IMG/VR virus record: IMGVR_UViG_2778261315_000003 | Origin: a virus | Lineage: Duplodnaviria > Heunggongvirae > Uroviricota > Caudoviricetes | Direction: 5' to 3' (one strand) | Length of the DNA: 41,902 nt | In this document: piece after piece, positions 1 through 41,902 of the stretch | Layout: every line of letters starts with the position of its first letter | How positions within the stretch are numbered: position 1 is the stretch's first letter | Program-made: the position numbers and the translations under genes | Notes under the pieces: model-generated | What the model saw: only the letters and a program-made list of their open reading frames with translations | Told to the model about the DNA's origin: nothing | Databases searched by the model: none

Positions 1-170
1 TTAACTCATCATTATTACATCATCATTGTAAATAATTAAATTAACTTCCATAACATTAAAATATGTATCCACTGACGCTTTTTTACATAACGAAGAATTG
101 ACCATTTTGTCCTGTTGTGCCTTAATGTAAGTACCGTCCACGGCGTGGGACATACTTCAAGGAACCTTTT

Positions 171-362
171 GTGAGTCAGGCAACCAGTATGCGAAAACGA
201 CACCGATTTAACAGTCGCATGACCCGTATCGTACTGCTCATCAGCTTTATCTTCTTCTTTGGCCGTTTTATCTACTCGTCCGTCGGTGCCTGGCAGCACC
301 ATCAGAGCAAAAAAGAAGCTCAGCAATCCACACTCTCCGTCGAATCACCGGTACAACGTTAG
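171..362 (+). CDS. possible small membrane protein (63 aa), host side
   Basis: ORF with hydrophobic stretch IVLLISFIFFFGRFI after a basic N-terminus; sits in AT-rich DNA; an antisense ORF (36..326) competes, so weak. Confidence 0.25.
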   Translation: MSQATSMRKRHRFNSRMTRIVLLISFIFFFGRFIYSSVGAWQHHQSKKEAQQSTLSVESPVQR

Positions 363-672
363 CGGTTACCTTCTCCACTCTCACAGAACATAACGGCACC
401 TCGCTGTCGGATGCTTTTGCTCTTTGAGATTATCAAAGCGGCAGATATTCTTTCATCTTAAATTTTACGTCTTTGTTCTGACTGAAGTTCATCCTGTTCG
501 GCTGCGAAATAAATACATCATTAATACATATGTTGTGATGATGTATTTTTATAAATTATTTCCCATATGAATTTTAATAAATTTAATCTATTCCTTTATA
601 CGCAATACATTTACTTTCCTCTTTTGATGATCTTAAATGTCTTATTTTTCGTAATGTGTATAACAAGGAATA

Positions 673-1191
673 GTGATGAAATTAAAAAAATGTCTTCTGC
701 CTGTGGCAATGTTAGCGTCATTTACTCTGGCAGGATGCCAGTCAAATGCTGATGATCATGCCGCCGATGTTTATCAAACCGATCAACTGAATACCAAACA
801 AGAAACTAAAACCGTTAATATTATTTCCATTCTTCCCGCAAAAGTTGCCGTAGACAACGCCCAAAATAAACGGAACGCACAAGCCTTCGGCGCGCTTATT
901 GGCGCTGTCGCTGGCGGTGTTATCGGCCACAACGTCGGGTCTGGCAGCAATTCCGGAACGACAGCAGGTGCAGTTGGCGGCGGAGCTGTTGGCGCAGCAG
1001 CGGGTTCTATGGTGAATGATAAAACCTTAGTGGAAGGTGTTTCTTTAACATATAAGGAAGGCACCAAAGTGTATACCTCCACCCAGGTGGGTAAAGAGTG
1101 CCAGTTTACGACAGGTTTAGCCGTTGTTATTACCACGACGTATAACGAAACGCGTATTCAGCCAAATACCAAATGTCCTGAAAAGAGCTAA
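673..1191 (+). CDS. outer-membrane lipoprotein with glycine-zipper domain (YcfJ / 17-kDa-antigen-like)
   Basis: Signal peptide ending in lipobox LAGC; Gly/Ala-rich zipper FGALIGAVAGGVIGHNVGSG...AVGGGAVGAAAGS resembling E. coli YcfJ by recall; RBS-coupled to next gene. Confidence 0.7.
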   Translation: MMKLKKCLLPVAMLASFTLAGCQSNADDHAADVYQTDQLNTKQETKTVNIISILPAKVAVDNAQNKRNAQAFGALIGAVAGGVIGHNVGSGSNSGTTAGAVGGGAVGAAAGSMVNDKTLVEGVSLTYKEGTKVYTSTQVGKECQFTTGLAVVITTTYNETRIQPNTKCPEKS

Positions 1192-1206
1192 TAATCAGGA
1201 GGAGTC

Positions 1207-1746
1207 ATGAAGAAAGTTTTTCTTTGCGCCATCTTAGCCTCCTTAAGCTATCCGGCTATCGCCTCATCATTGCAGGATCAACTCTCGGCTGTCGCAGAAG
1301 CGGAACAGCAAGGTAAAAATGAAGAGCAAAGGCAGCATGACGAATGGGTCGCGGAGCGCAACAGGGAAATCCAGCAAGAGAAGCAACGTCGCGCAAACGC
1401 CCAGGCCGCGGCTAATAAAAGAGCGGCAACGGCAGCAGCGAATAAGAAAGCTCGTCAGGATAAACTGGACGCCGAAGCCACTGCGGACAAAAAACGCGAT
1501 CAAAGTTATGAAGATGAGCTACGTAGCTTAGAGATTCAGAAGCAAAAACTGGCGCTGGCGAAAGAAGAAGCCCGCGTTAAGCGCGAAAACGAATTTATCG
1601 ATCAGGAACTGAAGCACAAAGCTGCGCAAACCGATGTGGTGCAATCTGAAGCTGACGCAAACAGAAATATGACTGAAGGCGGTCGCGATCTGATGAAAAG
1701 CGTGGGTAAAGCAGAAGAGAACAAATCGGACAGCTGGTTTAACTAA
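1207..1746 (+). CDS. secreted coiled-coil protein, K/E/R/A-rich, unknown function
   Basis: N-terminal signal peptide MKKVFLCAILASLSYPAIASS; charged low-complexity body; good SD AGGAGG upstream; followed by terminator. Confidence 0.6.
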   Translation: MKKVFLCAILASLSYPAIASSLQDQLSAVAEAEQQGKNEEQRQHDEWVAERNREIQQEKQRRANAQAAANKRAATAAANKKARQDKLDAEATADKKRDQSYEDELRSLEIQKQKLALAKEEARVKRENEFIDQELKHKAAQTDVVQSEADANRNMTEGGRDLMKSVGKAEENKSDSWFN

Positions 1747-1784
1747 GCGATGTCAGTAACTTCAAGCCTATGATTCGTGAGTAT

Positions 1785-1817
1785 AAAAAACCCTCTGTAG
1801 TAACAGAGGGTTTTGTT
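1785..1817 (+). terminator. rho-independent terminator after the lipoprotein operon
   Basis: Hairpin CCCTCTGT-AGTA-ACAGAGGG followed by TTTTGTT. Confidence 0.6.
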
Positions 1818-1964
1818 CATTCATAGTACAGGGTTCAAATCATTCCCACTCAATTATTTACGACAATCATAACCAATTGAGTGATAACATTTTTCCAAAA
1901 CTTCATTTTTCTAGTACCGTTTTATATACCGTCACCGGAAATCAGTACCATGAAAAATGCCATG

Positions 1965-2447
1965 CTATCTGGTCAGGGTGTCGTACTGTTTTTCGCAGAC
2001 TCTTCCGGCTTCGGCTGCCCGGTCAGCATACTCTGCCAGTTGTCTGTTTCTCTCGAGAGATTTGCTGAGCACGTCGGCAAGCAAAACTCCGGTGTCTGCG
2101 GCTGACGTCCCAGCGCCGACAATGGCGTTATACTGCCTGAGCTGCTCACGGATGGCAAAGAGTTGTTGCTGCAACCGGCCAGCGCGAGCGGCAGCATCAA
2201 GAGCATCATTGCGCGCCTGGTCGATCCTCTGCTGCGCTTCACGTTCATTGATCGATTTCTCCTGTTCGTAGTGCTGACGAACTATCTCATCTTCAGCTTT
2301 GCGGTCTTCCTTCGCCTGCGCATACCCGGCATCGTACTGACGACTGCCGTGTGCATTCCAGGCTACAACTCCTGATATGACCAGAACAGCAAGCATCGCC
2401 ATGATAACCAACTGTTTCCAGTATGCTTTTGCGAATGCCCAGATCAT
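1965..2447 (-). CDS. Rz-like i-spanin (inner-membrane spanin)
   Basis: 160 aa, N-terminal TM helix then charged coiled-coil; directly downstream of endolysin with ATGA-type overlap; contains embedded lipoprotein ORF in another frame. Confidence 0.6.
1973..2209 (-). CDS. Rz1-like o-spanin, embedded in Rz in alternate frame
   Basis: ORF 1973..2248 contains [14 protein letters not shown] lipobox; start placed at internal Met (2209); Pro-containing short mature peptide, fully nested in Rz gene. Confidence 0.55.
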   Translation of the reverse strand: MMLLMLPLALAGCSNNSLPSVSSSGSITPLSALGRQPQTPEFCLPTCSANLSRETDNWQSMLTGQPKPEESAKNSTTP

Positions 2448-3073
2448 ACCGCCAGCACCTTACTGGCAGTGACGTACCGCGCGCGCCGGTCGTCGATGCC
2501 ATTCCTGCCACCATTGATAATCAGAGTTACACGTGCAATATCGCCGGTATACTTCATGCAACCTTTGCTGGAGAAGAACCACGCCGCGCTACGAGCCGCG
2601 TATTCGTCCTGCGCCAACAGTTCAGGATTCTCCAGCAGGTCAACTTTCAGACCGTTTCCACAGTCACGATAGTTATTCAAACCGGTAATCTGGATAAGCC
2701 CGCGCCCACGGTAATTCCAGCCATCACCAGGGGCATTGTTCCCCATGCGTTTGCTGTACACCAGATTTGCGATCGCGCGCTGGCGCTCGAGTGGCAATGG
2801 TGGTTCACCAGCACGGCGACCAAGTGCATTAGCCTGCCCCTGAGTGAGACGCCCAGCCCGAACGAAGTTAGCCAATCCGGTTACGCTGTAGTTGAAATTT
2901 TCCTGCAACCGGGTGAAGCCTCCAGACTCATGCCCGACCTGAGCAATAAACATTGCCTGATCTTCTGGTTTGCTGATACCAAACTCTTTCATCGCAGAAG
3001 TTATATGCGAGAACCAGCGAGCGGCCAGTTCCTCGCTGATACCAGCAGCTCGCTGGAATTGTTTAATCTCCAT
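2444..3073 (-). CDS. endolysin, glycoside hydrolase family 19 (chitinase-like)
   Basis: 209 aa; motifs [30 protein letters not shown] typical of GH19 phage lysins. Confidence 0.85.
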
Positions 3074-3371
3074 GTTTAGACCTCGTTATTTTGAAAATCT
3101 GAACTACGTTACCGCGCGTTTTAATGACTGCAGCAAGCATGACAGCGTTGATAATGACCTCAGATAAATCCACAACCATTGGCGTGCGTAACCAGATTGC
3201 ATAAGCGACACGAACTGGAATGCTGGCCGCAGCAACAATCAGGAAATAAGCAAGCCACCCACCCCATCGCCTGTGTTGAGAACCGTTTCTCCGAAATGTG
3301 GCAACTCGAACTGCTATACCGGCGCAAATAACCGCATTGGTGGTAAGCAAAAAAAGCTCATGAGTTACCAT
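3063..3371 (-). CDS. putative holin (about 3 TM helices)
   Basis: 102 aa, three hydrophobic helices, charged C-terminus, immediately upstream of and overlapping the endolysin start. Confidence 0.55.
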
Positions 3372-3771
3372 CGTCTTTTCTCCCCGGAATTAACTCGCGT
3401 GGATTATCGGAACGGTGATAGAGCCAGATCCCAATTCGCACAGCGACGATTGCTGACACAAATGCACCGGCAGAGAAAACAATCCCTTTCTCGAAAGAAT
3501 CCTGTGTGATTGTAGGGATCAGGCTGGCTATGCCGATAAGAATTGATGCTGCTGGTTTGTAGAATAGAAGTCCGCAGAGAAAGCTAAGCATCGACAAGAG
3601 CACGCGACGACGAATGGGATACTCTACCGCAGAGGTAACAAAAATCACCGCCCCAGCCAAAGACCCCAAAGCAACCTCAGGAGGAACTCCTGCTATCACT
3701 GCCGCCAAAGAACTCATGCTAAGCCACTGATTTAAAGTTTCACTGGTTAGTTGAGCTGACATGTTTTCCAC
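3358..3771 (-). CDS. lysis-cassette membrane protein (holin or antiholin-like, about 4 TM)
   Basis: 137 aa, multiple hydrophobic segments, first gene of lysis cluster after an AT-rich promoter region. Confidence 0.45.
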   Translation of the reverse strand: MENMSAQLTSETLNQWLSMSSLAAVIAGVPPEVALGSLAGAVIFVTSAVEYPIRRRVLLSMLSFLCGLLFYKPAASILIGIASLIPTITQDSFEKGIVFSAGAFVSAIVAVRIGIWLYHRSDNPRELIPGRKDDGNS

Positions 3772-4109
3772 CGTTTATATGCATAACTACCTCCTGAACA
3801 GTAAAGCATTACGCATGATAAACCATTTATGGTTTTTTGTTACCCGATATTATCAATCCAATTCGCGATGGTCAAAACATATCCACAGCGGTAAGTTTGA
3901 GTGTTTTCATTTCCAAAACTTTATACAAAAATATATGCAGTCTGTTATTTTTACGCACAATAAAAACACGATACCAGCTATTTCGCCATAAATACAATTT
4001 CCTTTAATGCTGCCAACAGAGCCTGCAAAACATATAACAGAACACATAAATAACAGGCATAATATAGATTTAATAATCTAAGTGCATATAAATATCATTT
4101 AAGAAGTTA

Positions 4110-4156
4110 AGAGCATTATTATAATAACAATAACCCCGCTGTTTTATTCGGGGTTA
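4110..4156 (-). terminator. terminator-like hairpin downstream of tailspike (minus strand)
   Basis: AACCCCG-N10-CGGGGTT hairpin 13 bp after the tailspike stop, followed on the transcribed strand by AUUGUUAUUAUAA. Confidence 0.45.
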
Positions 4157-4168
4157 TTGCATTTATTA

Positions 4169-7144
4169 TTACATTGACATTAATATAAACATGGATAATT
4201 CATCATAGCGAATTCCGTATCGTCCTCCTGCTTTTTTTACAAGAATCATATTTCCTGTTTTATATTGAGAATAAATTTTCTCACCTGTATCAGGATCTGT
4301 GCTCTCTTCAGTTATCACCTCTTCATCCCATACGTCAGGCCATTCATCGTAACACCAAAAAGCATATTGCTCAGGATTTAAACCATGCTTTCTAAGAATA
4401 TCCCCTACGGTTTGAGCGCCAACGCCAAAATGATACCTGGACGACTCAATTCCTTTGTGATTAATTGAGTCATTAAATTTAAATTTATAGATGACTGACT
4501 TTATTTCAATAGCGGCATCACGCTCTGCATTAAGAATATCATATCTTGTTTTAAGAGTTTCATCTGATGTATTGATTGACCCGGTTCCTGCATAAATAAC
4601 AGAGCATCTGTTTGATGGCTGTCCAATAGCTTTAACATTATCATCAACAGGAGCTATTTTATTAGCATCTGCCAACCACCAGTCTGTTCCATCAGCGTGA
4701 CCGATTCTTACTCTTATCCCACTTCTAATATTTAAACTTCCAGTATTACTCTGTAAATTACAATCTCCTGACGTTGGTCCAAGCAGTACAGTTTTACCAA
4801 CACCACATACTACTCTGGCATTTCCTTTTTGTGATACGAGTCTTGACTCACCTCCTGACTGCTCAGGAAGAGATTTATGGTCTATAAATGCATCGCGGGG
4901 GTTAAATACACCGTCTCCAGAATTATATCTTCCTCCTGTATAGTTGTTAAATACAGGACCCCAGTCAACGCCATTGCCTTCAGAGCACCCGACCATTCTA
5001 AGCACTCGCGTATTCCCTGCTGCATATGGTAATGAGCTTGTTGATTGCCGGGAAGCTATCATACGTGCTCCATAACCAATAGCATTACCACCATTTATAG
5101 TTACATATGCTTGCTGGCTTTCGAAATATGTACTGTAAAAGTTCATATTTCCACAGTCATGCAGATGAATAAGAACATCATCCCATCCCTGAATGGTTCC
5201 CGCATGTACCTGTACACCGCGAACTGGTTCCCCTGAAACCTCCATACACTCTGATGGTCGGCTGAATGGCTGAGACAGGTATTGCGATGTGGCAAGCAGA
5301 TGTGTGTGGTGATACAGGCTGGTAATGTAGCAATCGAAAAATTGCGTTCCCGCCATACCAAAGTTATCTATGTCATTTCGCCGTATAGTAGAACCTACTG
5401 TTGCCTCAGAAGCGTTAGACACTCCAGTAAATACTAACTTATCACCGGATACGGATAATCCTGAATAAGTGAAATTCCTGCCTCCAGATCTTAAAACCCC
5501 GGACGTTTCGAAGGTGTGGCTTGCTGACCATGGGATTTCGATAGTGCTGGACGTTACCGCTGTAATTCGGAATACATCATGGGCGCGGATCGAAACACCC
5601 TTGAATCCCTGGAATCTACAGTGATAATAGTTTTCATCCTCGCCCTGAGCGGCCAGCGTGCCAGATACAGGAATGTTCGTTTTTAAAAGTGCCGTCTTGC
5701 GCCAGTATCCAACCACCTGCAAATTGCGGTATTCATTGCCAAAAGACGCACGTGACCAAATACCTACATCCCACTCATCGCCAAGACCGGTATTTGCAAT
5801 GTCTTTATAACCATCCAGCCCATTGAAATATGGAACAATACGAAAGTTCTCAAGGCGAACACATCCTGTCTCTGGCATCAATATTGCGGCAGAGAATGGT
5901 TTAAGCGTGGCTCTTGTAGCCCCATTAGCATCACCGTTAGTAAAATCCAATAAATCATATGATGACGCAGGTGCCGTTGTTGTATACGGGTCTTCGGAAG
6001 ATGGATTAGAAACCACACCACCACTAACATCCATATTAGAAACACAATCTACAGTATATTTTTTATTTCCTACACCGTACATCAGGAATGTGGTCCCTGT
6101 GGTAATATCAGGAGCAAATGTTGCAGTATATCCAGAGACCCATTTGCCCACACCAAGACCAATTATCCCACCACCAGAAACAGGTGTTAACGTATCCGTT
6201 ATTACATACGCATTATCAGTACCATAAATAACCTTTCCTGTGTTAATGGCAGCTTGCCACGCGGCCCAGTCTATTGACTGAGATAATGAGTCAACAAAAG
6301 GATATAAGGATTTTGCTTCAGAAATTGAAGAAAACCTCTCAGATAATGGATGATATTTCCCATCCCCAATTGCTCCGAATTGTTTTACATTTAAGAAAAG
6401 AGCATTGTTTTCATGCTGAGTTATAGTTACAGCCCCGGCAAATGGCTGCCTTACACCAATTAATGCATCACCTTTTCCTTCTCCTGCGCTAGATAATTGC
6501 AGAAGAACATCTGCGGCACTGCCAGAAGGCACAGGTACACCTATAGGTTTACCATTGACGATACCAATGACAGTTTCTTCCAGTAAATGAACTGGAGGAA
6601 GTGGTTCAATAAAATTATCTGGAACCCGTAATGTCCTGTTAATATTCACATTAACAATATTATCAACATAATTCTTTGTAGCTGCATCTTGAGGCTTGGA
6701 AGGATCGCGCAAATTGCGGATGTAATTATTCAAAGCATCGTAATAGTTTGCCACAAATGATGGCTTGCGCAGCGCCAGGCTAAACCAACTGCGGACTTGC
6801 TGTATCAGCATCGTCAGCTTATCTAACGCGTCTTCATGCACCTCAGCGAAAAACTTTCCCTGATTTCGCAGATCAGTTTCCTGCGTAACTGGTAGCTCTC
6901 GTGATATAGAAATCTGATAACCGTTAGCTAACGCCTTCGACAGAATTACATTACCGCCATTATATCCACCAGCCCCTGTGACAGTGTAATCAGTATCAAG
7001 AGCCAGCACAGCGATATTTTCGTCAAGGTCAACCACCTGTACTGCCAGATCAGATTCCTTGAAAACCCTAAAGGTATACGGAAATGATGTCGTAACGCCG
7101 TTACCTGTGTATTCGTTGTGGTCAACTTCGGTTGAGACCGTCAT
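4169..7144 (-). CDS. tailspike / tail fiber with conserved N-terminal anchor and C-terminal intramolecular chaperone-like domain
   Basis: 991 aa; N-terminus YTGNGVTTSFPYTFRVF typical of podovirus fibre/spike anchors; Gly/Ser/Thr/Asn-rich central beta-rich region; C-terminal tail (...SDETLKTRYDILNAERD...HFGVGAQ...YDELSMF) resembles peptidase-S74-type chaperone domain. Confidence 0.8.
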   Translation of the reverse strand: MTVSTEVDHNEYTGNGVTTSFPYTFRVFKESDLAVQVVDLDENIAVLALDTDYTVTGAGGYNGGNVILSKALANGYQISISRELPVTQETDLRNQGKFFAEVHEDALDKLTMLIQQVRSWFSLALRKPSFVANYYDALNNYIRNLRDPSKPQDAATKNYVDNIVNVNINRTLRVPDNFIEPLPPVHLLEETVIGIVNGKPIGVPVPSGSAADVLLQLSSAGEGKGDALIGVRQPFAGAVTITQHENNALFLNVKQFGAIGDGKYHPLSERFSSISEAKSLYPFVDSLSQSIDWAAWQAAINTGKVIYGTDNAYVITDTLTPVSGGGIIGLGVGKWVSGYTATFAPDITTGTTFLMYGVGNKKYTVDCVSNMDVSGGVVSNPSSEDPYTTTAPASSYDLLDFTNGDANGATRATLKPFSAAILMPETGCVRLENFRIVPYFNGLDGYKDIANTGLGDEWDVGIWSRASFGNEYRNLQVVGYWRKTALLKTNIPVSGTLAAQGEDENYYHCRFQGFKGVSIRAHDVFRITAVTSSTIEIPWSASHTFETSGVLRSGGRNFTYSGLSVSGDKLVFTGVSNASEATVGSTIRRNDIDNFGMAGTQFFDCYITSLYHHTHLLATSQYLSQPFSRPSECMEVSGEPVRGVQVHAGTIQGWDDVLIHLHDCGNMNFYSTYFESQQAYVTINGGNAIGYGARMIASRQSTSSLPYAAGNTRVLRMVGCSEGNGVDWGPVFNNYTGGRYNSGDGVFNPRDAFIDHKSLPEQSGGESRLVSQKGNARVVCGVGKTVLLGPTSGDCNLQSNTGSLNIRSGIRVRIGHADGTDWWLADANKIAPVDDNVKAIGQPSNRCSVIYAGTGSINTSDETLKTRYDILNAERDAAIEIKSVIYKFKFNDSINHKGIESSRYHFGVGAQTVGDILRKHGLNPEQYAFWCYDEWPDVWDEEVITEESTDPDTGEKIYSQYKTGNMILVKKAGGRYGIRYDELSMFILMSM

Positions 7145-7248
7145 GTTAAATCTCCAGATAGTCGCAGCACCCGTTGCGCCGCATATCTGGTTATTCTATT
7201 ACCTGGAAAACCACATATGGATATAAAGGCTGTAAATACGAATAGATA

Positions 7249-7263
7249 TTACCTTTCAGGTAA
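7249..7263. promoter_or_regulatory. palindromic operator-like site TTACCTTTCAGGTAA
   Basis: Perfect TTACC-N5-GGTAA; intergenic between tailspike start and divergent small gene. Confidence 0.6.
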
Positions 7264-7339
7264 TTTGCAAAACGTGCTGGATAGCAAACAAATTATTTGC
7301 TACTGTATAAATATACAGTTATTGCATGGAGAAGATAAG

Positions 7340-7597
7340 ATGCAGCAGTATCACTATCCACTGGAAGACGGATTTACCGAAAGGATTCACACGCCGGGAG
7401 GCGTCAGGTCACTGGTGGAGGGATCGCACTTGATGAAATTACTCCGGGATCTCGATAAGGATGGATTTAATGTCGATGGCCCACTTGCCGAACTGACTGC
7501 ACTGATTAACTACGTCACCAGCTCACAGATGTCTATGCGGGATCTGCAAACACATCTCGACTATTGTGCCGAACAATTACGAAAACAAACCCGGTAA
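7340..7597 (+). CDS. small protein paralogous to the C-terminal domain of the Bro-N protein
   Basis: Start moved to internal Met with GGAG RBS, because ORF 7217.. overlaps the operator; roughly 40% identity by eye to the Bro protein C-terminus (IH.P.GV..L.E.S.LM.LL..L..DG..V.G..AELT...Y...RD.QTH..Y). Confidence 0.5.
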   Translation: MQQYHYPLEDGFTERIHTPGGVRSLVEGSHLMKLLRDLDKDGFNVDGPLAELTALINYVTSSQMSMRDLQTHLDYCAEQLRKQTR

Positions 7598-7619
7598 ATT
7601 TAAAGGCCGCAAGAGCGGC

Positions 7620-8348
7620 CTATCGTTTCGCTTTGTGCTCATCCCAGCACGTTTTGCACCATGCCATTAAGCCGTCCGCATTTTGATTATTAGGGTAAAA
7701 GCTGGTTCGTTTTCTGCGGACATTACAAATTGGGCACCACTTCATATGGCGTGTATTCTTTGGGCCATCGAGACACCTTGCACACCATTTAGTCAATCCA
7801 TCTGGATTTTTTGACGATTTCCTGAATTTTTCATATGGAAGGTTTATTCTGCATCGCAAGCACTGCTTGCTACCACTTGAAACTCTGTTAGCTGATTCTT
7901 CTTTTGGCGGCGATACAGAAGGTATTCTTGCTGGCTCTGATATTGCCTGAGGTGCTTTTTTAGATGACTGAGACGATATGTCATCACCAGGGAATCTTCC
8001 ATGATATGCCGGACGCGTTGACACTCCAGGTGGAATCTCAGCTGTAAACGGCTTTGGCTGAATCAGTTGCCTCTCTTTTGCTAACTCCTGCTGTTTATAA
8101 TATGTCTGGATTACCGCACTATCATAAGCAGGAGGTGCGGAAATATTAGGCGCATTACCTCCAGTTTTTTGAAACTGAGTAGAGGTGTGTTCTATCACCT
8201 GTGTACGATTAATCGTTATCTCCCCATCTTCGGTCTTTATCGTTTTGTTATGATTAACGACCGTACGATCAGAGATCTTAGTCTTGTTCTGGTTGATAAC
8301 GTAAATAATCACCGCAACCACACCAACAACTATCCAGAAAACTTCCAT
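7620..8348 (-). CDS. membrane-anchored protein with Pro-rich linker and tandem C4 zinc-ribbon-like repeats
   Basis: 242 aa; N-terminal TM FWIVVGVVAVIIYVI; repeated C-x2-C ... NPDGL..WC..C units near C-terminus; own promoter region with two operators upstream. Confidence 0.6.
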   Translation of the reverse strand: MEVFWIVVGVVAVIIYVINQNKTKISDRTVVNHNKTIKTEDGEITINRTQVIEHTSTQFQKTGGNAPNISAPPAYDSAVIQTYYKQQELAKERQLIQPKPFTAEIPPGVSTRPAYHGRFPGDDISSQSSKKAPQAISEPARIPSVSPPKEESANRVSSGSKQCLRCRINLPYEKFRKSSKNPDGLTKWCARCLDGPKNTRHMKWCPICNVRRKRTSFYPNNQNADGLMAWCKTCWDEHKAKR

Positions 8349-8368
8349 TGCTTTTCCTCACAATAACA

Positions 8369-8383
8369 TTACCTTAAAGGTAA
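8369..8383. promoter_or_regulatory. palindromic operator-like site TTACCTTAAAGGTAA
   Basis: Perfect TTACC-N5-GGTAA, 21 bp upstream of the 7620..8348 gene start. Confidence 0.6.
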
Positions 8384-8461
8384 TATCTTGCTTTCAGGTG
8401 ATCAAGCGTTAAACGCAATCAACCAAATACGGTTGATTTTAATGTTTCTTCGCGCTTATCA

Positions 8462-8476
8462 TTACCTTTACGGTAA
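8462..8476. promoter_or_regulatory. palindromic operator-like site TTACCTTTACGGTAA
   Basis: Perfect TTACC-N5-GGTAA in the divergent intergenic region between the 7620..8348 and Bro genes. Confidence 0.6.
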
Positions 8477-8743
8477 ATTTACATCGCACTCCTCTTGTGC
8501 CATAGTAATCGGGCACTGGCAAAATCCAGTGCCGGGATTGGTCTCCCGGATTACTACAGAGGCACATATGCCGCATAAGCGGTTTTTTTATGTGTAAAGC
8601 GCACCTATTCTATGGTGGGCTGTGTGGGGGCACCGAAAGGTGCGCCGGGTTCCTTTGTAGCCGGTAAGACCAACTCTGCACAGTTCACCACCATCTGATT
8701 GGTCTCAGCGGTGGTGATTAACCTAACTACAAAGGTGATCGCC

Positions 8744-9436
8744 ATGAATACCAAACCTTCCATCTTTTCCTTTGAGTCATCCTGCCAGATCCGTATGTTC
8801 ATGATTGACGGAGAACCTTGGTTTGTCACCAAAGATGTGTGCAATGCTTTGAATATTGATGTTACACAAGCGAGAAAACTTGATAAAAAAGGCTGGAACA
8901 AAAAGGGGCTGTATTCAATACAGACCCCTGGTGGAATACAAGAACTATCCATCGTTTCAGAATCAGGTCTCTACATCCTTATTCTGCGTTGCAAAGAGGC
9001 AATGACTGAAGGAACGAGAGCATTCAGATTTCTTGAATGGGTTACAGGTGAGGTTCTTCCTCAGATCCGCCGCACCGGAAGTTACATTAAAAACTCGCTC
9101 CCGCAGGAAGAACGCATAAAGATGGTTGCCGACCAGGTAGCCAACGCCACGGCGTCAGCAGTAATGCAGGCGATGAAGATAGAGAACAAAACCTACAGTG
9201 CCCCACTGAAGCCCGGCTACCGCAGCCTGATTCATTCTCCGTCTGGTGTTCTCGGCCTGACGGAGAACTCACTGCTGATGAATCTGCTGAACCAGTTACA
9301 GGACGACGGGCACGACGTATCGGGCGCGGCGGCGGAGCTGACCACCATGTTCTGTTACATCGTTGGTGTGAGCAAATGCCTGCGTGATATCCAGACACAC
9401 GCAGAGTACATCAATGACAAGGCAGGGTTCTTCTGA
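8744..9436 (+). CDS. Bro-N domain protein, putative antirepressor
   Basis: Bro-N signature FSFE...IRMFMIDGEPWFVTKDVCNALNI...TPGGIQ...SESGLYILILR...FLEWVTGEVLPQIRRTGSY; start at Met 8744 with AGGTGA RBS. Confidence 0.8.
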   Translation: MNTKPSIFSFESSCQIRMFMIDGEPWFVTKDVCNALNIDVTQARKLDKKGWNKKGLYSIQTPGGIQELSIVSESGLYILILRCKEAMTEGTRAFRFLEWVTGEVLPQIRRTGSYIKNSLPQEERIKMVADQVANATASAVMQAMKIENKTYSAPLKPGYRSLIHSPSGVLGLTENSLLMNLLNQLQDDGHDVSGAAAELTTMFCYIVGVSKCLRDIQTHAEYINDKAGFF

Positions 9437-9521
9437 CGGGCGGCGGCACATGGATGTGCCTACAATTATCAATAATTGTTTACACTCGTTGCAGTTAAAA
9501 GCATTATACTCATGTTTAAAA

Positions 9522-9536
9522 TTACCCGATTGGTAA
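9522..9536. promoter_or_regulatory. palindromic operator-like site TTACCCGATTGGTAA
   Basis: Perfect TTACC-N5-GGTAA, 22 bp upstream of the 9558 start codon. Confidence 0.6.
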
Positions 9537-9557
9537 AGTCGATTGGTTGAGGTTCAT

Positions 9558-9884
9558 ATGAGCAGAAGATATGTCAAGGAGCTGGCTATAGAGTCTGGCA
9601 CCCCTTTGGGTATCGTTCCTGGCTCCAACTATGCCAAGGCTTTAAACCGAGACTCTGTCGTCAAAGTTATATCAAGAGACATGAATATGGTCGGAGACGA
9701 TCTCAGACGGTCAGAAAATCGTGTTTATGCTGAATATATAGTAAAGAACGGAAAAAAAATTGCAGCGCCTGCTGGCGGAAAATGGGCAATAGTGACAGGG
9801 AAAAACTCAAATGCAAGAGGAAAACCAGAAGCTAAAGGAATGTCCTTCGACAAATATGCAAAAATCTATTGGGCAACCAAGTGA
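9558..9884 (+). CDS. hypothetical basic protein (about 108 aa)
   Basis: ORF with GAGGT RBS; Lys/Arg-rich; first gene of an operator-controlled two-gene cassette. Confidence 0.45.
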   Translation: MSRRYVKELAIESGTPLGIVPGSNYAKALNRDSVVKVISRDMNMVGDDLRRSENRVYAEYIVKNGKKIAAPAGGKWAIVTGKNSNARGKPEAKGMSFDKYAKIYWATK

Positions 9885-10359
9885 TAACGAAGAAACTGAG
9901 TTCGAGGAAGTTGAGGAAGGGCTAAGTAACGAGATCATTCAACACCCAGATGCCTTCACAAGAGTTCTTGATCGCCCTGAAATTCAGGAGATAGTTGTCG
10001 CTCACCATGCGTTTCAGGGTCCGCTTCCTCCCCCCTATCTGCTTCGCGGGTATCAGGATATTTTACCTGATGCCCCCGAACGCATCTTCCAGCTGACGGA
10101 GAAGGAGTTTGCTCACCGCCAGAAAATGGAGGAAAAGGCACTTGACGGGGCTATTAATAGAGATAAACGTGGGCAGTGGTTTGGCCTGAGTGCAACTATT
10201 TTTACAGTAGCTTGTGCAACATTATTAGGTTTAACAGGTCATGAAGTTCTAGCTGGCACAGTGATCGGTACAGTTGTTGCAGTGGCTGGTATTTTCGTTC
10301 TTAGACAAAAACCAAGCATCAAGAAGAAATCTGAAGACAACAAACCTGAAGAAAAGTAA
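9856..10359 (+). CDS. membrane protein, DUF2335-like (2 C-terminal TM helices)
   Basis: Acidic N-terminal region; motif HHAFQGPLPPPYLLRGYQDILPDAPERIF as recalled for DUF2335; two TM helices near C-terminus; start could be 9811 or 9856. Confidence 0.55.
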   Translation: MQKSIGQPSDNEETEFEEVEEGLSNEIIQHPDAFTRVLDRPEIQEIVVAHHAFQGPLPPPYLLRGYQDILPDAPERIFQLTEKEFAHRQKMEEKALDGAINRDKRGQWFGLSATIFTVACATLLGLTGHEVLAGTVIGTVVAVAGIFVLRQKPSIKKKSEDNKPEEK

Positions 10360-10382
10360 GCCCGCGCTGCGGGCTTTTTTGT
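10359..10382 (+). terminator. rho-independent terminator
   Basis: GCCCGC-GCTG-CGGGC followed by TTTTTTG immediately after the stop codon. Confidence 0.6.
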
Positions 10383-10452
10383 GGGCGAAACAAAAGTCAG
10401 TGCTACACTCATTGACGCCACATTGAGGTGGTTTATAGATGGAAATTTCACA

Positions 10453-10614
10453 ATGAAAAAAGCATTTGCTGCACTGTTCGTTTTGTTGTCTCTGGTAGCT
10501 TCAACTCAGGCCTTTGCCGGTCGTTGTCAGCACGACAGCGATACTGCCGCTGACGGCTCCCGCTGCGGTGGGCATTCTGCGGATTCCCGCCCGGGCGGCG
10601 GTGGCATTCGTTAA
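10453..10614 (+). CDS. small secreted Cys-containing peptide (about 53 aa)
   Basis: Start at internal Met MKKAFAALFVLLSLVASTQAFA (signal peptide), Gly/Ser/Asp-rich mature part with 2 Cys; candidate TTGACG-16-TATAGA promoter upstream; terminators on both sides. Confidence 0.45.
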   Translation: MKKAFAALFVLLSLVASTQAFAGRCQHDSDTAADGSRCGGHSADSRPGGGGIR

Positions 10615-10645
10615 AAACAAGGCCGCGAAAGCGGCCTGTTTGATC
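10612..10645. terminator. bidirectional terminator between convergent genes
   Basis: GGCCGC-GAAA-GCGGCC hairpin flanked by A-run on one side and T-run on the other. Confidence 0.55.
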
Positions 10646-11495
10646 ACTGTGCAGTTTTCGCTGATCGATTTTCAGCTCTAAATTCAAGAACCGTTTCAAT
10701 ATTTCTTTCCTTCAGCATATCAATAACATTTTTATTCATTTGACTATCACTGGTTAATAACTGGTAAACGTTGCTTCTCTCTTTATCAGAGTTTTCTTTA
10801 ACAGCTGCTTTGCATGCCAAATGCTTATTGAAATTTTCTACATCGCTAGTACAGGAATTTACGGCTGCTGATGAAATATCAGACGCTGAAGAAACACCGT
10901 CATCCAAACGTTTTATAGCATTTTCTATACATGAGTTAAGGGAATAAACGACAACTGAGCGATACCCTTCAGACGCACACCATTCTAAATTTCTTGAAGG
11001 ATCGAGTGGTTTTACTTCGCTGGATTGAATTAACTTGTCAAAAACTGACTTATATTCAATCTGTTTTTTATCTATAGCCCATACTTCAGTAGCTGATTTA
11101 TAATTCCCCGTATGCCTATTAACATCAAATCCATGTTTTATAAGCAAATCTGCCCATGAAAGATTTATTGATTCATTGTTATGAGGCCATTTTCCTGTCA
11201 GAACCGCCCCCATAGACCCCATATATCCGCCATATGATGGTATAGCACCATGGCTCAGTAACTTCTCTGCAACCACAGGGCAATTAATTACATAAGAGGC
11301 GTAAAGCCCATTCCATAAAGCCCCTCTATAGTAATCGCCACGATTAGGTTCTTTTAAGTCGATAGCCTTTGATAATTGTTCGCACGTTTTGCATGCATCA
11401 AAGTTATCCTTATTGCATTGCAATGAACTGGCAGCTGTAGGATTTACAGAGACTATTGAAAGCACTATGCCAAAAAACAAATTTATTTTTTTCAT
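10644..11495 (-). CDS. AT-rich secreted protein of unknown function (moron), possibly ankyrin-repeat-like
   Basis: 283 aa; N-terminal signal peptide MKKINLFFGIVLSIVSVNPTAA; visibly lower G+C than neighbours; segments ...AEKLLSHGA... and ...ADLLIKHGFDVN... loosely fit ankyrin consensus; start 1 bp after the gp16-like stop. Confidence 0.7.
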   Translation of the reverse strand: MKKINLFFGIVLSIVSVNPTAASSLQCNKDNFDACKTCEQLSKAIDLKEPNRGDYYRGALWNGLYASYVINCPVVAEKLLSHGAIPSYGGYMGSMGAVLTGKWPHNNESINLSWADLLIKHGFDVNRHTGNYKSATEVWAIDKKQIEYKSVFDKLIQSSEVKPLDPSRNLEWCASEGYRSVVVYSLNSCIENAIKRLDDGVSSASDISSAAVNSCTSDVENFNKHLACKAAVKENSDKERSNVYQLLTSDSQMNKNVIDMLKERNIETVLEFRAENRSAKTAQ

Positions 11496-11496
11496 C

Positions 11497-14400
11497 CTAT
11501 TTCATCTGCTCTTCAACTTTATTTAGTAATGGTGATATCGCCCACAGATTCTGAAAAGGTAGCATTTTACGGACAGCGTGGGTTTGCTGGCTGTCAAATT
11601 CTCCGTTAAGTACACCATTTGCAACCGTCGCGGCATCACCGCCAAGATCAAAGGTAGGACCAAGTAAAGCACCAATAGCATTACGACTCTGAAACCTTGA
11701 TACCGGAGGCGCACCAAACATCGCGCCAAGACCAAACCTACCGCCGCTTATGTTCTCAACGGTATTCAGCGGCTCAGAGAGCCAGCCAAGCATTCCGCCC
11801 CGGTCGATCCCCTCTTTCACAAGGTTATTCCAGCTGTAGTCGATATCGCGACCGCTTAACTTCTGTTTCATCATATAGACCATTGAGCCAAGCGCAATCG
11901 TGCCAAGCGCACCAAGATAGAATGCAGCATCGCCCTGCTGGATACCAGATACCAGCACCCTGTTATGCTGTGCGAAGATAAACGTTTTGAACTGCGTGAT
12001 CATCTTCCAGCCTTCTTTACTAAAAAACAGCGGTGTATCACCTACGCCAGGCGTTACAATCACTGAGTCTACATCTTTCAGCACTGCAGACTGGAAAATC
12101 TCTCTAGCGAAACGGTCATCCCACAGATGACTATGCCCGGTTAACAGCCCGTCCATATCCTCTCCGTGCTTCCCGAATTGCTCCCCGATTCGGCGCAGAA
12201 CATCTTCATTGATGCCGACCTGTGCCATCTTCCGCATTTCACTTTTGGAGAGCGTGCCACCAGCAGAAACTTGGCGAGCCGCGTCAAGTATCCTCGACTG
12301 CACTATCATCCCAGACCATGATTTAAGTGCGCTGTTCCACTGATTCATCAGCGTCCAGTTACCGAATTTCTGCGTCATCCAGTTCAGACCTCGCTCAGCG
12401 GCGCTTCTCCGGCTATAGGGGTCAGTAAGATCCGCTATAGCCTTTGTACGCGTAGACAGGACATAATCAAGCCCAACGGCCATTTCTCGCAAATCCCTGG
12501 TTGCAATTTTCACTGAGTCCATATTTTTAAGCATGCTTACCATTGGTCCGAGAGATTTTCTCAGGCCATGCTGCATCATCGGTCGCATCAGATCAGTTGC
12601 AGCGGAGACGGTCATTCCACCAAGCAAACGGAGGAAGTTAATATTCCTAGCAACTCGCCCGGCACGAACAAAGAAACTGCGTGGATCTTGAGGTGCGCCG
12701 TAAGTACCAAGCAGTCGGTCACGCATAGCCGTAATATCCCTAATATCAGCCTCCCGTTGCTTCTCAAGAGCTGCACGTCGTTTAGGTGTTTTAGCCTCTT
12801 TTATTAGCCGGGTATATTCCTCACTAACCTGACGGATTTGCTCCCCCATATCTTTACGGCCAAACTGCGCAGTCAGCTCAATTTCTGGTGCCACCTGCCG
12901 GAGATAACTTTCCATGATGTAGTTAACATCTGATTCAAGAAAATCTTCTATACGCTCATCAGGAATAAGCAGCGTTCGGCTTTTAGTGAAACCAGCCCGA
13001 CCAACGAGTCTCTCTGGGATAATATCGGCTGGTACAAGCCCGGAAGGTGCGCCTATTATTTTATTCACGATCTCGTCAGCAGCGTCCTCTGCTTCCTCTC
13101 GGGATAGAGGCTCCATCTGCTTCAGTGCTCGCTCGCGGCTTGCATTCAGCCTTGTGGTTGAATTTGTCCGTTTTTGCAGTCGGCGAAGCTCAGAACGATA
13201 TTTCCGTGGATTATCCAGCAACTCCATATGGCGCTGATAGACAGGAAGCTCACTCTTTGCCTGCGCTATATCATCAAGGCGTGTTTTAAGGTCAGAGCTT
13301 TCTTTCATCATTCTTGCCTGAAGTTTTTCTGATAAAGTCTCGGCCAACTCTTTTTCTATTCTTGTAAGACGCGCCTGTGTGTCAGTCTCCTGAGATATAA
13401 GCTTATTTCGTTTATCCAGTTCTTCCATGAGTAGAATTTTTTTACCAGACCATTTCTCCGCTTCAGCGATTTCACTAGCGAGAGCATCAGCGCGCGGTGC
13501 TGATTCCTCTGCAGTTTTTAGCAATGAATTTATCTTTTCAATTCGCTGACCTGCTTTGTCAGCACCTTTGGCACTAATCCCTTGTATCCAGTTGGCAATT
13601 CGCCCTCTGAATTCAGTGCGGTCGGAAAGTATCTTATCGAACTTATAAATGCGGGGAAGATAACTTTTCGCCGTCACGACATCGATATCCTCAGGAAGGA
13701 TCCCCAGTTCCTGCATACGGGCTTTTGTGGTCTCGAAAATGGGGCGGATTCTGGCGGCTGCTTGTGAAACCTCAGGAATATCACTCTGATCACCACGGCG
13801 CATAGCCATGCCAACAGCTTCATTGAAATCAATAAAGTTCATCCTCTTCACGCCGCGGGCGCTAACAGATTTGCTGTACTGCTGGTAAGCATCACGAGTA
13901 GCTTCCATCTGCTTATAAAGCATGGCGTCGTATTGCTTAATCTTAGTCTCGACTGCCGTAAACGTAGCCAACCCCTCATCATTTTTGGCGAAGAAATAGT
14001 TATTTTCGGCAAGCTGCTGGTTAATCTGACGGGAAACAAGAGATGGTGATTGCGCCAAGCGGCCAGCAGGAGTGACACTCAACGTTTTGTTAGCAAGTCC
14101 AAGTCCAGCAAGCTGTTCCTGATCGAGTGTGGTATTGAAAACCTGAGCTGCACCAATGCTTTGAGGAGAATCCATACCTCGCAAATGATTACCTACTGAG
14201 TTAACCACTGCCTCGCGCGCGCTAGGTCCAGCAAGTAGCTGTGCACCAGCACCAAGGATCCCACCAACGAGAGCATCAACAACAACGTTCGATACGCTCT
14301 CCATCGGTGAGCGAGCTTCCTGAGTGGCCTGCAATGCGGCCTCTGAAGCAACACTGCCAGCAGCATTGGCTAAAGCAAAACGTCCGGCTGTTTCTGCAAT

Positions 14401-14886
14401 ACGACCGCCACGAACGACAGCGCCGAACGGAATAAACATAGAAATCGCATTGAATGGATCTGCTAATCTCATTGCTACAGAAGAGACTGTACCAGCAAAT
14501 CCCAAGCCTGAATTGTATTCCATGTCAGCTCTCTGCTGATCGATTCGATGTTTAATTGCCATTGTTTCTTCATGCGAACCGGAGTTGATAAACGAATCTG
14601 CAAAATCTTCATAGCCTTTAATATCTGCTGCATCGTTATCAAATGGGTTATATCCTTCAACCCTGTCAAACTGACTGAAAGGAGCACTGGCAATAAAGCT
14701 ACCCAGCGTGTTATCTATACGAAATGCTGCTTGTCTAGACCTTTGAACGCGTTGATCACTGGTAAATGGGTTCACAGCAGAAAGCAAAGAAGGTGTTTCC
14801 ATATAGAAATTACTGTCATCAGGTGCTGCTATTTGCTGAATATCCTCGCCAAGCAACTCTTTAGGATCCTGTTCATATATCGGCAT
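11497..14886 (-). CDS. internal virion (ejection) protein, T7 gp16-like
   Basis: 1129 aa; position after gp15-like gene; C-terminal region (..MITQFKTFIFAQHN.. / Gly-rich end) resembles T7 gp16 C-terminus by recall. Confidence 0.7.
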   Translation of the reverse strand: MPIYEQDPKELLGEDIQQIAAPDDSNFYMETPSLLSAVNPFTSDQRVQRSRQAAFRIDNTLGSFIASAPFSQFDRVEGYNPFDNDAADIKGYEDFADSFINSGSHEETMAIKHRIDQQRADMEYNSGLGFAGTVSSVAMRLADPFNAISMFIPFGAVVRGGRIAETAGRFALANAAGSVASEAALQATQEARSPMESVSNVVVDALVGGILGAGAQLLAGPSAREAVVNSVGNHLRGMDSPQSIGAAQVFNTTLDQEQLAGLGLANKTLSVTPAGRLAQSPSLVSRQINQQLAENNYFFAKNDEGLATFTAVETKIKQYDAMLYKQMEATRDAYQQYSKSVSARGVKRMNFIDFNEAVGMAMRRGDQSDIPEVSQAAARIRPIFETTKARMQELGILPEDIDVVTAKSYLPRIYKFDKILSDRTEFRGRIANWIQGISAKGADKAGQRIEKINSLLKTAEESAPRADALASEIAEAEKWSGKKILLMEELDKRNKLISQETDTQARLTRIEKELAETLSEKLQARMMKESSDLKTRLDDIAQAKSELPVYQRHMELLDNPRKYRSELRRLQKRTNSTTRLNASRERALKQMEPLSREEAEDAADEIVNKIIGAPSGLVPADIIPERLVGRAGFTKSRTLLIPDERIEDFLESDVNYIMESYLRQVAPEIELTAQFGRKDMGEQIRQVSEEYTRLIKEAKTPKRRAALEKQREADIRDITAMRDRLLGTYGAPQDPRSFFVRAGRVARNINFLRLLGGMTVSAATDLMRPMMQHGLRKSLGPMVSMLKNMDSVKIATRDLREMAVGLDYVLSTRTKAIADLTDPYSRRSAAERGLNWMTQKFGNWTLMNQWNSALKSWSGMIVQSRILDAARQVSAGGTLSKSEMRKMAQVGINEDVLRRIGEQFGKHGEDMDGLLTGHSHLWDDRFAREIFQSAVLKDVDSVIVTPGVGDTPLFFSKEGWKMITQFKTFIFAQHNRVLVSGIQQGDAAFYLGALGTIALGSMVYMMKQKLSGRDIDYSWNNLVKEGIDRGGMLGWLSEPLNTVENISGGRFGLGAMFGAPPVSRFQSRNAIGALLGPTFDLGGDAATVANGVLNGEFDSQQTHAVRKMLPFQNLWAISPLLNKVEEQMK

Positions 14887-17636
14887 TATTTGCCCCCTGC
14901 GTATATATTGCTCGGAAGGTAATTGGCTGAACCATAACCGAATGGTTTGGTCAGATCTGGAGGAGTATATCCATCTTTATTGCTGAACTGCGGCAGCGGA
15001 TTGCCTTCTCTCCGCACTCTAGCCTCATCAACACGCTGTTGCTGGAACTGAATGGTTTGCCTGTACATTGGAGATGTCAGCTGATCCGGCTTGAAACGAA
15101 CAGGGAGACCATTTTCTCCAATATAATTTCTCGGTTCTATCGCTCCGTTTGCGTCAGGCTGTAAAACCATAACAGCATAACTCCTATCCCTTGCCGTAAG
15201 GCCATCAGAAACAAGTATTAAGTCCGTATCACTGCGAGGACCGCCAAAGGATTTTGATTTAAGCTCGTGTTTTTCCTGCTCCCACTGCCCCTGTATCCAG
15301 TTACCAGCACCATTATTTACTCCGTACAATGCCTCAGGTGCATACTTCATAACCTCTGCTTTGCCATTAACTGTAGAAACTCCCCAGGTGGTTCTGATCA
15401 TGGCATTGGTCATTTTCTCAGCCTGTTCTGCATCGCCACCTGTCTGTACAAAGTTAGCATCGTAAATTGTCTGGTAATCTCGCTGATAGGCCGCATTTGA
15501 TTTTCCTGGATCGGTAATATCCGGAGACCACGAACCAAAGGAAGTCAGACTGCTGGCGTTATTTTGTGCAGCAGTTGCCCTCGCCGCGACATATTTTTTG
15601 TCTCGCATGGCAGTGGAAAGCATCTGTTTCATTCGGTCATCCTGTTGGAAAACCTGGCTGTAAGCCATATCAACAGCCTTATCCTCCGGCACGCCAGCGC
15701 GGGAATAATCGTAAACCTTGCCGTAAAATGCCATCGTACTTTTATCAAGTGTTGCCGCTGCCGCCGGATTATTATCGAATAACTGACCGTAGAATTTTGC
15801 CATCGGGACAACCAGCGCAGGATCTCTTGATGTTGCTCCACTGTTAAGCATTGTTTTAACCTGAGTTGGTATCATGCCGCTTTTAGTTGTGACGGTGACC
15901 AGTGTATTGATGCTCTGCGGATCAGATATGGAAAACGAAGGCGCGATATCCTGCGCGAAATAACGGTCTACCGCTGCCTGATTGTTTTTGTCGTTCGGGT
16001 CCAGCGGGAAGTTATTTTGCATTGAAGACACGAACCTGTTTCTTCCCTGCTGAATCTCCCACTCCCTATCCATCTCTTTAAATTTGGCCTGCATTTTCTC
16101 CCAGCGTTGCTGGTTAGCTGCAAATCCAGGAGTGTTTGGATCCTGTGGACGTAAACGTTCAAGAATGTCTTGTCGTCCTTCTGGAGTGAGGTCTTTAGCG
16201 GCACCAATGACACCTCCATATTGTATCTGCGCCTGCATATCCTTCCACTTCATAGCGCCAATGCGCGGACCATTGGCCCGGATAAAATCGTCCTCAGAAG
16301 GTAACTTCTCAGGTTTCAATCCTTCATCAAGGGCTGAATATGCATCTTTAACTACGGTGCTAAGCTGGTCCGCATACTGCTGGCGGTACTGATTTCTCAG
16401 CTCATTAGCCTGCCTCAATGCCTGTATTTGCATTTGAGGGCTCATAGCGTCAAATGCCGCATTGCCCGTATAACGCTTAGGTGAATCAAGGTTAGTTAGA
16501 CCAAGGGCTGCCGAGATACCAGTTTCAAGCTGTTCGGTGCTATAAGGCATACTGCCATTTTCGTGTTTAATAATCCCAGCACATAAAGCAGCTAGTGTCT
16601 TTGGGTTAGAGATATCAAGCTGATCATTCTCCCCAACACCAAGCTCACTACACAATGCCCTAATATAAGCATCAGTATTATTACCATCACTAGCCGGAGC
16701 ATAGCGATTAACAATCTCGCTAACGGTGTCATAGCCTTGACGCTGGTAAGACAACATATTTTTACCCAACGCGCGGATTCCATGCTCAGGGGTAGCAAAC
16801 GTTGCAAAACGTCCATCGCTACCGATCTGACCTTCCCACGGGTTAGATTTGCTCGCTTCAATATTACCAGGGTTATTATTACGTAAACCACGAGCATCCA
16901 ATGAATTACCATGTGATATTGCACGACTCACACCATCAAGATCCCCTGGCTCTCCATTAACCTGAAGAAACTCGTTGTATTTTTGAGCGATATTTCCTAT
17001 CCATGCTTGCTGCCCCATTTGTTCCTTGAGCTGAGTTTTCTGCTGAACACGCCACTCATCAGGAAGCCCATGCGCATCAGCGTATTGATCAATAGATTCA
17101 AATCGCTGCTTGGCTAAATCGACAAATGCTTGGTTATCGCTATATAGCCCCGCAGACTGAGTGACAGCCAATGCATTTCCTGACAAATACGTTTGATCTT
17201 GGAATTGCTGAAACTGCCCAACTTCATATCGACGTGCCTGATTGTAATAAGACTGCATAGACTGCTGGAGTTGAAAGGATAATTTATTCCTTTCCTCACT
17301 TTCAGGAATTGAGCCTAATAATGCCTGAGCCCTTTCCTGCATATTTTTCATAACAGCGTCACTCTGACCAAGAGCGTTTTTACCCTGTTTAGAAATCAGC
17401 CCATTTTCAGGGTTGTTAATCTGGTCATCTGCAAATTGGTTAAATTGCAGTAACGCCTCCTGGGCCATAGCAACATTCGCTTTCTGCCTGGCTTCACCAT
17501 ATGCCACCGCATACTGATCTGCGACATTCGCCAGCACCTGACCTGCTTGAGGAACATCGAAGGTCTGAAAACCACCGGTTTGCACACCACGACTTTGCAC
17601 CTGGCGTCCGGATGTAGTAGGAACAACAGGCATCAA
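14886..17636 (-). CDS. internal virion protein, T7 gp15-like, with central conserved motif block
   Basis: 916 aa; gene order gp14-gp15-gp16; central block RGLRNNNPGNIEASKSNPWEGQ...FATFATPEHGIRALGKNMLSYQRQGYDT looks like a conserved enzymatic or binding domain. Confidence 0.65.
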   Translation of the reverse strand: MMPVVPTTSGRQVQSRGVQTGGFQTFDVPQAGQVLANVADQYAVAYGEARQKANVAMAQEALLQFNQFADDQINNPENGLISKQGKNALGQSDAVMKNMQERAQALLGSIPESEERNKLSFQLQQSMQSYYNQARRYEVGQFQQFQDQTYLSGNALAVTQSAGLYSDNQAFVDLAKQRFESIDQYADAHGLPDEWRVQQKTQLKEQMGQQAWIGNIAQKYNEFLQVNGEPGDLDGVSRAISHGNSLDARGLRNNNPGNIEASKSNPWEGQIGSDGRFATFATPEHGIRALGKNMLSYQRQGYDTVSEIVNRYAPASDGNNTDAYIRALCSELGVGENDQLDISNPKTLAALCAGIIKHENGSMPYSTEQLETGISAALGLTNLDSPKRYTGNAAFDAMSPQMQIQALRQANELRNQYRQQYADQLSTVVKDAYSALDEGLKPEKLPSEDDFIRANGPRIGAMKWKDMQAQIQYGGVIGAAKDLTPEGRQDILERLRPQDPNTPGFAANQQRWEKMQAKFKEMDREWEIQQGRNRFVSSMQNNFPLDPNDKNNQAAVDRYFAQDIAPSFSISDPQSINTLVTVTTKSGMIPTQVKTMLNSGATSRDPALVVPMAKFYGQLFDNNPAAAATLDKSTMAFYGKVYDYSRAGVPEDKAVDMAYSQVFQQDDRMKQMLSTAMRDKKYVAARATAAQNNASSLTSFGSWSPDITDPGKSNAAYQRDYQTIYDANFVQTGGDAEQAEKMTNAMIRTTWGVSTVNGKAEVMKYAPEALYGVNNGAGNWIQGQWEQEKHELKSKSFGGPRSDTDLILVSDGLTARDRSYAVMVLQPDANGAIEPRNYIGENGLPVRFKPDQLTSPMYRQTIQFQQQRVDEARVRREGNPLPQFSNKDGYTPPDLTKPFGYGSANYLPSNIYAGGK

Positions 17637-18199
17637 TAACCTCCTATTTTGAATCGGGAGTCAGAATTCATAAAACCTGAGTTAGATAACATTGGCGTGT
17701 TTCCTTGCTTACTAATCGGATTGATACTTCCGCCACCCAACTTATATGCACCGTATGCTTTTAGTGGTGCCGTTAACAAAGTGCTGGTCATCGATGATTT
17801 AGCAGCCGACTGAGCAGCAGCCCCCTGTGCCTGAGCATTCATTCCCTGAACCTGATACCCATATGCCTCACGCTGAGCATTATTCACTGTCGTTAACGCA
17901 TCAAGAGTGCCGAACTGAGCATTATCCGCAAAAACGTCAAGAGCTGTTCCGCTACTTAATTCCGCACCGGTAGCCCCCATAGTGGCCGCCGCAGTGCCTG
18001 AGCGTTGACGCATTTCACGACGACGCTGATCCGCTTCAATATTCCCACGATTGATTGAATCCTGTGCCTGAGCTTCAGCAATTTCAGCATTCCGATCAGC
18101 TATGGCTGACTGGTATTTTGCCTGCTTGCTCTGGCTGTACATTGACGCGGCTGTGGATGCCACTGTGACGGCAACCAAAGCGATGGCTGGGTTACACAT
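17633..18199 (-). CDS. internal virion protein, T7 gp14-like
   Basis: 188 aa starting MCNPAIALVAVTVASTAAS..., Ala/Gln-rich; composition and start resemble T7 gp14 (MCWAAAIPIAISGAQA...). Confidence 0.65.
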   Translation of the reverse strand: MCNPAIALVAVTVASTAASMYSQSKQAKYQSAIADRNAEIAEAQAQDSINRGNIEADQRRREMRQRSGTAAATMGATGAELSSGTALDVFADNAQFGTLDALTTVNNAQREAYGYQVQGMNAQAQGAAAQSAAKSSMTSTLLTAPLKAYGAYKLGGGSINPISKQGNTPMLSNSGFMNSDSRFKIGGY

Positions 18200-18663
18200 T
18201 ATTTTCTCTCCATGTGAAATCTGTGGAAATTAAGACCAAGAGCACCATAAGGCGCGGCTTCTTCAAGCCTGAATCCAAGCCAGTGCAGCCATGCTTTGGC
18301 AACATGGTTTCGCTCGTCGACGTAGTTTTCCAGGCGCGGATAAACTGCCAGCATCTGCTGCAATACAGGGCGGCAGTGGCGAAGAAATGTCTTCTGATAT
18401 TTTTCAATACGGCTGGTTCCGATCAGCCAGGGCGTACCATTGCCACCGATCATTGACGCCGGAGATACACCAAACATGGTTACCAGTTCTCCGTTCGCGA
18501 ACCCTGACCAGGCCATAGTCGCAGTGCGCAGACCAACACGCAGCGCATCTTCGGTAGTCATCAGCGATACCGCATACAGTTCGTCAATATCAGCCTGACG
18601 AACATCCGGCAAAATCATCTGAAGATGCTCTTCGGTAGCGGGAATAATTTGAACGTCGATCAT
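18199..18663 (-). CDS. virion-associated hypothetical protein (gp13 position)
   Basis: 154 aa ORF tightly packed between tail-tube and gp14-like genes. Confidence 0.45.
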   Translation of the reverse strand: MIDVQIIPATEEHLQMILPDVRQADIDELYAVSLMTTEDALRVGLRTATMAWSGFANGELVTMFGVSPASMIGGNGTPWLIGTSRIEKYQKTFLRHCRPVLQQMLAVYPRLENYVDERNHVAKAWLHWLGFRLEEAAPYGALGLNFHRFHMERK

Positions 18664-21134
18664 CAGAATCCCCCAACAGTAAGGCGAGGAATAACGGCAA
18701 GAACAGACAGCGGCAACGGATCAAGCTGACGGATTTTTACACGTCCGTTTTTGCCCCAGTTACTGTCCAGTTTCACTTCTACTTTTCCGGTAGCATCATC
18801 AACAGGATCATCGTAGAACTCGAATTCACGCTGTGGATATTCGTACCATTTACCGCCGGGCGTAGTCGCCCAGATGCCGCGACTGGCATTCACAACCAGA
18901 GTAACGGAGGGGATCACCTGTTTTTTGTCCAGCAGCGTTTCCTGTCCGTTAATGTTGATATCCAGTGTTTCGAATTCAGCAGTTATTGGCAGGCCGATGT
19001 GCACTACAGCCCCCGGAGATTCCAGCGTGACGGCACCTCCGGAAACCACTTTCTGTGGTTCCACGTTCGCATCAGAGAGAATGTTTACGGTCTGACCTTC
19101 AAGATGAGACAAGCCGCCAAATGCCCGGCGCGCCATCTGCCAGTTCGTGGTGGCCACATTCCTGAGGGATGGCGGGACGTTCCTGTTAGGACGAACCACT
19201 ACAGCGGTATTGCTGGTTACAGAAATAATGTCGCAACGTAATTCTTTTGACACTTCATCGCCAGTATCAGGATCCGTTCCGGTATAAGGGAACTGTAGTT
19301 GCGCGCCGACATCACTACTGGTGAAGTACGCACCACCAGAAACACTGATTGTATATTCCGCGCGGTAATCCCATTCGCCAGAACCACCAGTGATGATCAT
19401 CGTTCTGTCAGACGTATTTCTTCCATCATAGCTAAGGCCAGAATCAACAAAGAAAGCATCTTCATCGCTGGTAAATAAACGGCTGGACAGTCTCTCGATG
19501 TATCTCACTGTTTGCCCGTTAACGGTTCGGTTAACGACGAAATACACCGCATCTTCATTGCCTTCGCTGATACTGCATGTGCTTTCATATTTTCCGGTAC
19601 TGGATTGTGGTGCCCATGCGAAAACCTGCTGATCACGCAGATAGGTCATTACCAATAATTTACCGTCATCACGAATGCAGAATGCGCTGGAGTAAGGGAC
19701 AATCGAGAAGCACCAGTCAACAATGCTGTGCTTCTGAAAAAGATGATTGGCAAGGATAGTAAGGTCGTTCCCCTGATAGCCGTCAACATCGAATGAGTAG
19801 GCCAGATCACGGACAACACTGCCTTTCTCCTGGACGAACAGAGCAATATTCGCCACAGCAATTGGTGGGACGTTGCTTGAGCCATTTGATCCCTGAGAGC
19901 TGAATGCAAATGATGATGGGGTTAACACTTTGTTCTGGTCGCCGGTGATGACGTACTCACCTCCGGAAGTCAGCGCCACCAGCGAACCAACATCAATCAG
20001 GTGGCGGATCTCATTAACCTGACGCCCGGCATAGGTGTAGATAATTCTGTCGTCATCCTGCGTAGGATTGCTTTTGCCAAAATCCTTATAATCCCCGGTA
20101 CGGCTGGCCCAGATAGTCTGAGGGAACGCAGTCGATGCGGCGAAGTAAAGACGTTGTTGATAATAAACAACAGTGCCAGGATAACCATTAACACTGTTCC
20201 AGGCATATTTAGCCCATTTATAGCTGGCATTATCCTCGCCAACGACCTGCGAAGGGATATAGGAAATCACCTCGGCAGTTGCAGTAGTGCCGTTTACAGC
20301 AGTGATACGGGCAATGCCAAACCCACTGTGCAGATACTCCCACTCAATGCCAGTATCATCATCACCGGATCCGCCCCAGCCATCCCATGATGTGCCTTCT
20401 GTATGCGAAGGGCGCAAAGTGCCTGTTTTGCCTGCTGTAACGGCGCGATAGTAGTTACTGTCTGCACGGCGAATATCGCCAATCGACGTACTCTTACTGG
20501 TTTCCCATACCGGCACTGAATCCACTGCAGGCTGTTCCAGATAGAACAATTTGCCTACCTGCTCCGCGCCAAAAATAGAGGCGCTTGCCGTTAACGTAAT
20601 TGCCCCGGTGCTGGCGCTGGCATAAACCGTCACTGACTCGTCAATATTGATATCTTCAAATGGCCCGTTCTTCGTTACCACATCAACCAGTTGCCAGTTG
20701 TCATGCGCGTAGCGGCGCAACTCTTTCGGCGGGTATGCCGGGTGAACCAGCGTAAGCACGTCGGCGCTTTGCGTGAATTTAATTCGGAACAGATCGGCTT
20801 CAGTATATGGCGTGGCAATTTCATAAATAACATTGCTGCTGTTCAGCACCAACGCACCATCTTTGATAACGCGCATGTACTGGTGCCCGAACTCCAGAGC
20901 ATAGGTCTGAACCGTCGAGAACTGGAACGGGATCAGGCGGCATTTCCGATTTGGGTATTTGGCGGCACCGATAAAACGCGTACCAGGTCGATTCTCAACG
21001 CCGCCATACTGCCGCACGATAAAGTTATCGCACTTGCGCAATGCCACCTGGTACTTCGCCATGTCGATACGACCGTACAACGACGGTCCAATCTCACCAC
21101 CGGCAAAGCTGGGCTGGATCCAACTGATAGCCAT
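18663..21134 (-). CDS. tail tubular protein B / nozzle (T7 gp12-like)
   Basis: 823 aa beta-rich protein directly after gp11-like adaptor; size and position match podovirus nozzle. Confidence 0.6.
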   Translation of the reverse strand: MAISWIQPSFAGGEIGPSLYGRIDMAKYQVALRKCDNFIVRQYGGVENRPGTRFIGAAKYPNRKCRLIPFQFSTVQTYALEFGHQYMRVIKDGALVLNSSNVIYEIATPYTEADLFRIKFTQSADVLTLVHPAYPPKELRRYAHDNWQLVDVVTKNGPFEDINIDESVTVYASASTGAITLTASASIFGAEQVGKLFYLEQPAVDSVPVWETSKSTSIGDIRRADSNYYRAVTAGKTGTLRPSHTEGTSWDGWGGSGDDDTGIEWEYLHSGFGIARITAVNGTTATAEVISYIPSQVVGEDNASYKWAKYAWNSVNGYPGTVVYYQQRLYFAASTAFPQTIWASRTGDYKDFGKSNPTQDDDRIIYTYAGRQVNEIRHLIDVGSLVALTSGGEYVITGDQNKVLTPSSFAFSSQGSNGSSNVPPIAVANIALFVQEKGSVVRDLAYSFDVDGYQGNDLTILANHLFQKHSIVDWCFSIVPYSSAFCIRDDGKLLVMTYLRDQQVFAWAPQSSTGKYESTCSISEGNEDAVYFVVNRTVNGQTVRYIERLSSRLFTSDEDAFFVDSGLSYDGRNTSDRTMIITGGSGEWDYRAEYTISVSGGAYFTSSDVGAQLQFPYTGTDPDTGDEVSKELRCDIISVTSNTAVVVRPNRNVPPSLRNVATTNWQMARRAFGGLSHLEGQTVNILSDANVEPQKVVSGGAVTLESPGAVVHIGLPITAEFETLDININGQETLLDKKQVIPSVTLVVNASRGIWATTPGGKWYEYPQREFEFYDDPVDDATGKVEVKLDSNWGKNGRVKIRQLDPLPLSVLAVIPRLTVGGF

Positions 21135-21739
21135 CAGGACAACCTCGCAATGGTAAACTCGTCAACCGGTGGCTGTGGTTCCTGTGATTCATTCTGGCTA
21201 TGCGAGCCAGCACTAAGAATCACGCGATTGTACATATTGAGGGCAAACGTACCGAGGTCTGCATTCCCAGTCAGCGCCATGTTAATAGCTGCCGCAAGAC
21301 GCCAAGCCAACGCCTCCATAAAAATGGCATCAAACATGTTCACATCTGTAACGCGAGAGACATACTTGAGCCATGCCTGCGGCTGGTCTGTGTAGATCAA
21401 TTTTCCTGTTCCGTTGGTGTCTGCACCAACTTCGTACTGAACACGCATTGCTGCTGTTGGATTGCGTACACCAGGAAGCATAATTTCAGTAATGCGCAGA
21501 CAATCGGACGGGTACTGATACGCATATTCCCAGTCAGGCGGTGGATTGCTCGTATCTGCAAGCGCCACGCGTTTGGTAGCAAAGTTCCAGTCAAAATCAG
21601 AAAGCACAGCATCACGGCAGGCCTCAAAGTGCAGCGAACATTCCCCCGCTTCCTTGCTGGCTTCCGTCAGGCTGTTAATGCTGCGGCTATTGCCAATATT
21701 GGACAGCGCACGATTGCAGATCTCTACTACAGAGGCCAT
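21134..21739 (-). CDS. tail tubular protein A / adaptor (T7 gp11-like)
   Basis: 201 aa; N-terminus ICNRALSNIGNSRSINSL resembles T7 gp11 VNDILASIGEPPVSTL by recall; precedes nozzle gene. Confidence 0.6.
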   Translation of the reverse strand: MASVVEICNRALSNIGNSRSINSLTEASKEAGECSLHFEACRDAVLSDFDWNFATKRVALADTSNPPPDWEYAYQYPSDCLRITEIMLPGVRNPTAAMRVQYEVGADTNGTGKLIYTDQPQAWLKYVSRVTDVNMFDAIFMEALAWRLAAAINMALTGNADLGTFALNMYNRVILSAGSHSQNESQEPQPPVDEFTIARLS

Positions 21740-22068
21740 TACTCACCCCCATTGCCGTACAGAGTTTCAGCCGCTGATTTTTCTACATCCCCGGAAACAG
21801 GAGCGATCGCCATATCAGTGATCTGCAGATCGGCGCTGCGATTAACACCATCGTCAGTTTCTCTGGCAGACAGGCCTCGAATAACAGCCTTTGCAGTTAT
21901 CATCACTTCTGTTCCGACGCCCTGAGGTTGCGCCTTCAGCTTATTCAATGTGTCGTTATTAAGAGTGATGCACAGCCCCCACGGGTATTCATCACGAGTT
22001 CTGGTTTCTCCGCTCTCATCCTGGTAGCTGTCAGTGCCGGTTTTGAGGTTTACGAGTTCCATATACAC
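21739..22068 (-). CDS. hypothetical structural-module protein
   Basis: 109 aa ORF in head-tail operon, translationally coupled to the adaptor gene. Confidence 0.45.
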   Translation of the reverse strand: MYMELVNLKTGTDSYQDESGETRTRDEYPWGLCITLNNDTLNKLKAQPQGVGTEVMITAKAVIRGLSARETDDGVNRSADLQITDMAIAPVSGDVEKSAAETLYGNGGE

Positions 22069-22112
22069 TCCTGCAATAAAGGGGCCGAAGCCCCTTGTCG
22101 GATTCGCGAGGC

Positions 22113-22457
22113 TTACACGCCCAGTTCTTTACGCTTATCTGCGATCTTCTCGCGGAGCGTTTCGGCTTTAGCGTTATGGTGTGGCTTCTCGTTAAAGAGC
22201 AATTCGTACTCTTCACGGAGCTTATCCAGTTCACCATCATCTGACACATCGTTGATGATTTTGGTGCTGGTTGCTGCCATAGACACCTTTCCTGCTACAT
22301 TTGCTTTTGCCTGTCTGGCTGCATCGTTAACAGGTTCCAGTGCGCTACCAGGCTCACCTTCGTATTCGATTTCTGCCCCCTCAGGCCACAGAGTGTTATG
22401 GATATGAGAGAGGCGCAGAACGCGGTATCTTGGTTTCTCACCTGACATCGATATCAC
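22113..22457 (-). CDS. hypothetical structural-module protein
   Basis: 114 aa ORF, charged C-terminus; start overlaps previous gene stop. Confidence 0.45.
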   Translation of the reverse strand: MISMSGEKPRYRVLRLSHIHNTLWPEGAEIEYEGEPGSALEPVNDAARQAKANVAGKVSMAATSTKIINDVSDDGELDKLREEYELLFNEKPHHNAKAETLREKIADKRKELGV

Positions 22458-22458
22458 C

Positions 22459-22896
22459 TTAACCAGTTACTTTTGAGCGGATCGGATACGGCGTATTGGC
22501 ATCAACATCAAGACTGATACCCGCAGTGAATTCGCCAGCCGTTAGTGGGCCAGTTGCGACGGAGTAGTTAACACGCAGATATCGCAGAACACCGGCTGGC
22601 ACCTTTGCAGAAACAACTCGCTTACCTGCTGTCAGGGTGGCCTTTGCCAACGCACCACTATCATAAATAGTGGTCCAAGAGCTGTTATTCTCACTCGTCT
22701 GCAACTGGATGTTTACAGTTGCATCACCGCTTGCCGCGGCGGCTGTGTTAACCAGCGCCCAAAACTCAAGCGAGTAACCCACGCCGATATCACGACGTTT
22801 TCCGTCAATTGGACCGAGATCGATTACGTCAGTAGAAGCCGCGGTATTCGTAACCGCCTGAGCTTCGGAGAACATCAACAGTTTGTCGGTGATCAT
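22459..22896 (-). CDS. possible capsid decoration / accessory protein
   Basis: 145 aa Thr/Ala/Ser-rich beta-type protein right after the major capsid gene. Confidence 0.45.
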   Translation of the reverse strand: MITDKLLMFSEAQAVTNTAASTDVIDLGPIDGKRRDIGVGYSLEFWALVNTAAAASGDATVNIQLQTSENNSSWTTIYDSGALAKATLTAGKRVVSAKVPAGVLRYLRVNYSVATGPLTAGEFTAGISLDVDANTPYPIRSKVTG

Positions 22897-22947
22897 CTTC
22901 TTTCTCCATTAGTGGGTCTGTTACGACCCACAGGTTAATAACAGGCG

Positions 22948-23940
22948 TTACACCACGCGGGCTTCTGTTTCCAGAAGCGCATCAGTTTCACGGATTGGTA
23001 CACCACGGAATGAAGTCCACCACTCGCCTTCTGTCTCTTTTACGCTGATCGCCAGAGATGTTTTCTCCAGAGATTGCAGATCAAGAGCCTGGCCTACAGT
23101 GCGGTTCATGTAGAACACCGGGCGACCCATGCCACGATTTGGAATGCGATGCAGTGCTTTAACCATCAACTTCGCAATATTTGCGGCAGAGGAAGGTTCT
23201 GAAAGATTGCTGACATCGATGTTTGCAATGCGAACAACATAACGCCAGTCACGCAGAGCAAGTCCGTTGTCCCATTTGTAATGGGTACGGTAGCCTTCGT
23301 ACTTGCCGCCATTCGCATCTTCCAGTGTCACCTGGCCTTTATCTTCCATCTGGATGCCAGCCTTCTGCCCTTTCGGGAAGATGCCATGCACGGTGTTTTC
23401 GCCCCACACCACTAACCAGATTGAGGTGTTATCTGTACCCGTGCCACCAGCATCAATGATGTTCTGAGCATTACCCGCAGACAGGCTGGAATAGCGGGAG
23501 GACAGTCCCATAAACTGCTGAGGGTTAACGCTGGAATCACCATAAAACAGTGTCTGCGCCATCTGCTGATTCATCGCTTCAATAAATGCGCGGTCTTCAG
23601 ACAGGCGGAATTCGGCGGTATTACCGTTCAGATCAGCCAGTGACTTATCGACTTCAGCATAGGTTTCCAGCATGCCAACGGAATCGGTGACCTGCACTGT
23701 GGTTGATTTGCTTGGCTGTACACCATAGTTCAGCAAACGCCAGGTAGCTGAAGGTAAACCAGAACGAATGGTGGTTCGGTGTCCGGTAGGAAGGTTCCCT
23801 TCGACAAAAGGCATATCCTGAAGGATCGGGTTAGTTTGACCGAGAAGCTCGATAATCTTATCGACTTTCCCGTTTGGATCGACGCGCTTACCCCAGTCAG
23901 CCAGCGTTAGCGCAGTTAAGCCTTTAACAGCCATTGTCAT
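22948..23940 (-). CDS. major capsid protein
   Basis: 330 aa; position after scaffold, before decoration and tail genes; HK97-fold-like size. Confidence 0.75.
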   Translation of the reverse strand: MTMAVKGLTALTLADWGKRVDPNGKVDKIIELLGQTNPILQDMPFVEGNLPTGHRTTIRSGLPSATWRLLNYGVQPSKSTTVQVTDSVGMLETYAEVDKSLADLNGNTAEFRLSEDRAFIEAMNQQMAQTLFYGDSSVNPQQFMGLSSRYSSLSAGNAQNIIDAGGTGTDNTSIWLVVWGENTVHGIFPKGQKAGIQMEDKGQVTLEDANGGKYEGYRTHYKWDNGLALRDWRYVVRIANIDVSNLSEPSSAANIAKLMVKALHRIPNRGMGRPVFYMNRTVGQALDLQSLEKTSLAISVKETEGEWWTSFRGVPIRETDALLETEARVV

Positions 23941-23948
23941 TTCCTCTC

Positions 23949-24650
23949 TTATTTGCCATAGAGCACTTCGGCCGCACTACGCTGGCCTTCATTACCACCG
24001 GTGACCATGCCATCTTCAGACATCGCCTTTCCGATTTTCACGAACGTTTTGACCAGATCAGGGTGATTACCCAGCCCGGTGGTGTTCAGATATTCTTTGA
24101 GTTCAGGTGTCCCGAACTGGTCAAGCGCACGCTGTGCGGCGCTAAGGTTAGAAATCAACTTGTCGCCACCGATTTCTTTGTCAGCTTTTACATCCGCAGC
24201 CCACTGCTCGGTTGTTTTCTGCCAGGCTTCTGCCTGGCGCTGCTGAACACCTGCCAGAATCTTCGGATAAGCATCAACCAGCTTTTGCGCTTGCTCGTTG
24301 GTCAGGTTTAGTTCTCGCGCCACCGGCTCGAATTCCTTCAACGCTTCTGTATCCAGCTCTACGCCTTCGGCAGCCTGAAACTCGTACTTCTCAGGCGCAC
24401 CCTCTGGTTTATCGCCGTCCTTTTTTTCATCCTGCTTATCGTTTTCAGGCTTTTTGTCATCAGCAGGTTTATCGCCATCAGCAACAGGTTGTGGCTTATC
24501 ACCTTCCGGTTGTGATGGATCACCAACTGGAGCAGGGTTATCACCTGCAGGCGCTGACGGTTCTGACGCAGCCGGAGCTGCTCCACCATCGACTGGTTGC
24601 TCATTGCAAAGACGGCGATACAGCAAACGCTCAAATAAATTCATGATCAC
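23949..24650 (-). CDS. scaffolding protein
   Basis: 233 aa; acidic Pro/Asp/Lys-rich low-complexity N-terminal half, helical C-terminal half; between portal and capsid. Confidence 0.6.
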   Translation of the reverse strand: MIMNLFERLLYRRLCNEQPVDGGAAPAASEPSAPAGDNPAPVGDPSQPEGDKPQPVADGDKPADDKKPENDKQDEKKDGDKPEGAPEKYEFQAAEGVELDTEALKEFEPVARELNLTNEQAQKLVDAYPKILAGVQQRQAEAWQKTTEQWAADVKADKEIGGDKLISNLSAAQRALDQFGTPELKEYLNTTGLGNHPDLVKTFVKIGKAMSEDGMVTGGNEGQRSAAEVLYGK

Positions 24651-24943
24651 TCCTGTTCACTGGCCTCTTTGGCCATCTTCAAATACTGTTCAGGGCAATG
24701 CGCCATAACGCGCTGAAACAGTTCCAGCGCCAGATTGCGTTGCCCCTCATTAAATGCCATTGCCATAGCGTCCATCGGTGAGATAGCGGAAAACACACGG
24801 CCTTTCTCCAGCACCGACCAGACAACGCGACGCCCCTGTTCACTGCTCATGACAAAGCGAATGTCATCAATTTCACGCTGTGCCATGTCACGTTGCTTAC
24901 GGGCGTTTTCTTCTTTCAGTTGATCATCTTCGTAATCTGTCAT
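24647..24943 (-). CDS. hypothetical small head-module protein
   Basis: 98 aa acidic ORF coupled between portal and scaffold. Confidence 0.45.
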   Translation of the reverse strand: MTDYEDDQLKEENARKQRDMAQREIDDIRFVMSSEQGRRVVWSVLEKGRVFSAISPMDAMAMAFNEGQRNLALELFQRVMAHCPEQYLKMAKEASEQE

Positions 24944-26619
24944 TGTGATTGCCCACCCTGACCACTAACTGCATTCGCCATAGCTGACAAAACACTCGGA
25001 TCCGAAGTTTTAGCTTCGCTTAGCGTCTTGGCGCCCTGTGCCGCCGCCATTCCCATCGCCATCATTTGTTGCTGCTGTTGCTGCTGTGCCCGTTGCTGGC
25101 GAGCCTGCTCAACCTGTTCCTGCGGAACAATGACGGTTGGAGACACTCCGGACATATCAGCGAATGCATCGATCGCCTGATCAACATTGAGTTTGTCGAG
25201 AGCTTCTGGTTTCGCTTGCGCAAGTTGACCAATGAAGTTAACCGTGGACGCCAGACTGGACAGGCCGATAGACTTCTGCGCCTGAGCCATGACGGAAATG
25301 TATTCGACCTTCAGGGGCATGCCTTCCATCGCGTCAGGCGGTGGCGGCAGCATGTTTTTACGCACCATCATCGAGAAAGCGCGGTCAATGAGAGGATTAA
25401 GACATTCGTCGTTCAGACGCTCCAGAACCGGCCCCAACATCAGAAGCTTTTCTTCTTTCATTTCGATCACTGCTTCAACAGGCATCGAGCGGGTATTGAT
25501 GTTCTGCAACATCATGAACAGATCGACAAAGTAGGCGCTGTTAATGATTTGGCGAGTGTCCTGAATGTCTGCTACCAGATCTGCTGTACTGGGGTTAACC
25601 AGATAAGCAGGCCTGAAACCATCCTGACCAGTAATCTGATCGATATACGTGATGTCGCCAGGAAGAAGGGAGGCGCGCTGATTCTTGAGGGAAGTCGGAG
25701 CAACCATCGGCGGATTGGTGGCTTTATCAATCAACTGCGACTTGCGCTTCTGGAGAAGCTGCAATGCCTTAACAGGTCCAAGCGCCAGCATACCCGGGCA
25801 TGATGATCCATAAACATCTTCGCCGTTAACTTCCCAGCGCGGAGCCATAATTGGAAACTCATCGAATCCGGACTCACGCAACAACTTGTCGTTATCGCCA
25901 CCAACCTCGTAATAAACCGATTTGAATGGCTTGTTCTTGCTATCCAGCTTCGATGTATCGCGGTCAATGTTCGGGTAAACCGAATGCATCACTTCAATCC
26001 ACTTCTCGTAGGTGCCGCTTTCCCACATGCTTTTTACGGATTCGCTGACGTTATTTAGCCCGAACTCCTGAACAAGCTGACGAACAGTCATAGAGAACTT
26101 GCGAAAACAGGTGTCCACACTGCCACGAGGTGAGTTAGCCAGGTAGTAACTGCCTATCGGGAATGGCATTGTGCGAATGATGTCATCGTCATCCTCCAGT
26201 ACCGCCATTGCACCAGTGCTGTATGTGCCGAGGCTTCCGTATAACTGCGGCAGCGACTGATAGAGATTCGACTTATTGAACATATCGTTCATGCGGTTCT
26301 GCACCGCCTCAAGCCACAACTTAACAGGGCCATAATCCATCATTTCAGGATCTGGCGTAGCCAGGCGAAACCACGGACGCGCGGGGCTTGTGATGCCTGA
26401 CATCATGCCGCTGGCGAGAGTTCGCGCCGCCATAGTCCCGGTCGAATCAATAATGCGTGTATTGCGTCGATCGTTACGGTTGACCTCAGAAGTCAGAAAG
26501 CGGGAACCACGCGGGTTGATGTAATCACTCAACTCGCGCCAGTGCGGCTCGAACGACTGACGCTCGCTTTCAAGTTGTGCGAACTGTTTGTTCAATCGCT
26601 CTTTAGTTGTTTCCGCCAT
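24940..26619 (-). CDS. portal (head-to-tail connector) protein, T7 gp8-like
   Basis: 559 aa; C-terminal QQRAQQQQQQQMMAMGMAAAQ tail resembles the T7 gp8 C-terminus (QQKMAQQSMQMGMDNG) by recall. Confidence 0.85.
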   Translation of the reverse strand: MAETTKERLNKQFAQLESERQSFEPHWRELSDYINPRGSRFLTSEVNRNDRRNTRIIDSTGTMAARTLASGMMSGITSPARPWFRLATPDPEMMDYGPVKLWLEAVQNRMNDMFNKSNLYQSLPQLYGSLGTYSTGAMAVLEDDDDIIRTMPFPIGSYYLANSPRGSVDTCFRKFSMTVRQLVQEFGLNNVSESVKSMWESGTYEKWIEVMHSVYPNIDRDTSKLDSKNKPFKSVYYEVGGDNDKLLRESGFDEFPIMAPRWEVNGEDVYGSSCPGMLALGPVKALQLLQKRKSQLIDKATNPPMVAPTSLKNQRASLLPGDITYIDQITGQDGFRPAYLVNPSTADLVADIQDTRQIINSAYFVDLFMMLQNINTRSMPVEAVIEMKEEKLLMLGPVLERLNDECLNPLIDRAFSMMVRKNMLPPPPDAMEGMPLKVEYISVMAQAQKSIGLSSLASTVNFIGQLAQAKPEALDKLNVDQAIDAFADMSGVSPTVIVPQEQVEQARQQRAQQQQQQQMMAMGMAAAQGAKTLSEAKTSDPSVLSAMANAVSGQGGQSQ

Positions 26620-26633
26620 TTCAATGACTCCGG

Positions 26634-26840
26634 TTACTGACCAAGCAGCGTTTTACCGCTGGTATTAGCGGTTGATGTGTCGCCCTGAGAACCGGTAAGC
26701 AGCGTAGAACTACGACCAGCAGCAGCGCGACGGCGACGTGTTTCTTCGTCGCGGGCATCAACAACGGCGGCATCCTGCTCCTGTGGTGCTGCCTGAACTT
26801 CTGGTGTTGCAGGCACTGATGGTGAGCTACCCATGCACAT
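26634..26840 (-). CDS. small hypothetical protein preceding portal
   Basis: 68 aa; good E. coli-like codon usage; preferred over overlapping frame 26621..26860. Confidence 0.4.
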   Translation of the reverse strand: MCMGSSPSVPATPEVQAAPQEQDAAVVDARDEETRRRRAAAGRSSTLLTGSQGDTSTANTSGKTLLGQ

Positions 26841-26930
26841 ATCAATGACTCCGTACGCAATTAAATTATTACCAATTTAACCACATATGATTTATTTATC
26901 GTAGACAGTTGACATTTAACGCGCCAATTA

Positions 26931-26945
26931 TTACCTTTCAGGTAA
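26931..26945. promoter_or_regulatory. palindromic operator-like site TTACCTTTCAGGTAA
   Basis: Perfect TTACC-N5-GGTAA upstream of the head operon; identical to site at 7249. Confidence 0.6.
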
Positions 26946-27267
26946 CCAAAGAGTTCATTCCGGTTACTAACCTGACTGGCTTGTCGTTAAATTGAACAGG
27001 TGGAGTGAGCTTTTATTTTGAGCAGTACGGCGTATGGCACATGCGCCGATAGCGGTCTGGATACGTTTAAGGGGCACCCTCCCTTGCTCGGGCAAACGAA
27101 CCAGGTAGCCGGAATGTGCAAGTCGAGCGGTTTTATTCCGCGCACGGGGATTCACCATCCCGGCGATTCGGTGTGACGCCTCGGAAGAGACGAGGGTACA
27201 ACGATGAGAGCATTTATGGAGCCGCGACAAAGTGTGGTGCCTTAACAGGCTAAGTGCTCTCAGCGTT

Positions 27268-27344
27268 GTGGCATTAGCTCAGTTGGACAGAGCAACCGCC
27301 TTCTAAGCGGTTGGTCGCAGGTTCGAATCCTGCATGCCACGCCA
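27268..27344 (+). tRNA. tRNA-Arg (anticodon UCU)
   Basis: Cloverleaf folded by hand: acceptor GTGGCAT/ATGCCAC, D-arm GCTC..GAGC, anticodon stem ACCGC/GCGGT with loop CTTCTAA, T-arm GCAGG-TTCGAAT-CCTGC, discriminator G, encoded CCA. Confidence 0.9.
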
Positions 27345-27387
27345 GAATCACGCCTAAGGACCGTGATGCCAGAAGTTCCAGGTGCTT

Positions 27388-27430
27388 GGCGGTGATGGTT
27401 TCCCTTGAAGGACTATCACCGCCCTTTTTA
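27388..27430 (+). terminator. stem-loop with U-run downstream of tRNA
   Basis: GGCGGTGAT-N18-ATCACCGCC followed by CTTTTT. Confidence 0.4.
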
Positions 27431-27507
27431 CAGCAGGACGCCATTGCGATGACTTCATGCTGTAAACCCGTACAGCCACGGAAGGCATAACTCATTGCTT
27501 CCAGTTC

Positions 27508-27531
27508 GCCCGGTTCGCCGGGCATTTTTTT
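27508..27531 (+). terminator. rho-independent terminator (UUCG tetraloop)
   Basis: GCCCGG-TTCG-CCGGGC followed by ATTTTTTT; only 12 bp upstream of the next ORF. Confidence 0.6.
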
Positions 27532-27542
27532 AAGATGAGATC

Positions 27543-27962
27543 ATGAAGACAATTGATATGTTGGCTAAGTATCTAAATGAATGGCCATTAAAATATTCTC
27601 GTATCGTTCAGGCTGAAGACTGCATTTTTTATGGCGTTTTTGCTGGTAATGAAATGCATTACGAAGTAATTCAGAGTGAGGGACTGGCCGGGTTAACTCT
27701 TAGCGAAGACCATGGTACTAGCGTTACGTTCCATGACTGGATAACAGCACAACGTTCTGAAATGGAAAAAGGCGATGTGTTTGATATTTCTCGCTCTGTT
27801 TGCGCTAAAGCAAAAAGTGATAATGATTACATGAGCGAACACTTATACAACATGAAGTTACAATGCCTGCATGCGGCGCTTATTCAGAATAGGCAATTCG
27901 ATAAAACAAGTGCCATCAATATTGCGGAAGCCATCAACGCTGGATTTGATGCCATTAAGTAA
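27543..27962 (+). CDS. moron protein of unknown function (139 aa, cytoplasmic)
   Basis: Plus-strand ORF between portal and terminase, opposite to all neighbours; no signal peptide; followed by terminator. Confidence 0.55.
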   Translation: MKTIDMLAKYLNEWPLKYSRIVQAEDCIFYGVFAGNEMHYEVIQSEGLAGLTLSEDHGTSVTFHDWITAQRSEMEKGDVFDISRSVCAKAKSDNDYMSEHLYNMKLQCLHAALIQNRQFDKTSAINIAEAINAGFDAIK

Positions 27963-27975
27963 CGCCGTGACATGT

Positions 27976-28010
27976 CACAAACAGCCAGCCGATGAGCTGG
28001 CTTTGTTTTA
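27976..28010. terminator. terminator hairpin between convergent moron and terminase genes
   Basis: AGCCAGC-CGATGA-GCTGGCT followed by TTGTTTT. Confidence 0.5.
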
Positions 28011-28052
28011 TCCTCATCAGAGGATATCAACGACATTATCCCCTCAAGCGGA

Positions 28053-29528
28053 TTAAGCATAGGGATCGTAATCTGTGATGGCCTTGCCTTGCTGGTTCTG
28101 CTGCCCGGGAATTCGCAGACGCTTAGACACAGGGAACGCAAACGTCATCAGTAGCGCATCGCCTTTACCCGGAGAACGCCCAAGCCGCTCCTTGATATCT
28201 TCCTTCGGTTCGATAACGATTTTACCGTCCACTCGAACTTTGTACTCTGCCGCCGACAGGTCGTCCGCTGTTTCCTGGTCATCCAGCATGCCGCCCAGCC
28301 TCAGCCATGTCTTGCATGAGTTGAACATCTCCCCACGCTTGTTGAGCATCTGCGGGTCAGTAGACGCGCCACCGAACGGAACAAGTTGCCATGTGCGCCC
28401 CCAACCGTCACCGATTGACTTCAGCCCGGTACCGTAACCGAAGTCGATGAACACCGCGTCAGCCTGATACTGGTCTTCAAAGTCAGCGATGCGCTTCGCC
28501 ATAATCAGATCGTCGGTGGTCTTGTTGCCAGTCCACAGCACCTTACTGTGCAGCCCCTGCCGCAGGTATATCACCGCGTCATCAACACCGGAGTATGCAG
28601 GGTCAACGCCGATTATCACCGGAGCATGTGCCACCTGCGCAGCAGTTACCACCCGTTTCATTGCCTCGTCAGTAAGACCGGTAGGGATAAACTGCAATTC
28701 AGATGCATCAGGGAATATGCCACGCACACGGATTTTAACGAAGTCGCTGTCTTCCCCGTAGTCATCAACCCATTTCTGCAACTGCTGTTTGTTAGTGCCT
28801 TCCACCGTCCGGCTGTCAATCTGCGCAGTTTTCCAGCGGTGTTTGTATTTGCGAAAACATTCGCGAAAACGTCCGGTATTACGCGTCGGGTTTCCGAACG
28901 CCACCCAGATAATCTCAGTGTCTTCGTCCGTAAGCGCACCCTCAGCAACTTCCCACACCAGATCCGCAATGTTCGACGCTTCATCGAATACCACGATGAT
29001 GCGTTTGCGCTCGTTGTGTAGTCCGGCGAATGCCTCAGTGTTGTGCTCAGACCAGGGGATTGCGTCAGCTCGCCACCGCTTGTCGTGCCCAGGATCATTG
29101 CTGTACATCGCGGTAGCGGTACAGGTAAACCAGTCTTTCGTGATAGCAAGGTTAGACCACTTGATAATTTCCGGCCAGGTCTTCGTTCGTAGCTGGTTGT
29201 CGGTGTTAGCGGTCACCACAACCTTACAATCCTCGCAAGTGGACATGCCCCAGTTGATCAGCATTGAGATGAATGCGGATTTACCAATACCGTGACCTGA
29301 AGCGCGTGCCAGCATAAGCGGCTGATAGCGCGTCTCTGGATTCTGCAGGTGATCACGTATCTCTCGGAACGCATCAGCCTGCCACTGACGTGGGCCGGTA
29401 GCATGTGCCAGTTCAGTCCCTTCTTCCCCCCACGGGAACGCATAGAGGGCATAGCCAAGCGGATCGTGAGTGAACCCTGCAATATCCTCGATCAACTGCT
29501 CTTCAGGAGATAACGCTGTATCTGTCAC
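28053..29528 (-). CDS. terminase large subunit
   Basis: 491 aa; Walker-A-like SGHGIGKS, ATPase and nuclease halves; preceded by small-subunit gene. Confidence 0.85.
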   Translation of the reverse strand: MTDTALSPEEQLIEDIAGFTHDPLGYALYAFPWGEEGTELAHATGPRQWQADAFREIRDHLQNPETRYQPLMLARASGHGIGKSAFISMLINWGMSTCEDCKVVVTANTDNQLRTKTWPEIIKWSNLAITKDWFTCTATAMYSNDPGHDKRWRADAIPWSEHNTEAFAGLHNERKRIIVVFDEASNIADLVWEVAEGALTDEDTEIIWVAFGNPTRNTGRFRECFRKYKHRWKTAQIDSRTVEGTNKQQLQKWVDDYGEDSDFVKIRVRGIFPDASELQFIPTGLTDEAMKRVVTAAQVAHAPVIIGVDPAYSGVDDAVIYLRQGLHSKVLWTGNKTTDDLIMAKRIADFEDQYQADAVFIDFGYGTGLKSIGDGWGRTWQLVPFGGASTDPQMLNKRGEMFNSCKTWLRLGGMLDDQETADDLSAAEYKVRVDGKIVIEPKEDIKERLGRSPGKGDALLMTFAFPVSKRLRIPGQQNQQGKAITDYDPYA

Positions 29529-30121
29529 TGATTACCATCCTGACGTTCTTTGAGTCGCTTCCTGGCTGCTGCTATGCGATCAGCAATTGTCACATTCACA
29601 TTAACATCCAGACGTTCTTTGAACGCGTTGACATCAACATGCTTACCAATCAGCTCAAGGTTCTTCACCTTGTCAGGCCATTTAATTTTTTTGAGGATTG
29701 TCTCTATCGAATCCTCGTTCATGTTCATGATGGTCGACGACAGATCAAAGCCACTAAGCGTAGTGCGCCAGATTTTCGGCCACTCACGGATTGGTTTAAG
29801 GCTCCCATCGTCGTTGAGGATGTCGATCACGTCCATCTGGTCGATCTCCACCAGGCGCATGAGAACGTAATCAGCACTGACGCGCATTCGTTTGTTGCGC
29901 TCCTCCATCAACTCGGCAATCCGTTTTTGAATGCGTTCATCGCGCATCATGACACTGGCTTTAACTGCCGCTGTATTTGGGGAGAATCCTGCGTTAATCG
30001 CTGCCTGAGTCTGGTTTTCAGGCGTTTTGATGTATGACTGACAATAAGCCTCCTGCATTGCTGTTAGTGGCTTAAATTGCGTTGATTTGCGTTTATAGGT
30101 TTTAGGTTCAGCAGGCATCAT
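29525..30121 (-). CDS. terminase small subunit
   Basis: Motif AYCQSYIKTPENQTQAAINAGFSPNTAAVKAS typical of small terminase HTH family; start placed at internal Met (ORF extends to 30199). Confidence 0.65.
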   Translation of the reverse strand: MMPAEPKTYKRKSTQFKPLTAMQEAYCQSYIKTPENQTQAAINAGFSPNTAAVKASVMMRDERIQKRIAELMEERNKRMRVSADYVLMRLVEIDQMDVIDILNDDGSLKPIREWPKIWRTTLSGFDLSSTIMNMNEDSIETILKKIKWPDKVKNLELIGKHVDVNAFKERLDVNVNVTIADRIAAARKRLKERQDGNQ

Positions 30122-30195
30122 AACCACCGTGGTAATTGTTACCGTTGTGGTAATAATACCATGCAAAATAAAGCCGCCATAGTTGGCGGCAGTAT

Positions 30196-30429
30196 TCAAA
30201 ATCCATCAAATTCATCGTAAAAACTCTCGTCAAGATACCCTTCCCATTTACCGCGAATGAAAATTACATCCTCGCCGCAAGGGTGCTGACTGTCGATAAC
30301 TATATCCCTCCTGGCGCAACCATACTTATGCATGAGAAATTTAACCTCTTTCGGAAAATTTGCTGAGTTATCTCTCATATCTTCAAGGTCGTAGCGTATT
30401 TTTGGCATAACACCTTCGTGACATGTCAC
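30196..30429 (-). CDS. hypothetical protein
   Basis: 77 aa ORF, coupled in early/nin-like operon. Confidence 0.4.
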   Translation of the reverse strand: MTCHEGVMPKIRYDLEDMRDNSANFPKEVKFLMHKYGCARRDIVIDSQHPCGEDVIFIRGKWEGYLDESFYDEFDGF

Positions 30430-30767
30430 ACTATTAATTTCGTTTCATGCCAGCCTTTAGTCACCCAGCATTGCGAGTCACCATTACACGGGCATGAATT
30501 CACAGGAACTCTCTCGCCGCACTTACCGCAACGTTTTCTGCTGATCGATTTTATACGCCCGCGCACGCGTGCATCATCCTGGCGGATCAGTAACGCTATA
30601 TACTCACCAAATTCGTAAGGCGCACGCCCGGGGCGACGCGTGGCACAGTTACGCTCCAGCATTTCAATTTCCTGAGCATCAAGCACAATCTCCAGCTTAC
30701 GTACACCGGATTCAGCTTGTCTGGCTCTCTGAGCGGCTTTGCGCTCTGCTGCTGATTTAGCCATCAA
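30426..30767 (-). CDS. hypothetical protein with Cys-rich C-terminus
   Basis: 113 aa; basic coiled N-terminus, C-terminal CGKCG...CPCNGDSQC. Confidence 0.45.
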   Translation of the reverse strand: MMAKSAAERKAAQRARQAESGVRKLEIVLDAQEIEMLERNCATRRPGRAPYEFGEYIALLIRQDDARVRGRIKSISRKRCGKCGERVPVNSCPCNGDSQCWVTKGWHETKLIV

Positions 30768-30791
30768 TATTCACCTTTATTGCGAACATAC

Positions 30792-31013
30792 TTAGCTGTG
30801 TGTTGCCGATGTGCGGAGATTCTCTTCTATCAATTCCACGCATTCTGACCGACGAACAAATAATTCGTCTCCGTTATGAATTACGACATAGCCGTAAGCG
30901 GTTTTACGCATCACATCGAACTCATCCCATACGGAAATACCGCACTCTGCTAACGAGCAATCCAAATAATCTTCCGGATGCTTGTCGGTGTTATTAATGA
31001 TGCGAATCCTCAA
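30792..31013 (-). CDS. hypothetical protein
   Basis: 73 aa ORF. Confidence 0.4.
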   Translation of the reverse strand: MRIRIINNTDKHPEDYLDCSLAECGISVWDEFDVMRKTAYGYVVIHNGDELFVRRSECVELIEENLRTSATHS

Positions 31014-31043
31014 ATCTTTTCACCTTTAAGGATAAGTTGCATG

Positions 31044-31826
31044 TTAGCCACGGTTAACCTCCTTCGGCGGTTCTGGTAGCAGCATCCAGAACAAGGCGTT
31101 CCCTAACCACGATAAAGTGCCGTCGCTCAACTCCACGTATTCCCCTTGCACCTGTCCTGCCATATACTCACCGTGCTTTGAATAAATTAAAATCCAATCA
31201 TCTTGAGCGGGCATTCGCTCACTACAGCTTATCCAACCATCCGGAGTTACCGGATAGTTGCGCATTGCGACCTTTAATGCCTCATAGAAGCAACCTTTCA
31301 GATTGTTGAACTGACGCCCATTTAGCGGGACGTGTTCAGTCAGCATGTTGTGTAATTTCCATGCCGCGTCGTTTACTTCGCTGGATGACAGGGGAGGCAA
31401 CTTGTAAGTTTGGCTTACAGGTTCGGCACCATGAAGCATGGCGGCTCGGCAGGCGTTTTCTGCGATAGATGCGCATTCTTCAACGACATCGCGCACCGAT
31501 TCTGGAAATTCATCTATGCACGCGCGGATTGCTGTAGCGGCATCTGGCACAGATACCTGCGCTGGCTGGGCAGTGTAAACGATACCTTCAACCCAATGCG
31601 CACCATCTTCATTGCAATGGCACTTCGACTCTAGCGGCTCATCCAAACCTTCAGCACCACACCCGCTACAGGTGAAGAGTTTGCGACTTTTGGCTTCCAG
31701 CGATGCCAGTGCAATTCGTGCCAGTTCTTCCGCTTCTTCTGCTGGCAGTACAACGTTGCTACCAGGTCCGTATGTTTCGCGCCACTGCTTGATTGTCAGC
31801 AGTCGCTCTTTGGTAATAGTGGTCAT
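31044..31826 (-). CDS. DUF551-like prophage protein
   Basis: 260 aa; C-terminal GWISCSERMPAQDDWILIY matches the DUF551 signature as recalled. Confidence 0.5.
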   Translation of the reverse strand: MTTITKERLLTIKQWRETYGPGSNVVLPAEEAEELARIALASLEAKSRKLFTCSGCGAEGLDEPLESKCHCNEDGAHWVEGIVYTAQPAQVSVPDAATAIRACIDEFPESVRDVVEECASIAENACRAAMLHGAEPVSQTYKLPPLSSSEVNDAAWKLHNMLTEHVPLNGRQFNNLKGCFYEALKVAMRNYPVTPDGWISCSERMPAQDDWILIYSKHGEYMAGQVQGEYVELSDGTLSWLGNALFWMLLPEPPKEVNRG

Positions 31827-31836
31827 TTGTTATGCC

Positions 31837-32034
31837 TCAATACACGAAATCTGTTTTAAATTCATGGTTACATTCTGGACAGCATGTTTCGTAACCTTTT
31901 ATTTCTTCACATGCCTGTTTAGCTCCAGAAAACTCCCAGAAATCTGGATCACAAAGCAGATCGAAATTGTGACCACATTTGGGACATTCGGTATCAAGTG
32001 ACAGACTCCAGTAGGCAGTGGTGTTTTTATCCAT
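31837..32034 (-). CDS. small zinc-ribbon protein
   Basis: 65 aa with CPKCGH ... CCPEC pairs. Confidence 0.45.
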   Translation of the reverse strand: MDKNTTAYWSLSLDTECPKCGHNFDLLCDPDFWEFSGAKQACEEIKGYETCCPECNHEFKTDFVY

Positions 32035-32035
32035 A

Positions 32036-32821
32036 TCACTCTCCTTTGATGCGAATGCCAGCGTCAGACATCATATGCAGATACTCAACTGCATCCTGAA
32101 CCCATTGACCGCCAATCCCGTAATAGCGATGCGTAATGATGTCGATAGTTACTAACGGGTCTTGTTCGATTAACTTCCGCAGAAACTCTTCCAGGTCACC
32201 AGTGCAGTGCTTGATGACAGGAGTTTTCCCAGGATGGCGAACAACAAGAAACTGATTTCCGACTTCACGGACTTCGTTGCTTTCCAGTTCTGCAATGCGC
32301 TTCTCTGAGGCTTCCAGCTTCTCGCGCATATCGTCAACGTACTCGACCAGAGAACCGCCAGCAGGAATTTCGCACTCCTCGACCAGTTGGAAGTAGATAT
32401 CAGCTGCGGCCCGTGTGTTGCTATGCCTAGCGTCGCCCATCTCACCTTCACGAAGAGCATCGCGTTCGGCGGTAAGATTGGCTATTTTGCTGTCTTTGCC
32501 TTCCAGCTCAACGCGCAGCCTCCCAACCGTAAGCGCAATATCCTCGTTCTCCTGGTCGCGTGATTTGATGTATTGCTGGTTTCTTTCCCGTTCATCCAGT
32601 AGTGCCAGCACGGTTTCTGGTCCGGCCAGAAATTTGAAGGCGTTGAGCGCATCAATATCAACGCCGTAATCTTTAAGTTCCTGTTCGCTTATCAGATCAT
32701 CATCAACTGGCAACATTAACAGGCGTTCCATTGCTGGAATTGCACGTTCCGCCACCTCACGCAATGCCTGGTAATTAATTTCGCTCACTGGTTGCCTCCT
32801 TTGCGAATCTGTTCCGCCCAT
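32036..32821 (-). CDS. hypothetical coiled-coil protein (possibly Ea22-like)
   Basis: 261 aa; N-terminus INYQALREVAERA resembles Ea22-family starts by recall; central coiled coil. Confidence 0.45.
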   Translation of the reverse strand: MGGTDSQRRQPVSEINYQALREVAERAIPAMERLLMLPVDDDLISEQELKDYGVDIDALNAFKFLAGPETVLALLDERERNQQYIKSRDQENEDIALTVGRLRVELEGKDSKIANLTAERDALREGEMGDARHSNTRAAADIYFQLVEECEIPAGGSLVEYVDDMREKLEASEKRIAELESNEVREVGNQFLVVRHPGKTPVIKHCTGDLEEFLRKLIEQDPLVTIDIITHRYYGIGGQWVQDAVEYLHMMSDAGIRIKGE

Positions 32822-33396
32822 TCTTCAAGGGATTTCTCCGCATATTCACCAGACAGGCCATCAATCGGATGCGGTTCATTAGCCAACTCTTCTTTCGCTG
32901 ACAGAATCATGCGTGTAACGTCGAAAACTTCACGTAAAGACTTATTGATAAATCCGTGATTGAACGCAGCAGCAAGGCGGCTGGCGGTATAGTTAATCCC
33001 CTCGTTGCGTGCTTCTGCACGAATTTCAGCCAGGAAAGCGTCGGTGGCTGGGGTTTCTGGCATACAGTCAGCAGCGTCGAAATACTCTTCACTTTTGTCA
33101 TCCCAAATCCAGCAATCATCTTTGATGAACTTGTTCAGCCCCGCATTCTCCGCCGCCAGCGCCGAAAACTTCTCGTGTGCCAACTTAACAGCCGAATCAG
33201 CCTGCTTAATTGACTCAATCGCTCTCTGGTGGTCTTCGGCCAGCGCATTAGCACGCACCAGTTGCACTTCCAGTTGCGCTGCCAAATCGCTGATCAGCTT
33301 TGCCACACTGCGCATATCAACGGCACCACATTCTGCTTTCAGTTCCGAAGCCATCTCATGCCCGGCGGCAACTAACCCTTTGATATTACTTTCCAT
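32785..33396 (-). CDS. hypothetical coiled-coil protein
   Basis: 203 aa, helical, acidic. Confidence 0.45.
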   Translation of the reverse strand: MESNIKGLVAAGHEMASELKAECGAVDMRSVAKLISDLAAQLEVQLVRANALAEDHQRAIESIKQADSAVKLAHEKFSALAAENAGLNKFIKDDCWIWDDKSEEYFDAADCMPETPATDAFLAEIRAEARNEGINYTASRLAAAFNHGFINKSLREVFDVTRMILSAKEELANEPHPIDGLSGEYAEKSLEEWAEQIRKGGNQ

Positions 33397-33457
33397 CTTT
33401 ACCCTCGCTTATCCACATAACTTATTGATTACATTGATAACTAAAAAGATCGTCTAT

Positions 33458-33802
33458 TCAGAACTCTTCGATGTTCCAGCCACCACCTGCTTTCTTTGGC
33501 TTAACCGTTACCCCGATGATTCGGAACGGATACTGATCTGCGGCGACTTTGGTTTTCACCCTGGCGTCGTCGGTCCAGAAACCTTTCACTTCGTGCAGTT
33601 CCATCTCGCCGGTGGCGAGCATCACAGCAAAATCGGGCGTATAGAACGTGTTGTCAGCTAACCGCAACTTGATACCCTCGAATCGATACCAGGCGATTTC
33701 CCCTGCACGTTTACGCTGCTCAAGGTGCTGGCAATACGCAGATTCTGTTTTGTTCATCTGGCCTGTTTTGAGTCGACCAAGAGCCTGTATCTGTTTTCTC
33801 AT
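33458..33802 (-). CDS. DUF1064-like phage protein, putative nuclease
   Basis: 114 aa; pattern AGEIAWYRFEG...YTPDF...HEVKG resembles DUF1064 by recall. Confidence 0.45.
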   Translation of the reverse strand: MRKQIQALGRLKTGQMNKTESAYCQHLEQRKRAGEIAWYRFEGIKLRLADNTFYTPDFAVMLATGEMELHEVKGFWTDDARVKTKVAADQYPFRIIGVTVKPKKAGGGWNIEEF

Positions 33803-33805
33803 GAT

Positions 33806-33820
33806 TTACCCCTGAGGTAA
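33806..33820. promoter_or_regulatory. palindromic operator-like site TTACCCCTGAGGTAA
   Basis: Perfect TTACC-N5-GGTAA, 4 bp upstream of the 33802 start codon. Confidence 0.6.
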
Positions 33821-33867
33821 TTAAAAACCACATAAGACACGAAATCAATAGATCTTAGAACATTTTA

Positions 33868-33882
33868 TTACCTAGCAGGTAA
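33868..33882. promoter_or_regulatory. palindromic operator-like site TTACCTAGCAGGTAA
   Basis: Perfect TTACC-N5-GGTAA; second site in same intergenic region, 48 bp centre-to-centre from previous. Confidence 0.6.
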
Positions 33883-33919
33883 TTATCAAAACGTAAAAAA
33901 ATGCGCTATCGCGCTGGTA

Positions 33920-34696
33920 TTACTTGATAAATCCTGCCGCCTTTCCCCGCCTGTATTCCTCCATCAGCCACTGCGCCGGTGTTATTCCCCCCAGGGTAGC
34001 GGCGTTAGGCATACACCCGAAACTTCGCCCTGGTGGATGGTAAACGTCTCTCCCTGTGTCCGGAGGCGTACTCATGGGTTCTGGCTTTGCCTGTATGCTG
34101 ATCACCGGATCGGGTATCTGCTGTCCGGAAGCCACCTTTTTCGCCCAATCATCAAGCAGCCTGCGCGCGTGTTTCTCAACCTCAATCTCGCTAAGCTGGC
34201 GCTGATACATTGCACGGCGGGTATCACATACGACCCAGTACATAACCGGATGCCGCCACGGGAATCTTTCGGGACCACCAGGATATAAACTTTTTTCCTT
34301 GCTGTACCGGTGAAACTCCGCCATCACATCGTCAATGGTGACGCCAAGAACCATCTTGCTGTCTTTACACCACTTGATAAATTGCCCTGGCGACGGCCAG
34401 AACGGAGATTCACTGGCGCGGGCGTGGCGCATACCAGCGTTAACCTGTTCCATTGTAGTGATCCCATTCTCCAGAAACGCAAGCATCCATTGCTTACGGA
34501 ATTCATTAAGTTTGTTCTGCTCCCTTATGGTCGAAACGCTTGCAGGAAATGCAGCCTGTAACTGGACAAATAGTTCATTGAAAATTCTAGCGACCTGCTC
34601 CTTTTTGCCATTGCTGTCACGCCGCTCTTCATGCACAGCAACACCATGCTCACGTAAGCGATCGTACTCATTGAGAAGTTCTGGAGTTGATTTCAT
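33920..34696 (-). CDS. replication protein P-like (helicase loader)
   Basis: 258 aa; strong resemblance to lambda P by recall (AFPAS...QWMLAFLENGITTMEQVNAGMRHAR...FWPSPGQFIKWC). Confidence 0.85.
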   Translation of the reverse strand: MKSTPELLNEYDRLREHGVAVHEERRDSNGKKEQVARIFNELFVQLQAAFPASVSTIREQNKLNEFRKQWMLAFLENGITTMEQVNAGMRHARASESPFWPSPGQFIKWCKDSKMVLGVTIDDVMAEFHRYSKEKSLYPGGPERFPWRHPVMYWVVCDTRRAMYQRQLSEIEVEKHARRLLDDWAKKVASGQQIPDPVISIQAKPEPMSTPPDTGRDVYHPPGRSFGCMPNAATLGGITPAQWLMEEYRRGKAAGFIK

Positions 34697-35510
34697 CCCA
34701 CACCCCTTCTATCCAGTCAGTGTTATTCCAGTCAAGCTCATCGCTTTTCCCGACGTTTTTTGATTTTCCCCTGATATGATTTACGTGCCTGGCGAATTTT
34801 TGTTCCCACTGAACCTGCGTGAACACTTTGCCCTCAGCCATCCAGTAATCCCGGAATGCAGCAAGTTCAGCAGGTGTAAATTCCGGTTCCGGCAGGGCCG
34901 TTCCCCACAGCGCAGCACGCCGTCGAAAATCCGGCGATGGATGCCAGCCATCGGCCATCGGAAATTTCCCAATAGGTTCACTCAGGCCATCCAGAAATGC
35001 AGGTTCTGCCACCTGCAACGGCGTACCGTTCGCTTCACTGGTCGGATCACTCTCGCGCGCGTGTGCTATGTGTGGGGTTTTATATATATCTTCCTCTTCC
35101 TCTGGTAACTCCTTTTGTAACGCTGTTGGCGTTACTTTTTGCGTTACTCGTTTTCGATGCTCTGCCACTCTTCTATTCGTAAGTGCACGTTTTTTCGATG
35201 ATTCTCCATTGTGTCGCTCAAAGTTTGGAAGAATTAGTTTGCCGTCATGATAAGCAAGCCATCCGACGCTAATGAGGGCGTCAGCAAATCCTGTAATAAA
35301 AGCGAGTCTATCAAGTACTCCTTTTGTAACGCTGCCAGCGTTACCGTCTATTGTTTGCTGGTCAGCCCATGCCCATATACGAACCAGCTTTCCAATAACA
35401 GCATCTGGATCAATACCCAGAATTTCTGCTATCTGAAAAATTTCAGGTTTATCAGGAGTGATAACTTCAACCTTAATCCAGCTGCTTGCCATAGGTTTCC
35501 CCTCTTGCAC
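34668..35510 (-). CDS. replication initiator with DnaT-like C-terminal domain (lambda O position)
   Basis: 280 aa; C-terminal DGWHPSPDF...FTPAELAAFRDYWMAEGKVFTQVQWEQKFARHV typical of DnaT-domain phage replication proteins; precedes and overlaps P-like gene. Confidence 0.7.
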   Translation of the reverse strand: MQEGKPMASSWIKVEVITPDKPEIFQIAEILGIDPDAVIGKLVRIWAWADQQTIDGNAGSVTKGVLDRLAFITGFADALISVGWLAYHDGKLILPNFERHNGESSKKRALTNRRVAEHRKRVTQKVTPTALQKELPEEEEDIYKTPHIAHARESDPTSEANGTPLQVAEPAFLDGLSEPIGKFPMADGWHPSPDFRRRAALWGTALPEPEFTPAELAAFRDYWMAEGKVFTQVQWEQKFARHVNHIRGKSKNVGKSDELDWNNTDWIEGVWDEINSRTSQ

Positions 35511-35685
35511 TCTTTAGTGCACAAGCAAATTCATTACGATGGCGGTTGGCGCTATTCATTGCACATTCAACACATGTTCCGTTCAGAACATACCTTTCAG
35601 AGAGATGGCCGTGACGGCACCGCTTTCCTGTGAAATAGCGATTTAACCCGGCTTTTGCGGCCTCCATTCTGGTTACTATCTTCAA
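35473..35685 (-). CDS. small zinc-finger protein (CII position)
   Basis: 70 aa with C-x-H ... C-x2-C pattern (RCRHGH...CVEC). Confidence 0.4.
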   Translation of the reverse strand: MKIVTRMEAAKAGLNRYFTGKRCRHGHLSERYVLNGTCVECAMNSANRHRNEFACALKSARGETYGKQLD

Positions 35686-35763
35686 TTTTTCCGCCCCTTT
35701 TTGTTATTGATATTGGCTATTTTGCACAATTGGAAAATTTGATCAACCAGATTTGGTTTTTTA

Positions 35764-35778
35764 TTACCTTTGAGGTAC
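35764..35778. promoter_or_regulatory. near-palindromic operator-like site TTACCTTTGAGGTAC
   Basis: One mismatch from TTACC-N5-GGTAA; intergenic between Cro-like gene and downstream replication operon. Confidence 0.45.
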
Positions 35779-35833
35779 GAATAGATATGAAAAGACCGCC
35801 GGATGGCGGTCTACAGAGGGTTGTGGCTGGATA

Positions 35834-36064
35834 TCATGAGTAGAAGAAGTATGCCAGTTCTGCTTTTGAGCGCAGCCATTGTCTTGTTTTACAGGCTTTA
35901 AAAAGCCCATTCATCAATACCTTACCTGGCATTTTGCGCTTACCTGTTAAGTGAGTCTGGATATAGTGACTCGTCGTTCCGGCTTCCTGTGCGAAGGCTT
36001 CACGCTCATCCGGAGTAAGTGCAAGCCAGTGCTTTTTGAAATCGAAATGTCCGTTATCGCTCAT
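35834..36064 (-). CDS. Cro-like small DNA-binding regulator
   Basis: 76 aa, divergent from repressor gene, HTH-like LTPDEREAFAQEAGTTSHYIQTHLTGKRKMP. Confidence 0.5.
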   Translation of the reverse strand: MSDNGHFDFKKHWLALTPDEREAFAQEAGTTSHYIQTHLTGKRKMPGKVLMNGLFKACKTRQWLRSKAELAYFFYS

Positions 36065-36100
36065 AGCTATTGCCTGATATTTATTTCAGATAATAAATAT

Positions 36101-36115
36101 TCACCCATAAGGTAA
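36101..36115. promoter_or_regulatory. operator-like site variant TCACCCATAAGGTAA
   Basis: One-mismatch variant in the repressor/cro intergenic region. Confidence 0.4.
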
Positions 36116-36131
36116 CAAAAATCAAGGATAG

Positions 36132-36146
36132 TTACCTATGAGGTGC
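36132..36146. promoter_or_regulatory. operator-like site variant TTACCTATGAGGTGC
   Basis: Two-mismatch variant, adjacent to the perfect site at 36149. Confidence 0.4.
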
Positions 36147-36148
36147 AT

Positions 36149-36163
36149 TTACCTGTTGGGTAA
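36149..36163. promoter_or_regulatory. palindromic operator-like site TTACCTGTTGGGTAA
   Basis: Perfect TTACC-N5-GGTAA in the divergent repressor/cro promoter region. Confidence 0.6.
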
Positions 36164-36218
36164 TATTGCTTTAAATTGAATCATCTACTGATTCATATAT
36201 GAGGCGATTTTCCAGAAA

Positions 36219-36803
36219 ATGAAAAGTATCCAGGACGTCCGCAGGCAAAATCTCAACGACTTGATCGACCGTGAATTCAATGGTGTTCAGACGCGGATGG
36301 CAGAAAAACTTGGAACTCAGGCAAATCTGGTAAACCGCTGGGCTCTTGGCAAGAAGGTTATCGGCGACCAGGTTGCGCGAAAAATTGAAGCTGCCGCCAA
36401 TAAACCCCGTAACTGGCTTGATATCGATCGCTCGCTTTCTCAGGAAGGTTTTCAGCCTGTCGGCCCAAGCGACATTGGTCAGCTGGCGGCTCACAACCTG
36501 GAACGCTGGATGAGCGAAAGCCGCGACCTTTCAACTCAGGGAAAACTTCACCGCGCATCCGGCGTCGCCCAGGTGACAATCAGCCGCCTGTTAAACAATG
36601 AGGTCAGTGTTTCCATTTCCACCCTGGAGAATGTTGCATCAGCATTCGGGCGTCACGGCTATGAATTACTGATTCACCCGCACGACCCTGCGACCATCAA
36701 CTATGACCGCTCGCGCTACGCATTGTTACCCGAAACCGAGAAAGCAAAGATCGAAAGTTATATTGAATTTGTCATCAACCAGAACGAAAAAAACAAACAA
36801 TAA
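36219..36803 (+). CDS. tandem-HTH (XRE-family) repressor, CI position, no peptidase domain
   Basis: 194 aa; two HTH-like segments (VQTRMAEKLGTQANLVNRWALGK and LHRASGVAQVTISRLLNNE); no S24/LexA-like C-terminal domain visible. Confidence 0.65.
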   Translation: MKSIQDVRRQNLNDLIDREFNGVQTRMAEKLGTQANLVNRWALGKKVIGDQVARKIEAAANKPRNWLDIDRSLSQEGFQPVGPSDIGQLAAHNLERWMSESRDLSTQGKLHRASGVAQVTISRLLNNEVSVSISTLENVASAFGRHGYELLIHPHDPATINYDRSRYALLPETEKAKIESYIEFVINQNEKNKQ

Positions 36804-36820
36804 AATCATATTTTTCAGTA

Positions 36821-36850
36821 AGTAAGCCGCCTTCTGGCGGCTTTTTTATT
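36821..36850 (+). terminator. rho-independent terminator after repressor gene
   Basis: AAGCCGCC-TTCT-GGCGGCTT followed by TTTTATT. Confidence 0.55.
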
Positions 36851-36860
36851 GCCTATACTA

Positions 36861-36875
36861 TTACCTAATAGGTAA
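36861..36875. promoter_or_regulatory. palindromic operator-like site TTACCTAATAGGTAA
   Basis: Perfect TTACC-N5-GGTAA upstream of a TTGACA -35-like hexamer (36895..36900). Confidence 0.6.
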
Positions 36876-36922
36876 TTTTTTTAACTCATATCTATTGACA
36901 TCAAACCAAATACGCATAATTA

Positions 36923-36937
36923 TTACCTCAACGGTAA
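36923..36937. promoter_or_regulatory. palindromic operator-like site TTACCTCAACGGTAA
   Basis: Perfect TTACC-N5-GGTAA just downstream of the candidate -10 region and 20 bp before an RBS/ATG. Confidence 0.6.
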
Positions 36938-36956
36938 CAGACCGAGGTAACAAGTT

Positions 36957-37109
36957 ATGCAGTGGAAAATCATCAACGGTTGGTACTGCGTTACTGCATG
37001 CGGATTCATGAGCTGGAAGTTCCGCACCTTACAGGAAGGCATTAAGTGGGCTTTCGTCAGCAAAGAAGCTCGCGATGTGGCCAACGATAACGAGATATGG
37101 GAGGGCTGA
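36957..37109 (+). CDS. possible small ORF (50 aa), first gene of early operon
   Basis: ATG preceded by GAGGT at good spacing; not in supplied ORF track (under 60 aa). Confidence 0.3.
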   Translation: MQWKIINGWYCVTACGFMSWKFRTLQEGIKWAFVSKEARDVANDNEIWEG

Positions 37110-37111
37110 TA

Positions 37112-37411
37112 ATGAACGTTAATCAGCAGAAAAATCTTCAAAAAATCATGCTGGCATTCGACAAGGACTACCGCCTGTCAGAACAGCTATATGACCGACA
37201 AGTTGAACTGATCGAGAGCATCCGGCTTCATCAACTGGCCTCAACTTTTGACGCTGTAACAGGCAAAGGAGTTCGCCAGGAAGTGCTGGAGGCAGCTAAA
37301 GACAGCCCTGAGTTCGAAGAACTTATGGATGCCTACCGGCGCGAGGCAATGGCAATTATCGCCCGCTGGGATCTGGCGGATCGGATTGATGGGCAGAGGG
37401 AAGCGGCATGA
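37112..37411 (+). CDS. hypothetical protein
   Basis: Start at MNVNQQ with GGAGG RBS (ORF track starts at 37097); helical, acidic. Confidence 0.45.
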   Translation: MNVNQQKNLQKIMLAFDKDYRLSEQLYDRQVELIESIRLHQLASTFDAVTGKGVRQEVLEAAKDSPEFEELMDAYRREAMAIIARWDLADRIDGQREAA

Positions 37412-38229
37412 AACCGGGAATTTATTTCGACATCAGCAACGAAGACTACCACGCCGGTGACGGCGTGAGTAAGTCGCAACTGGACATGGTTGCCAAGAAT
37501 CCGGCGCTTCTTAAATGGGTTCAGGCAGCACCAGAAGACGAAGAGAAAAAGTCTGCACTGGATATGGGAACCGCATTGCACTGTCTGCTTCTGGAGCCTG
37601 GAGAATTCGACAAACGCTTCATTGTTTCACCGAAGTTCGATCGTCGGACAAAACAAGGTAAAGCTGACGAAGAAGCATTTCTTCGTGATGTGGCGGATAT
37701 GGGTATTACGGTACTTGATGTCGAGCAGTGGCGAAAACTGGAGCTGATGCGTGATAGCGCAATGGCTCATCCGGCGGCACGCTGGATGCTGGAAGCACCT
37801 GGTTACTGCGAAGCATCAATGTACTGGAACGATGAAGAGACGGGTGAGTTGTGCCGAATTCGTCCAGACAAATGGCTGAACGAGCACAACGTGATCGTCG
37901 ACGTGAAAAAGGTTGCAGATATGGACCGTTTTGCACGCCACATCGAGGAATTCCGCTACCACGTGCAGGACGCAATGTACCGCGAAGGCGCAATGAGGGT
38001 TACTGGTCAGCCGCATGGTTTTTTCTTTCTTGCCGTGAGCGAAAGCATTGATTGTGGTCGGTATCCGGTACGCGTGTTCGAGCTGGATGCGCCAGATGTC
38101 GATGCCGGGCACGCTCTGTTCCGCCGGGATCTGAATACCTATCACGAATGCCGCATCAACGATGAATGGGGCGGAGTGGAAATTATTAAACGCCCTGACT
38201 GGGCACGTAAACAGGATATGTACGTATGA
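37408..38229 (+). CDS. PD-(D/E)XK exonuclease, RecE C-terminal-domain-like
   Basis: 273 aa; N-terminal GIYFDISNEDYHA signature and RPD...IVDVKK nuclease motif; coupled upstream of RecT. Confidence 0.65.
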   Translation: MKPGIYFDISNEDYHAGDGVSKSQLDMVAKNPALLKWVQAAPEDEEKKSALDMGTALHCLLLEPGEFDKRFIVSPKFDRRTKQGKADEEAFLRDVADMGITVLDVEQWRKLELMRDSAMAHPAARWMLEAPGYCEASMYWNDEETGELCRIRPDKWLNEHNVIVDVKKVADMDRFARHIEEFRYHVQDAMYREGAMRVTGQPHGFFFLAVSESIDCGRYPVRVFELDAPDVDAGHALFRRDLNTYHECRINDEWGGVEIIKRPDWARKQDMYV

Positions 38230-39107
38230 GCAATGATATCGCAATCACATCACAACCAGGCGCAACTGTAGGCACTGCTGCGGCAATCTTCAGCCCCGAG
38301 GGCATGAATCAACTGGTGCGTTTCGCTGAGTTGATGTCACAAAGCAAAGCGACTGTACCGAAACATCTTGAAGGCAAACCTGCCGATTGCCTGGCGGTGA
38401 CCATGCAGGCGGCACAGTGGGGAATGAACCCTTTCGCCGTGGCGCAGAAAACGCATGTGGTAAACGGAACGTTAGGCTACGAAGCACAGTTGGTAAACGC
38501 GGTCGTATCCTCTTCCAGCCTGCTAGCGACACGCCTGAATTATCGCTGGAGCGGTGACTGGTCGAATGTTAACGGCAAAACAGATAAATCACCGAATCTG
38601 ACGGTAACTGTGTCAGCAGTCCTTAAAGGAGAAGCAGAACCACGTGAGCTTACCATCAGTATGGCGCAAGCCGGAGTGCGTAACTCTCCATTGTGGGAAC
38701 AGGATCCGCGCCAGCAACTTGCCTATCTTTGCACGAAACGATGGGCTCGCCTGCACGCTCCTGATGTACTTCTTGGTGTTTACACCCCTGACGAATTACA
38801 GGAAACGGCACCGCGCGTTGAGCGAGACATTACTCCGCAAACAACTACTGCTGCGGGAATGAACAGTCTGATCAACGCTAAACCAGTGAAAAAGCCTGAT
38901 GAGCAAACGCGTAAAGCGGATAGCCGTGATCCAGAAGAAATGCTGATGGCCTTTACCAGCGCAGCGATGAATTACAGCACTGTCTCCGAACTGGATAAGG
39001 CTTACAAATACATTGCACAAAAACTTTCAGATGATGACGAACTGCTGGCAAAAGCCACCGACGTTTACAGCGTTCGTCGGGAAGAATTAAACGAAACATC
39101 TATGTAA
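38226..39107 (+). CDS. recT: RecT-family single-strand annealing recombinase
   Basis: 293 aa; RecT-like N-terminal region (ATVPKHL...PADCLAV...AAQWGMNPFA) by recall; partnered with exonuclease. Confidence 0.7.
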   Translation: MSNDIAITSQPGATVGTAAAIFSPEGMNQLVRFAELMSQSKATVPKHLEGKPADCLAVTMQAAQWGMNPFAVAQKTHVVNGTLGYEAQLVNAVVSSSSLLATRLNYRWSGDWSNVNGKTDKSPNLTVTVSAVLKGEAEPRELTISMAQAGVRNSPLWEQDPRQQLAYLCTKRWARLHAPDVLLGVYTPDELQETAPRVERDITPQTTTAAGMNSLINAKPVKKPDEQTRKADSRDPEEMLMAFTSAAMNYSTVSELDKAYKYIAQKLSDDDELLAKATDVYSVRREELNETSM

Positions 39108-39156
39108 CCACCACCGCGGCGCCACACGCGCCGCACTGCAACCAAGAGAGGTATTT

Positions 39157-39405
39157 ATGAAAGGTGCATTAGGTAAGAAGGAACTCCTGGCGGTGGTGCC
39201 ACTGTCATGGAGCACTATCGACCGTATGGAGCGCGCAGGGGAATTTCCTAAACGCTGGTATATCACTGACAAACGCTGCGCATGGAACCGTGACGAAGTT
39301 GAGCGTTGGCTTGATGAACGTCAGGCAGCAAGCCCGGCAGAGTTCCAGGGTAAAAAACCTCCTGTTCAGCAACGTGTATATCGTCCCGTGAGCAACGCTG
39401 CATGA
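39157..39405 (+). CDS. AlpA-family HTH protein (excisionase / regulator)
   Basis: 82 aa; LLAVVPLSWSTIDRMERAGEFPKRWYITDKRCAWNRDEVERWL fits AlpA/Xis-like pattern. Confidence 0.6.
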   Translation: MKGALGKKELLAVVPLSWSTIDRMERAGEFPKRWYITDKRCAWNRDEVERWLDERQAASPAEFQGKKPPVQQRVYRPVSNAA

Positions 39406-39514
39406 GTGCGCTGCTAAGGCACTGGATCAAATGGTCAGGATGGTACTTATTCCTGGCCTCTGTTTCAGCATGGCTTTATCTGCTGGCATTAATTTTCAGA
39501 GAGGGTTGGATTAA

Positions 39515-39814
39515 GTGAGAAAGTTAAGCCAACTTGAAAAATATCACATGAATAAGGTTTCAATGCGCAGTCCGTCAAAGATTGTCGCCGTTACTCCTGC
39601 GGCGATAGAGATCGAAAAACGCGCGATTGAAAGAGAGAAAAAAGGGCAGTTCCGCATTGCCGCCCACCTTTGGCTTCAGTGTATGGATGTTGCTTCTGGT
39701 GATGTTGAACGTGCAAGGATCGCGATTCGCAGGGACCAATGTATCACAAAAGGTAACGGACTTCGCCGTGGCGACTATAGCGGCATAGGATGTTGTGGGG
39801 TGGTTTATGACTAA
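39515..39814 (+). CDS. PerC-family-like transcriptional activator (tentative)
   Basis: Segment EKKGQFRIAAHLWLQCM...VERARIAIRRDQCI fits PerC-like pattern by recall. Confidence 0.4.
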   Translation: MRKLSQLEKYHMNKVSMRSPSKIVAVTPAAIEIEKRAIEREKKGQFRIAAHLWLQCMDVASGDVERARIAIRRDQCITKGNGLRRGDYSGIGCCGVVYD

Positions 39815-40457
39815 GAAATACACACTAATCTATGCAGATCCACCCTGGGCATACCGGGACAAAGCCACAGATGGTAATCGCGGTGCCGGTTTTAAATATC
39901 CGGTTATGAGTGTGCTGGATATCTGCCGCCTTCCTGTGTGGGATTTGGCCGGTGAAAACTGTCTGTTGGCCATGTGGTGGGTGCCAACACAACCACTCGA
40001 AGCACTAAAAGTTGTTGAAGCCTGGGGATTCCGTCTGATGACCATGAAGGGCTTCACGTGGATAAAATGTGGTAGTCGACAACCAGATAAACTGGTTATG
40101 GGTATGGGACACATGACTCGCGCCAATAGTGAAGATTGCCTGTTTGCGGTAAAGGGAAAACTACCTCCGCGCATTAATGCAGGTATCGTTCAGTCATTTA
40201 CCGCACCGCGGCTTGAGCATTCAAGAAAACCAGATGTCGTTCGTGAAAAACTTGTGCAATTATTAGGCGATGTTTCTCGCATTGAACTGTTCGCCCGCCA
40301 GACGTCTCATGGCTTCGATGTTTGGGGTAATCAGTGCGAAGACCCGGCAGTGCAACTACACCCTGGATACGCGTTGGATATTGGCGGATTAACAAATGCA
40401 TTCAGCAATGCTCCGCTGTCACCAACAGACAACCAGGGGCGGGAGCGTGCTGCATGA
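39807..40457 (+). CDS. DNA N6-adenine methyltransferase (Dam-like, DPPW motif)
   Basis: Motif LIYADPPWAY near N-terminus; start placed at MTKKYTL. Confidence 0.8.
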   Translation: MTKKYTLIYADPPWAYRDKATDGNRGAGFKYPVMSVLDICRLPVWDLAGENCLLAMWWVPTQPLEALKVVEAWGFRLMTMKGFTWIKCGSRQPDKLVMGMGHMTRANSEDCLFAVKGKLPPRINAGIVQSFTAPRLEHSRKPDVVREKLVQLLGDVSRIELFARQTSHGFDVWGNQCEDPAVQLHPGYALDIGGLTNAFSNAPLSPTDNQGRERAA

Positions 40458-40648
40458 ACAGGGCATCACCAGCAGATTTAAGAAAATGCCTTGAAACTGC
40501 AAACATGCTTGCACACAGCGGGATCAGGTTTGTTCCAATTCCCGCTGTCACTGATGCTGAATTTGCAACGCTGTCAGCAATATTCGCAGACAAAATTGAA
40601 TCACTGGCAGCAGAAGCCGAGATGGAAGAAAATCAGCAGAACTATTAA
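40454..40648 (+). CDS. small hypothetical protein, translationally coupled to methyltransferase
   Basis: ATG overlaps the methyltransferase stop (ATGA); 64 aa acidic. Confidence 0.4.
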   Translation: MNRASPADLRKCLETANMLAHSGIRFVPIPAVTDAEFATLSAIFADKIESLAAEAEMEENQQNY

Positions 40649-40651
40649 ACG

Positions 40652-41902
40652 TTATTCTCCCGCCATCCACTTCTCAAACTTCGACGGGGAGAACGGAATC
40701 AGATCCGTATGCTCCCCGTCAATCCAGGAATCAATCATATCTGCCCACTGCTGCAACATGTAGGCGCGCTGTCTGGCGTATTCCGCTTTGTTATATACGG
40801 CGCGCACACCTTTCTGCTCATGTGCCAGAGCCTTTTCAATCCAGTCTGAAGGATAACCAGCCTCATGCAACAACGTACTGGCTGTACGGCGCATATCGTG
40901 TACGGTGAAGTCCTGAATATGCTCACCATCTTCATTTATTATTTTCACCGTTCTGTCGATCAGAGAGTTCAACGCGGCATTAGATAATGGCTTCCGGAAA
41001 TTGTAACGACCAGGAACCAGGTATTCACTTCCACCAGCGCACATCTGCAACCCAACCAATATATCCTGTGCTTGTTTAGGCAGGTAAATAACGTGCGCCC
41101 GGCTTCCCTTCATGCGGTCTGAAGGAATTGTCCATGTCCATTTTTTAAAATCTATTTCATCCCACGTTGCATTGGTGAATTCGCCCTTACGAACCATAGT
41201 GATAAGCACCAGTTTTAAAGCCATTTTCATAGTGCCCATAGCACCAATGGCATCCAGCGTGCGGAAGAACAGGCCAATTTCTTCTGGTGTCAGTGTTCGC
41301 TCTCGTGGTTTAAATATGGCGATAGACGAAGGTTTAATGTCAGCCGCAGGATTAAACAAACCATGACCACGGTCATTGGCGTGACGGTATACGCTACTGA
41401 TGATCTCCCTGGCCTGCACTGCTGTTGCCCGACCACCGCGTTCGACAATCCGGTCACACAAATCACGAACCATCGATGTGGTAATTTCAGCCATCATTTT
41501 GTTGCCAAGAACCGGAAGTATGTCACGGTCGATCACCGCCTGCTTCATTGCGCGGGTACTGTCAGCCAGGATGACGTGTTTCATATAACTGTCGGTATGT
41601 ACCGCAAACGTCTCGGCACCACGAATCTTTTTGATACCGTCACGTTTAGCCGCAGCCGGCGACTGGCCTGCTTTAAGCAGCTTCTTTGCAGCAATCAGTT
41701 CTTCTCGCGCTTCTGCCAGGCTGATACCGTCACGCCCATACTGCCCGATTACCAGTGTTTCGCGGCGACCGTTGATACGGTAGTCATAGCGAAACGAGAC
41801 CGTGCCTGACGTAAGCACAGCTACATACAGCCCGTCACGATCGGAGACCTTGTACAGTTTGTCCTGCGGCTTGAGGTTTTTTAATTTTGTATCGGTAAGC
41901 AC
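40652..41902 (-). CDS. int: tyrosine integrase, P4 / CP4-57 type (N-terminus at window edge)
   Basis: 416 aa; N-terminal arm-binding region and C-terminal catalytic region (HDMRRTASTLLHEAGY...RAVY); ORF reaches the window end with a GTG start. Confidence 0.9.
   Translation of the reverse strand: MLTDTKLKNLKPQDKLYKVSDRDGLYVAVLTSGTVSFRYDYRINGRRETLVIGQYGRDGISLAEAREELIAAKKLLKAGQSPAAAKRDGIKKIRGAETFAVHTDSYMKHVILADSTRAMKQAVIDRDILPVLGNKMMAEITTSMVRDLCDRIVERGGRATAVQAREIISSVYRHANDRGHGLFNPAADIKPSSIAIFKPRERTLTPEEIGLFFRTLDAIGAMGTMKMALKLVLITMVRKGEFTNATWDEIDFKKWTWTIPSDRMKGSRAHVIYLPKQAQDILVGLQMCAGGSEYLVPGRYNFRKPLSNAALNSLIDRTVKIINEDGEHIQDFTVHDMRRTASTLLHEAGYPSDWIEKALAHEQKGVRAVYNKAEYARQRAYMLQQWADMIDSWIDGEHTDLIPFSPSKFEKWMAGE

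Follow-up and report, generated by a model that had tools for sequence, protein, structure and literature searches.

The block of 13 consecutive minus-strand ORFs bounded exactly by positions 11497 and 26619 (ORF list) of the window, the whole 41,902-nt stretch of DNA that was analysed, can be recognised with high confidence as the late (virion) operon of a temperate podophage of the phiV10/epsilon15 type (Uetakevirus-like), which resides as a prophage in the E. coli chromosome, at the 3' end of guaA. The virion genes run uninterrupted from 26619 to 11497 on the minus strand. The initial annotation had read this block as a T7-like virion gene order in a temperate phage and had guessed at an epsilon15/phiV10 lineage. 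That guess was correct, as the window shares 97% DNA identity with phiV10 over positions 17845-27543 and 98.4% with phage EC.W1-9 across 95% of the block (megablast), and is colinear in gene order, throughout the genome, with phiV10 (Uetakevirus phiV10, NC_007804) and Salmonella phage epsilon15 (NC_004775). The T7-like order of the tail and ejection-protein genes is genuine, but it has been published before, the synteny of the T7-like tail and internal/ejection proteins of the epsilon15 group having been described by Hardies 2016 (PMC4819975) and Swanson 2022 (PMC8954989). Nor is the mosaic new: such an architecture is what defines a phage group that is both known and common. Only one feature is mildly unusual, a swapped cassette of genome-ejection proteins.

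Relationship to phiV10 and epsilon15

Window, phiV10 and epsilon15 share their virion-side architecture (terminase, portal, scaffold-position protein, epsilon15-type capsid, cement, staple, adaptor, nozzle and internal proteins), along with accessory genes, tailspike, lysis genes, integrase, RecT, repressor and a DnaT-like/lambda-P pair. From the portal gene to the gp13-like gene the DNA is 97-98% identical to that of phiV10, and the portal, adaptor and nozzle are 81-88% identical to those of epsilon15 at the protein level. The attP sequence of phiV10 is that of the window. What differs from both phages are the RecET alleles, some early genes, the receptor-binding part of the tailspike, and an O-acetyltransferase gene that is absent from the window. 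One-directional BLASTN similarity to phiV10 extends over only ~57% of the prophage length, and formal genus placement is therefore unsettled; EC.W1-9 and TL-2011b are themselves unclassified. In megablast comparisons, phiV10, TL-2011b, phiv142-3 and ZX5 showed ~98% identity over the proximal 8.4-9.2 kb. EC.W1-9 departs from the window in its tailspike and in several early genes.

Head genes

The terminase and head genes are as follows.

28053..30199, minus strand: terminase small and large subunits (PF03592, phrog_2; 97% DNA identity to phiV10)
24940..26619, minus strand: portal protein, T7 gp8 equivalent and epsilon15 gp4 homologue (Pfam PF12236 Head-tail_con, 2.3e-187)
24647..24943, minus strand: 98-aa ORF, epsilon15 gp5 homologue (phrog_528; 66% identical to epsilon15 gp5)
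23949..24650, minus strand: 233-aa scaffold-position protein, T7 gp9 position (phrog_458 'protease')
22948..23940, minus strand: major capsid protein, epsilon15 gp7 type, T7 gp10 position (PF20911 GP7, 2.1e-149)
22459..22896, minus strand: Bbp16-family capsid cement protein (PF21190, 5.4e-46; RefSeq homologue 'Bbp16 family capsid cement protein')
22113..22457, minus strand: 114-aa ORF, epsilon15 gp9 homologue (phrog_590; 40% identical to epsilon15 gp9)
21739..22068, minus strand: capsid staple protein, epsilon15 gp10 homologue (RefSeq homologue 'gp10 capsid staple protein')

The portal is 99% identical to phiV10 p07 and 81% to epsilon15 gp4 (BLASTP), the capsid protein 99.7% identical to phiV10 p10, and the staple protein 98% identical to phiV10 p13 and 43% to epsilon15 gp10.

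The 233-aa protein looks like a scaffold despite the 'protease' and 'peptidase' labels of its database relatives. Its N-terminus comprises ~85 residues of low-complexity sequence rich in Pro, Ala, Asp and Lys, and the AF2 model is all-helical with zero strands, at low confidence (pLDDT 47). That it is instead a prohead protease, as GenBank, RefSeq and PHROGs have it, which would make capsid maturation proteolytic, unlike that of T7, is rather doubtful. The PHROG assignment and the NCBI records naming it 'peptidase' or 'protease' favour that function, but no Pfam or NCBIfam family matched, peptidase families included, and the protein, with its long low-complexity N-terminus, has one invariant His and shows no clear catalytic triad. 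The prediction of helices without beta strands, not decisive at this pLDDT, is unlike known prohead protease folds. The protein also falls outside PF05396, the Pfam family of T7 gp9.

Comparison with phage families placed neither the portal nor the tail and internal proteins among siphoviruses or myoviruses; the capsid and terminase of the epsilon15 group are reported to group with siphoviral ones (Hardies et al. 2016, PMC4819975).

Prophage setting

Two features of the prophage are relevant here.

1838..1854, strand not assigned: att core of 17 bp, ATTGAGTGGGAATGATT on the minus strand, at the prophage/host junction (shared 17-mer)
40652..41902, minus strand: tyrosine integrase with P4-type arm-binding domain (PF13356, PF00589, PF22022)

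Positions 1-1837 of the window are host DNA (yfgG, yfgH and yfgI), and the prophage lies between guaA and yfgI. The att 17-mer occurs once in the attP of phiV10, and in strain DLL7555 it overlaps the stop codon of guaA, at the opposite end of the prophage. Of 5426 complete E. coli genomes, 618 carried related prophages. The temperate genes proposed in the initial annotation were largely recovered: its P4-type integrase is borne out by the three Pfam families, and its RecET by a RecT together with a PDDEXK exonuclease. The HTH repressor of the proposed CI/Cro-like switch also stands, the 'Cro' call being one of position only. In the supposed O/P-like replication module, lambda-P was found, paired with a DnaT-domain protein and not with a member of the lambda-O family.

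It is improbable that the prophage is a defective remnant which has kept the T7-like order and no longer makes particles. The int-proximal att copy is indeed missing from the window, being located just past its right end, but the att core at 1838-1854 is intact, as are the lysis, terminase, integrase and repressor genes, and every structural ORF is full-length, with 98-100% identity to its EC.W1-9 counterpart. Because ORF lengths all equal those in EC.W1-9, a plaque-forming podophage, the gene set is considered to make viable virions.

Tail hub and the gp13- and gp14-like proteins

The next four genes of the operon specify the tail hub and two internal virion proteins.

21134..21739, minus strand: tail adaptor/tubular tail protein A, 201 aa, T7 gp11 equivalent (PDB 8CK1 'Connector Protein', 4e-26; 9EFK orf17)
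18663..21134, minus strand: tail nozzle/tubular tail protein B, 823 aa, T7 gp12 equivalent (PDB 8CK1 'Tail Nozzle', 4.6e-216)
18199..18663, minus strand: internal virion protein A, 154 aa, T7 gp13 equivalent (phrog_308, 2.4e-62)
17633..18199, minus strand: internal virion protein B, 188 aa, T7 gp14 family (PF24072 T7_gp14, 7.5e-8)

The adaptor belongs to phrog_394 'tail protein' and phrog_9239 'tail tubular protein', and is 85% identical to epsilon15 gp11, for which RefSeq notes an HHpred match to T7 tail tubular protein A. The nozzle is 88% identical to epsilon15 gp12, and the tubular tail B groups of epsilon15 and T7 give a strong HMM-HMM match (E<1e-10; Hardies et al. 2016, PMC4819975). T7 gp13 is also found in phrog_308 (1.1e-42). 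The PF24072 match of the 188-aa protein scored 32.9 bits, above the cutoff of 27, and the protein is predicted to be the outer-membrane pore of the ejectosome.

Exchange of the distal ejection genes

The remainder of the operon, with the terminator that closes it, consists of four features.

14886..17636, minus strand: 916-aa gp15-position ejection protein with an embedded Enc34-type lysozyme domain (~aa 248-400)
11497..14886, minus strand: 1129-aa gp16-family ejection protein (phrog_342, 777 bits, profile positions 192-1227)
10644..11495, minus strand: 283-aa secreted Cys-rich protein, probable moron, at the late operon end, in the cassette and outside 11497-26619
10620..10637, minus strand: intrinsic terminator-like hairpin closing the late operon (7-pair stem, 6 of them G-C, then a T-run)

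A 7.1-kb cassette (10640-17727) carries the 916-aa gp15-like protein, the 1129-aa gp16-family protein and the secreted 283-aa moron in place of the three-protein set of phiV10 and epsilon15. The latter comprises proteins of ~840, 600-634 and 824-918 aa (phrog_992, phrog_1145 and phrog_684), whereas the two large window proteins belong to phrog_1044 and phrog_342. The most likely explanation is a recombinational swap, in which epsilon15-type gp15, gp16 and gp17 were replaced by a two-protein set plus the moron. Its left junction lies within the gp14-like gene at ~17727 (blastn break at 17728): in alignments, residues 1 to ~157 match the type found in the DLL7555 prophage, and the last ~30 match only EC.W1-9. 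The gp14 of EC.W1-9 has the same C-terminal tail as the window, but its N-terminal 160 aa are phiV10-type, not DLL7555-type. The C-terminal tail of gp14 moves together with the swapped cassette.

GenBank already contains the cassette, which also occurs in 117 E. coli genomes. The isolated podophage EC.W1-9 (PP445227) encodes 916-, 1129- and 283-aa proteins that are 99.2%, 99.8% and 100% identical to those of the window. A two-protein distal ejection set is also carried by the epsilon15-type genomes of TL-2011b (NC_019445) and of the Klebsiella prophage-like ST512-KPC3phi13.3 and Kp4865-1. Identity to the window proteins is 29% for gp37 (905 aa) and 31-42% for gp38 (1004 aa) of TL-2011b, and 82% and 92% for the Klebsiella phage proteins of 914 and 1129 aa; in TL-2011b and the Klebsiella phages, the ORF that follows the set is different or absent.

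The 916-aa protein, with a probable true start at the ATG at 17633, gave a model whose four best Foldseek matches were all T7 gp15 chains, and the lysozyme fold is embedded within it. The 1129-aa protein shares phrog_342 with T7 gp16 (positions 4-1227), is without an N-terminal transglycosylase domain, and showed no match to epsilon15 gp16 or gp17; hhalign of its C-terminus with residues 1096-1241 of T7 gp16 gave a weak match (E 3.6e-4). The 283-aa protein has a Sec-type signal peptide (MKKINLFFGIVLSIVSVNPTAASS), and the GC content of its gene is 0.37, compared with 0.47-0.51 for its neighbours. Its sole family match was phrog_6118, with none in Pfam or PADLOC searches. A terminator scan found no strong terminator inside the late operon and one after the 283-aa ORF.

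Tailspike

Most of the virion order proposed initially was confirmed (portal, scaffold-like protein, capsid, adaptor, nozzle, and gp13/14/15/16-like proteins), but the spike it placed at the end of the block is not there.

4169..7144, minus strand: tailspike, the true gp17-position equivalent (phrog_1171 'tail spike protein', E=0)

Over its N-terminal ~220 aa the tailspike shares 76% identity with phiV10 p25 and 70% with epsilon15 gp20, and its C-terminus carries a Peptidase_S74 chaperone domain. Between the 1129-aa gene and the tailspike are the moron, the terminator and a stretch of ~3.5 kb whose accessory genes lie on both strands. The 1129-aa ORF is large, is the final one of the block and follows the gp15-like gene, yet it is scarcely credible as the tail spike or fibre that the first listing implied: it shares the 'internal virion protein' family phrog_342 with T7 gp16, its C-terminus is gp16-like, and the tailspike ORF separately bears both the epsilon15 gp20-type particle-binding N-terminus and the tail-spike PHROG.

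Proposed working of the virion operon

By analogy with T7 and epsilon15 biology, host RNA polymerase would transcribe the operon as a single unit that begins with the terminase and portal genes and ends at the terminator at ~10620. The head would be built from the portal, the helical scaffold-like protein, the epsilon15-type HK97-fold capsid protein, cement and staple, and adaptor and nozzle would form a short tail hub. The gp13-like protein may aid assembly of an internal core, in which gp14-, gp15- and gp16-like proteins would be packaged, to be ejected at infection and form a trans-envelope channel. Its presumed order is gp14 as outer-membrane pore, gp15 as periplasmic tunnel and gp16 as inner-membrane part, with peptidoglycan probably cut by the lysozyme domain embedded in the gp15-like tunnel protein. 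The putative receptor-binding component, the tailspike, would be supplied from its gene ~4.3 kb beyond the ejection-protein genes.

Comparison with T7

The order shared with T7 is portal, scaffold position, capsid, adaptor, nozzle, gp13, gp14, gp15 and gp16, with the receptor-binding protein last, and four of these proteins share families with T7: portal (PF12236, which includes T7 gp8), gp13 (phrog_308), gp14 (PF24072) and gp16 (phrog_342). BLASTP of the structural proteins against their T7 counterparts gave no convincing match; the only values below 0.05 were a spurious portal-gp16 match (E 0.004) and a weak one between the 916-aa protein and gp15 (E 0.04). The capsid, scaffold-position protein, adaptor, nozzle and spike have no Pfam or PHROG family in common with T7. 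The likeness is thus one of profile or fold, and of gene order.

These shared families and the order, together with relatives of the C-terminal half of the 1129-aa protein in Pelagibacter and Mesorhizobium T7-like phages, might suggest a new temperate relative of T7, in which an integrase and a lambdoid early region had been gained secondarily by a genuinely T7-like phage of the Autographiviridae type. This is extremely unlikely, and is contradicted because a single-subunit RNA polymerase is absent and the DNA is nearly identical (97-98%) to that of phiV10. As the initial annotation had observed, no phage RNA polymerase is encoded; just four ORFs of at least 800 aa occur in the window, and all have other assigned functions. 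The capsid is of the epsilon15 GP7 type and not the Gp10A type of T7 (PF21703), and the spike is outside the T7 fibre family.

As a phiV10/epsilon15-type phage, it differs from T7 in being temperate and in having additional head genes (cement, staple and two small ORFs), with no T7 counterpart of the 98-aa ORF or the Bbp16-family protein. Its terminase genes are upstream of the portal, whereas those of T7 are downstream of the fibre gene. The muralytic domain is an Enc34-type lysozyme inside the gp15-position protein, in contrast to the SLT domain at the N-terminus of T7 gp16, and the spike gene, unlike that of T7, is detached from the operon.

Virion Gene Block and Its Likeness to T7

Thirteen consecutive, tightly packed ORFs, all on the minus strand, filled positions 11497-26619, and their relative order was that of T7 gp8 to gp16.

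Genes of the virion block (coordinates, strand, product)
24940-26619, minus, portal, 559 aa (Pfam PF12236, 2e-187; T7 gp8 is of the same family)
24647-24943, minus, 98-aa protein, homologue of epsilon15 gp5
23949-24650, minus, protein at the scaffold position, 233 aa
22948-23940, minus, major capsid protein, 330 aa (PF20911, epsilon15 GP7 family, 2e-149)
22459-22896, minus, Bbp16-family cement protein, 145 aa (PF21190, 5e-46)
22113-22457, minus, 114-aa protein, homologue of epsilon15 gp9
21739-22068, minus, staple protein, 109 aa, homologue of epsilon15 gp10 (43% identity)
21134-21739, minus, adaptor, 201 aa (PDB 8CK1 'Connector Protein', 4e-26)
18663-21134, minus, nozzle, 823 aa (PDB 8CK1 'Tail Nozzle', 4.6e-216)
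18199-18663, minus, gp13-like protein, 154 aa (phrog_308, of which T7 gp13 is also a member)
17633-18199, minus, gp14-like protein, 188 aa (PF24072 'T7_gp14', above the gathering score)
14886-17636, minus, 916-aa protein at the gp15 position, its N-terminal ~560 residues shared with epsilon15 gp15
11497-14886, minus, 1129-aa protein (phrog_342, of which T7 gp16 is also a member)

A consensus scan of the coding strand within the block found no strong terminator-like hairpin (at least six G-C pairs), and a hairpin with a T-run was located at 10637-10620, just past the 283-aa ORF that follows (10644-11495, minus). As there is no strong internal terminator, and the hairpin and T-run come only after this next ORF, the block is one late operon. 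Searching the literature for PDB code 8CK1, the nozzle and adaptor structure, gave no match.

The initial annotation had described a T7-like order running from gp8 to gp17. The portal through the gp16-like protein were indeed found in that order; the spike lies outside the block, the last ORF of which encodes the gp16-family internal protein. The order is not attributable to chance, because four positions (portal, gp13, gp14 and gp16) are direct family matches, and the adaptor and nozzle are tied to T7 via epsilon15. The portal carries PF12236, as in T7, and the homologues of gp13 (IVP-A) and gp14 (IVP-B) lie directly 3' of the nozzle gene. The gp16 (IVP-D) homologue scored 777 bits to phrog_342, compared with 1355 bits for T7 gp16 itself, and a virion-borne muralytic domain, a feature of T7-type ejectosomes, was also present. 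Adaptor (tubular tail A) and nozzle (tubular tail B) are adjacent and share 85% and 88% identity with epsilon15 gp11 and gp12, respectively; for the further step from epsilon15 to T7, published work and an HHpred note in RefSeq are relied on, and PF17212 and PF25675, the Pfam models for T7, matched neither window protein.

The likeness to T7 is, however, partial. Proteins of T7 matched the families of its capsid (Gp10A-like, PF21703), scaffold (PF05396) and tail fibre (PF03906), while no window protein did so. T7 lacks four of the head ORFs of the window, and its terminase genes lie downstream of the fibre gene rather than upstream of the portal gene. When all window structural proteins were compared by BLASTP with T7 gp6.7-gp17, none matched its T7 counterpart convincingly, the only matches below 0.05 being a spurious one between portal and gp16 (E 0.004) and a weak one between the 916-aa protein and gp15 (E 0.04), so that pairwise sequence comparison cannot reveal the T7 likeness. 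A single-subunit RNA polymerase was absent, as had been noted from the sequence: only four window ORFs are of 800 aa or more, and all have other assignments (nozzle, 916-aa protein, 1129-aa protein and tailspike). With no RNA polymerase, and with capsid, scaffold and fibre outside the T7 families, the possibility of a temperate T7 relative was rejected.

Lineage and Prophage Site

The window is a phiV10/epsilon15-type temperate podophage genome. The resemblance proposed at the outset was borne out by DNA identity and by colinearity with the phiV10 and epsilon15 records, in which whole-genome gene order was the same, with gene-by-gene correspondence, and the head traits of the group (GP7-family capsid, Bbp16-like cement, gp10 staple) were all present. 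By megablast, the virion block showed 98.4% identity over 95% to EC.W1-9, an isolated Escherichia podophage (PP445227), and ~98% over the proximal 8.4-9.2 kb to phiV10, TL-2011b, phiv142-3, ZX5, PAS61 and O157 typing phages 9 and 10. Across window 17845-27543, identity was 97% to phiV10 and 74-75% to epsilon15. Whole-genome nucleotide similarity at genus level is ~70% by ICTV convention; one-directional BLASTN values (identity x coverage) were 0.57 to phiV10 and 0.33 to epsilon15. These two phages share one genus, and EC.W1-9 and TL-2011b are unclassified.

The closest overall relative was a prophage of E. coli DLL7555, situated between guaA and yfgI, and bases 1-4200 of the window were 100% identical to this strain. 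One end of the DLL7555 prophage has a 17-bp att core, ATTGAGTGGGAATGATT, overlapping the guaA stop codon; the core is found again at window 1838-1854, and occurs as a single copy in phiV10 attP. Its position indicates that window 1-1837 is host DNA (yfgG, yfgH, yfgI). The other end of the window is the integrase start codon, ~0.2 kb short of the second att copy. The core (window 1838-1854; 3312-3328 in record L003) covers the last guaA codons as well as the stop codon, and so integration regenerates the 3' end of guaA from phage sequence.

Of 5426 complete E. coli genomes, 618 had related prophages; the exact mosaic of the window was in none of the 5426, the best covering 89%. A reading of the window as a defective remnant was rejected, as the structural ORFs are full-length and 98-100% identical to those of the plaque-forming EC.W1-9.

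The gap that separates terL from portal holds a tRNA-Arg(TCT) gene (window 27268-27344, plus strand), which is antisense to the late operon. It is annotated by RefSeq in the DLL7555 prophage, and a tRNA-Arg occupies the same place in a Klebsiella phage, whereas the phiV10 record has there an overlapping 83-aa hypothetical ORF, p04.

The central point made in the initial annotation was thus correct and already known, its observation standing except for the spike and its interpretation being supported. The finding re-describes the defining architecture of well-known and very common enterobacterial temperate podophages, whose tail and internal-protein homology to T7 was published in 2016. In that study, T7, P22, N4 and epsilon15 were included in a 'transient tail homology group', with gp12 identified as tubular tail B and gp17 as IVP-D, and an IVP-C homologue could not be confirmed by sequence (Hardies et al. 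2016, PMC4819975). A later review placed epsilon15 among phages with gp14/15/16-like operons, and described the movement of muralytic domains between gp15-like and gp16-like proteins (Swanson et al. 2022, PMC8954989). Both the lineage and the T7-like synteny of the tail and ejectosome genes are therefore known, and the modest point that can be added is a cassette swap.

An Exchanged Ejection Cassette

The window and the DLL7555 prophage differ in a 7.1-kb segment, 10640-17727, and are 99.4-99.9% identical outside it. In phiV10, epsilon15 and DLL7555 this cassette specifies three proteins, of ~837-842, 600-634 and 824-918 aa, whereas those of the window are of 916, 1129 and 283 aa. The epsilon15-type distal set (gp15, gp16 and gp17) is not retained in the window, phrog_1044 and phrog_342 proteins being found instead; epsilon15 gp16 and gp17 belong to phrog_1145 and phrog_684, and neither had a homologue in the window by BLASTP or hhalign.

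The 916-aa protein matched epsilon15 gp15 over its N-terminal ~560 residues only (hhalign 8e-126, 42-44% identity), and comparisons of its family with epsilon15 gp16 and with T7 gp15 by hhalign were not significant. It contains a lysozyme-fold domain. An AlphaFold2 model, built with 27 homologues (mean pLDDT 77), was mainly helical, with a compact domain at ~250-380, and when it was searched with Foldseek against 350,542 PDB chains the top four matches were all T7 gp15 (9JYY, 7K5C, 7EYB and 6YT5; E 1.4e-4 to 4.7e-3). The model is suggestive of a gp15 homologue, and the search provides a first, tentative, fold-level hint that gp15 of the epsilon15 group is homologous to that of T7, which sequence methods failed to show.

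The 1129-aa protein aligned to phrog_342 positions 192-1227, compared with 4-1227 for T7 gp16, and is thus a gp16-family protein that lacks the N-terminal transglycosylase. By hhalign, its C-terminus weakly matched T7 gp16 residues 1096-1241 (E 3.6e-4), with a QFK[ST]F motif in common; matches of its family to epsilon15 gp16 and gp17 were not significant by hhalign. Enterobacterales prophages carry the family widely, and farther relatives were found in ~32-kb Vibrio podophages, as TL-2011b gp38, and in Pelagibacter and Mesorhizobium T7-like phages.

Both cassettes are common: among complete E. coli genomes, and with coverage of at least 80%, 117 had the window type and 313 the three-protein type. 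Two-protein versions also occur in TL-2011b and Klebsiella relatives. The isolation of EC.W1-9 as a plaque-forming podophage shows that virions with this cassette can be viable. Phages of the phiV10/epsilon15 type may exist in forms that carry one of at least two interchangeable ejectosome cassettes on an otherwise near-identical chassis of portal, tail and gp13: one of three proteins (gp15, gp16 and gp17) and another of two, a lysozyme-bearing gp15-like protein and a T7 gp16-family protein. The swap is visible in public records, although it has probably not been explicitly discussed in the literature.

The recombination junction occurred inside gp14, the last ~30 residues of which travel with the downstream cassette. 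Residues 1 to ~157 of the window protein are of the DLL7555 type, while its end (...TPMLSNSGFMNSDSRFKIGGY) forms a tail shared only with EC.W1-9, the gp14 of which has a phiV10-type N-terminal part. Sharing of the tail on different N-terminal backgrounds indicates that it is co-inherited with the 916/1129 cassette. The pattern is consistent with contact between the gp14 tail and the gp15-like protein. If so, the tail would be the interface that sets specificity between the pore protein of the outer membrane and the tunnel protein of the periplasm, and these phages would offer a natural system for finding which contacts an ejectosome needs. Cassette modularity, with its junction inside gp14, could guide experiments on podophage ejectosome assembly.

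The family identities, gene order, lysozyme fold and prophage borders are direct observations, beside which roles in assembly and ejection can be proposed, mostly by analogy with published work on T7 and epsilon15. The late operon would be transcribed by host RNA polymerase. Portal, scaffold-like and capsid proteins would form the prohead, its shell strengthened by the cement and staple proteins, and the portal would be closed by adaptor and nozzle, carrying six tailspikes via their epsilon15 gp20-type N-termini. The gp14-, gp15- and gp16-like proteins would be stored as an internal core, aided by the gp13-like protein, and ejected upon O-antigen binding, with gp14 forming the outer-membrane pore, the 916-aa protein a periplasmic tunnel that cuts peptidoglycan with its lysozyme domain, and the 1129-aa protein inserting into the inner membrane.

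Scaffold-Position Protein and 283-aa ORF

The 233-aa protein (23949-24650, minus) sits at the position of the T7 scaffold gene. Pfam and NCBIfam gave no peptidase family for it; the N-terminal ~85 residues are of low complexity, and there is one invariant His. Its AlphaFold2 model was all-helical with a pLDDT of 47, too low for a fold search, and secondary structure alone was used. The protein is rather probably a scaffold, a protease being an unlikely alternative. The name 'protease/peptidase', which it carries across GenBank, RefSeq and PHROGs, lacks family-level support, and its composition and predicted helices are scaffold-like.

The product of the 283-aa ORF is rich in Cys and has a Sec signal peptide. 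The ORF has a GC content of 0.37 compared with 0.47-0.51 in its neighbours, and matched no family other than phrog_6118. It is probably a secreted moron and not a virion protein. Translational coupling links the ORF to the end of the gp16-like gene, the operon terminator comes after it, and the EC.W1-9 copy is 100% identical.

Tailspike and Accessory Genes

The tailspike gene was found at 4169-7144 (minus; phrog_1171, E=0), separate from the 1129-aa ORF, which was rejected as a spike candidate since it encodes a gp16-family protein. The two are separated by the 283-aa ORF, the terminator and a stretch of ~3.5 kb in which accessory genes, among them those for a Bro-N protein and a DUF2335 membrane protein, occupy both strands. 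The first ~220 residues of the tailspike (1-219/230), an epsilon15 gp20-type particle-binding domain, were 76% identical to phiV10 p25 and 70% to epsilon15 gp20. The receptor-binding part (4169-6454, minus) shared 99% identity with the prophage record 'YDC107_2' and 74% with phage YZ1; at its end is an intramolecular chaperone domain of the Peptidase_S74 type. Unlike phiV10 and epsilon15, there was no O-antigen-modifying gene after the spike gene (window 3771-4169 region).

An insertion of ~0.86 kb (window 7598-8453) is missing from phiV10 and the DLL7555 prophage. Its ORF (7620-8348, minus) encodes a 242-aa protein of phrog_6762, the C-terminus of which resembles zinc-finger regions of endonuclease VII, HNH and Lar-like proteins. 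No match for this ORF, the 283-aa ORF or other accessory ORFs came from PADLOC, Pfam or NCBIfam.

Lysogeny, Replication and Recombination Genes

The temperate gene set read from the sequence was largely upheld by domain searches. The P4-type integrase has Arm-DNA-bind_3 and Phage_integrase domains (Pfam) and adjoins attP, the att core of which is identical to phiV10 attP and the guaA 3' end. For the CI/Cro-like switch, an HTH_3 repressor was identified, while 'Cro' is positional only, a 76-aa ORF with no family match. Similarly, the O/P-like replication module includes a lambda-P family protein, but its upstream partner is a DnaT-domain protein and not of the lambda-O family.

In the preprint describing EC.W1-9, the phage was called safe because it lacks an integrase. 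Its GenBank record (PP445227) annotates one at 34301-35551, 97.9% identical to the window integrase region (40652-41902), and a phiV10-type temperate phage has thus been proposed for therapy. Of minor practical value, as are cassette modularity and the fold-level hint for gp15, are an annotated integrase in a therapy candidate described as integrase-free, and a 'protease' label on the scaffold-position protein that looks unsupported.

RecET was likewise recognized by Pfam, with RecT adjoining a PDDEXK (DUF3799) exonuclease. The recombination module (window 37408-39107, plus strand) is a different allele from those of relatives, with the exonuclease and a 293-aa RecT encoded separately, whereas phiV10 has a fused RecE-RecT; the DLL7555 prophage carries a YqaJ-family exonuclease and RecT, and epsilon15 likewise has a separate RecE-like exonuclease and RecT.

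Follow-up and report, generated by a model that had tools for sequence, protein, structure and literature searches.

Organization of the ejection gene block

The window in this study, meaning the whole 41,902-nt stretch of viral DNA that was analysed, carries a block of internal virion genes on the minus strand and a separate lysis cassette. The features considered are as follows.

18199..18663, minus strand: internal virion protein at the gp13 position, 154 aa, which opens the ejection/core block (phrog_308 "internal virion protein", E 2.4e-62)
17633..18199, minus strand: gp14-like internal virion protein, 188 aa, directly upstream of the gp15-position gene with stop/start overlap (Pfam T7_gp14, 32.9 bits, cut-off 27; phrog_418, E 2.6e-65)
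14886..17636, minus strand: gene of the gp15-position internal virion/ejection protein with the embedded, predicted hydrolase domain, 916 aa (ORF list)
16485..16892, minus strand: predicted peptidoglycan hydrolase domain of the Enc34 ORF39 / PM2 P5 type (CDD PHA02564), residues ~249-384
16725..16892, minus strand: block quoted in the first-pass annotation, residues 249-304, spanning the RNNNPGN motif, a long loop and the domain's first long helix
16701..16703, minus strand: Tyr312 codon, at the position of the groove aromatic Trp79 of Enc34
16665..16667, minus strand: Tyr324 codon, equivalent of Enc34 Tyr95 in the active-site groove
16560..16562, minus strand: Glu359 codon, equivalent of Glu131, the catalytic residue in the Enc34 endolysin (HENGS motif; alignment to 7q47)
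11497..14886, minus strand: gp16-like internal virion protein, 1129 aa, without the N-terminal SLT module of T7 gp16 (phrog_342, E 7.6e-233)
1965..3771: holin-holin-endolysin-Rz/Rz1 cassette (phrog_198 and phrog_217 holins, phrog_312 Rz-like spanin)
2444..3073, minus strand: the prophage's own lysis endolysin of GH19 type, context outside the feature studied (Pfam Glyco_hydro_19, 37.9 bits, cut-off 25.5; phrog_181 endolysin)

The reading frame of the gp15-position gene is present in the ORF list exactly as the first-pass annotation gave it. Judged from the sequence, however, ATG 17633 is probably the likelier start, giving a protein of 915 aa, since this codon shares nucleotides with the upstream gene's TGA and follows an AGGAGG at a distance of 6 nt. 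The gene sits between T7_gp14-family and T7 gp16-family genes, and its Q/A-rich, helical product matches phrog_1044 over its full length. Of 5,426 complete E. coli genomes, 119 contain it, and it is also carried by many Klebsiella, Serratia and Salmonella prophages; the homologue search returned 1,649 homologues. The labels given to it in RefSeq and GenBank are "hypothetical protein" or "bacteriophage protein". At the head of the block, the 154-aa protein showed only a weak match (E 0.16) to Pfam Phage_T7_Gp13.

The gp16-like protein was examined for the SLT module which T7 gp16 harbors at residues ~5-139. Neither the 916-aa nor the 1129-aa protein gave a Pfam SLT (PF01464) match at E<=1; the positive control, gp37 of phage TL-2011b, scored 30.2 bits. 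T7 gp16 matches phrog_342 from position 4, and residues 21-1129 of the 1129-aa protein align to positions 192-1227 of the same family; its match begins downstream of the segment where the T7 SLT maps. The earlier impression that the gp16-like protein here contains no SLT is therefore borne out by both the Pfam scan and the extent of the family match. Homology of the 1129-aa protein to T7 gp16 is visible through phrog_342 only, as BLASTP against T7 gp16 returned no match and phmmer against the PDB no meaningful one.

The 916-aa protein can tentatively be called gp15-like on the basis of gene order and a weak fold match. In a Foldseek search with the full-length AF2 model (pTM 0.42), the four best matches were all T7 gp15 chains (7k5c_A, 9jyy_G, 6yt5_A and 7eyb_A), with E-values of 8e-5 to 5e-3 and probabilities of 0.89-1.0, but TM-scores of only 0.13-0.25. 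BLASTP aligned only 84 residues to T7 gp15 (701-784 against 559-639; 21% identity, E 0.002-0.005), and the two proteins fall in different PHROG families, T7 gp15 in phrog_1339 and the 916-aa protein in phrog_1044. Since the PHROG, BLASTP and Foldseek results make the link to T7 gp15 a weak one, the periplasmic-tunnel picture discussed below is drawn by analogy.

Identification and conservation of the domain

The first-pass annotation had pointed to a conserved-looking, catalytic-type block in the gp15-like protein. This block proved to be part of a larger domain, with a high-confidence core at residues ~249-384 and the catalytic Glu at residue 359. When phmmer was run against the PDB, residues 248-363 matched 7q47_A, the Enc34 endolysin's catalytic domain (E 2.8e-15), and residues 248-400 matched 9vvp_L, the 1295-aa protein Gp29 (E 4e-35). 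The predicted fold of the domain is all-helical and superposable on 7Q47, and its first part (237-277) is of low confidence in the full-length AF2 model. No enzymatic family was returned when the 916-aa protein was scanned with Pfam-A and NCBIfam; the libraries searched contain no model of the Enc34/P5-type hydrolase domain. With a profile of the domain, 19,682 cluster representatives (clustered at 50% identity) were collected at E<=1e-3 from a search of 1.84 billion proteins. An explanation by chance or biased composition, in which the block would reflect no conserved domain, is refuted by the PDB matches, the fold homology and this profile search, and we regard it as having practically no probability.

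No segment of the gp15-position protein is better conserved than the domain: across 26 full-length homologues its identity to the query averages 0.74, whereas the N-terminal part averages 0.40 and the C-terminal part 0.59. Across 43 homologues of the domain, little or no variation is seen at R252, N253, N255, P256, G257, N258, W267, G269, F280, G286, R288 and A289. The view of the block as conserved thus holds, but the description of the remainder as low-complexity does not, because the residue entropy is ~4.0 bits in all three parts of the protein.

Active site residues

In the Enc34 endolysin, Glu131 has been assigned as the catalytic residue, and Glu131, Trp79 and Tyr95 line the groove (PMC8943055). 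The phmmer alignment to 7q47 places E359, in a HENGS motif, on the Glu of the Enc34 HENGS. Neither E359 nor Y324 is replaced in any of the 43 domain homologues, and column 312 is always aromatic (W in 28, Y in 14 and F in one of the 43). Among the 119 domain-bearing full-length homologues, 113 display an [HQ]ENG motif and the remaining six retain the Glu within QEIG, QETG, RESG or QENK. The reading of the block as catalytic-type is therefore upheld by sequence and fold homology to the muralytic catalytic domain of Enc34 ORF39 and by the conservation of its active-site residues; an enzymatic fold is predicted here.

Variation at the internal domain site

The domain is inserted between an N-terminal helical part (~1-230) and a C-terminal part (~400-916). 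Another type of domain was detected at the same internal position in gp37 of phage TL-2011b (905 aa), which is a full-length homologue of the 916-aa protein (29% identity, E 2e-105). This homologue shares the gene order and, like the SLT-variant E. coli prophage homologues, carries its muralytic domain at ~230-350, but the inserted domain is a Pfam SLT (residues 263-342, cut-off 21.3 bits) and not of the Enc34 type; identity is ~29% beyond the first ~55 residues. The E. coli prophages with the SLT variant have a "transglycosylase SLT domain-containing protein" annotated beside the gp14-family gene. As an SLT occupies the same site in the TL-2011b homologue, muralytic domains of different kinds are exchanged at this position. 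No such domain is present in a 713-aa Vibrio phage homologue of the C-terminal part. The "putative lytic transglycosylase" of Vibrio phage 456E52-1 was considered as a second SLT example and rejected; it counts as a hydrolase-free scaffold because it shows neither a Pfam SLT match nor a recognisable motif.

These observations bear on whether the domain could be a catalytically inactive relic, serving as a peptidoglycan-binding anchor or a purely structural spacer. Such a relic would agree with the Tyr at the Trp79-equivalent position, although this is a common variant (14/43), and with the Vibrio phage homologue, which manages without the domain and from which it follows that the scaffold does not structurally require it. 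However, 43 diverse homologues show no change at the catalytic Glu or the groove Tyr, the Glu is kept in 119/119 domain-bearing full-length homologues, and no other part of the protein is as well conserved as the domain. In addition, the gp16 homologue has no substitute hydrolase, and the fact that a canonical SLT domain takes the place of this domain in TL-2011b-type homologues argues for selection on enzymatic function. An inactive relic is thus improbable, and an enzymatically active hydrolase is the preferred reading.

A more far-reaching proposal is that the site near residue ~240 acts as a recombination "socket", at which E. coli, Klebsiella and Serratia prophages swap non-orthologous muralytic cassettes (an Enc34-type glucosaminidase, an SLT lytic transglycosylase, or none), and that the choice of enzyme and bond is adaptive, for example by matching the peptidoglycan modification or growth state of the host or by evading host inhibitors of lytic transglycosylases. 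We consider this speculative and rather unlikely. If true, six glucosaminidase copies in the tunnel wall would breach the sacculus in a manner mechanistically distinct from the "wings" of T7 gp16.

Relation to the lysis cassette

The family label of the protein could suggest that it is the endolysin by which the phage lyses its host at the end of infection: phrog_1044 is labelled endolysin with the category lysis, the TL-2011b gp37 homologue is annotated "endolysin" in RefSeq NC_019445, and among solved structures its nearest relative is a true endolysin. Against this, the gene belongs to the virion module, where it is flanked by gp14- and gp16-family genes with overlapping stop/start codons, ~11.8 kb from the lysis cassette, and its product has 916 aa, most of which weakly resembles T7 gp15 in the fold search. 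This role was rejected as very improbable because the prophage has a complete separate cassette elsewhere, with two holins, a GH19 endolysin and Rz/Rz1.

Discussion

Our data indicate that the block very probably belongs to a peptidoglycan glycosidase domain of ~136 residues and of the Enc34-endolysin / M4Lys / PM2-P5 type (CDD PHA02564), carried by a gp15-position ejection protein and having a presumed role in wall crossing. The earlier suggestion that the muralytic function resides on the gp15-like instead of the gp16-like protein is supported by the homology of the domain and by the gp16 homologue without an SLT, from which we infer the activity. The domain would adopt an all-helical fold resembling the alpha lobe of lysozyme, with one catalytic Glu. 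The carrier phage is an epsilon15-related (Uetakevirus-like) temperate podovirus, integrated beside yfgI in E. coli; phage EC.W1-9 is 99.6% identical. In the mechanism that we propose, the 916-aa protein would be packaged in the capsid core together with the gp14-like and gp16-like proteins and, upon adsorption, expelled through the tail. It may then assemble into a trans-periplasmic conduit, in which the embedded hydrolase would cut glycan strands locally and so allow the channel and the DNA to traverse the cell wall. The hydrolase would in this way do the job of the N-terminal SLT of T7 gp16, a module that the gp16 homologue here does not have. An SLT mutant of T7 gp16 shows a delay under particular host conditions, stationary-phase and low-temperature cells among them (Moak and Molineux 2000, cited in PMC8954989).

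The closest known relatives are the catalytic domain of ORF39, the Hafnia phage Enc34 endolysin (PDB 7Q47; CDD PHA02564), M4Lys of Salmonella phage BSPM4 and P5 of corticovirus PM2, which is a member of the family (PMC9502842). Pae87 of phage JG004 (Pfam Muramidase PF11860), solved as 7q4s/7q4t, belongs to a different family (PMC8972805), 7Q47 being the Enc34 endolysin. The truncated Enc34 enzyme, ORF39deltaC, is lytic for outer-membrane-permeabilised cells of E. coli, P. aeruginosa and H. alvei (PMC8943055). The corresponding domain of M4Lys, in the form M4LysdeltaTMD, degrades peptidoglycan with release of GlcNAc, though the M4Lys data also suggested endopeptidase activity and the bond specificity of the family is not settled (PMC7143992). 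By analogy with M4Lys, the bond cut by the domain described here is probably GlcNAc-beta-1,4-MurNAc, which would make it an N-acetylglucosaminidase. Enc34 ORF39 and M4Lys are lysis-cassette enzymes of ~26 kDa with a C-terminal transmembrane domain, whereas the domain here is internal to a 916-aa ejection protein, lacks a membrane anchor and has Tyr in place of Trp79.

Compared with the SLT (GH23) of T7 gp16, the proposed role is shared, namely local cleavage of peptidoglycan by an ejected internal virion protein (PMC8954989), but the protein family and the carrier protein differ, and the bond and chemistry probably differ as well, with a hydrolytic glucosaminidase here and a lytic transglycosylase in T7. 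A likeness is also found in the T7-like genus Kayfunavirus, the source of Gp29 (9vvp_L); there, annotations of the matched locus read internal virion protein or DNA ejectosome component. Gp29, a gp16 homologue, displays the same Enc34-type domain (~45-48% identity by tblastn to Kayfunavirus loci) and is likewise a podovirus ejection protein with a presumed role in wall penetration at infection; similar entries, such as gp16 of Citrobacter phage CR44b, read "internal virion protein with endolysin domain". In Kayfunavirus the domain is N-terminal on the gp16 homologue, in place of the T7 SLT, whereas in the present case the gp15-position protein carries it internally. Muralytic activity on the gp15-position protein is also known from phiKMV gp36, where the lysozyme-type domain is C-terminal; this domain and those of K1E and K1-5 gp35 are of lysozyme type, belong to other families and occupy other positions in the protein. 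Hydrolase domains on the gp15 homologues (gp35) of the SP6-like phages K1E and K1-5 have been documented in a review and form a precedent for a gp15-position protein, instead of gp16, as the carrier of muralytic activity (PMC8954989). Our search of the literature on 9VVP and on virion-associated Enc34-type enzymes found nothing on an Enc34-type domain in ejection proteins, and an epsilon15 paper (PMC12391199) contained nothing relevant.

Both the domain family and the placement of hydrolases on gp15 homologues have already been published, and the move of this function to gp15 is a recognised pattern (PMC8954989). The 916-aa protein is a new, currently unannotated member that fits known podovirus biology, and its interest is mainly that of an annotation gap: a specific predicted function and a catalytic residue (E359) can be assigned to a "hypothetical protein" gene, and a domain with ~20,000 cluster representatives is yet to have a model in the Pfam-A and NCBIfam libraries searched. 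The current understanding of how such phages infect is unchanged. The protein provides a further case, one whose counterpart at this site is an SLT, of the known mosaic exchange of wall-degrading modules in podovirus ejection proteins.

Results

The gene under study, its embedded domain and the lysis genes of the element are located as follows.

14886..17636, minus strand: 916-aa ORF in the gp15 position of the ejection genes (ORF list)
16485-16892, minus strand: Enc34/P5-type hydrolase domain (homology to 7q47_A / 9vvp_L)
16725..16892, minus strand: block RGLRNNNPGNIE...QGYDT, residues 249-304 (position in the 916-aa translation)
1965..3771: lysis cassette with two holins, a GH19 endolysin and Rz with embedded Rz1

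We observed that the block singled out by the first-pass annotation as conserved is real, but its extent had been given too small, as it belongs to a larger domain. Among 26 full-length homologues, region 244-380 is the best-conserved part of the protein, with a mean identity to the query of 0.74 versus 0.40 in the N-terminal and 0.59 in the C-terminal part. No model matched the 916-aa protein in Pfam-A and NCBIfam scans; a phmmer search against PDB sequences gave two matches over residues 248-400, 9vvp_L ('Gp29', 1295 aa; E 4e-35) and 7q47_A ('Endolysin'; E 2.8e-15). The AlphaFold2 model of residues 225-410 (43 homologues) reached a mean pLDDT of 86.7, with the core above 90. With reference to the literature, 7Q47 represents the catalytic domain of ORF39, the endolysin of Hafnia phage Enc34 (family PHA02564); this domain lyses E. 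coli, P. aeruginosa and H. alvei with permeabilised outer membranes and has Glu131, Trp79 and Tyr95 in its groove (PMC8943055). In our homologues, E359 (the glutamate of HENGS) and Y324 are invariant (43/43), and position 312, equivalent to Enc34 Trp79, is always aromatic (W 28, Y 14, F 1), being Tyr in the 916-aa protein. The [HQ]ENG motif was found in 113 of the 119 domain-containing full-length homologues, and the remaining six display variant motifs that keep the Glu. This homology and the invariant E359 and Y324 support the earlier suspicion of a catalytic-type block, with a predicted activity. The same domain in M4Lys of Salmonella phage BSPM4 degrades peptidoglycan and releases GlcNAc, suggesting N-acetylglucosaminidase activity (PMC7143992). 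The name 'structural protein P5' used in databases derives from PM2 protein P5, which has been placed in this fold as well (PMC9502842).

The family to which the domain belongs is known, has a solved structure and is widespread in phages. A profile search with the domain recovered 19,682 cluster representatives (50% identity) at E<=1e-3 in many architectures, including single-domain proteins (~140-250 aa) and many 560-950-aa proteins in which it occupies residues ~240-400, as in the 916-aa protein; one representative (P0241, 762 aa) contains four stretches matching the profile. Despite this number, the family has no Pfam-A or NCBIfam model. By tblastn, matches were noticed in 808 phage records, whose carriers include Kayfunavirus gp16 N-termini, chi-like endolysins, Pseudomonas Mu-like phages, corticoviruses and microviruses, and the domain is also present in a T6SS effector. 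The Kayfunavirus gp16 homologue that likewise bears it has a cryo-EM entry (9vvp_L).

Comparatively, TL-2011b gp37 (905 aa), a homologue across the full length of the 916-aa protein (E 2e-105, 29% identity), harbors at the aligned site (residues 263-342) a Pfam match to SLT, the transglycosylase domain of the T7 gp16 N-terminus (30.2 bits against a cut-off of 21.3), whereas Tyrion gp16 carries the Enc34-type domain, as the 916-aa protein does. The first ~55 codons (window ~17470-17636) share 96-99% nucleotide identity with TL-2011b, Tyrion and SLT-variant E. coli prophages, beyond which protein identity drops to 29-48% at a sharp mosaic junction; other E. coli prophages share only these codons, followed by a 'transglycosylase SLT domain-containing protein'. 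The conserved segment may have a link with packaging or with the gp14-like gene that precedes it. Since two different muralytic modules occupy the same site of one carrier, this exchange is the strongest indirect argument, drawn from sequence comparison, that the block is there for an enzymatic function. The 713-aa homologue of Vibrio phage 456E52-1 (L003:3580-5721) is similar only to the C-terminal scaffold, and contains neither the Enc34-type domain nor a Pfam SLT match nor any recognisable muralytic motif. It is annotated 'putative lytic transglycosylase', a name probably inherited from SLT-bearing relatives.

The gene upstream belongs to the T7_gp14 family (Pfam 32.9 bits). The 1129-aa protein encoded downstream (11497-14886, minus strand) matched phrog_342, the T7 gp16 family (E 7.6e-233), only over profile positions 192-1227, whereas the match of T7 gp16, with its SLT at residues ~5-139, begins at position 4; by this alignment it is a gp16 homologue missing the SLT module. 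A Pfam scan found no SLT in it either, confirming what had been noticed by eye. RefSeq PGAP names it 'DUF919 family protein' on the strength of 46 coiled-coil residues that match a baculovirus family (23.5 bits, cut-off 21), likely a misannotation, because the phrog_342 match indicates an internal virion protein. On the downstream side, the ejection genes adjoin a 283-aa protein (10644-11495, minus strand) with an N-terminal signal peptide, matching phrog_6118 of unknown function (E 1.1e-200); its gene may be of the moron or superinfection-exclusion type.

The 916-aa protein is gp15-like by gene position. BLASTP against T7 gp15 was weak (E 0.002-0.005, 84 co-linear residues), and the two fall into different PHROG families. 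In a Foldseek search of the full-length AlphaFold2 model (pLDDT 74, pTM 0.42) against 350,542 chains, the top four matches were all T7 gp15 chains (E 8e-5 to 5e-3), but with TM-scores of only 0.13-0.25. The rest of the protein, earlier described as low-complexity, is not so, because residue entropy is ~4.0 bits throughout; outside the domain it is Q/A-rich and mostly helical. On either side of the domain, segments 226-248 and 377-400 are rich in G/S/D/N, and the full-length model has low confidence over residues ~237-277, which fits a domain tethered by flexible linkers. A TTG at 17636 is directly followed by an ATG at 17633, which shares bases with the TGA ending the upstream gene and has AGGAGG 6 nt before it, so translation probably yields 915 aa; residue numbers here follow the 916-aa reading.

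Window 1-1900 consists of E. coli core chromosome (yfgG-yfgH-yfgI; 100% identity with strain DLL7555), which makes the element a prophage; its relatives include the Uetakevirus (epsilon15-like) phages Tyrion and TL-2011b. The prophage starts straight after yfgI with the Rz/Rz1 spanin genes (1965-2447), and an integrase-like ORF (40652-41902) runs off the right end. The 916-aa gene is 99.6% identical to that of Escherichia phage EC.W1-9 and occurs in 119 of 5,426 complete E. coli genomes as 'hypothetical protein' or 'bacteriophage protein'. A role of its domain as the lysis enzyme was rejected, since the prophage encodes a separate lysis cassette. RefSeq calls TL-2011b gp37 'endolysin', and phrog_1044 is labelled 'endolysin' (category lysis); its two members scanned (the 916-aa protein, TL-2011b gp37) are ejection proteins of ~900 aa bearing an Enc34-type or SLT insert, and the label can mislead automated annotation.

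Discussion

The proposal that the muralytic function may have moved to the gp15-like protein gains support, as the predicted hydrolase domain resides there and the gp16 homologue lacks SLT. The 916-aa protein would be packaged alongside the gp14-like and gp16-like proteins, to be expelled upon adsorption, and its embedded glycosidase would open the sacculus locally during formation of the trans-envelope channel, standing in for the gp16 SLT 'wings', which have this sacculus-opening role in T7 (PMC8954989). If T7 is a guide, this activity may be important only with highly cross-linked peptidoglycan. No paper on an Enc34-type domain within the gp15-position protein of epsilon15-like prophages came up in our literature search, and RefSeq gives the gene no functional annotation. 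The finding, though unsurprising to a specialist, is useful for annotation and provides a clean example of cassette exchange.

Follow-up and report, generated by a model that had tools for sequence, protein, structure and literature searches.

What is encoded between the portal and terminase genes of this phage, where the structural genes run along one strand and a tRNA gene lies on the other? In the 41,902-nucleotide stretch of viral DNA analyzed here (the window), the portal gene (24940-26619; PF12236, E 2e-187), a gp3-like ORF of 68 aa (26634-26840), terL (28053-29528, named from the phiV10 and epsilon15 annotation), and terS (29525-30199; PF03592) are all on the - strand. A tRNA-Arg(UCU) lies between them on the + strand, as an earlier note on this DNA had stated.

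ARAGORN calls one tRNA in the whole window, a tRNA-Arg (tct) with its anticodon at position 35 (27268-27344, + strand), and Rfam assigns it to RF00005 at 73.3 bits against a gathering score of 29, so that the proposed complete tRNA decoding AGA is supported by two programs. Its CCA end is encoded, as the sequence terminates in ATGCCAC-G-CCA. In the D loop (AGUUGGACA), GG is followed by an A; identity elements of arginine tRNAs are A20 and the discriminator. The note had further regarded the tRNA as cargo internal to the phage and not as an integration site, and this view holds: the tRNA is not at a prophage boundary and hence is not a prophage attachment tRNA, the phiV10-type att core ATTGAGTGGGAATGATT is found at 1838-1854, 25 kb away (PMC9782041), attP and attB of this phage group have been published at guaA (PMC9782041), and the best tRNA-Arg of the host core genome is only 85.9% identical, over nt 7-77. 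The tRNA-Arg itself is routine and not new, being a rare-codon phage tRNA already annotated in sister phages (O157 typing phages 9 and 10, phiv142-3, SPC32H, and Klebsiella phage ST512-KPC3phi13.3). It shares with P1 trnA, trnT, and trnI that it serves a codon rare in E. coli; other rare-codon tRNAs of phages are ileZ-argN-argO of Stx phage 933W and those of the T4 cluster, which is transcribed together with stable RNAs.

A count of AGA and AGG codons had been suggested as a check, and the outcome is clear. They amount to 13.1 per 1000 codons (22% of Arg codons) in the window ORFs versus 1.85 per 1000 codons (3.5% of Arg codons) in 36 K-12 genes, an enrichment of about 7-fold (Fisher p = 3e-26). 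The AGR-rich genes are tail, injection, and accessory genes, and the head and terminase genes are nearly free of these codons. The enrichment is consistent with a codon-supply role of the tRNA-Arg, an argument that is a correlation. It is unlikely that the tRNA instead mainly replaces a host tRNA-Arg cleaved or depleted during infection, for example by a colicin D-like anticodon nuclease, the codon match being secondary. Phage tRNAs can counter tRNA-targeting defenses, as T5 tRNA-Lys does for PARIS, and the phage tRNA retains the D arm, T arm, and anticodon loop of the host UCU isoacceptor with a diverged acceptor stem; its anticodon stem presumably differs from that of argU as well. In other phages, the same slot is filled by tRNA-like scaffolds with variable inserts. 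However, no defense nuclease specific for tRNA-Arg(UCU) was linked to these hosts in the material examined, and the codon enrichment is enough to account for the tRNA.

Upstream of the tRNA, the claim of a long non-coding leader stands in one respect, as 26946-27267 contains no conserved ORF. It falls short in another, since most of this leader is a conserved structured RNA followed by a long processing-type stem. The RNA, hereafter the core, is about 170 nt long (27026-27197, + strand) and is matched by our covariance model R1 with 149 bits (E 1.6e-40). It consists of five helices and two candidate pseudoknots, and includes the hairpin GGCGUAU-GGCAC-AUGCGCC, a long-range helix AGCGGUCUGG/CCAGGUAGC bearing a variable hairpin, the invariant segment GGUAGCCGGAAUGUGCAAG, the hairpin GGGA-UUCACCA-UCCC with a candidate pseudoknot CACC/GGUG, and the hairpin CCUCG-GAAGAGA-CGAGG, all on the + strand within 27026-27197.

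Covariation establishes this structure. Among 23 representatives, 94.8% of the cells were paired as opposed to 84.2% in shuffles, and among 75 distinct copies, the values were 96.0% and 85.9%; 15 and 16 pairs, respectively, had changed on both sides, and controls in which the 3' partner was slid by one to three columns paired to only 28-43%. The view that the phage simply carries a cargo tRNA, a functionless non-coding leader, and ordinary terminators describes the tRNA and terminators correctly, and epsilon15 is viable despite having lost most of the core as well as the tRNA. For the leader, it is contradicted by the covariation, as compensatory changes lie well above the shuffled and slid controls and leader identity is 70-83% across genera and phage types, and we regard it as very improbable.

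Could the conserved block be a site acting at the level of DNA, in packaging, replication, recombination, or attachment? It is placed between the terminase and portal genes and has operator-like palindromes close by. Yet many of its conserved pairs are U:G, which are meaningful on a single strand only and thus fit only an RNA of the + strand, the orientation of the element follows local early transcription in all three genome settings, and the att core is elsewhere, leaving this explanation with hardly any credit. We give equally little to the idea that the region codes for - strand proteins, namely an 83-aa ORF of the PhiV10p04 type (27274-27525) and an 87-aa ORF (26967-27230). Hypothetical proteins are annotated at the locus in some GenBank records, and the 83-aa ORF is matched by PHROG 4647, but as PHROGs derive from deposited annotations, that match is not independent evidence. 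The 83-aa ORF is antisense to the tRNA and both terminators, and Pfam has no match for the - strand ORFs of the region. Among 74 distinct core copies, no reading frame is open in more than 30, and the copy lengths span all three mod-3 classes, with indels that are not multiples of three. On these grounds, the - strand leader ORFs were ruled out as genes.

The core belongs to a widespread, undescribed RNA family, and it is this part of the locus, as opposed to the already annotated tRNA, that is new. On the + strand, none of the 4227 models of Rfam 15 overlaps 27026-27197 at E<=10, the core is unmatched at E<=0.05 in eight related loci, and no family for it was returned at the gathering threshold on the window, at E<=10 on the region, or on ten related loci. 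No published description was found in the full-text literature, with King et al. 2011 (new put-like RNAs) outside that scope. The prophage sRNAs Pas, AgvB, and AsxR were considered and rejected, as they belong to the late (Q / pR') region and have no relation to the core.

The core occurs in 1840 of 5426 complete E. coli genomes, about a third, and was annotated in none of 40 sampled matches. So far, it has been found only in phages of Enterobacterales: phiV10-type phages (uetakeviruses), P1-like phages, and many lambda-like and Shiga-toxin prophages. Each phage has a single copy, always in sense orientation within an early phage operon. Control of these operons by a repressor is part of the annotation of P1 Pban; in the other two settings, it is predicted or inferred. 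In uetakeviruses, it adjoins a predicted repressor operator. In lambdoid phages (mEp460, cdtI, Stx2a_1447, Stx2k, mEp390, and BUCT708), it is situated 100-250 nt past cI, with yfdP as the next annotated gene, and these carriers have no annotated N gene. P1 harbors it within the C1-controlled ban operon, which also has a dicF-like region, ahead of ban, 2.3 kb from Pban and directly after trnI (tRNA-Ile2).

Downstream of the core, the locus is modular. Cassette A (27198-27269, + strand; inverted repeat I1) has a closing stem of about 19-20 bp whose arms (27198-27216 and 27251-27269) are 89% complementary and enclose a hypervariable insert. Across 36 distinct cassettes, the stem is preserved via compensatory variants, whereas insert lengths run from about 10 to 170 nt, and the 3' strand of the stem abuts the acceptor stem of the tRNA or tRNA-like scaffold. 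This near-perfect duplex of about 20 bp under selection makes cassette A a candidate RNase III stem, a long stem around cargo like those of pre-rRNA. The tiny ORF MRAFMEPRQSVVP (ATG at 27204, with an AGA codon) was rejected as a leader peptide because its ATG is part of the stem sequence CGAUGAGAGCA and is missing where relatives read CAGGUAAGAGCA. The slot after the stem is taken by a tRNA or, in most relatives, by a tRNA-shaped scaffold that is not a tRNA. Directly 3' of the slot lies a conserved hairpin AUCACG-CCUAAGGAC-CGUGAU (27347-27367, + strand), which the minimum-free-energy fold also recovers; many relatives have it after their tRNA or tRNA-like slot, with stems that vary, for example CAUCGC/GCGAUG. 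The P1 core is not accompanied by the stem, slot, and T1 (see below). ST64B, which had been expected to carry the core, lacks it but has the same framework of stem, tRNA-like slot, and T1; the core is therefore not required for that framework.

The two hairpins that had been called terminator-like are so on the + strand, with G+C-rich stems, U-tracts, and covariation, and both have the features of intrinsic terminators as read from the sequence. T1 (27388-27430; hairpin 27388-27423) has a 14-bp stem followed by CUUUUU; its stem covaries among relatives, and lambdoid copies have homologous hairpins (GGCGGU...ACCGCC-UUUUUAC). T2 (27508-27531; hairpin 27508-27523) is GCCCGG-UUCG-CCGGGC, with six G-C pairs, followed by U7; its stem covaries as GG/CC, AC/GU, and GC/GC, and the epsilon15 record lists it as a rho-independent terminator. 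The segment between the terminators (27424-27531, + strand, about 105 nt) is conserved and contains two further hairpins (27427-27466, and GGAAG...CUUCC at 27480-27502) ahead of T2, which makes a small RNA plausible; the segment has a weak Rfam match to RyhB (18 bits) through the terminator. Next comes a 139-aa ORF (27543-27962, + strand) of the PhiV10p03 / epsilon15 gp50 type, matched by PHROG 4846 (E 3e-88) and by no Pfam family. Relatives have different genes in this position or none, so that the slot is variable. In most of them, the Shine-Dalgarno sequence of the gene, AAGGUGA (in the window, AAGAUGA), begins right at the end of the T2 U-tract, and a promoter scan from T1 to the ORF returned no promoter-like site.

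At the upstream end, a scan picked out a putative promoter on the + strand (26902-26937), with the -35 element TTGACA (26909-26914), a 17-nt spacer, and the -10 element TACCTT (26932-26937); the scan's own overlapping call was TAGACA-18-AATTAT. The -10 region is overlapped by an operator-like palindrome TTACCT-TTC-AGGTAA (26931-26945; repeat family D3), of which a second copy, AATTATTACC, adjoins the gp3 start (26864-26873). TTGACA and the palindrome after it are kept in relatives from E. coli, Klebsiella, and Salmonella (alignment A1), the homologous site of epsilon15 is annotated as 'protein_bind: repressor' with an IHF site beside it, and in relatives without the downstream ORF, the same palindrome comes after T2. 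As the only promoter-like site overlaps this operator-like palindrome, a repressor site in the epsilon15 record, expression in lysogens, suggested earlier as a check, is probably the wrong test condition. The 5' leader segment (26946-27025, + strand) is missing from Salmonella relatives and, when alignment A1 is compared with the cassettes of relatives, looks like a decayed copy of a stem-enclosed cassette that is intact in Klebsiella relatives (GTCGTTAAAT...GGAGTGAGCTTTT).

These observations suggest that 26900-27962 is an early transcription unit of the + strand, probably repressor-controlled, and mostly an operon of non-coding RNAs. A single transcript would start from the promoter overlapped by the operator-like palindrome and would comprise, in order, the leader, the core, the stem of about 20 bp with its insert, tRNA-Arg(UCU), a hairpin, T1, the sRNA-like segment of about 105 nt, T2, and the accessory gene. 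RNase III, cutting in the long stem, and RNase P, cutting at the tRNA 5' end, would divide it into separate RNAs, and the mature tRNA would supply AGA/AGG decoding to the AGR-rich tail, injection, and accessory genes. Like HK022 put or a nut site, the core may act in cis on the transcribing RNA polymerase, perhaps together with Nus factors of the host, allowing the polymerase to complete the untranslated operon and to read through T1 and T2 into the downstream gene. We consider the part concerning the RNA operon and the tRNA likely, antitermination by the core a tentative proposal that draws on analogy, and the scheme as a whole, with this mechanism included, about evenly balanced. The tRNA, the covarying structure, the modular layout, the distribution, and the codon bias are observations; promoter, operator, processing enzymes, and antitermination are inferences. 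Co-transcription of the tRNA with other non-coding RNAs in an early operon, as proposed here, would be a further likeness to phage rare-codon tRNAs, and in P1, the core likewise directly follows tRNA-Ile2; the window differs in that its tRNA occupies a defined slot of a conserved modular RNA locus.

We favor control of transcription elongation, that is antitermination, over a trans-acting RNA, its main rival, as the role of the core. A conserved terminator follows the module in the contexts other than P1, no promoter-like site was found between T1 and the gene after T2, whose Shine-Dalgarno sequence starts at the U-tract, and N is not annotated in the lambdoid carriers. In these carriers, the interval from cI to yfdP is free of annotated ORFs, and YfdP, the first gene product, was rejected as an N-like protein since it has no arginine-rich motif. 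The core occupies the place of N and nutL in lambdoid carriers, offering a testable answer to how their early-left operon is expressed. In related N-less phages, a 2025 paper guesses at RNA-mediated antitermination (PMC12315714), and the mEp phage collection was isolated as Nus-dependent (PMC11893012).

The closest parallels to such a role are put RNAs, lambda nut sites, and the rrn leader; the last two have a boxB hairpin, boxA, and boxC as their elements and involve Nus factors. Suppression of terminators by put is blocked by mutations in the zinc-binding domain of the RNAP beta' subunit. HK022 putL and putR are cis-acting antiterminator RNAs of about 70 nt with two stem-loops (PMC9378689). 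The core would resemble them as a cis-encoded structured RNA near the start of an early operon, with no annotated N and with terminators to follow, and its position relative to T1 and T2 is consistent with a put-like suppression in cis. It differs from put in its size of about 170 nt, its five helices and candidate pseudoknots, and its single copy per phage. R1 scores did not rise above noise over HK022 24000-34000, a span that includes the immunity region, and no sequence similarity was detected, giving no grounds for counting the core among put RNAs. The core hairpin CCUCG-GAAGAGA-CGAGG has a purine-rich loop reminiscent of boxB of lambda nutL, whose loop is GAAGA. The 3' strand of the long stem has UGCUCUC or UGCUCUUU, and that of the window carries UGCUCUCAG; the boxA consensus is GCUCUUUAACAA or CGCUCUUA. 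A near-perfect boxA is present in only 3 of 126 distinct loci, three relatives having a literal GCUCUUUAACAA right after the core, and a 2-fold excess of YGCUCUYW is due only to the conserved stem. No N-like protein is encoded nearby.

Several observations speak against antitermination. Matches to the boxA 12-mer are as common in reverse as in forward orientation (42 vs 44), the single core per phage would leave a second early operon uncovered, and the window has only one small gene downstream before the head-on meeting with terL. In P1, the core is 2.3 kb from Pban, and no terminator was seen between the core and ban. ST64B keeps the framework without the core.

The rival with most to recommend it, which we likewise rate as possible but doubtful, is a self-contained, stable RNA acting in trans, released by processing and directed early in infection at a factor of either host or phage, for example as protein sponge, decoy or anti-defense RNA, or ribozyme, with the terminators merely ending an RNA gene. 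The core moves as an independent module among three unrelated phage types, without its framework in P1 and absent from an intact framework in ST64B. Processing signals flank it (the tRNA 3' end in P1; the 20-bp stem and tRNA 5' end in the window), its fold is complex with invariant unpaired segments, and in lambdoid copies, it is transcribed first and the adjacent inserts are hypervariable. Among them are some with a likeness to host RNAs or ribozymes (16S rRNA helix 11-like, 33 bits; hammerhead-like, 28.7 bits, below the gathering score), and one slot contains a tRNA-like gene. These cargo resemblances, however, concern neighboring modules of other phages and not the core, and two are below curated thresholds; for the core, no target, partner, or catalytic motif was identified. 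If it is trans-acting, the core would be a new early phage effector.

Taking elongation control, the reading we favor, at its broadest, the core would represent a new class of phage elongation-control RNA that needs no phage protein, possibly uses Nus factors, and replaces N or put in lambdoid and Shiga-toxin phages with no annotated N, the P1 ban operon, and phiV10-type phages, the long stems and the tRNA or tRNA-like slot forming an rRNA-operon-like platform that releases variable cargo RNAs. This extension is speculative and, in our estimate, improbable. Whether the core acts in cis or in trans, temperate enterobacterial phages carry rRNA-operon-like loci of non-coding RNA composed of a core, a long stem with a variable insert, a tRNA-like slot, and terminators, and a strongly covarying RNA sits unannotated in P1, Shiga-toxin phages, and about a third of complete E. 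coli genomes. Gene callers fill such RNA loci with spurious ORFs.

GOLLD and ROOL, large structured RNAs of phages, are associated with tRNAs, and the core is likewise a folded, non-coding prophage RNA with tRNA genes next to it, but it is much smaller, matches neither of these two families in Rfam, and has so far been met in Enterobacterales phages only. RNase P, RNase III, or RNase E releases the C4 antisense RNA of P1 and P7 and DicF from larger phage transcripts under repressor control. As small RNAs processed out of early prophage operons, they would parallel the products proposed here, although they share neither sequence nor fold with the core, which has no evident antisense target. Small ORFs rich in arginine were looked for across the window, and only the gp3-like protein, with an internal TRRRRAAAGR, came up; epsilon15 keeps that protein without the core, so no link between the two was seen. 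Elsewhere in the window, the Rfam scan also found C4 and isrK.

The region is about 98-99% identical to its counterpart in phiV10, O157 typing phages 9 and 10, TL-2011b and similar phages of the genus Uetakevirus, and 70-83% identical to Klebsiella, Enterobacter and Salmonella relatives, epsilon15 among them. On the minus strand, terS (29525-30199) and terL (28053-29528) are followed by a gap in the gene order, then by an ORF for a 68-amino-acid gp3-like protein (26634-26840; PHROG 831), encoded divergently from the RNA operon in the gap, and by the portal gene (24940-26619). The gp3-like protein contains an internal arginine-rich stretch, ETRRRRAAAGR.

The earlier note had placed in this gap a tRNA-Arg(UCU) with a non-coding leader and two downstream hairpins, carried as cargo, and as written this finding is correct. 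The single tRNA (27268-27344, plus strand, its neighbors being on the minus strand) is genuine, as it is called by both ARAGORN and Rfam (73.3 bits against a gathering score of 29), and its CCA end is encoded in the DNA. The roughly 320 nt on its 5' side hold no conserved reading frame, and the two terminator-like hairpins on its 3' side are T1 (27388-27423, followed by CTTTTT) and T2 (27508-27523, followed by T7), both on the plus strand. The tRNA does not serve as the integration site: the att core published for this phage group, ATTGAGTGGGAATGATT (PMC9782041), lies at 1838-1854 on the minus strand as an exact copy of that of phiV10 and epsilon15, and since the window has a single copy, this position is one prophage end or attP. 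Nor is the tRNA a copy of a host gene, the best core-genome match being 85.9% over nucleotides 7-77. It is an ordinary, previously known member of the well-known phage rare-codon tRNA class, with copies at 95% identity or more in about 505 records; several sister-phage GenBank records annotate it, and the phiV10 record has in its place an 83-amino-acid “hypothetical protein” antisense to it.

The value of the locus lies in the leader, which holds a structured RNA within a non-coding RNA operon built of modules. Lambdoid phages (cdtI, mEp460, Stx2c and Stx2a phages, 2H10 and Ayreon) have a segment that matches positions 27027-27267 at about 83% identity, and its first 165 nt or so are about 80% identical to P1, P7, D6 and SJ46. 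Five helices and two candidate pseudoknots were defined from an alignment of 23 diverse copies of this core RNA. Standard pairs fill 94.8% of its pair cells versus 84.2% in shuffles, 15 pairs are changed on both sides, and a shift of the 3' partners by 1-3 columns lowers pairing to 28-43%. The window's core (27026-27197, plus strand) scores 149 bits with the covariance model built from this alignment. When the model was used to gather 75 distinct copies, pairing came to 96.0%, versus 85.9% in shuffles, with 16 pairs doubly changed; the 23-copy test is the cleaner one because the larger alignment was fitted to the model. The candidate pseudoknot CACC/GGUG co-varies to AACC/GGUU in lambdoid copies, conserved U:G pairs are compatible with a plus-strand RNA only, and no reading frame is open in most copies. 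The core has no match in Rfam 15, and no published description of it was found in the literature searched, which was thin on subscription journals. This structured RNA of the leader has strong support, is widespread and seems not to have been described before.

A 19-mer from the region, GGTAGCCGGAATGTGCAAG, has exact matches in more than 120 IMG/VR contigs and, across a dozen Enterobacterales genera, in genomes that represent species. By BLAST, 1840 of the 5426 complete E. coli genomes searched contain the region, with 554 of the places lying on P1-like plasmids, and none of 40 sampled E. coli matches carried an annotation. One IMG/VR phage contig (L029) has two copies about 800 nt apart, at 3998-4154 and 4805-4959 on the minus strand (115 and 157 bits). 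In some prophages, hairpins of the form CCNNG-GAAGAGA/GAAAGA-CNNGG, like the last hairpin of the core, are repeated in tandem three to six times 3' of it (L158 960-1110 and downstream regions of L044, L079 and L099); these may be protein-binding sites or DNA iterons.

The layout 3' of the core is modular. Cassette A consists of a closing stem of about 20 bp (arms 27198-27216 and 27251-27269, plus strand), held by compensatory variants in 36 distinct cassettes, around an insert of about 10 to 170 nt. Its 3' strand ends in GUU, and the GUGG directly next to it opens the acceptor stem of slot B, the position of the tRNA. Slot B is this tRNA-Arg in 30 of 130 viral copies and another tRNA-like gene in Phytobacter prophages; in most lambdoid copies it is predicted, from minimum-free-energy folds only, to be a tRNA-shaped scaffold, GUGGUGAAU-GCGCAGGCUGAUGCGC-[insert]-GCCGGAGAUCAGCACCGGC-CACCAC. 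Inserts in other phages resemble 16S rRNA helix 11 (33 bits, E 1e-6) or a type I hammerhead (28.7 bits, below the gathering score of 34). The hammerhead-like insert has every core nucleotide of that ribozyme, and the helix-11 mimic, a close one, sits inside the tRNA-like scaffold; such inserts lie at L064 384-430 and L075 4600-4646 and also in L102 and L106. Slot B is followed by a small conserved hairpin (27347-27367, plus strand), T1, and a conserved stretch of about 105 nt with two hairpins that runs to the end of T2. A variable gene slot follows (27543-27962 in the window), in which relatives have at least six unrelated N-termini after one terminator-plus-Shine-Dalgarno junction; the Shine-Dalgarno sequence (AAGGUGA; AAGAUGA in the window) adjoins the T2 U-tract in most relatives. 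Where the slot is empty, as it is in some phages, the operator-like TTACCTTNAAGGTAA lies directly 3' of T2.

A core hairpin loop and the T1 loop share a UCCCUUG-type motif, and each contains a CCCTTGATGCT repeat. In epsilon15, a deletion between these repeats has taken out the tRNA, half of T1 and all but the first 50 nt or so of the core (L005 3312-3400, compared with 27026-27423 of the window). The module is therefore dispensable for epsilon15. In ST64B, the 815-nt gap between cI (sb38) and yfdP (sb37) contains the long stem, the tRNA-like scaffold, T1 and a second cassette (L164 7239-8053, minus strand), with a different sequence of about 300 nt in place of the core, which suggests that alternative 5' RNA modules exist.

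Every lambdoid core examined is on the same strand as cI and 100-250 nt past it, with no annotated gene between the core and yfdP or, in some, a ParB-type operon. The early-left operon begins here, at the place taken in lambda by pL, nutL and N. In cdtI-type copies, TTGACA-16-CATAAT with a palindrome is found about 55 nt upstream of the core. In P1, the core (71023-71191) is directly 3' of trnI and 5' of ban, within the C1-controlled ban operon, which also carries a dicF-like region and two further tRNAs; none of the 535 features of the P1 record is at this position. In the window, the only promoter-like site is made up of TTGACA (26909-26914) and a candidate -10 (26932-26937). It overlaps the palindrome TTACCTTTCAGGTAA, the equivalent of which is annotated as a repressor site in the epsilon15 record. 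Based on these contexts, the core is part of an early operon in lambdoid phages, P1 and the window alike. Repressor control is annotated for P1 Pban; for epsilon15 it rests on a predicted operator, and for lambdoid phages on inference from the position after cI.

Further RNA matches lie elsewhere in the window and in other loci. In the window, isrK (74.7 bits, 8513-8589) and C4 antisense RNA (78.6 bits, 8608-8695) are adjacent on the plus strand by Rfam, a pair that constitutes the P1/P7-type RNA control of an antirepressor and is also present beside the antirepressor gene in mEp460 (L006 706-894) and cdtI (L008 777-965). STnc100-like matches just below the Rfam threshold of 47 (43 and 38 bits) occur in a P1-like plasmid (L009 2549-2664) and at L039 1183-1390, one of them in a P1-type ban operon upstream of tciA.

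The description of the locus as an RNA operon with a tRNA is probably right. The long duplex abuts the tRNA acceptor stem, and the tRNA, or in P1 the tRNA 3' end, forms a boundary, so a single non-coding precursor may be cut into pieces; RNase III and RNase P would be the enzymes, judging from general knowledge of such substrates. The position of the core makes a specific function testable. We tentatively favor a cis-acting role in elongation or termination, that is, antitermination, at well under even probability, because conserved terminators lie 3' of the core in non-P1 contexts, the gene 3' of T2 lacks a promoter, no N gene is annotated in the lambdoid carriers, whose YfdP contains no arginine-rich motif, and the mEp collection was isolated as Nus-dependent (PMC11893012). 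RNA-mediated antitermination has also been guessed at for related phages by their authors (PMC12315714). The core belongs to no Rfam family. Against antitermination, it has no homology or similarity to put, the antiterminator RNA of HK022; there is a single copy per phage; the P1 core lies a long way from its promoter, and no obvious terminator follows it; and the complete framework is present in ST64B, which lacks the core. The core is portable between phage types, as would suit the main rival, a self-contained trans-acting RNA, to which we give about the same probability as to antitermination. The core bears a partial, putative resemblance to boxB and boxA, and GOLLD and ROOL share with the core the theme of a structured RNA beside phage tRNAs, nothing more.

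Codon usage was compared between 38 long ORFs of the window and 36 annotated K-12 genes. AGA and AGG occur at 7.5 and 5.7 per 1000 codons in the former (22% of Arg codons) and at 1.3 and 0.6 in the latter (3.5%), a 7-fold excess in the phage (Fisher p = 3e-26). This enrichment makes codon supplementation by the tRNA plausible, as a correlation only. AGA and AGG cluster in large tail and injection genes and in accessory genes, and are nearly absent from capsid, portal and terminase genes. Together with AUA they are very uneven among the ORFs, with nearly none in the protease gene either, and the parts rich in all three are 4169-7144, 11497-17636 and several small genes, which suggests gene groups of different origin or different expression needs.

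Follow-up and report, generated by a model that had tools for sequence, protein, structure and literature searches.

A probable Rep/Ant-type immunity switch with dispersed operators in a phiV10-type prophage of Escherichia coli

The immunity region analysed here is a switch whose mode of action is very probably that of Rep/Ant in Salmonella phage SPC32H, where the repressor Rep is countered by the antirepressor Ant. The window, that is the whole stretch of 41,902 nucleotides, is by its sequence a phiV10/TL-2011b-type Uetakevirus prophage of E. coli (phiV10/epsilon15-type), and its immunity region shares 97-99% DNA identity with those of phiV10, TL-2011b, ZX5 and HEMP4. Prophages of this type are present at an identity of at least 95% in 540 of 5426 complete E. 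coli genomes (~10%). The Rep/Ant antirepression of the podophage SPC32H was reportedly described by Kim and Ryu in 2013 and by Kim et al. in 2016, with the PDB entries 5D4Z and 5D50; epsilon15 has this system as well. This type of switch is already known, its mechanism having been solved structurally for the related SPC32H, and the finding is real but ordinary. Homologies, motif statistics, the conserved geometry of the sites, the LexA box and the RNA complementarities were computed directly from the window.

Results

The Repressor Aligns over Its Whole Length to the Repressor of SPC32H

An earlier note on this DNA had described an immunity switch in which a repressor gene faces a Cro-like gene across 154 bp, with three operators in between. 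The open reading frames and their spacing are as described there (gap between cro and rep 36065..36218, 154 bp), and three sites resembling TTACC-N5-GGTAA are found where it had placed them. The features of the region are as follows; putative operators and the cro terminator are given without strand.

35764..35778: putative operator, 1 mismatch, flanked by the cro terminator and the 70-aa gene 35473..35685
35793..35812: cro terminator
35834..36064, minus strand: Cro-like 76-aa gene, first of the rightward early operon (ORF)
TTGTTA(36118)-17-TATTAT(36090), minus strand: predicted cro promoter (promoter scan)
36101..36115: putative OR operator, TCACCCATAAGGTAA, 1 mismatch to TTACC-N5-GGTAA
36132..36146: putative OR operator, TTACCTATGAGGTGC, 2 mismatches, perfect at the same position in epsilon15
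36149..36163: putative OR operator, TTACCTGTTGGGTAA, 0 mismatches, 17 bp from the 36132 site
36219..36803, plus strand: rep, predicted non-cleavable prophage repressor of 194 aa (ORF, homology)
36824..36843, plus strand: intrinsic terminator after rep
36861..36875: putative OL operator (perfect), ahead of the PL -35
36895..36923, plus strand: predicted PL promoter TTGACA-17-AATTAT of the early-left operon (recombination genes)
36923..36937: putative OL operator (perfect), abutting the PL -10

Residues 1-190 of Rep aligned to residues 2-197 of the SPC32H repressor (PDB 5D50_A, phmmer, E 4e-42), and the C-terminal fragment 5D4Z was likewise matched (phmmer, PDB, E 4e-20). Rep is 42% identical to gp38 of epsilon15, and its identity to the structurally studied protein is just 42%, compared with 83-87% for Ant. 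The phiV10 proteins p40 and p41 are 100% identical to Rep and to the Cro-like protein of the window, respectively, and the phiV10 record already lists the former as a 'putative repressor' with 'two helix-turn-helix motifs'; the ZX5 paper states that the repressor of ZX5 and phiV10 ORF40 are identical in sequence. A search of NCBIfam returned no family-level match for Rep, Ant, Bro or Cro. An AlphaFold model of Rep calculated without an alignment was unusable (pLDDT 45); the solved homologue spans the full length.

Two stretches of Rep matched the Pfam profile HTH_3 (38.5 bits against a cut-off of 23), residues 106-147 best, and a YdaS-type HTH match covers residues 21-61. The repressor had previously been read as a tandem-HTH protein, and two HTH-like segments are indeed there; however, the second one probably dimerises the protein and does not bind DNA, because its SPC32H counterpart is described as a dimerisation domain. 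That account (PMC9986798) gives the domain order of SPC32H Rep as DBD-MDD-CAD, a DNA-binding domain followed by a middle dimerisation domain and a C-terminal domain for tetramerisation and Ant binding. The C-terminal half of the window protein aligns to the dimerisation and tetramerisation domains, and the alignment places, with approximate borders, a DNA-binding HTH at residues ~1-70, an HTH-like dimerisation domain at ~89-150 and a tetramerisation/Ant-binding domain at ~155-190. It is very unlikely that both HTH segments of each subunit contact DNA. Such a reading could draw on the Pfam matches of residues 104-148 to HTH_3, HTH_26 and LacI-type domains and on weak PDB matches of this segment to XRE-family regulators, but it conflicts with the role given for the SPC32H segment, and the operator, a plain 15-bp palindrome whose 5-bp half-sites are set 10 bp apart, fits a single HTH in each Rep subunit. 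A BLAST comparison of the N-terminal with the C-terminal half of Rep revealed no similarity, so that a recent HTH duplication is not supported.

The absence of a LexA/S24 autocleavage domain, likewise claimed by the earlier note, is borne out by our analysis. An S24 fold, which it had named as a finding that would refute its view, was looked for in Rep by Pfam: Peptidase_S24 gave no match at E<=1, other domains account for the whole length, and Rep aligns fully to SPC32H Rep. Rep carries no LexA-like peptidase domain; it is probably not cleaved. A ZX5 lysogen, which carries the same repressor sequence, responds to mitomycin C with an increase in titre from 1e7 to 1e9, and this inducibility might be ascribed to RecA-stimulated cleavage of Rep despite the lack of a recognisable S24 domain. 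This is extremely improbable, given the whole-length alignment to a solved protein of different architecture and given that the LexA-controlled Ant described below already explains SOS inducibility.

Putative Operators Are Conserved at OR and OL and Dispersed over the Prophage

The 76-aa protein encoded opposite rep matches phrog_35, 'transcriptional repressor', with an E of 5.6e-13 and is 76% identical to gp39 of epsilon15; it is the position of the gene that suggests the role of a Cro protein. The operator 36101..36115 falls in the -35/spacer of the predicted cro promoter. All three OR sites recur at identical positions in Enterobacter phage Tyrion and in epsilon15, with differing spacer bases, and this conservation supports the weak 36132 site. 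A consensus scan of the plus strand of OR for a rep promoter yielded nothing convincing. The OL pair has a spacing of 62 bp, as in phiV10 and epsilon15.

Perfect copies of TTACC-N5-GGTAA occur 11 times in the 41.9 kb, whereas ~0.04 are expected from base composition; when up to 2 mismatches are allowed, 39 matches are obtained as compared with 12.6 +/- 3.5 in shuffled sequences. The copies stand before most transcription units, in at least 10 promoter regions. In addition to the sites at OR and OL, they comprise the following.

7249..7263: putative operator (perfect), divergent region between the tail-fibre gene and ant; the epsilon15 equivalent is annotated 'protein_bind repressor'
8369..8383: putative operator (perfect), immediately ahead of the 242-aa gene 7620..8348 (minus strand)
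8462..8476: putative operator (perfect), abutting the predicted isrK/C4/bro promoter TTGATT(8433)-18-TATCAT(8462)
9522..9536: putative operator (perfect), at the predicted promoter of the gene 9558..9884
26931..26945: putative operator (perfect), ahead of the late structural operon (minus strand)
30121..30153: putative operator pair, 18 bp apart and with 1 and 0 mismatches, immediately before the small-terminase gene (minus strand)
33806..33882: putative operator pair (both perfect, 62 bp apart), around the promoter of the DUF1064/nin-like operon (minus strand)

phiV10 and epsilon15 share these half-sites and positions as well as the spacings of 17/18 bp and 62 bp. Syntenic pairs lie at the small-terminase gene of both phages, and both retain the 62-bp spacing of the pair at 33806..33882. 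In the epsilon15 RefSeq record, such sites, among them the site 2931..2947 that is syntenic to the operator at 26931..26945, are annotated as binding the repressor ('protein_bind repressor'). The site at 7249 is located ~50 bp ahead of the LexA box, and the promoter that it serves may be that of the divergent tail-fibre gene and not that of ant. The earlier note had overlooked the OL operators at 36861 and 36923 and the genome-wide set of operators. Its comparison of the three sites with an OR1-3 arrangement holds only for their positions; the same operator recurs in at least 10 promoter regions.

By their arrangement, the TTACC-N5-GGTAA sites are putative operators that Rep would bind at OR and OL. 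A Cro protein usually recognises the same operators as the repressor, and the dispersed sites might thus be bound by the Cro-like protein, or by the phrog_536 regulator encoded at 30426..30767, in place of Rep. We consider this highly unlikely: the sites are concentrated at OR and OL, around rep, they are annotated as repressor sites in epsilon15, and overexpression of Rep silences the holin and endolysin transcripts in ZX5. In the latter experiment, free phage was abolished and the transcripts of these lysis genes decreased by >99.9%.

A Small Putative Antirepressor Gene Follows a LexA Box

Away from the immunity region and adjoining the tail-fibre gene, as does the Ant of ~86 aa in the SPC32H system, the window encodes a short protein preceded by a LexA box (given without strand).

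7301..7320: near-consensus LexA box, TACTGTATAAATATACAGTT, 18/20 to TACTG(TA)5CAGTA
7340..7597, plus strand: ant, putative antirepressor of 85 aa, orthologue of SPC32H Ant (PDB 5D50_E)

Ant matched the SPC32H protein in 5D50_E with an E of 1.4e-46, 72 of the 83 aligned residues being identical (~87%); it is 99% identical to p24 of phiV10 and 83% identical to gp19 of epsilon15 and syntenic with both. The box, a perfect CTGT-N8-ACAG with an AT-rich core, precedes the ant ATG by 20 nt, and five phages, including phiV10, epsilon15, ZX5 and TL-2011b, have it conserved ahead of ant. According to PMC7380047, SPC32H Ant is made upon cleavage of LexA. By analogy, it is the 85-aa Ant and not the Bro-N protein that would be the antirepressor used for SOS induction, as in the Rep/Ant family, and from the homology we assume that Ant contacts Rep in the window as well. 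The small ant gene and its LexA box had escaped the earlier note.

Ant belongs to phrog_450, which is labelled 'unknown function', has no Pfam family and is called 'hypothetical protein' nearly everywhere; because of this lack of a label, pipelines and readers are drawn to the Bro-N gene instead. The family is small, with 45 representatives at 50% identity clustering in an exhaustive HMMER search of 1.8 billion proteins. The best 120 of 147 matches of a word-indexed search have a length of 59-142 aa and are mostly stand-alone Ants of 85-86 aa. Fusions of the Ant-like domain were found by the exhaustive HMMER search and not among these best 120 of 147; they include fusions behind AntA and Rha N-terminal domains, and the fold of Ant may serve as a repressor-targeting module that is portable between proteins.

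A Bro-N::Ant Fusion Lies behind a Putative Operator and an isrK/C4 Leader

The earlier note had proposed that induction depends on an antirepressor and had put forward a Bro-N protein for this role. The gene is present, and it belongs to the following module.

8513..8589, plus strand: isrK-type leader RNA with its own terminator (Rfam RF01394, 74.7 bits, gathering 50)
8608..8695, plus strand: C4 antisense RNA (Rfam RF01695, 78.6 bits, gathering 45)
8744..9436, plus strand: bro, Bro-N::Ant fusion of 230 aa, candidate second antirepressor

The Bro-N domain (PF02498) covers residues 16-106 (Pfam, E 1.8e-13, 51.4 bits, cut-off 25.6), and residues 149-225 form an Ant-like domain (E 1.6e-13); in a second comparison, the C-terminus was 43% identical to Ant (E 2e-20). 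The protein is 81% identical overall to ORF4 of ZX5 and differs from it in the N-terminal Bro-N domain. Overexpression of ZX5 ORF4 lowered prophage counts 1000-fold, from 1e9 to 1e6, and ORF4 alone is named as anti-repressor in the ZX5 paper; the words 'LexA' and 'SPC32H' are absent from its text.

The C4 RNA ends 48 nt before the bro ATG, an arrangement that is the same in phiV10, ZX5 and TL-2011b. One of its loops, CCTTTGTAG (8652..8660), is complementary over 9 nt to CTACAAAGG (8727..8735) at the ribosome-binding site (RBS) of bro, and a second loop, AGACCAA (8667..8673), is complementary over 7 nt to TTGGTCT at both 8699..8705 and 8538..8544. The isrK leader thus holds decoy copies of the C4 targets, namely TTGGTCT at 8538..8544 and CTACAGAGG at 8554..8562; the latter was read directly from the letters, is not among the results of the exact-match scan and pairs with the C4 loop via one G·U. 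The only good LexA box is that of ant, and no good one was found near the Bro-N gene. A GC-rich match with 1 mismatch inside C4, at 8620, was rejected as a box.

That the Bro-N protein drives prophage induction, as the earlier note had suggested, is unlikely. It contains a Bro-N domain, matches PHROG families labelled 'anti-repressor Ant' and ends in an Ant-like domain, and its ZX5 homologue lowers lysogeny when overexpressed, all of which keeps it a candidate antirepressor. However, it is not the gene with the LexA box, and with a promoter that abuts a Rep operator and an RBS complementary to the C4 antisense RNA, it should stay silent for as long as Rep is in place. Moreover, the isrK/C4/Bro-N::Ant module is absent from epsilon15, which therefore switches without a Bro-N protein, and the phiV10 copy of the gene is truncated by a frameshift. 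Antirepressor-dependent induction as such agrees with what is published for the homologous SPC32H Rep/Ant; the SOS antirepressor would be Ant (7340..7597). Because it is preceded by a Rep operator and the isrK/C4 leader and has no LexA box, Bro-N::Ant is probably a second antirepressor that is not wired to the SOS response.

Discussion

From these features we infer DNA binding by Rep, the Rep-Ant contact and the regulatory logic as follows. A Rep oligomer would bind the 15-bp palindromes, three between rep and cro and two bracketing PL, as well as further copies before the terminase, late, nin-like and accessory genes. As operators stand before most transcription units, Rep probably shuts off the lytic programme at each promoter individually. 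Upon DNA damage, LexA would leave its box at the ant promoter and Ant would be made; it would then bind the C-terminal domain of Rep, break up the DNA-binding oligomer and free the operators. PMC9638917 describes that SPC32H Rep binds DNA as a tetramer, which is broken by Ant. In the lysogen, Bro-N::Ant would be held off by the Rep operator at its promoter and by pairing of C4 with its RBS. It could reinforce induction once Rep begins to fail, or act in trans on related prophages.

The window shares with SPC32H and epsilon15 the gene order cro, OR, rep, OL and recombination genes. The SPC32H system likewise comprises a full-length Rep homologue, an Ant homologue and a LexA box upstream of ant, and epsilon15 has the same operator half-sites and the same layout of OR, OL and dispersed sites. 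As in systems of the lambda CI, P22 C2 and LexA type, a repressor gene and cro diverge from three operators, a second set of operators lies at PL and rep is transcribed in the direction of PL. In contrast to these autocleavable repressors, which are characterised by a C-terminal S24 peptidase domain with a Ser-Lys dyad, Rep has no S24 peptidase domain and oligomerises through different domains. The operators are, unlike those of lambda, also dispersed at late and accessory promoters and in this respect more closely resemble those of P1 C1.

In N15, AntC is likewise a LexA-controlled antirepressor of a non-cleavable repressor. The antirepressors of 186 (Tum), Gifsy-1/-3 and Fels-2 follow the same logic, in which the SOS response acts via LexA on a small antirepressor, which in turn inactivates the stable repressor (PMC7380047); however, we saw no sequence kinship with them, Ant of the window matching only its own family.

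In comparison with epsilon15, the E. coli lineage adds the isrK/C4/Bro-N::Ant module next to ant. This module resembles the immI region of P1/P7, with its c4 antisense RNA over ant, and isrK-orf45-anrP of Gifsy-1, where C4 or isrK also lies directly upstream of an antirepressor-type gene. As in the P1/P7 immI type, the loops of C4 show complementarity to the RBS that follows and to upstream decoys, and a repressor operator is located at the promoter. In Gifsy-1, IsrK controls the translation of anrP (PMC4825925). In contrast to both, the regulated protein is here a Bro-N::Ant fusion that would target an SPC32H-type Rep. Moreover, the end of a 28-aa upstream ORF (8612..8698) is 45 nt away from the bro start; in Gifsy-1, stop and start overlap (PMC4825925).

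For the switch as such, the discovery value is small and the practical use lies in annotation. It is possible, though somewhat less likely than not, that the E. coli phiV10-type lineage has a two-tier antirepressor circuit acting on one repressor, in which the LexA-controlled stand-alone Ant would be the trigger and Bro-N::Ant would be released only when Rep falters. We found no description of such a circuit in the accessible literature, including the ZX5 paper. If true, it would provide positive feedback or a trans-acting anti-immunity against related prophages. The isrK/C4/Bro-N::Ant module poses a modest, testable question on layered antirepressor control.

Immunity locus and repressor

The earlier note placed the immunity switch correctly: the feature is real, and the core of that reading is sound. 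The ORF coordinates of the divergent gene pair were confirmed, as were the three operator copies in the rep-cro divergent region (OR), which proved to be TTACC-N5-GGTAA palindromes:

35834..36064 (-), 76-aa Cro-like ORF, divergent to the 194-aa ORF
36101, OR operator, 1 mismatch, inside the -35/spacer of the overlapping predicted cro promoter (-; TTGTTA-17-TATTAT)
36132, OR operator, 2 mismatches
36149, OR operator, 0 mismatches
36219..36803 (+), 194-aa repressor ORF (rep), separated from the 76-aa ORF by exactly 154 bp

In line with the proposed lack of an autocleavage domain, the Pfam search revealed no Peptidase_S24 match in the repressor Rep, even at E<=1. HTH_3 matched above threshold (38.5 bits) in two stretches, the best comprising residues 106-147, and residues 21-61 gave a YdaS-type HTH match. 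The repressor of the Salmonella phage SPC32H, for which a crystal structure exists (5D50_A), matches residues 1-190 at E 4e-42, and the fragment 5D4Z aligns with the C-terminal half of Rep; Rep shares 42% identity with its epsilon15 orthologue. PMC9986798 divides the SPC32H Rep into three: a DNA-binding domain at the N-terminus, a dimerisation domain in the middle and, at the C-terminus, a domain for tetramerisation and Ant binding. The second HTH-like segment of our Rep (residues ~104-148) maps to this middle domain and, searched alone, yielded beyond SPC32H Rep only weak matches to XRE-type regulators. The designation 'tandem HTH' is therefore correct for the sequence only: by homology, the second copy would serve dimerisation, and a third domain (~155-190) had been overlooked. 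The operator, a simple palindrome whose 5-bp half-sites are separated by one helical turn, fits one HTH per Rep subunit.

Operators throughout the window

The window contains 11 perfect operator copies, compared with ~0.04 expected from base composition. Allowing up to two mismatches, we obtained 39 matches versus 12.6 +/- 3.5 in dinucleotide shuffles, none of which reached 39; the motif thus exceeds chance. The sites are not confined to OR, but are likewise found at further positions:

7249, 8369, 8462 and 9522, accessory and antirepressor region
26931, before the late operon
30121 and 30139, immediately before the small-terminase gene (terS)
33806 and 33868, bracketing a promoter for DUF1064/nin-like genes
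35764, after the cro terminator
36861 and 36923 (OL), bracketing a strong predicted PL (TTGACA-17-AATTAT)

phiV10 and epsilon15 carry identical half-sites at syntenic loci, with 8 and 11 perfect copies, respectively; the epsilon15 RefSeq record annotates seven of its sites as 'protein_bind: repressor, lysogeny'. Both phages keep the OR geometry of three sites with spacings of 17 and ~30 bp, the 62-bp spacing at OL and the nin-like promoter, and the 18-bp pair before terS. Moreover, an OR alignment of the window, Enterobacter phage Tyrion and epsilon15 indicates that spacers vary while half-sites are conserved. The pairs 36861/36923 and 33806/33868 lie exactly 62 bp apart centre to centre (~six helical turns) with the promoter in between, a spacing that would suit a single Rep tetramer bridging both sites.

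A probable LexA-controlled antirepressor

The earlier note had rightly proposed that induction depends on an antirepressor, as an SPC32H-type ant gene with a LexA box is present:

7301..7320, LexA box TACTGTATAAATATACAGTT, 20 nt upstream of the 85-aa ORF, the single excellent box in the window
7340..7597 (+), ant, 85-aa ORF matching 5D50_E

The product aligns with the crystallised SPC32H antirepressor at E 1.4e-46 (72 of 83 aligned residues identical), and the LexA box with the adjacent operator 7249 is kept in phiV10, epsilon15, ZX5 and TL-2011b. By this homology, the canonical antirepressor is the 85-aa Ant; the earlier note had missed both it and its LexA box. According to PMC7380047, LexA cleavage leads to synthesis of Ant, which inactivates the repressor by protein-protein contact; PMC9638917 states that SPC32H Rep binds DNA as a tetramer, which is broken when tetrameric Ant takes two Rep dimers. 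We infer every binding step in the window from homology: LexA cleavage would free ant, and Ant would contact Rep and break the tetramer, whereupon repression would be lost. The window Rep is 100% identical to phiV10 ORF40, and the ZX5 repressor is stated to have this same sequence (ZX5 paper). In ZX5, the titre rose from 1e7 to 1e9 on mitomycin C treatment, and Rep overexpression abolished free phage and reduced holin and endolysin transcripts by >99.9% (ZX5 paper).

Ant shares 83-87% identity with the corresponding epsilon15 and SPC32H proteins, whereas Rep reaches only 42%, despite the same operators and the supposed Rep-Ant contact. In view of this contrast, cross-induction is conceivable between phages of the E. 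coli and Salmonella types.

A candidate second antirepressor with an isrK/C4 leader

The Bro-N protein put forward in the earlier note as an antirepressor candidate is genuine according to Pfam; it is, however, the secondary candidate next to Ant.

8462, perfect operator, abutted by the predicted bro promoter (TTGATT-18-TATCAT)
8513..8589 (+), isrK-type RNA in the bro leader
8608..8695 (+), C4 antisense RNA, in tandem with isrK
8612..8698, 28-aa upstream ORF overlapping C4
8727..8735, bro ribosome-binding site CTACAAAGG
8744..9436 (+), bro

Residues 149-225 of the bro product are homologous to Ant (E 1.6e-13 versus 5D50_E; 43% identity to the window Ant). From ~residue 100 onwards it hardly differs from ZX5 ORF4 (81% identity overall); when overexpressed, ZX5 ORF4 brought prophage counts down from 1e9 to 1e6 (ZX5 paper). 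Given the Ant-like domain, this near-identity and the overexpression effect, it is a credible second antirepressor. Both leader RNAs score well above the Rfam gathering score. One C4 loop, CCTTTGTAG, can pair with the bro ribosome-binding site, and the other loop is complementary to TTGGTCT at 8699..8705, while the isrK leader carries decoy copies at 8538..8544 (a second TTGGTCT) and 8554..8562 (with one G·U). P1/P7 immI has the same design, with a C4 antisense RNA before an antirepressor-type gene and loops complementary to its RBS, and the module resembles the Gifsy-1 isrK-orf45-anrP cassette.

The window scan for LexA boxes revealed none near bro; whereas ant has a LexA box, bro has a Rep operator and the C4 leader. 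phiV10, ZX5 and TL-2011b all carry the module. Since it is absent from epsilon15 and frameshifted in phiV10, it is dispensable for the basic switch: the phiV10 Bro-N protein p23 (19646..20230) is truncated inside the Ant-like domain, and phiV10 thus probably lacks a functional second antirepressor. The one mildly new angle is that two antirepressors are layered, the first controlled by LexA and the second by Rep plus C4; we found no description of this in the available literature.

Other features of the prophage

673..1191 (+), Gly-zipper/TraT-like protein
1207..1746 (+), DUF5384 protein
7620..8348 (-), 242-aa protein (phrog_6762), N-terminal membrane helix and C-terminal Cys-rich repeats
27268..27344 (+), tRNA-Arg (anticodon TCT)
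35473..35685 (-), 70-aa Cys-rich protein in the cII position (phrog_1081, unknown function)
40652..41902 (-), P4-type integrase gene

The first two ORFs (673..1746) occupy the stretch that separates the lysis cassette from the attachment/integrase end; they are absent from phiV10 and are probably lysogenic-conversion morons. The gene for the 242-aa protein has a perfect Rep operator 21 bp before its start, and the repeats of its product are similar to zinc ribbons of the Endonuclease VII, Lar and HNH kinds; TL-2011b marks this region only as misc_feature. The tRNA gene separates the terminase region from the portal region, runs opposite to the late genes and has a counterpart at the same place in phiV10. 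The 70-aa gene has its own operator (35764) upstream, as well as the cro terminator. Because the window ends exactly on the integrase start codon, it looks like a prophage/phage record cut at this gene boundary.

Distribution of the immunity system and the Ant domain

The immunity region is 97-99% identical to the Escherichia phages Phi05_2388 B, vB_EcoP_ZX5, HEMP4, TL-2011b and phiV10 (genus Uetakevirus), ~77% identical to Tyrion, and found in 540 of 5426 complete E. coli genomes. Rep and Cro equal phiV10 p40 and p41 at 100% identity, and the p40 record mentions 'two helix-turn-helix motifs' and similarity to the putative epsilon15 repressor. With the same protein in phiV10 and ZX5, operators annotated in epsilon15 and the SPC32H mechanism solved, the system is already known.

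An exhaustive HMMER search placed the Ant-like domain in only 45 representative clusters at 50% identity. Most are stand-alone proteins of 80-95 aa; in a few the domain is C-terminal, behind Bro-N, AntA or Rha N-terminal domains. This suggests that Ant may be a portable repressor-targeting module, its fold being the part that would give repressor specificity. Escherichia, Salmonella, Citrobacter, Klebsiella and other enterobacteria encode close stand-alone homologues, of which nearly all are annotated as hypothetical; no Pfam family covers Ant, and its PHROG is phrog_450 ('unknown function'). A family characterised both by experiment and by structure goes by 'hypothetical protein' in almost every genome, an annotation gap.
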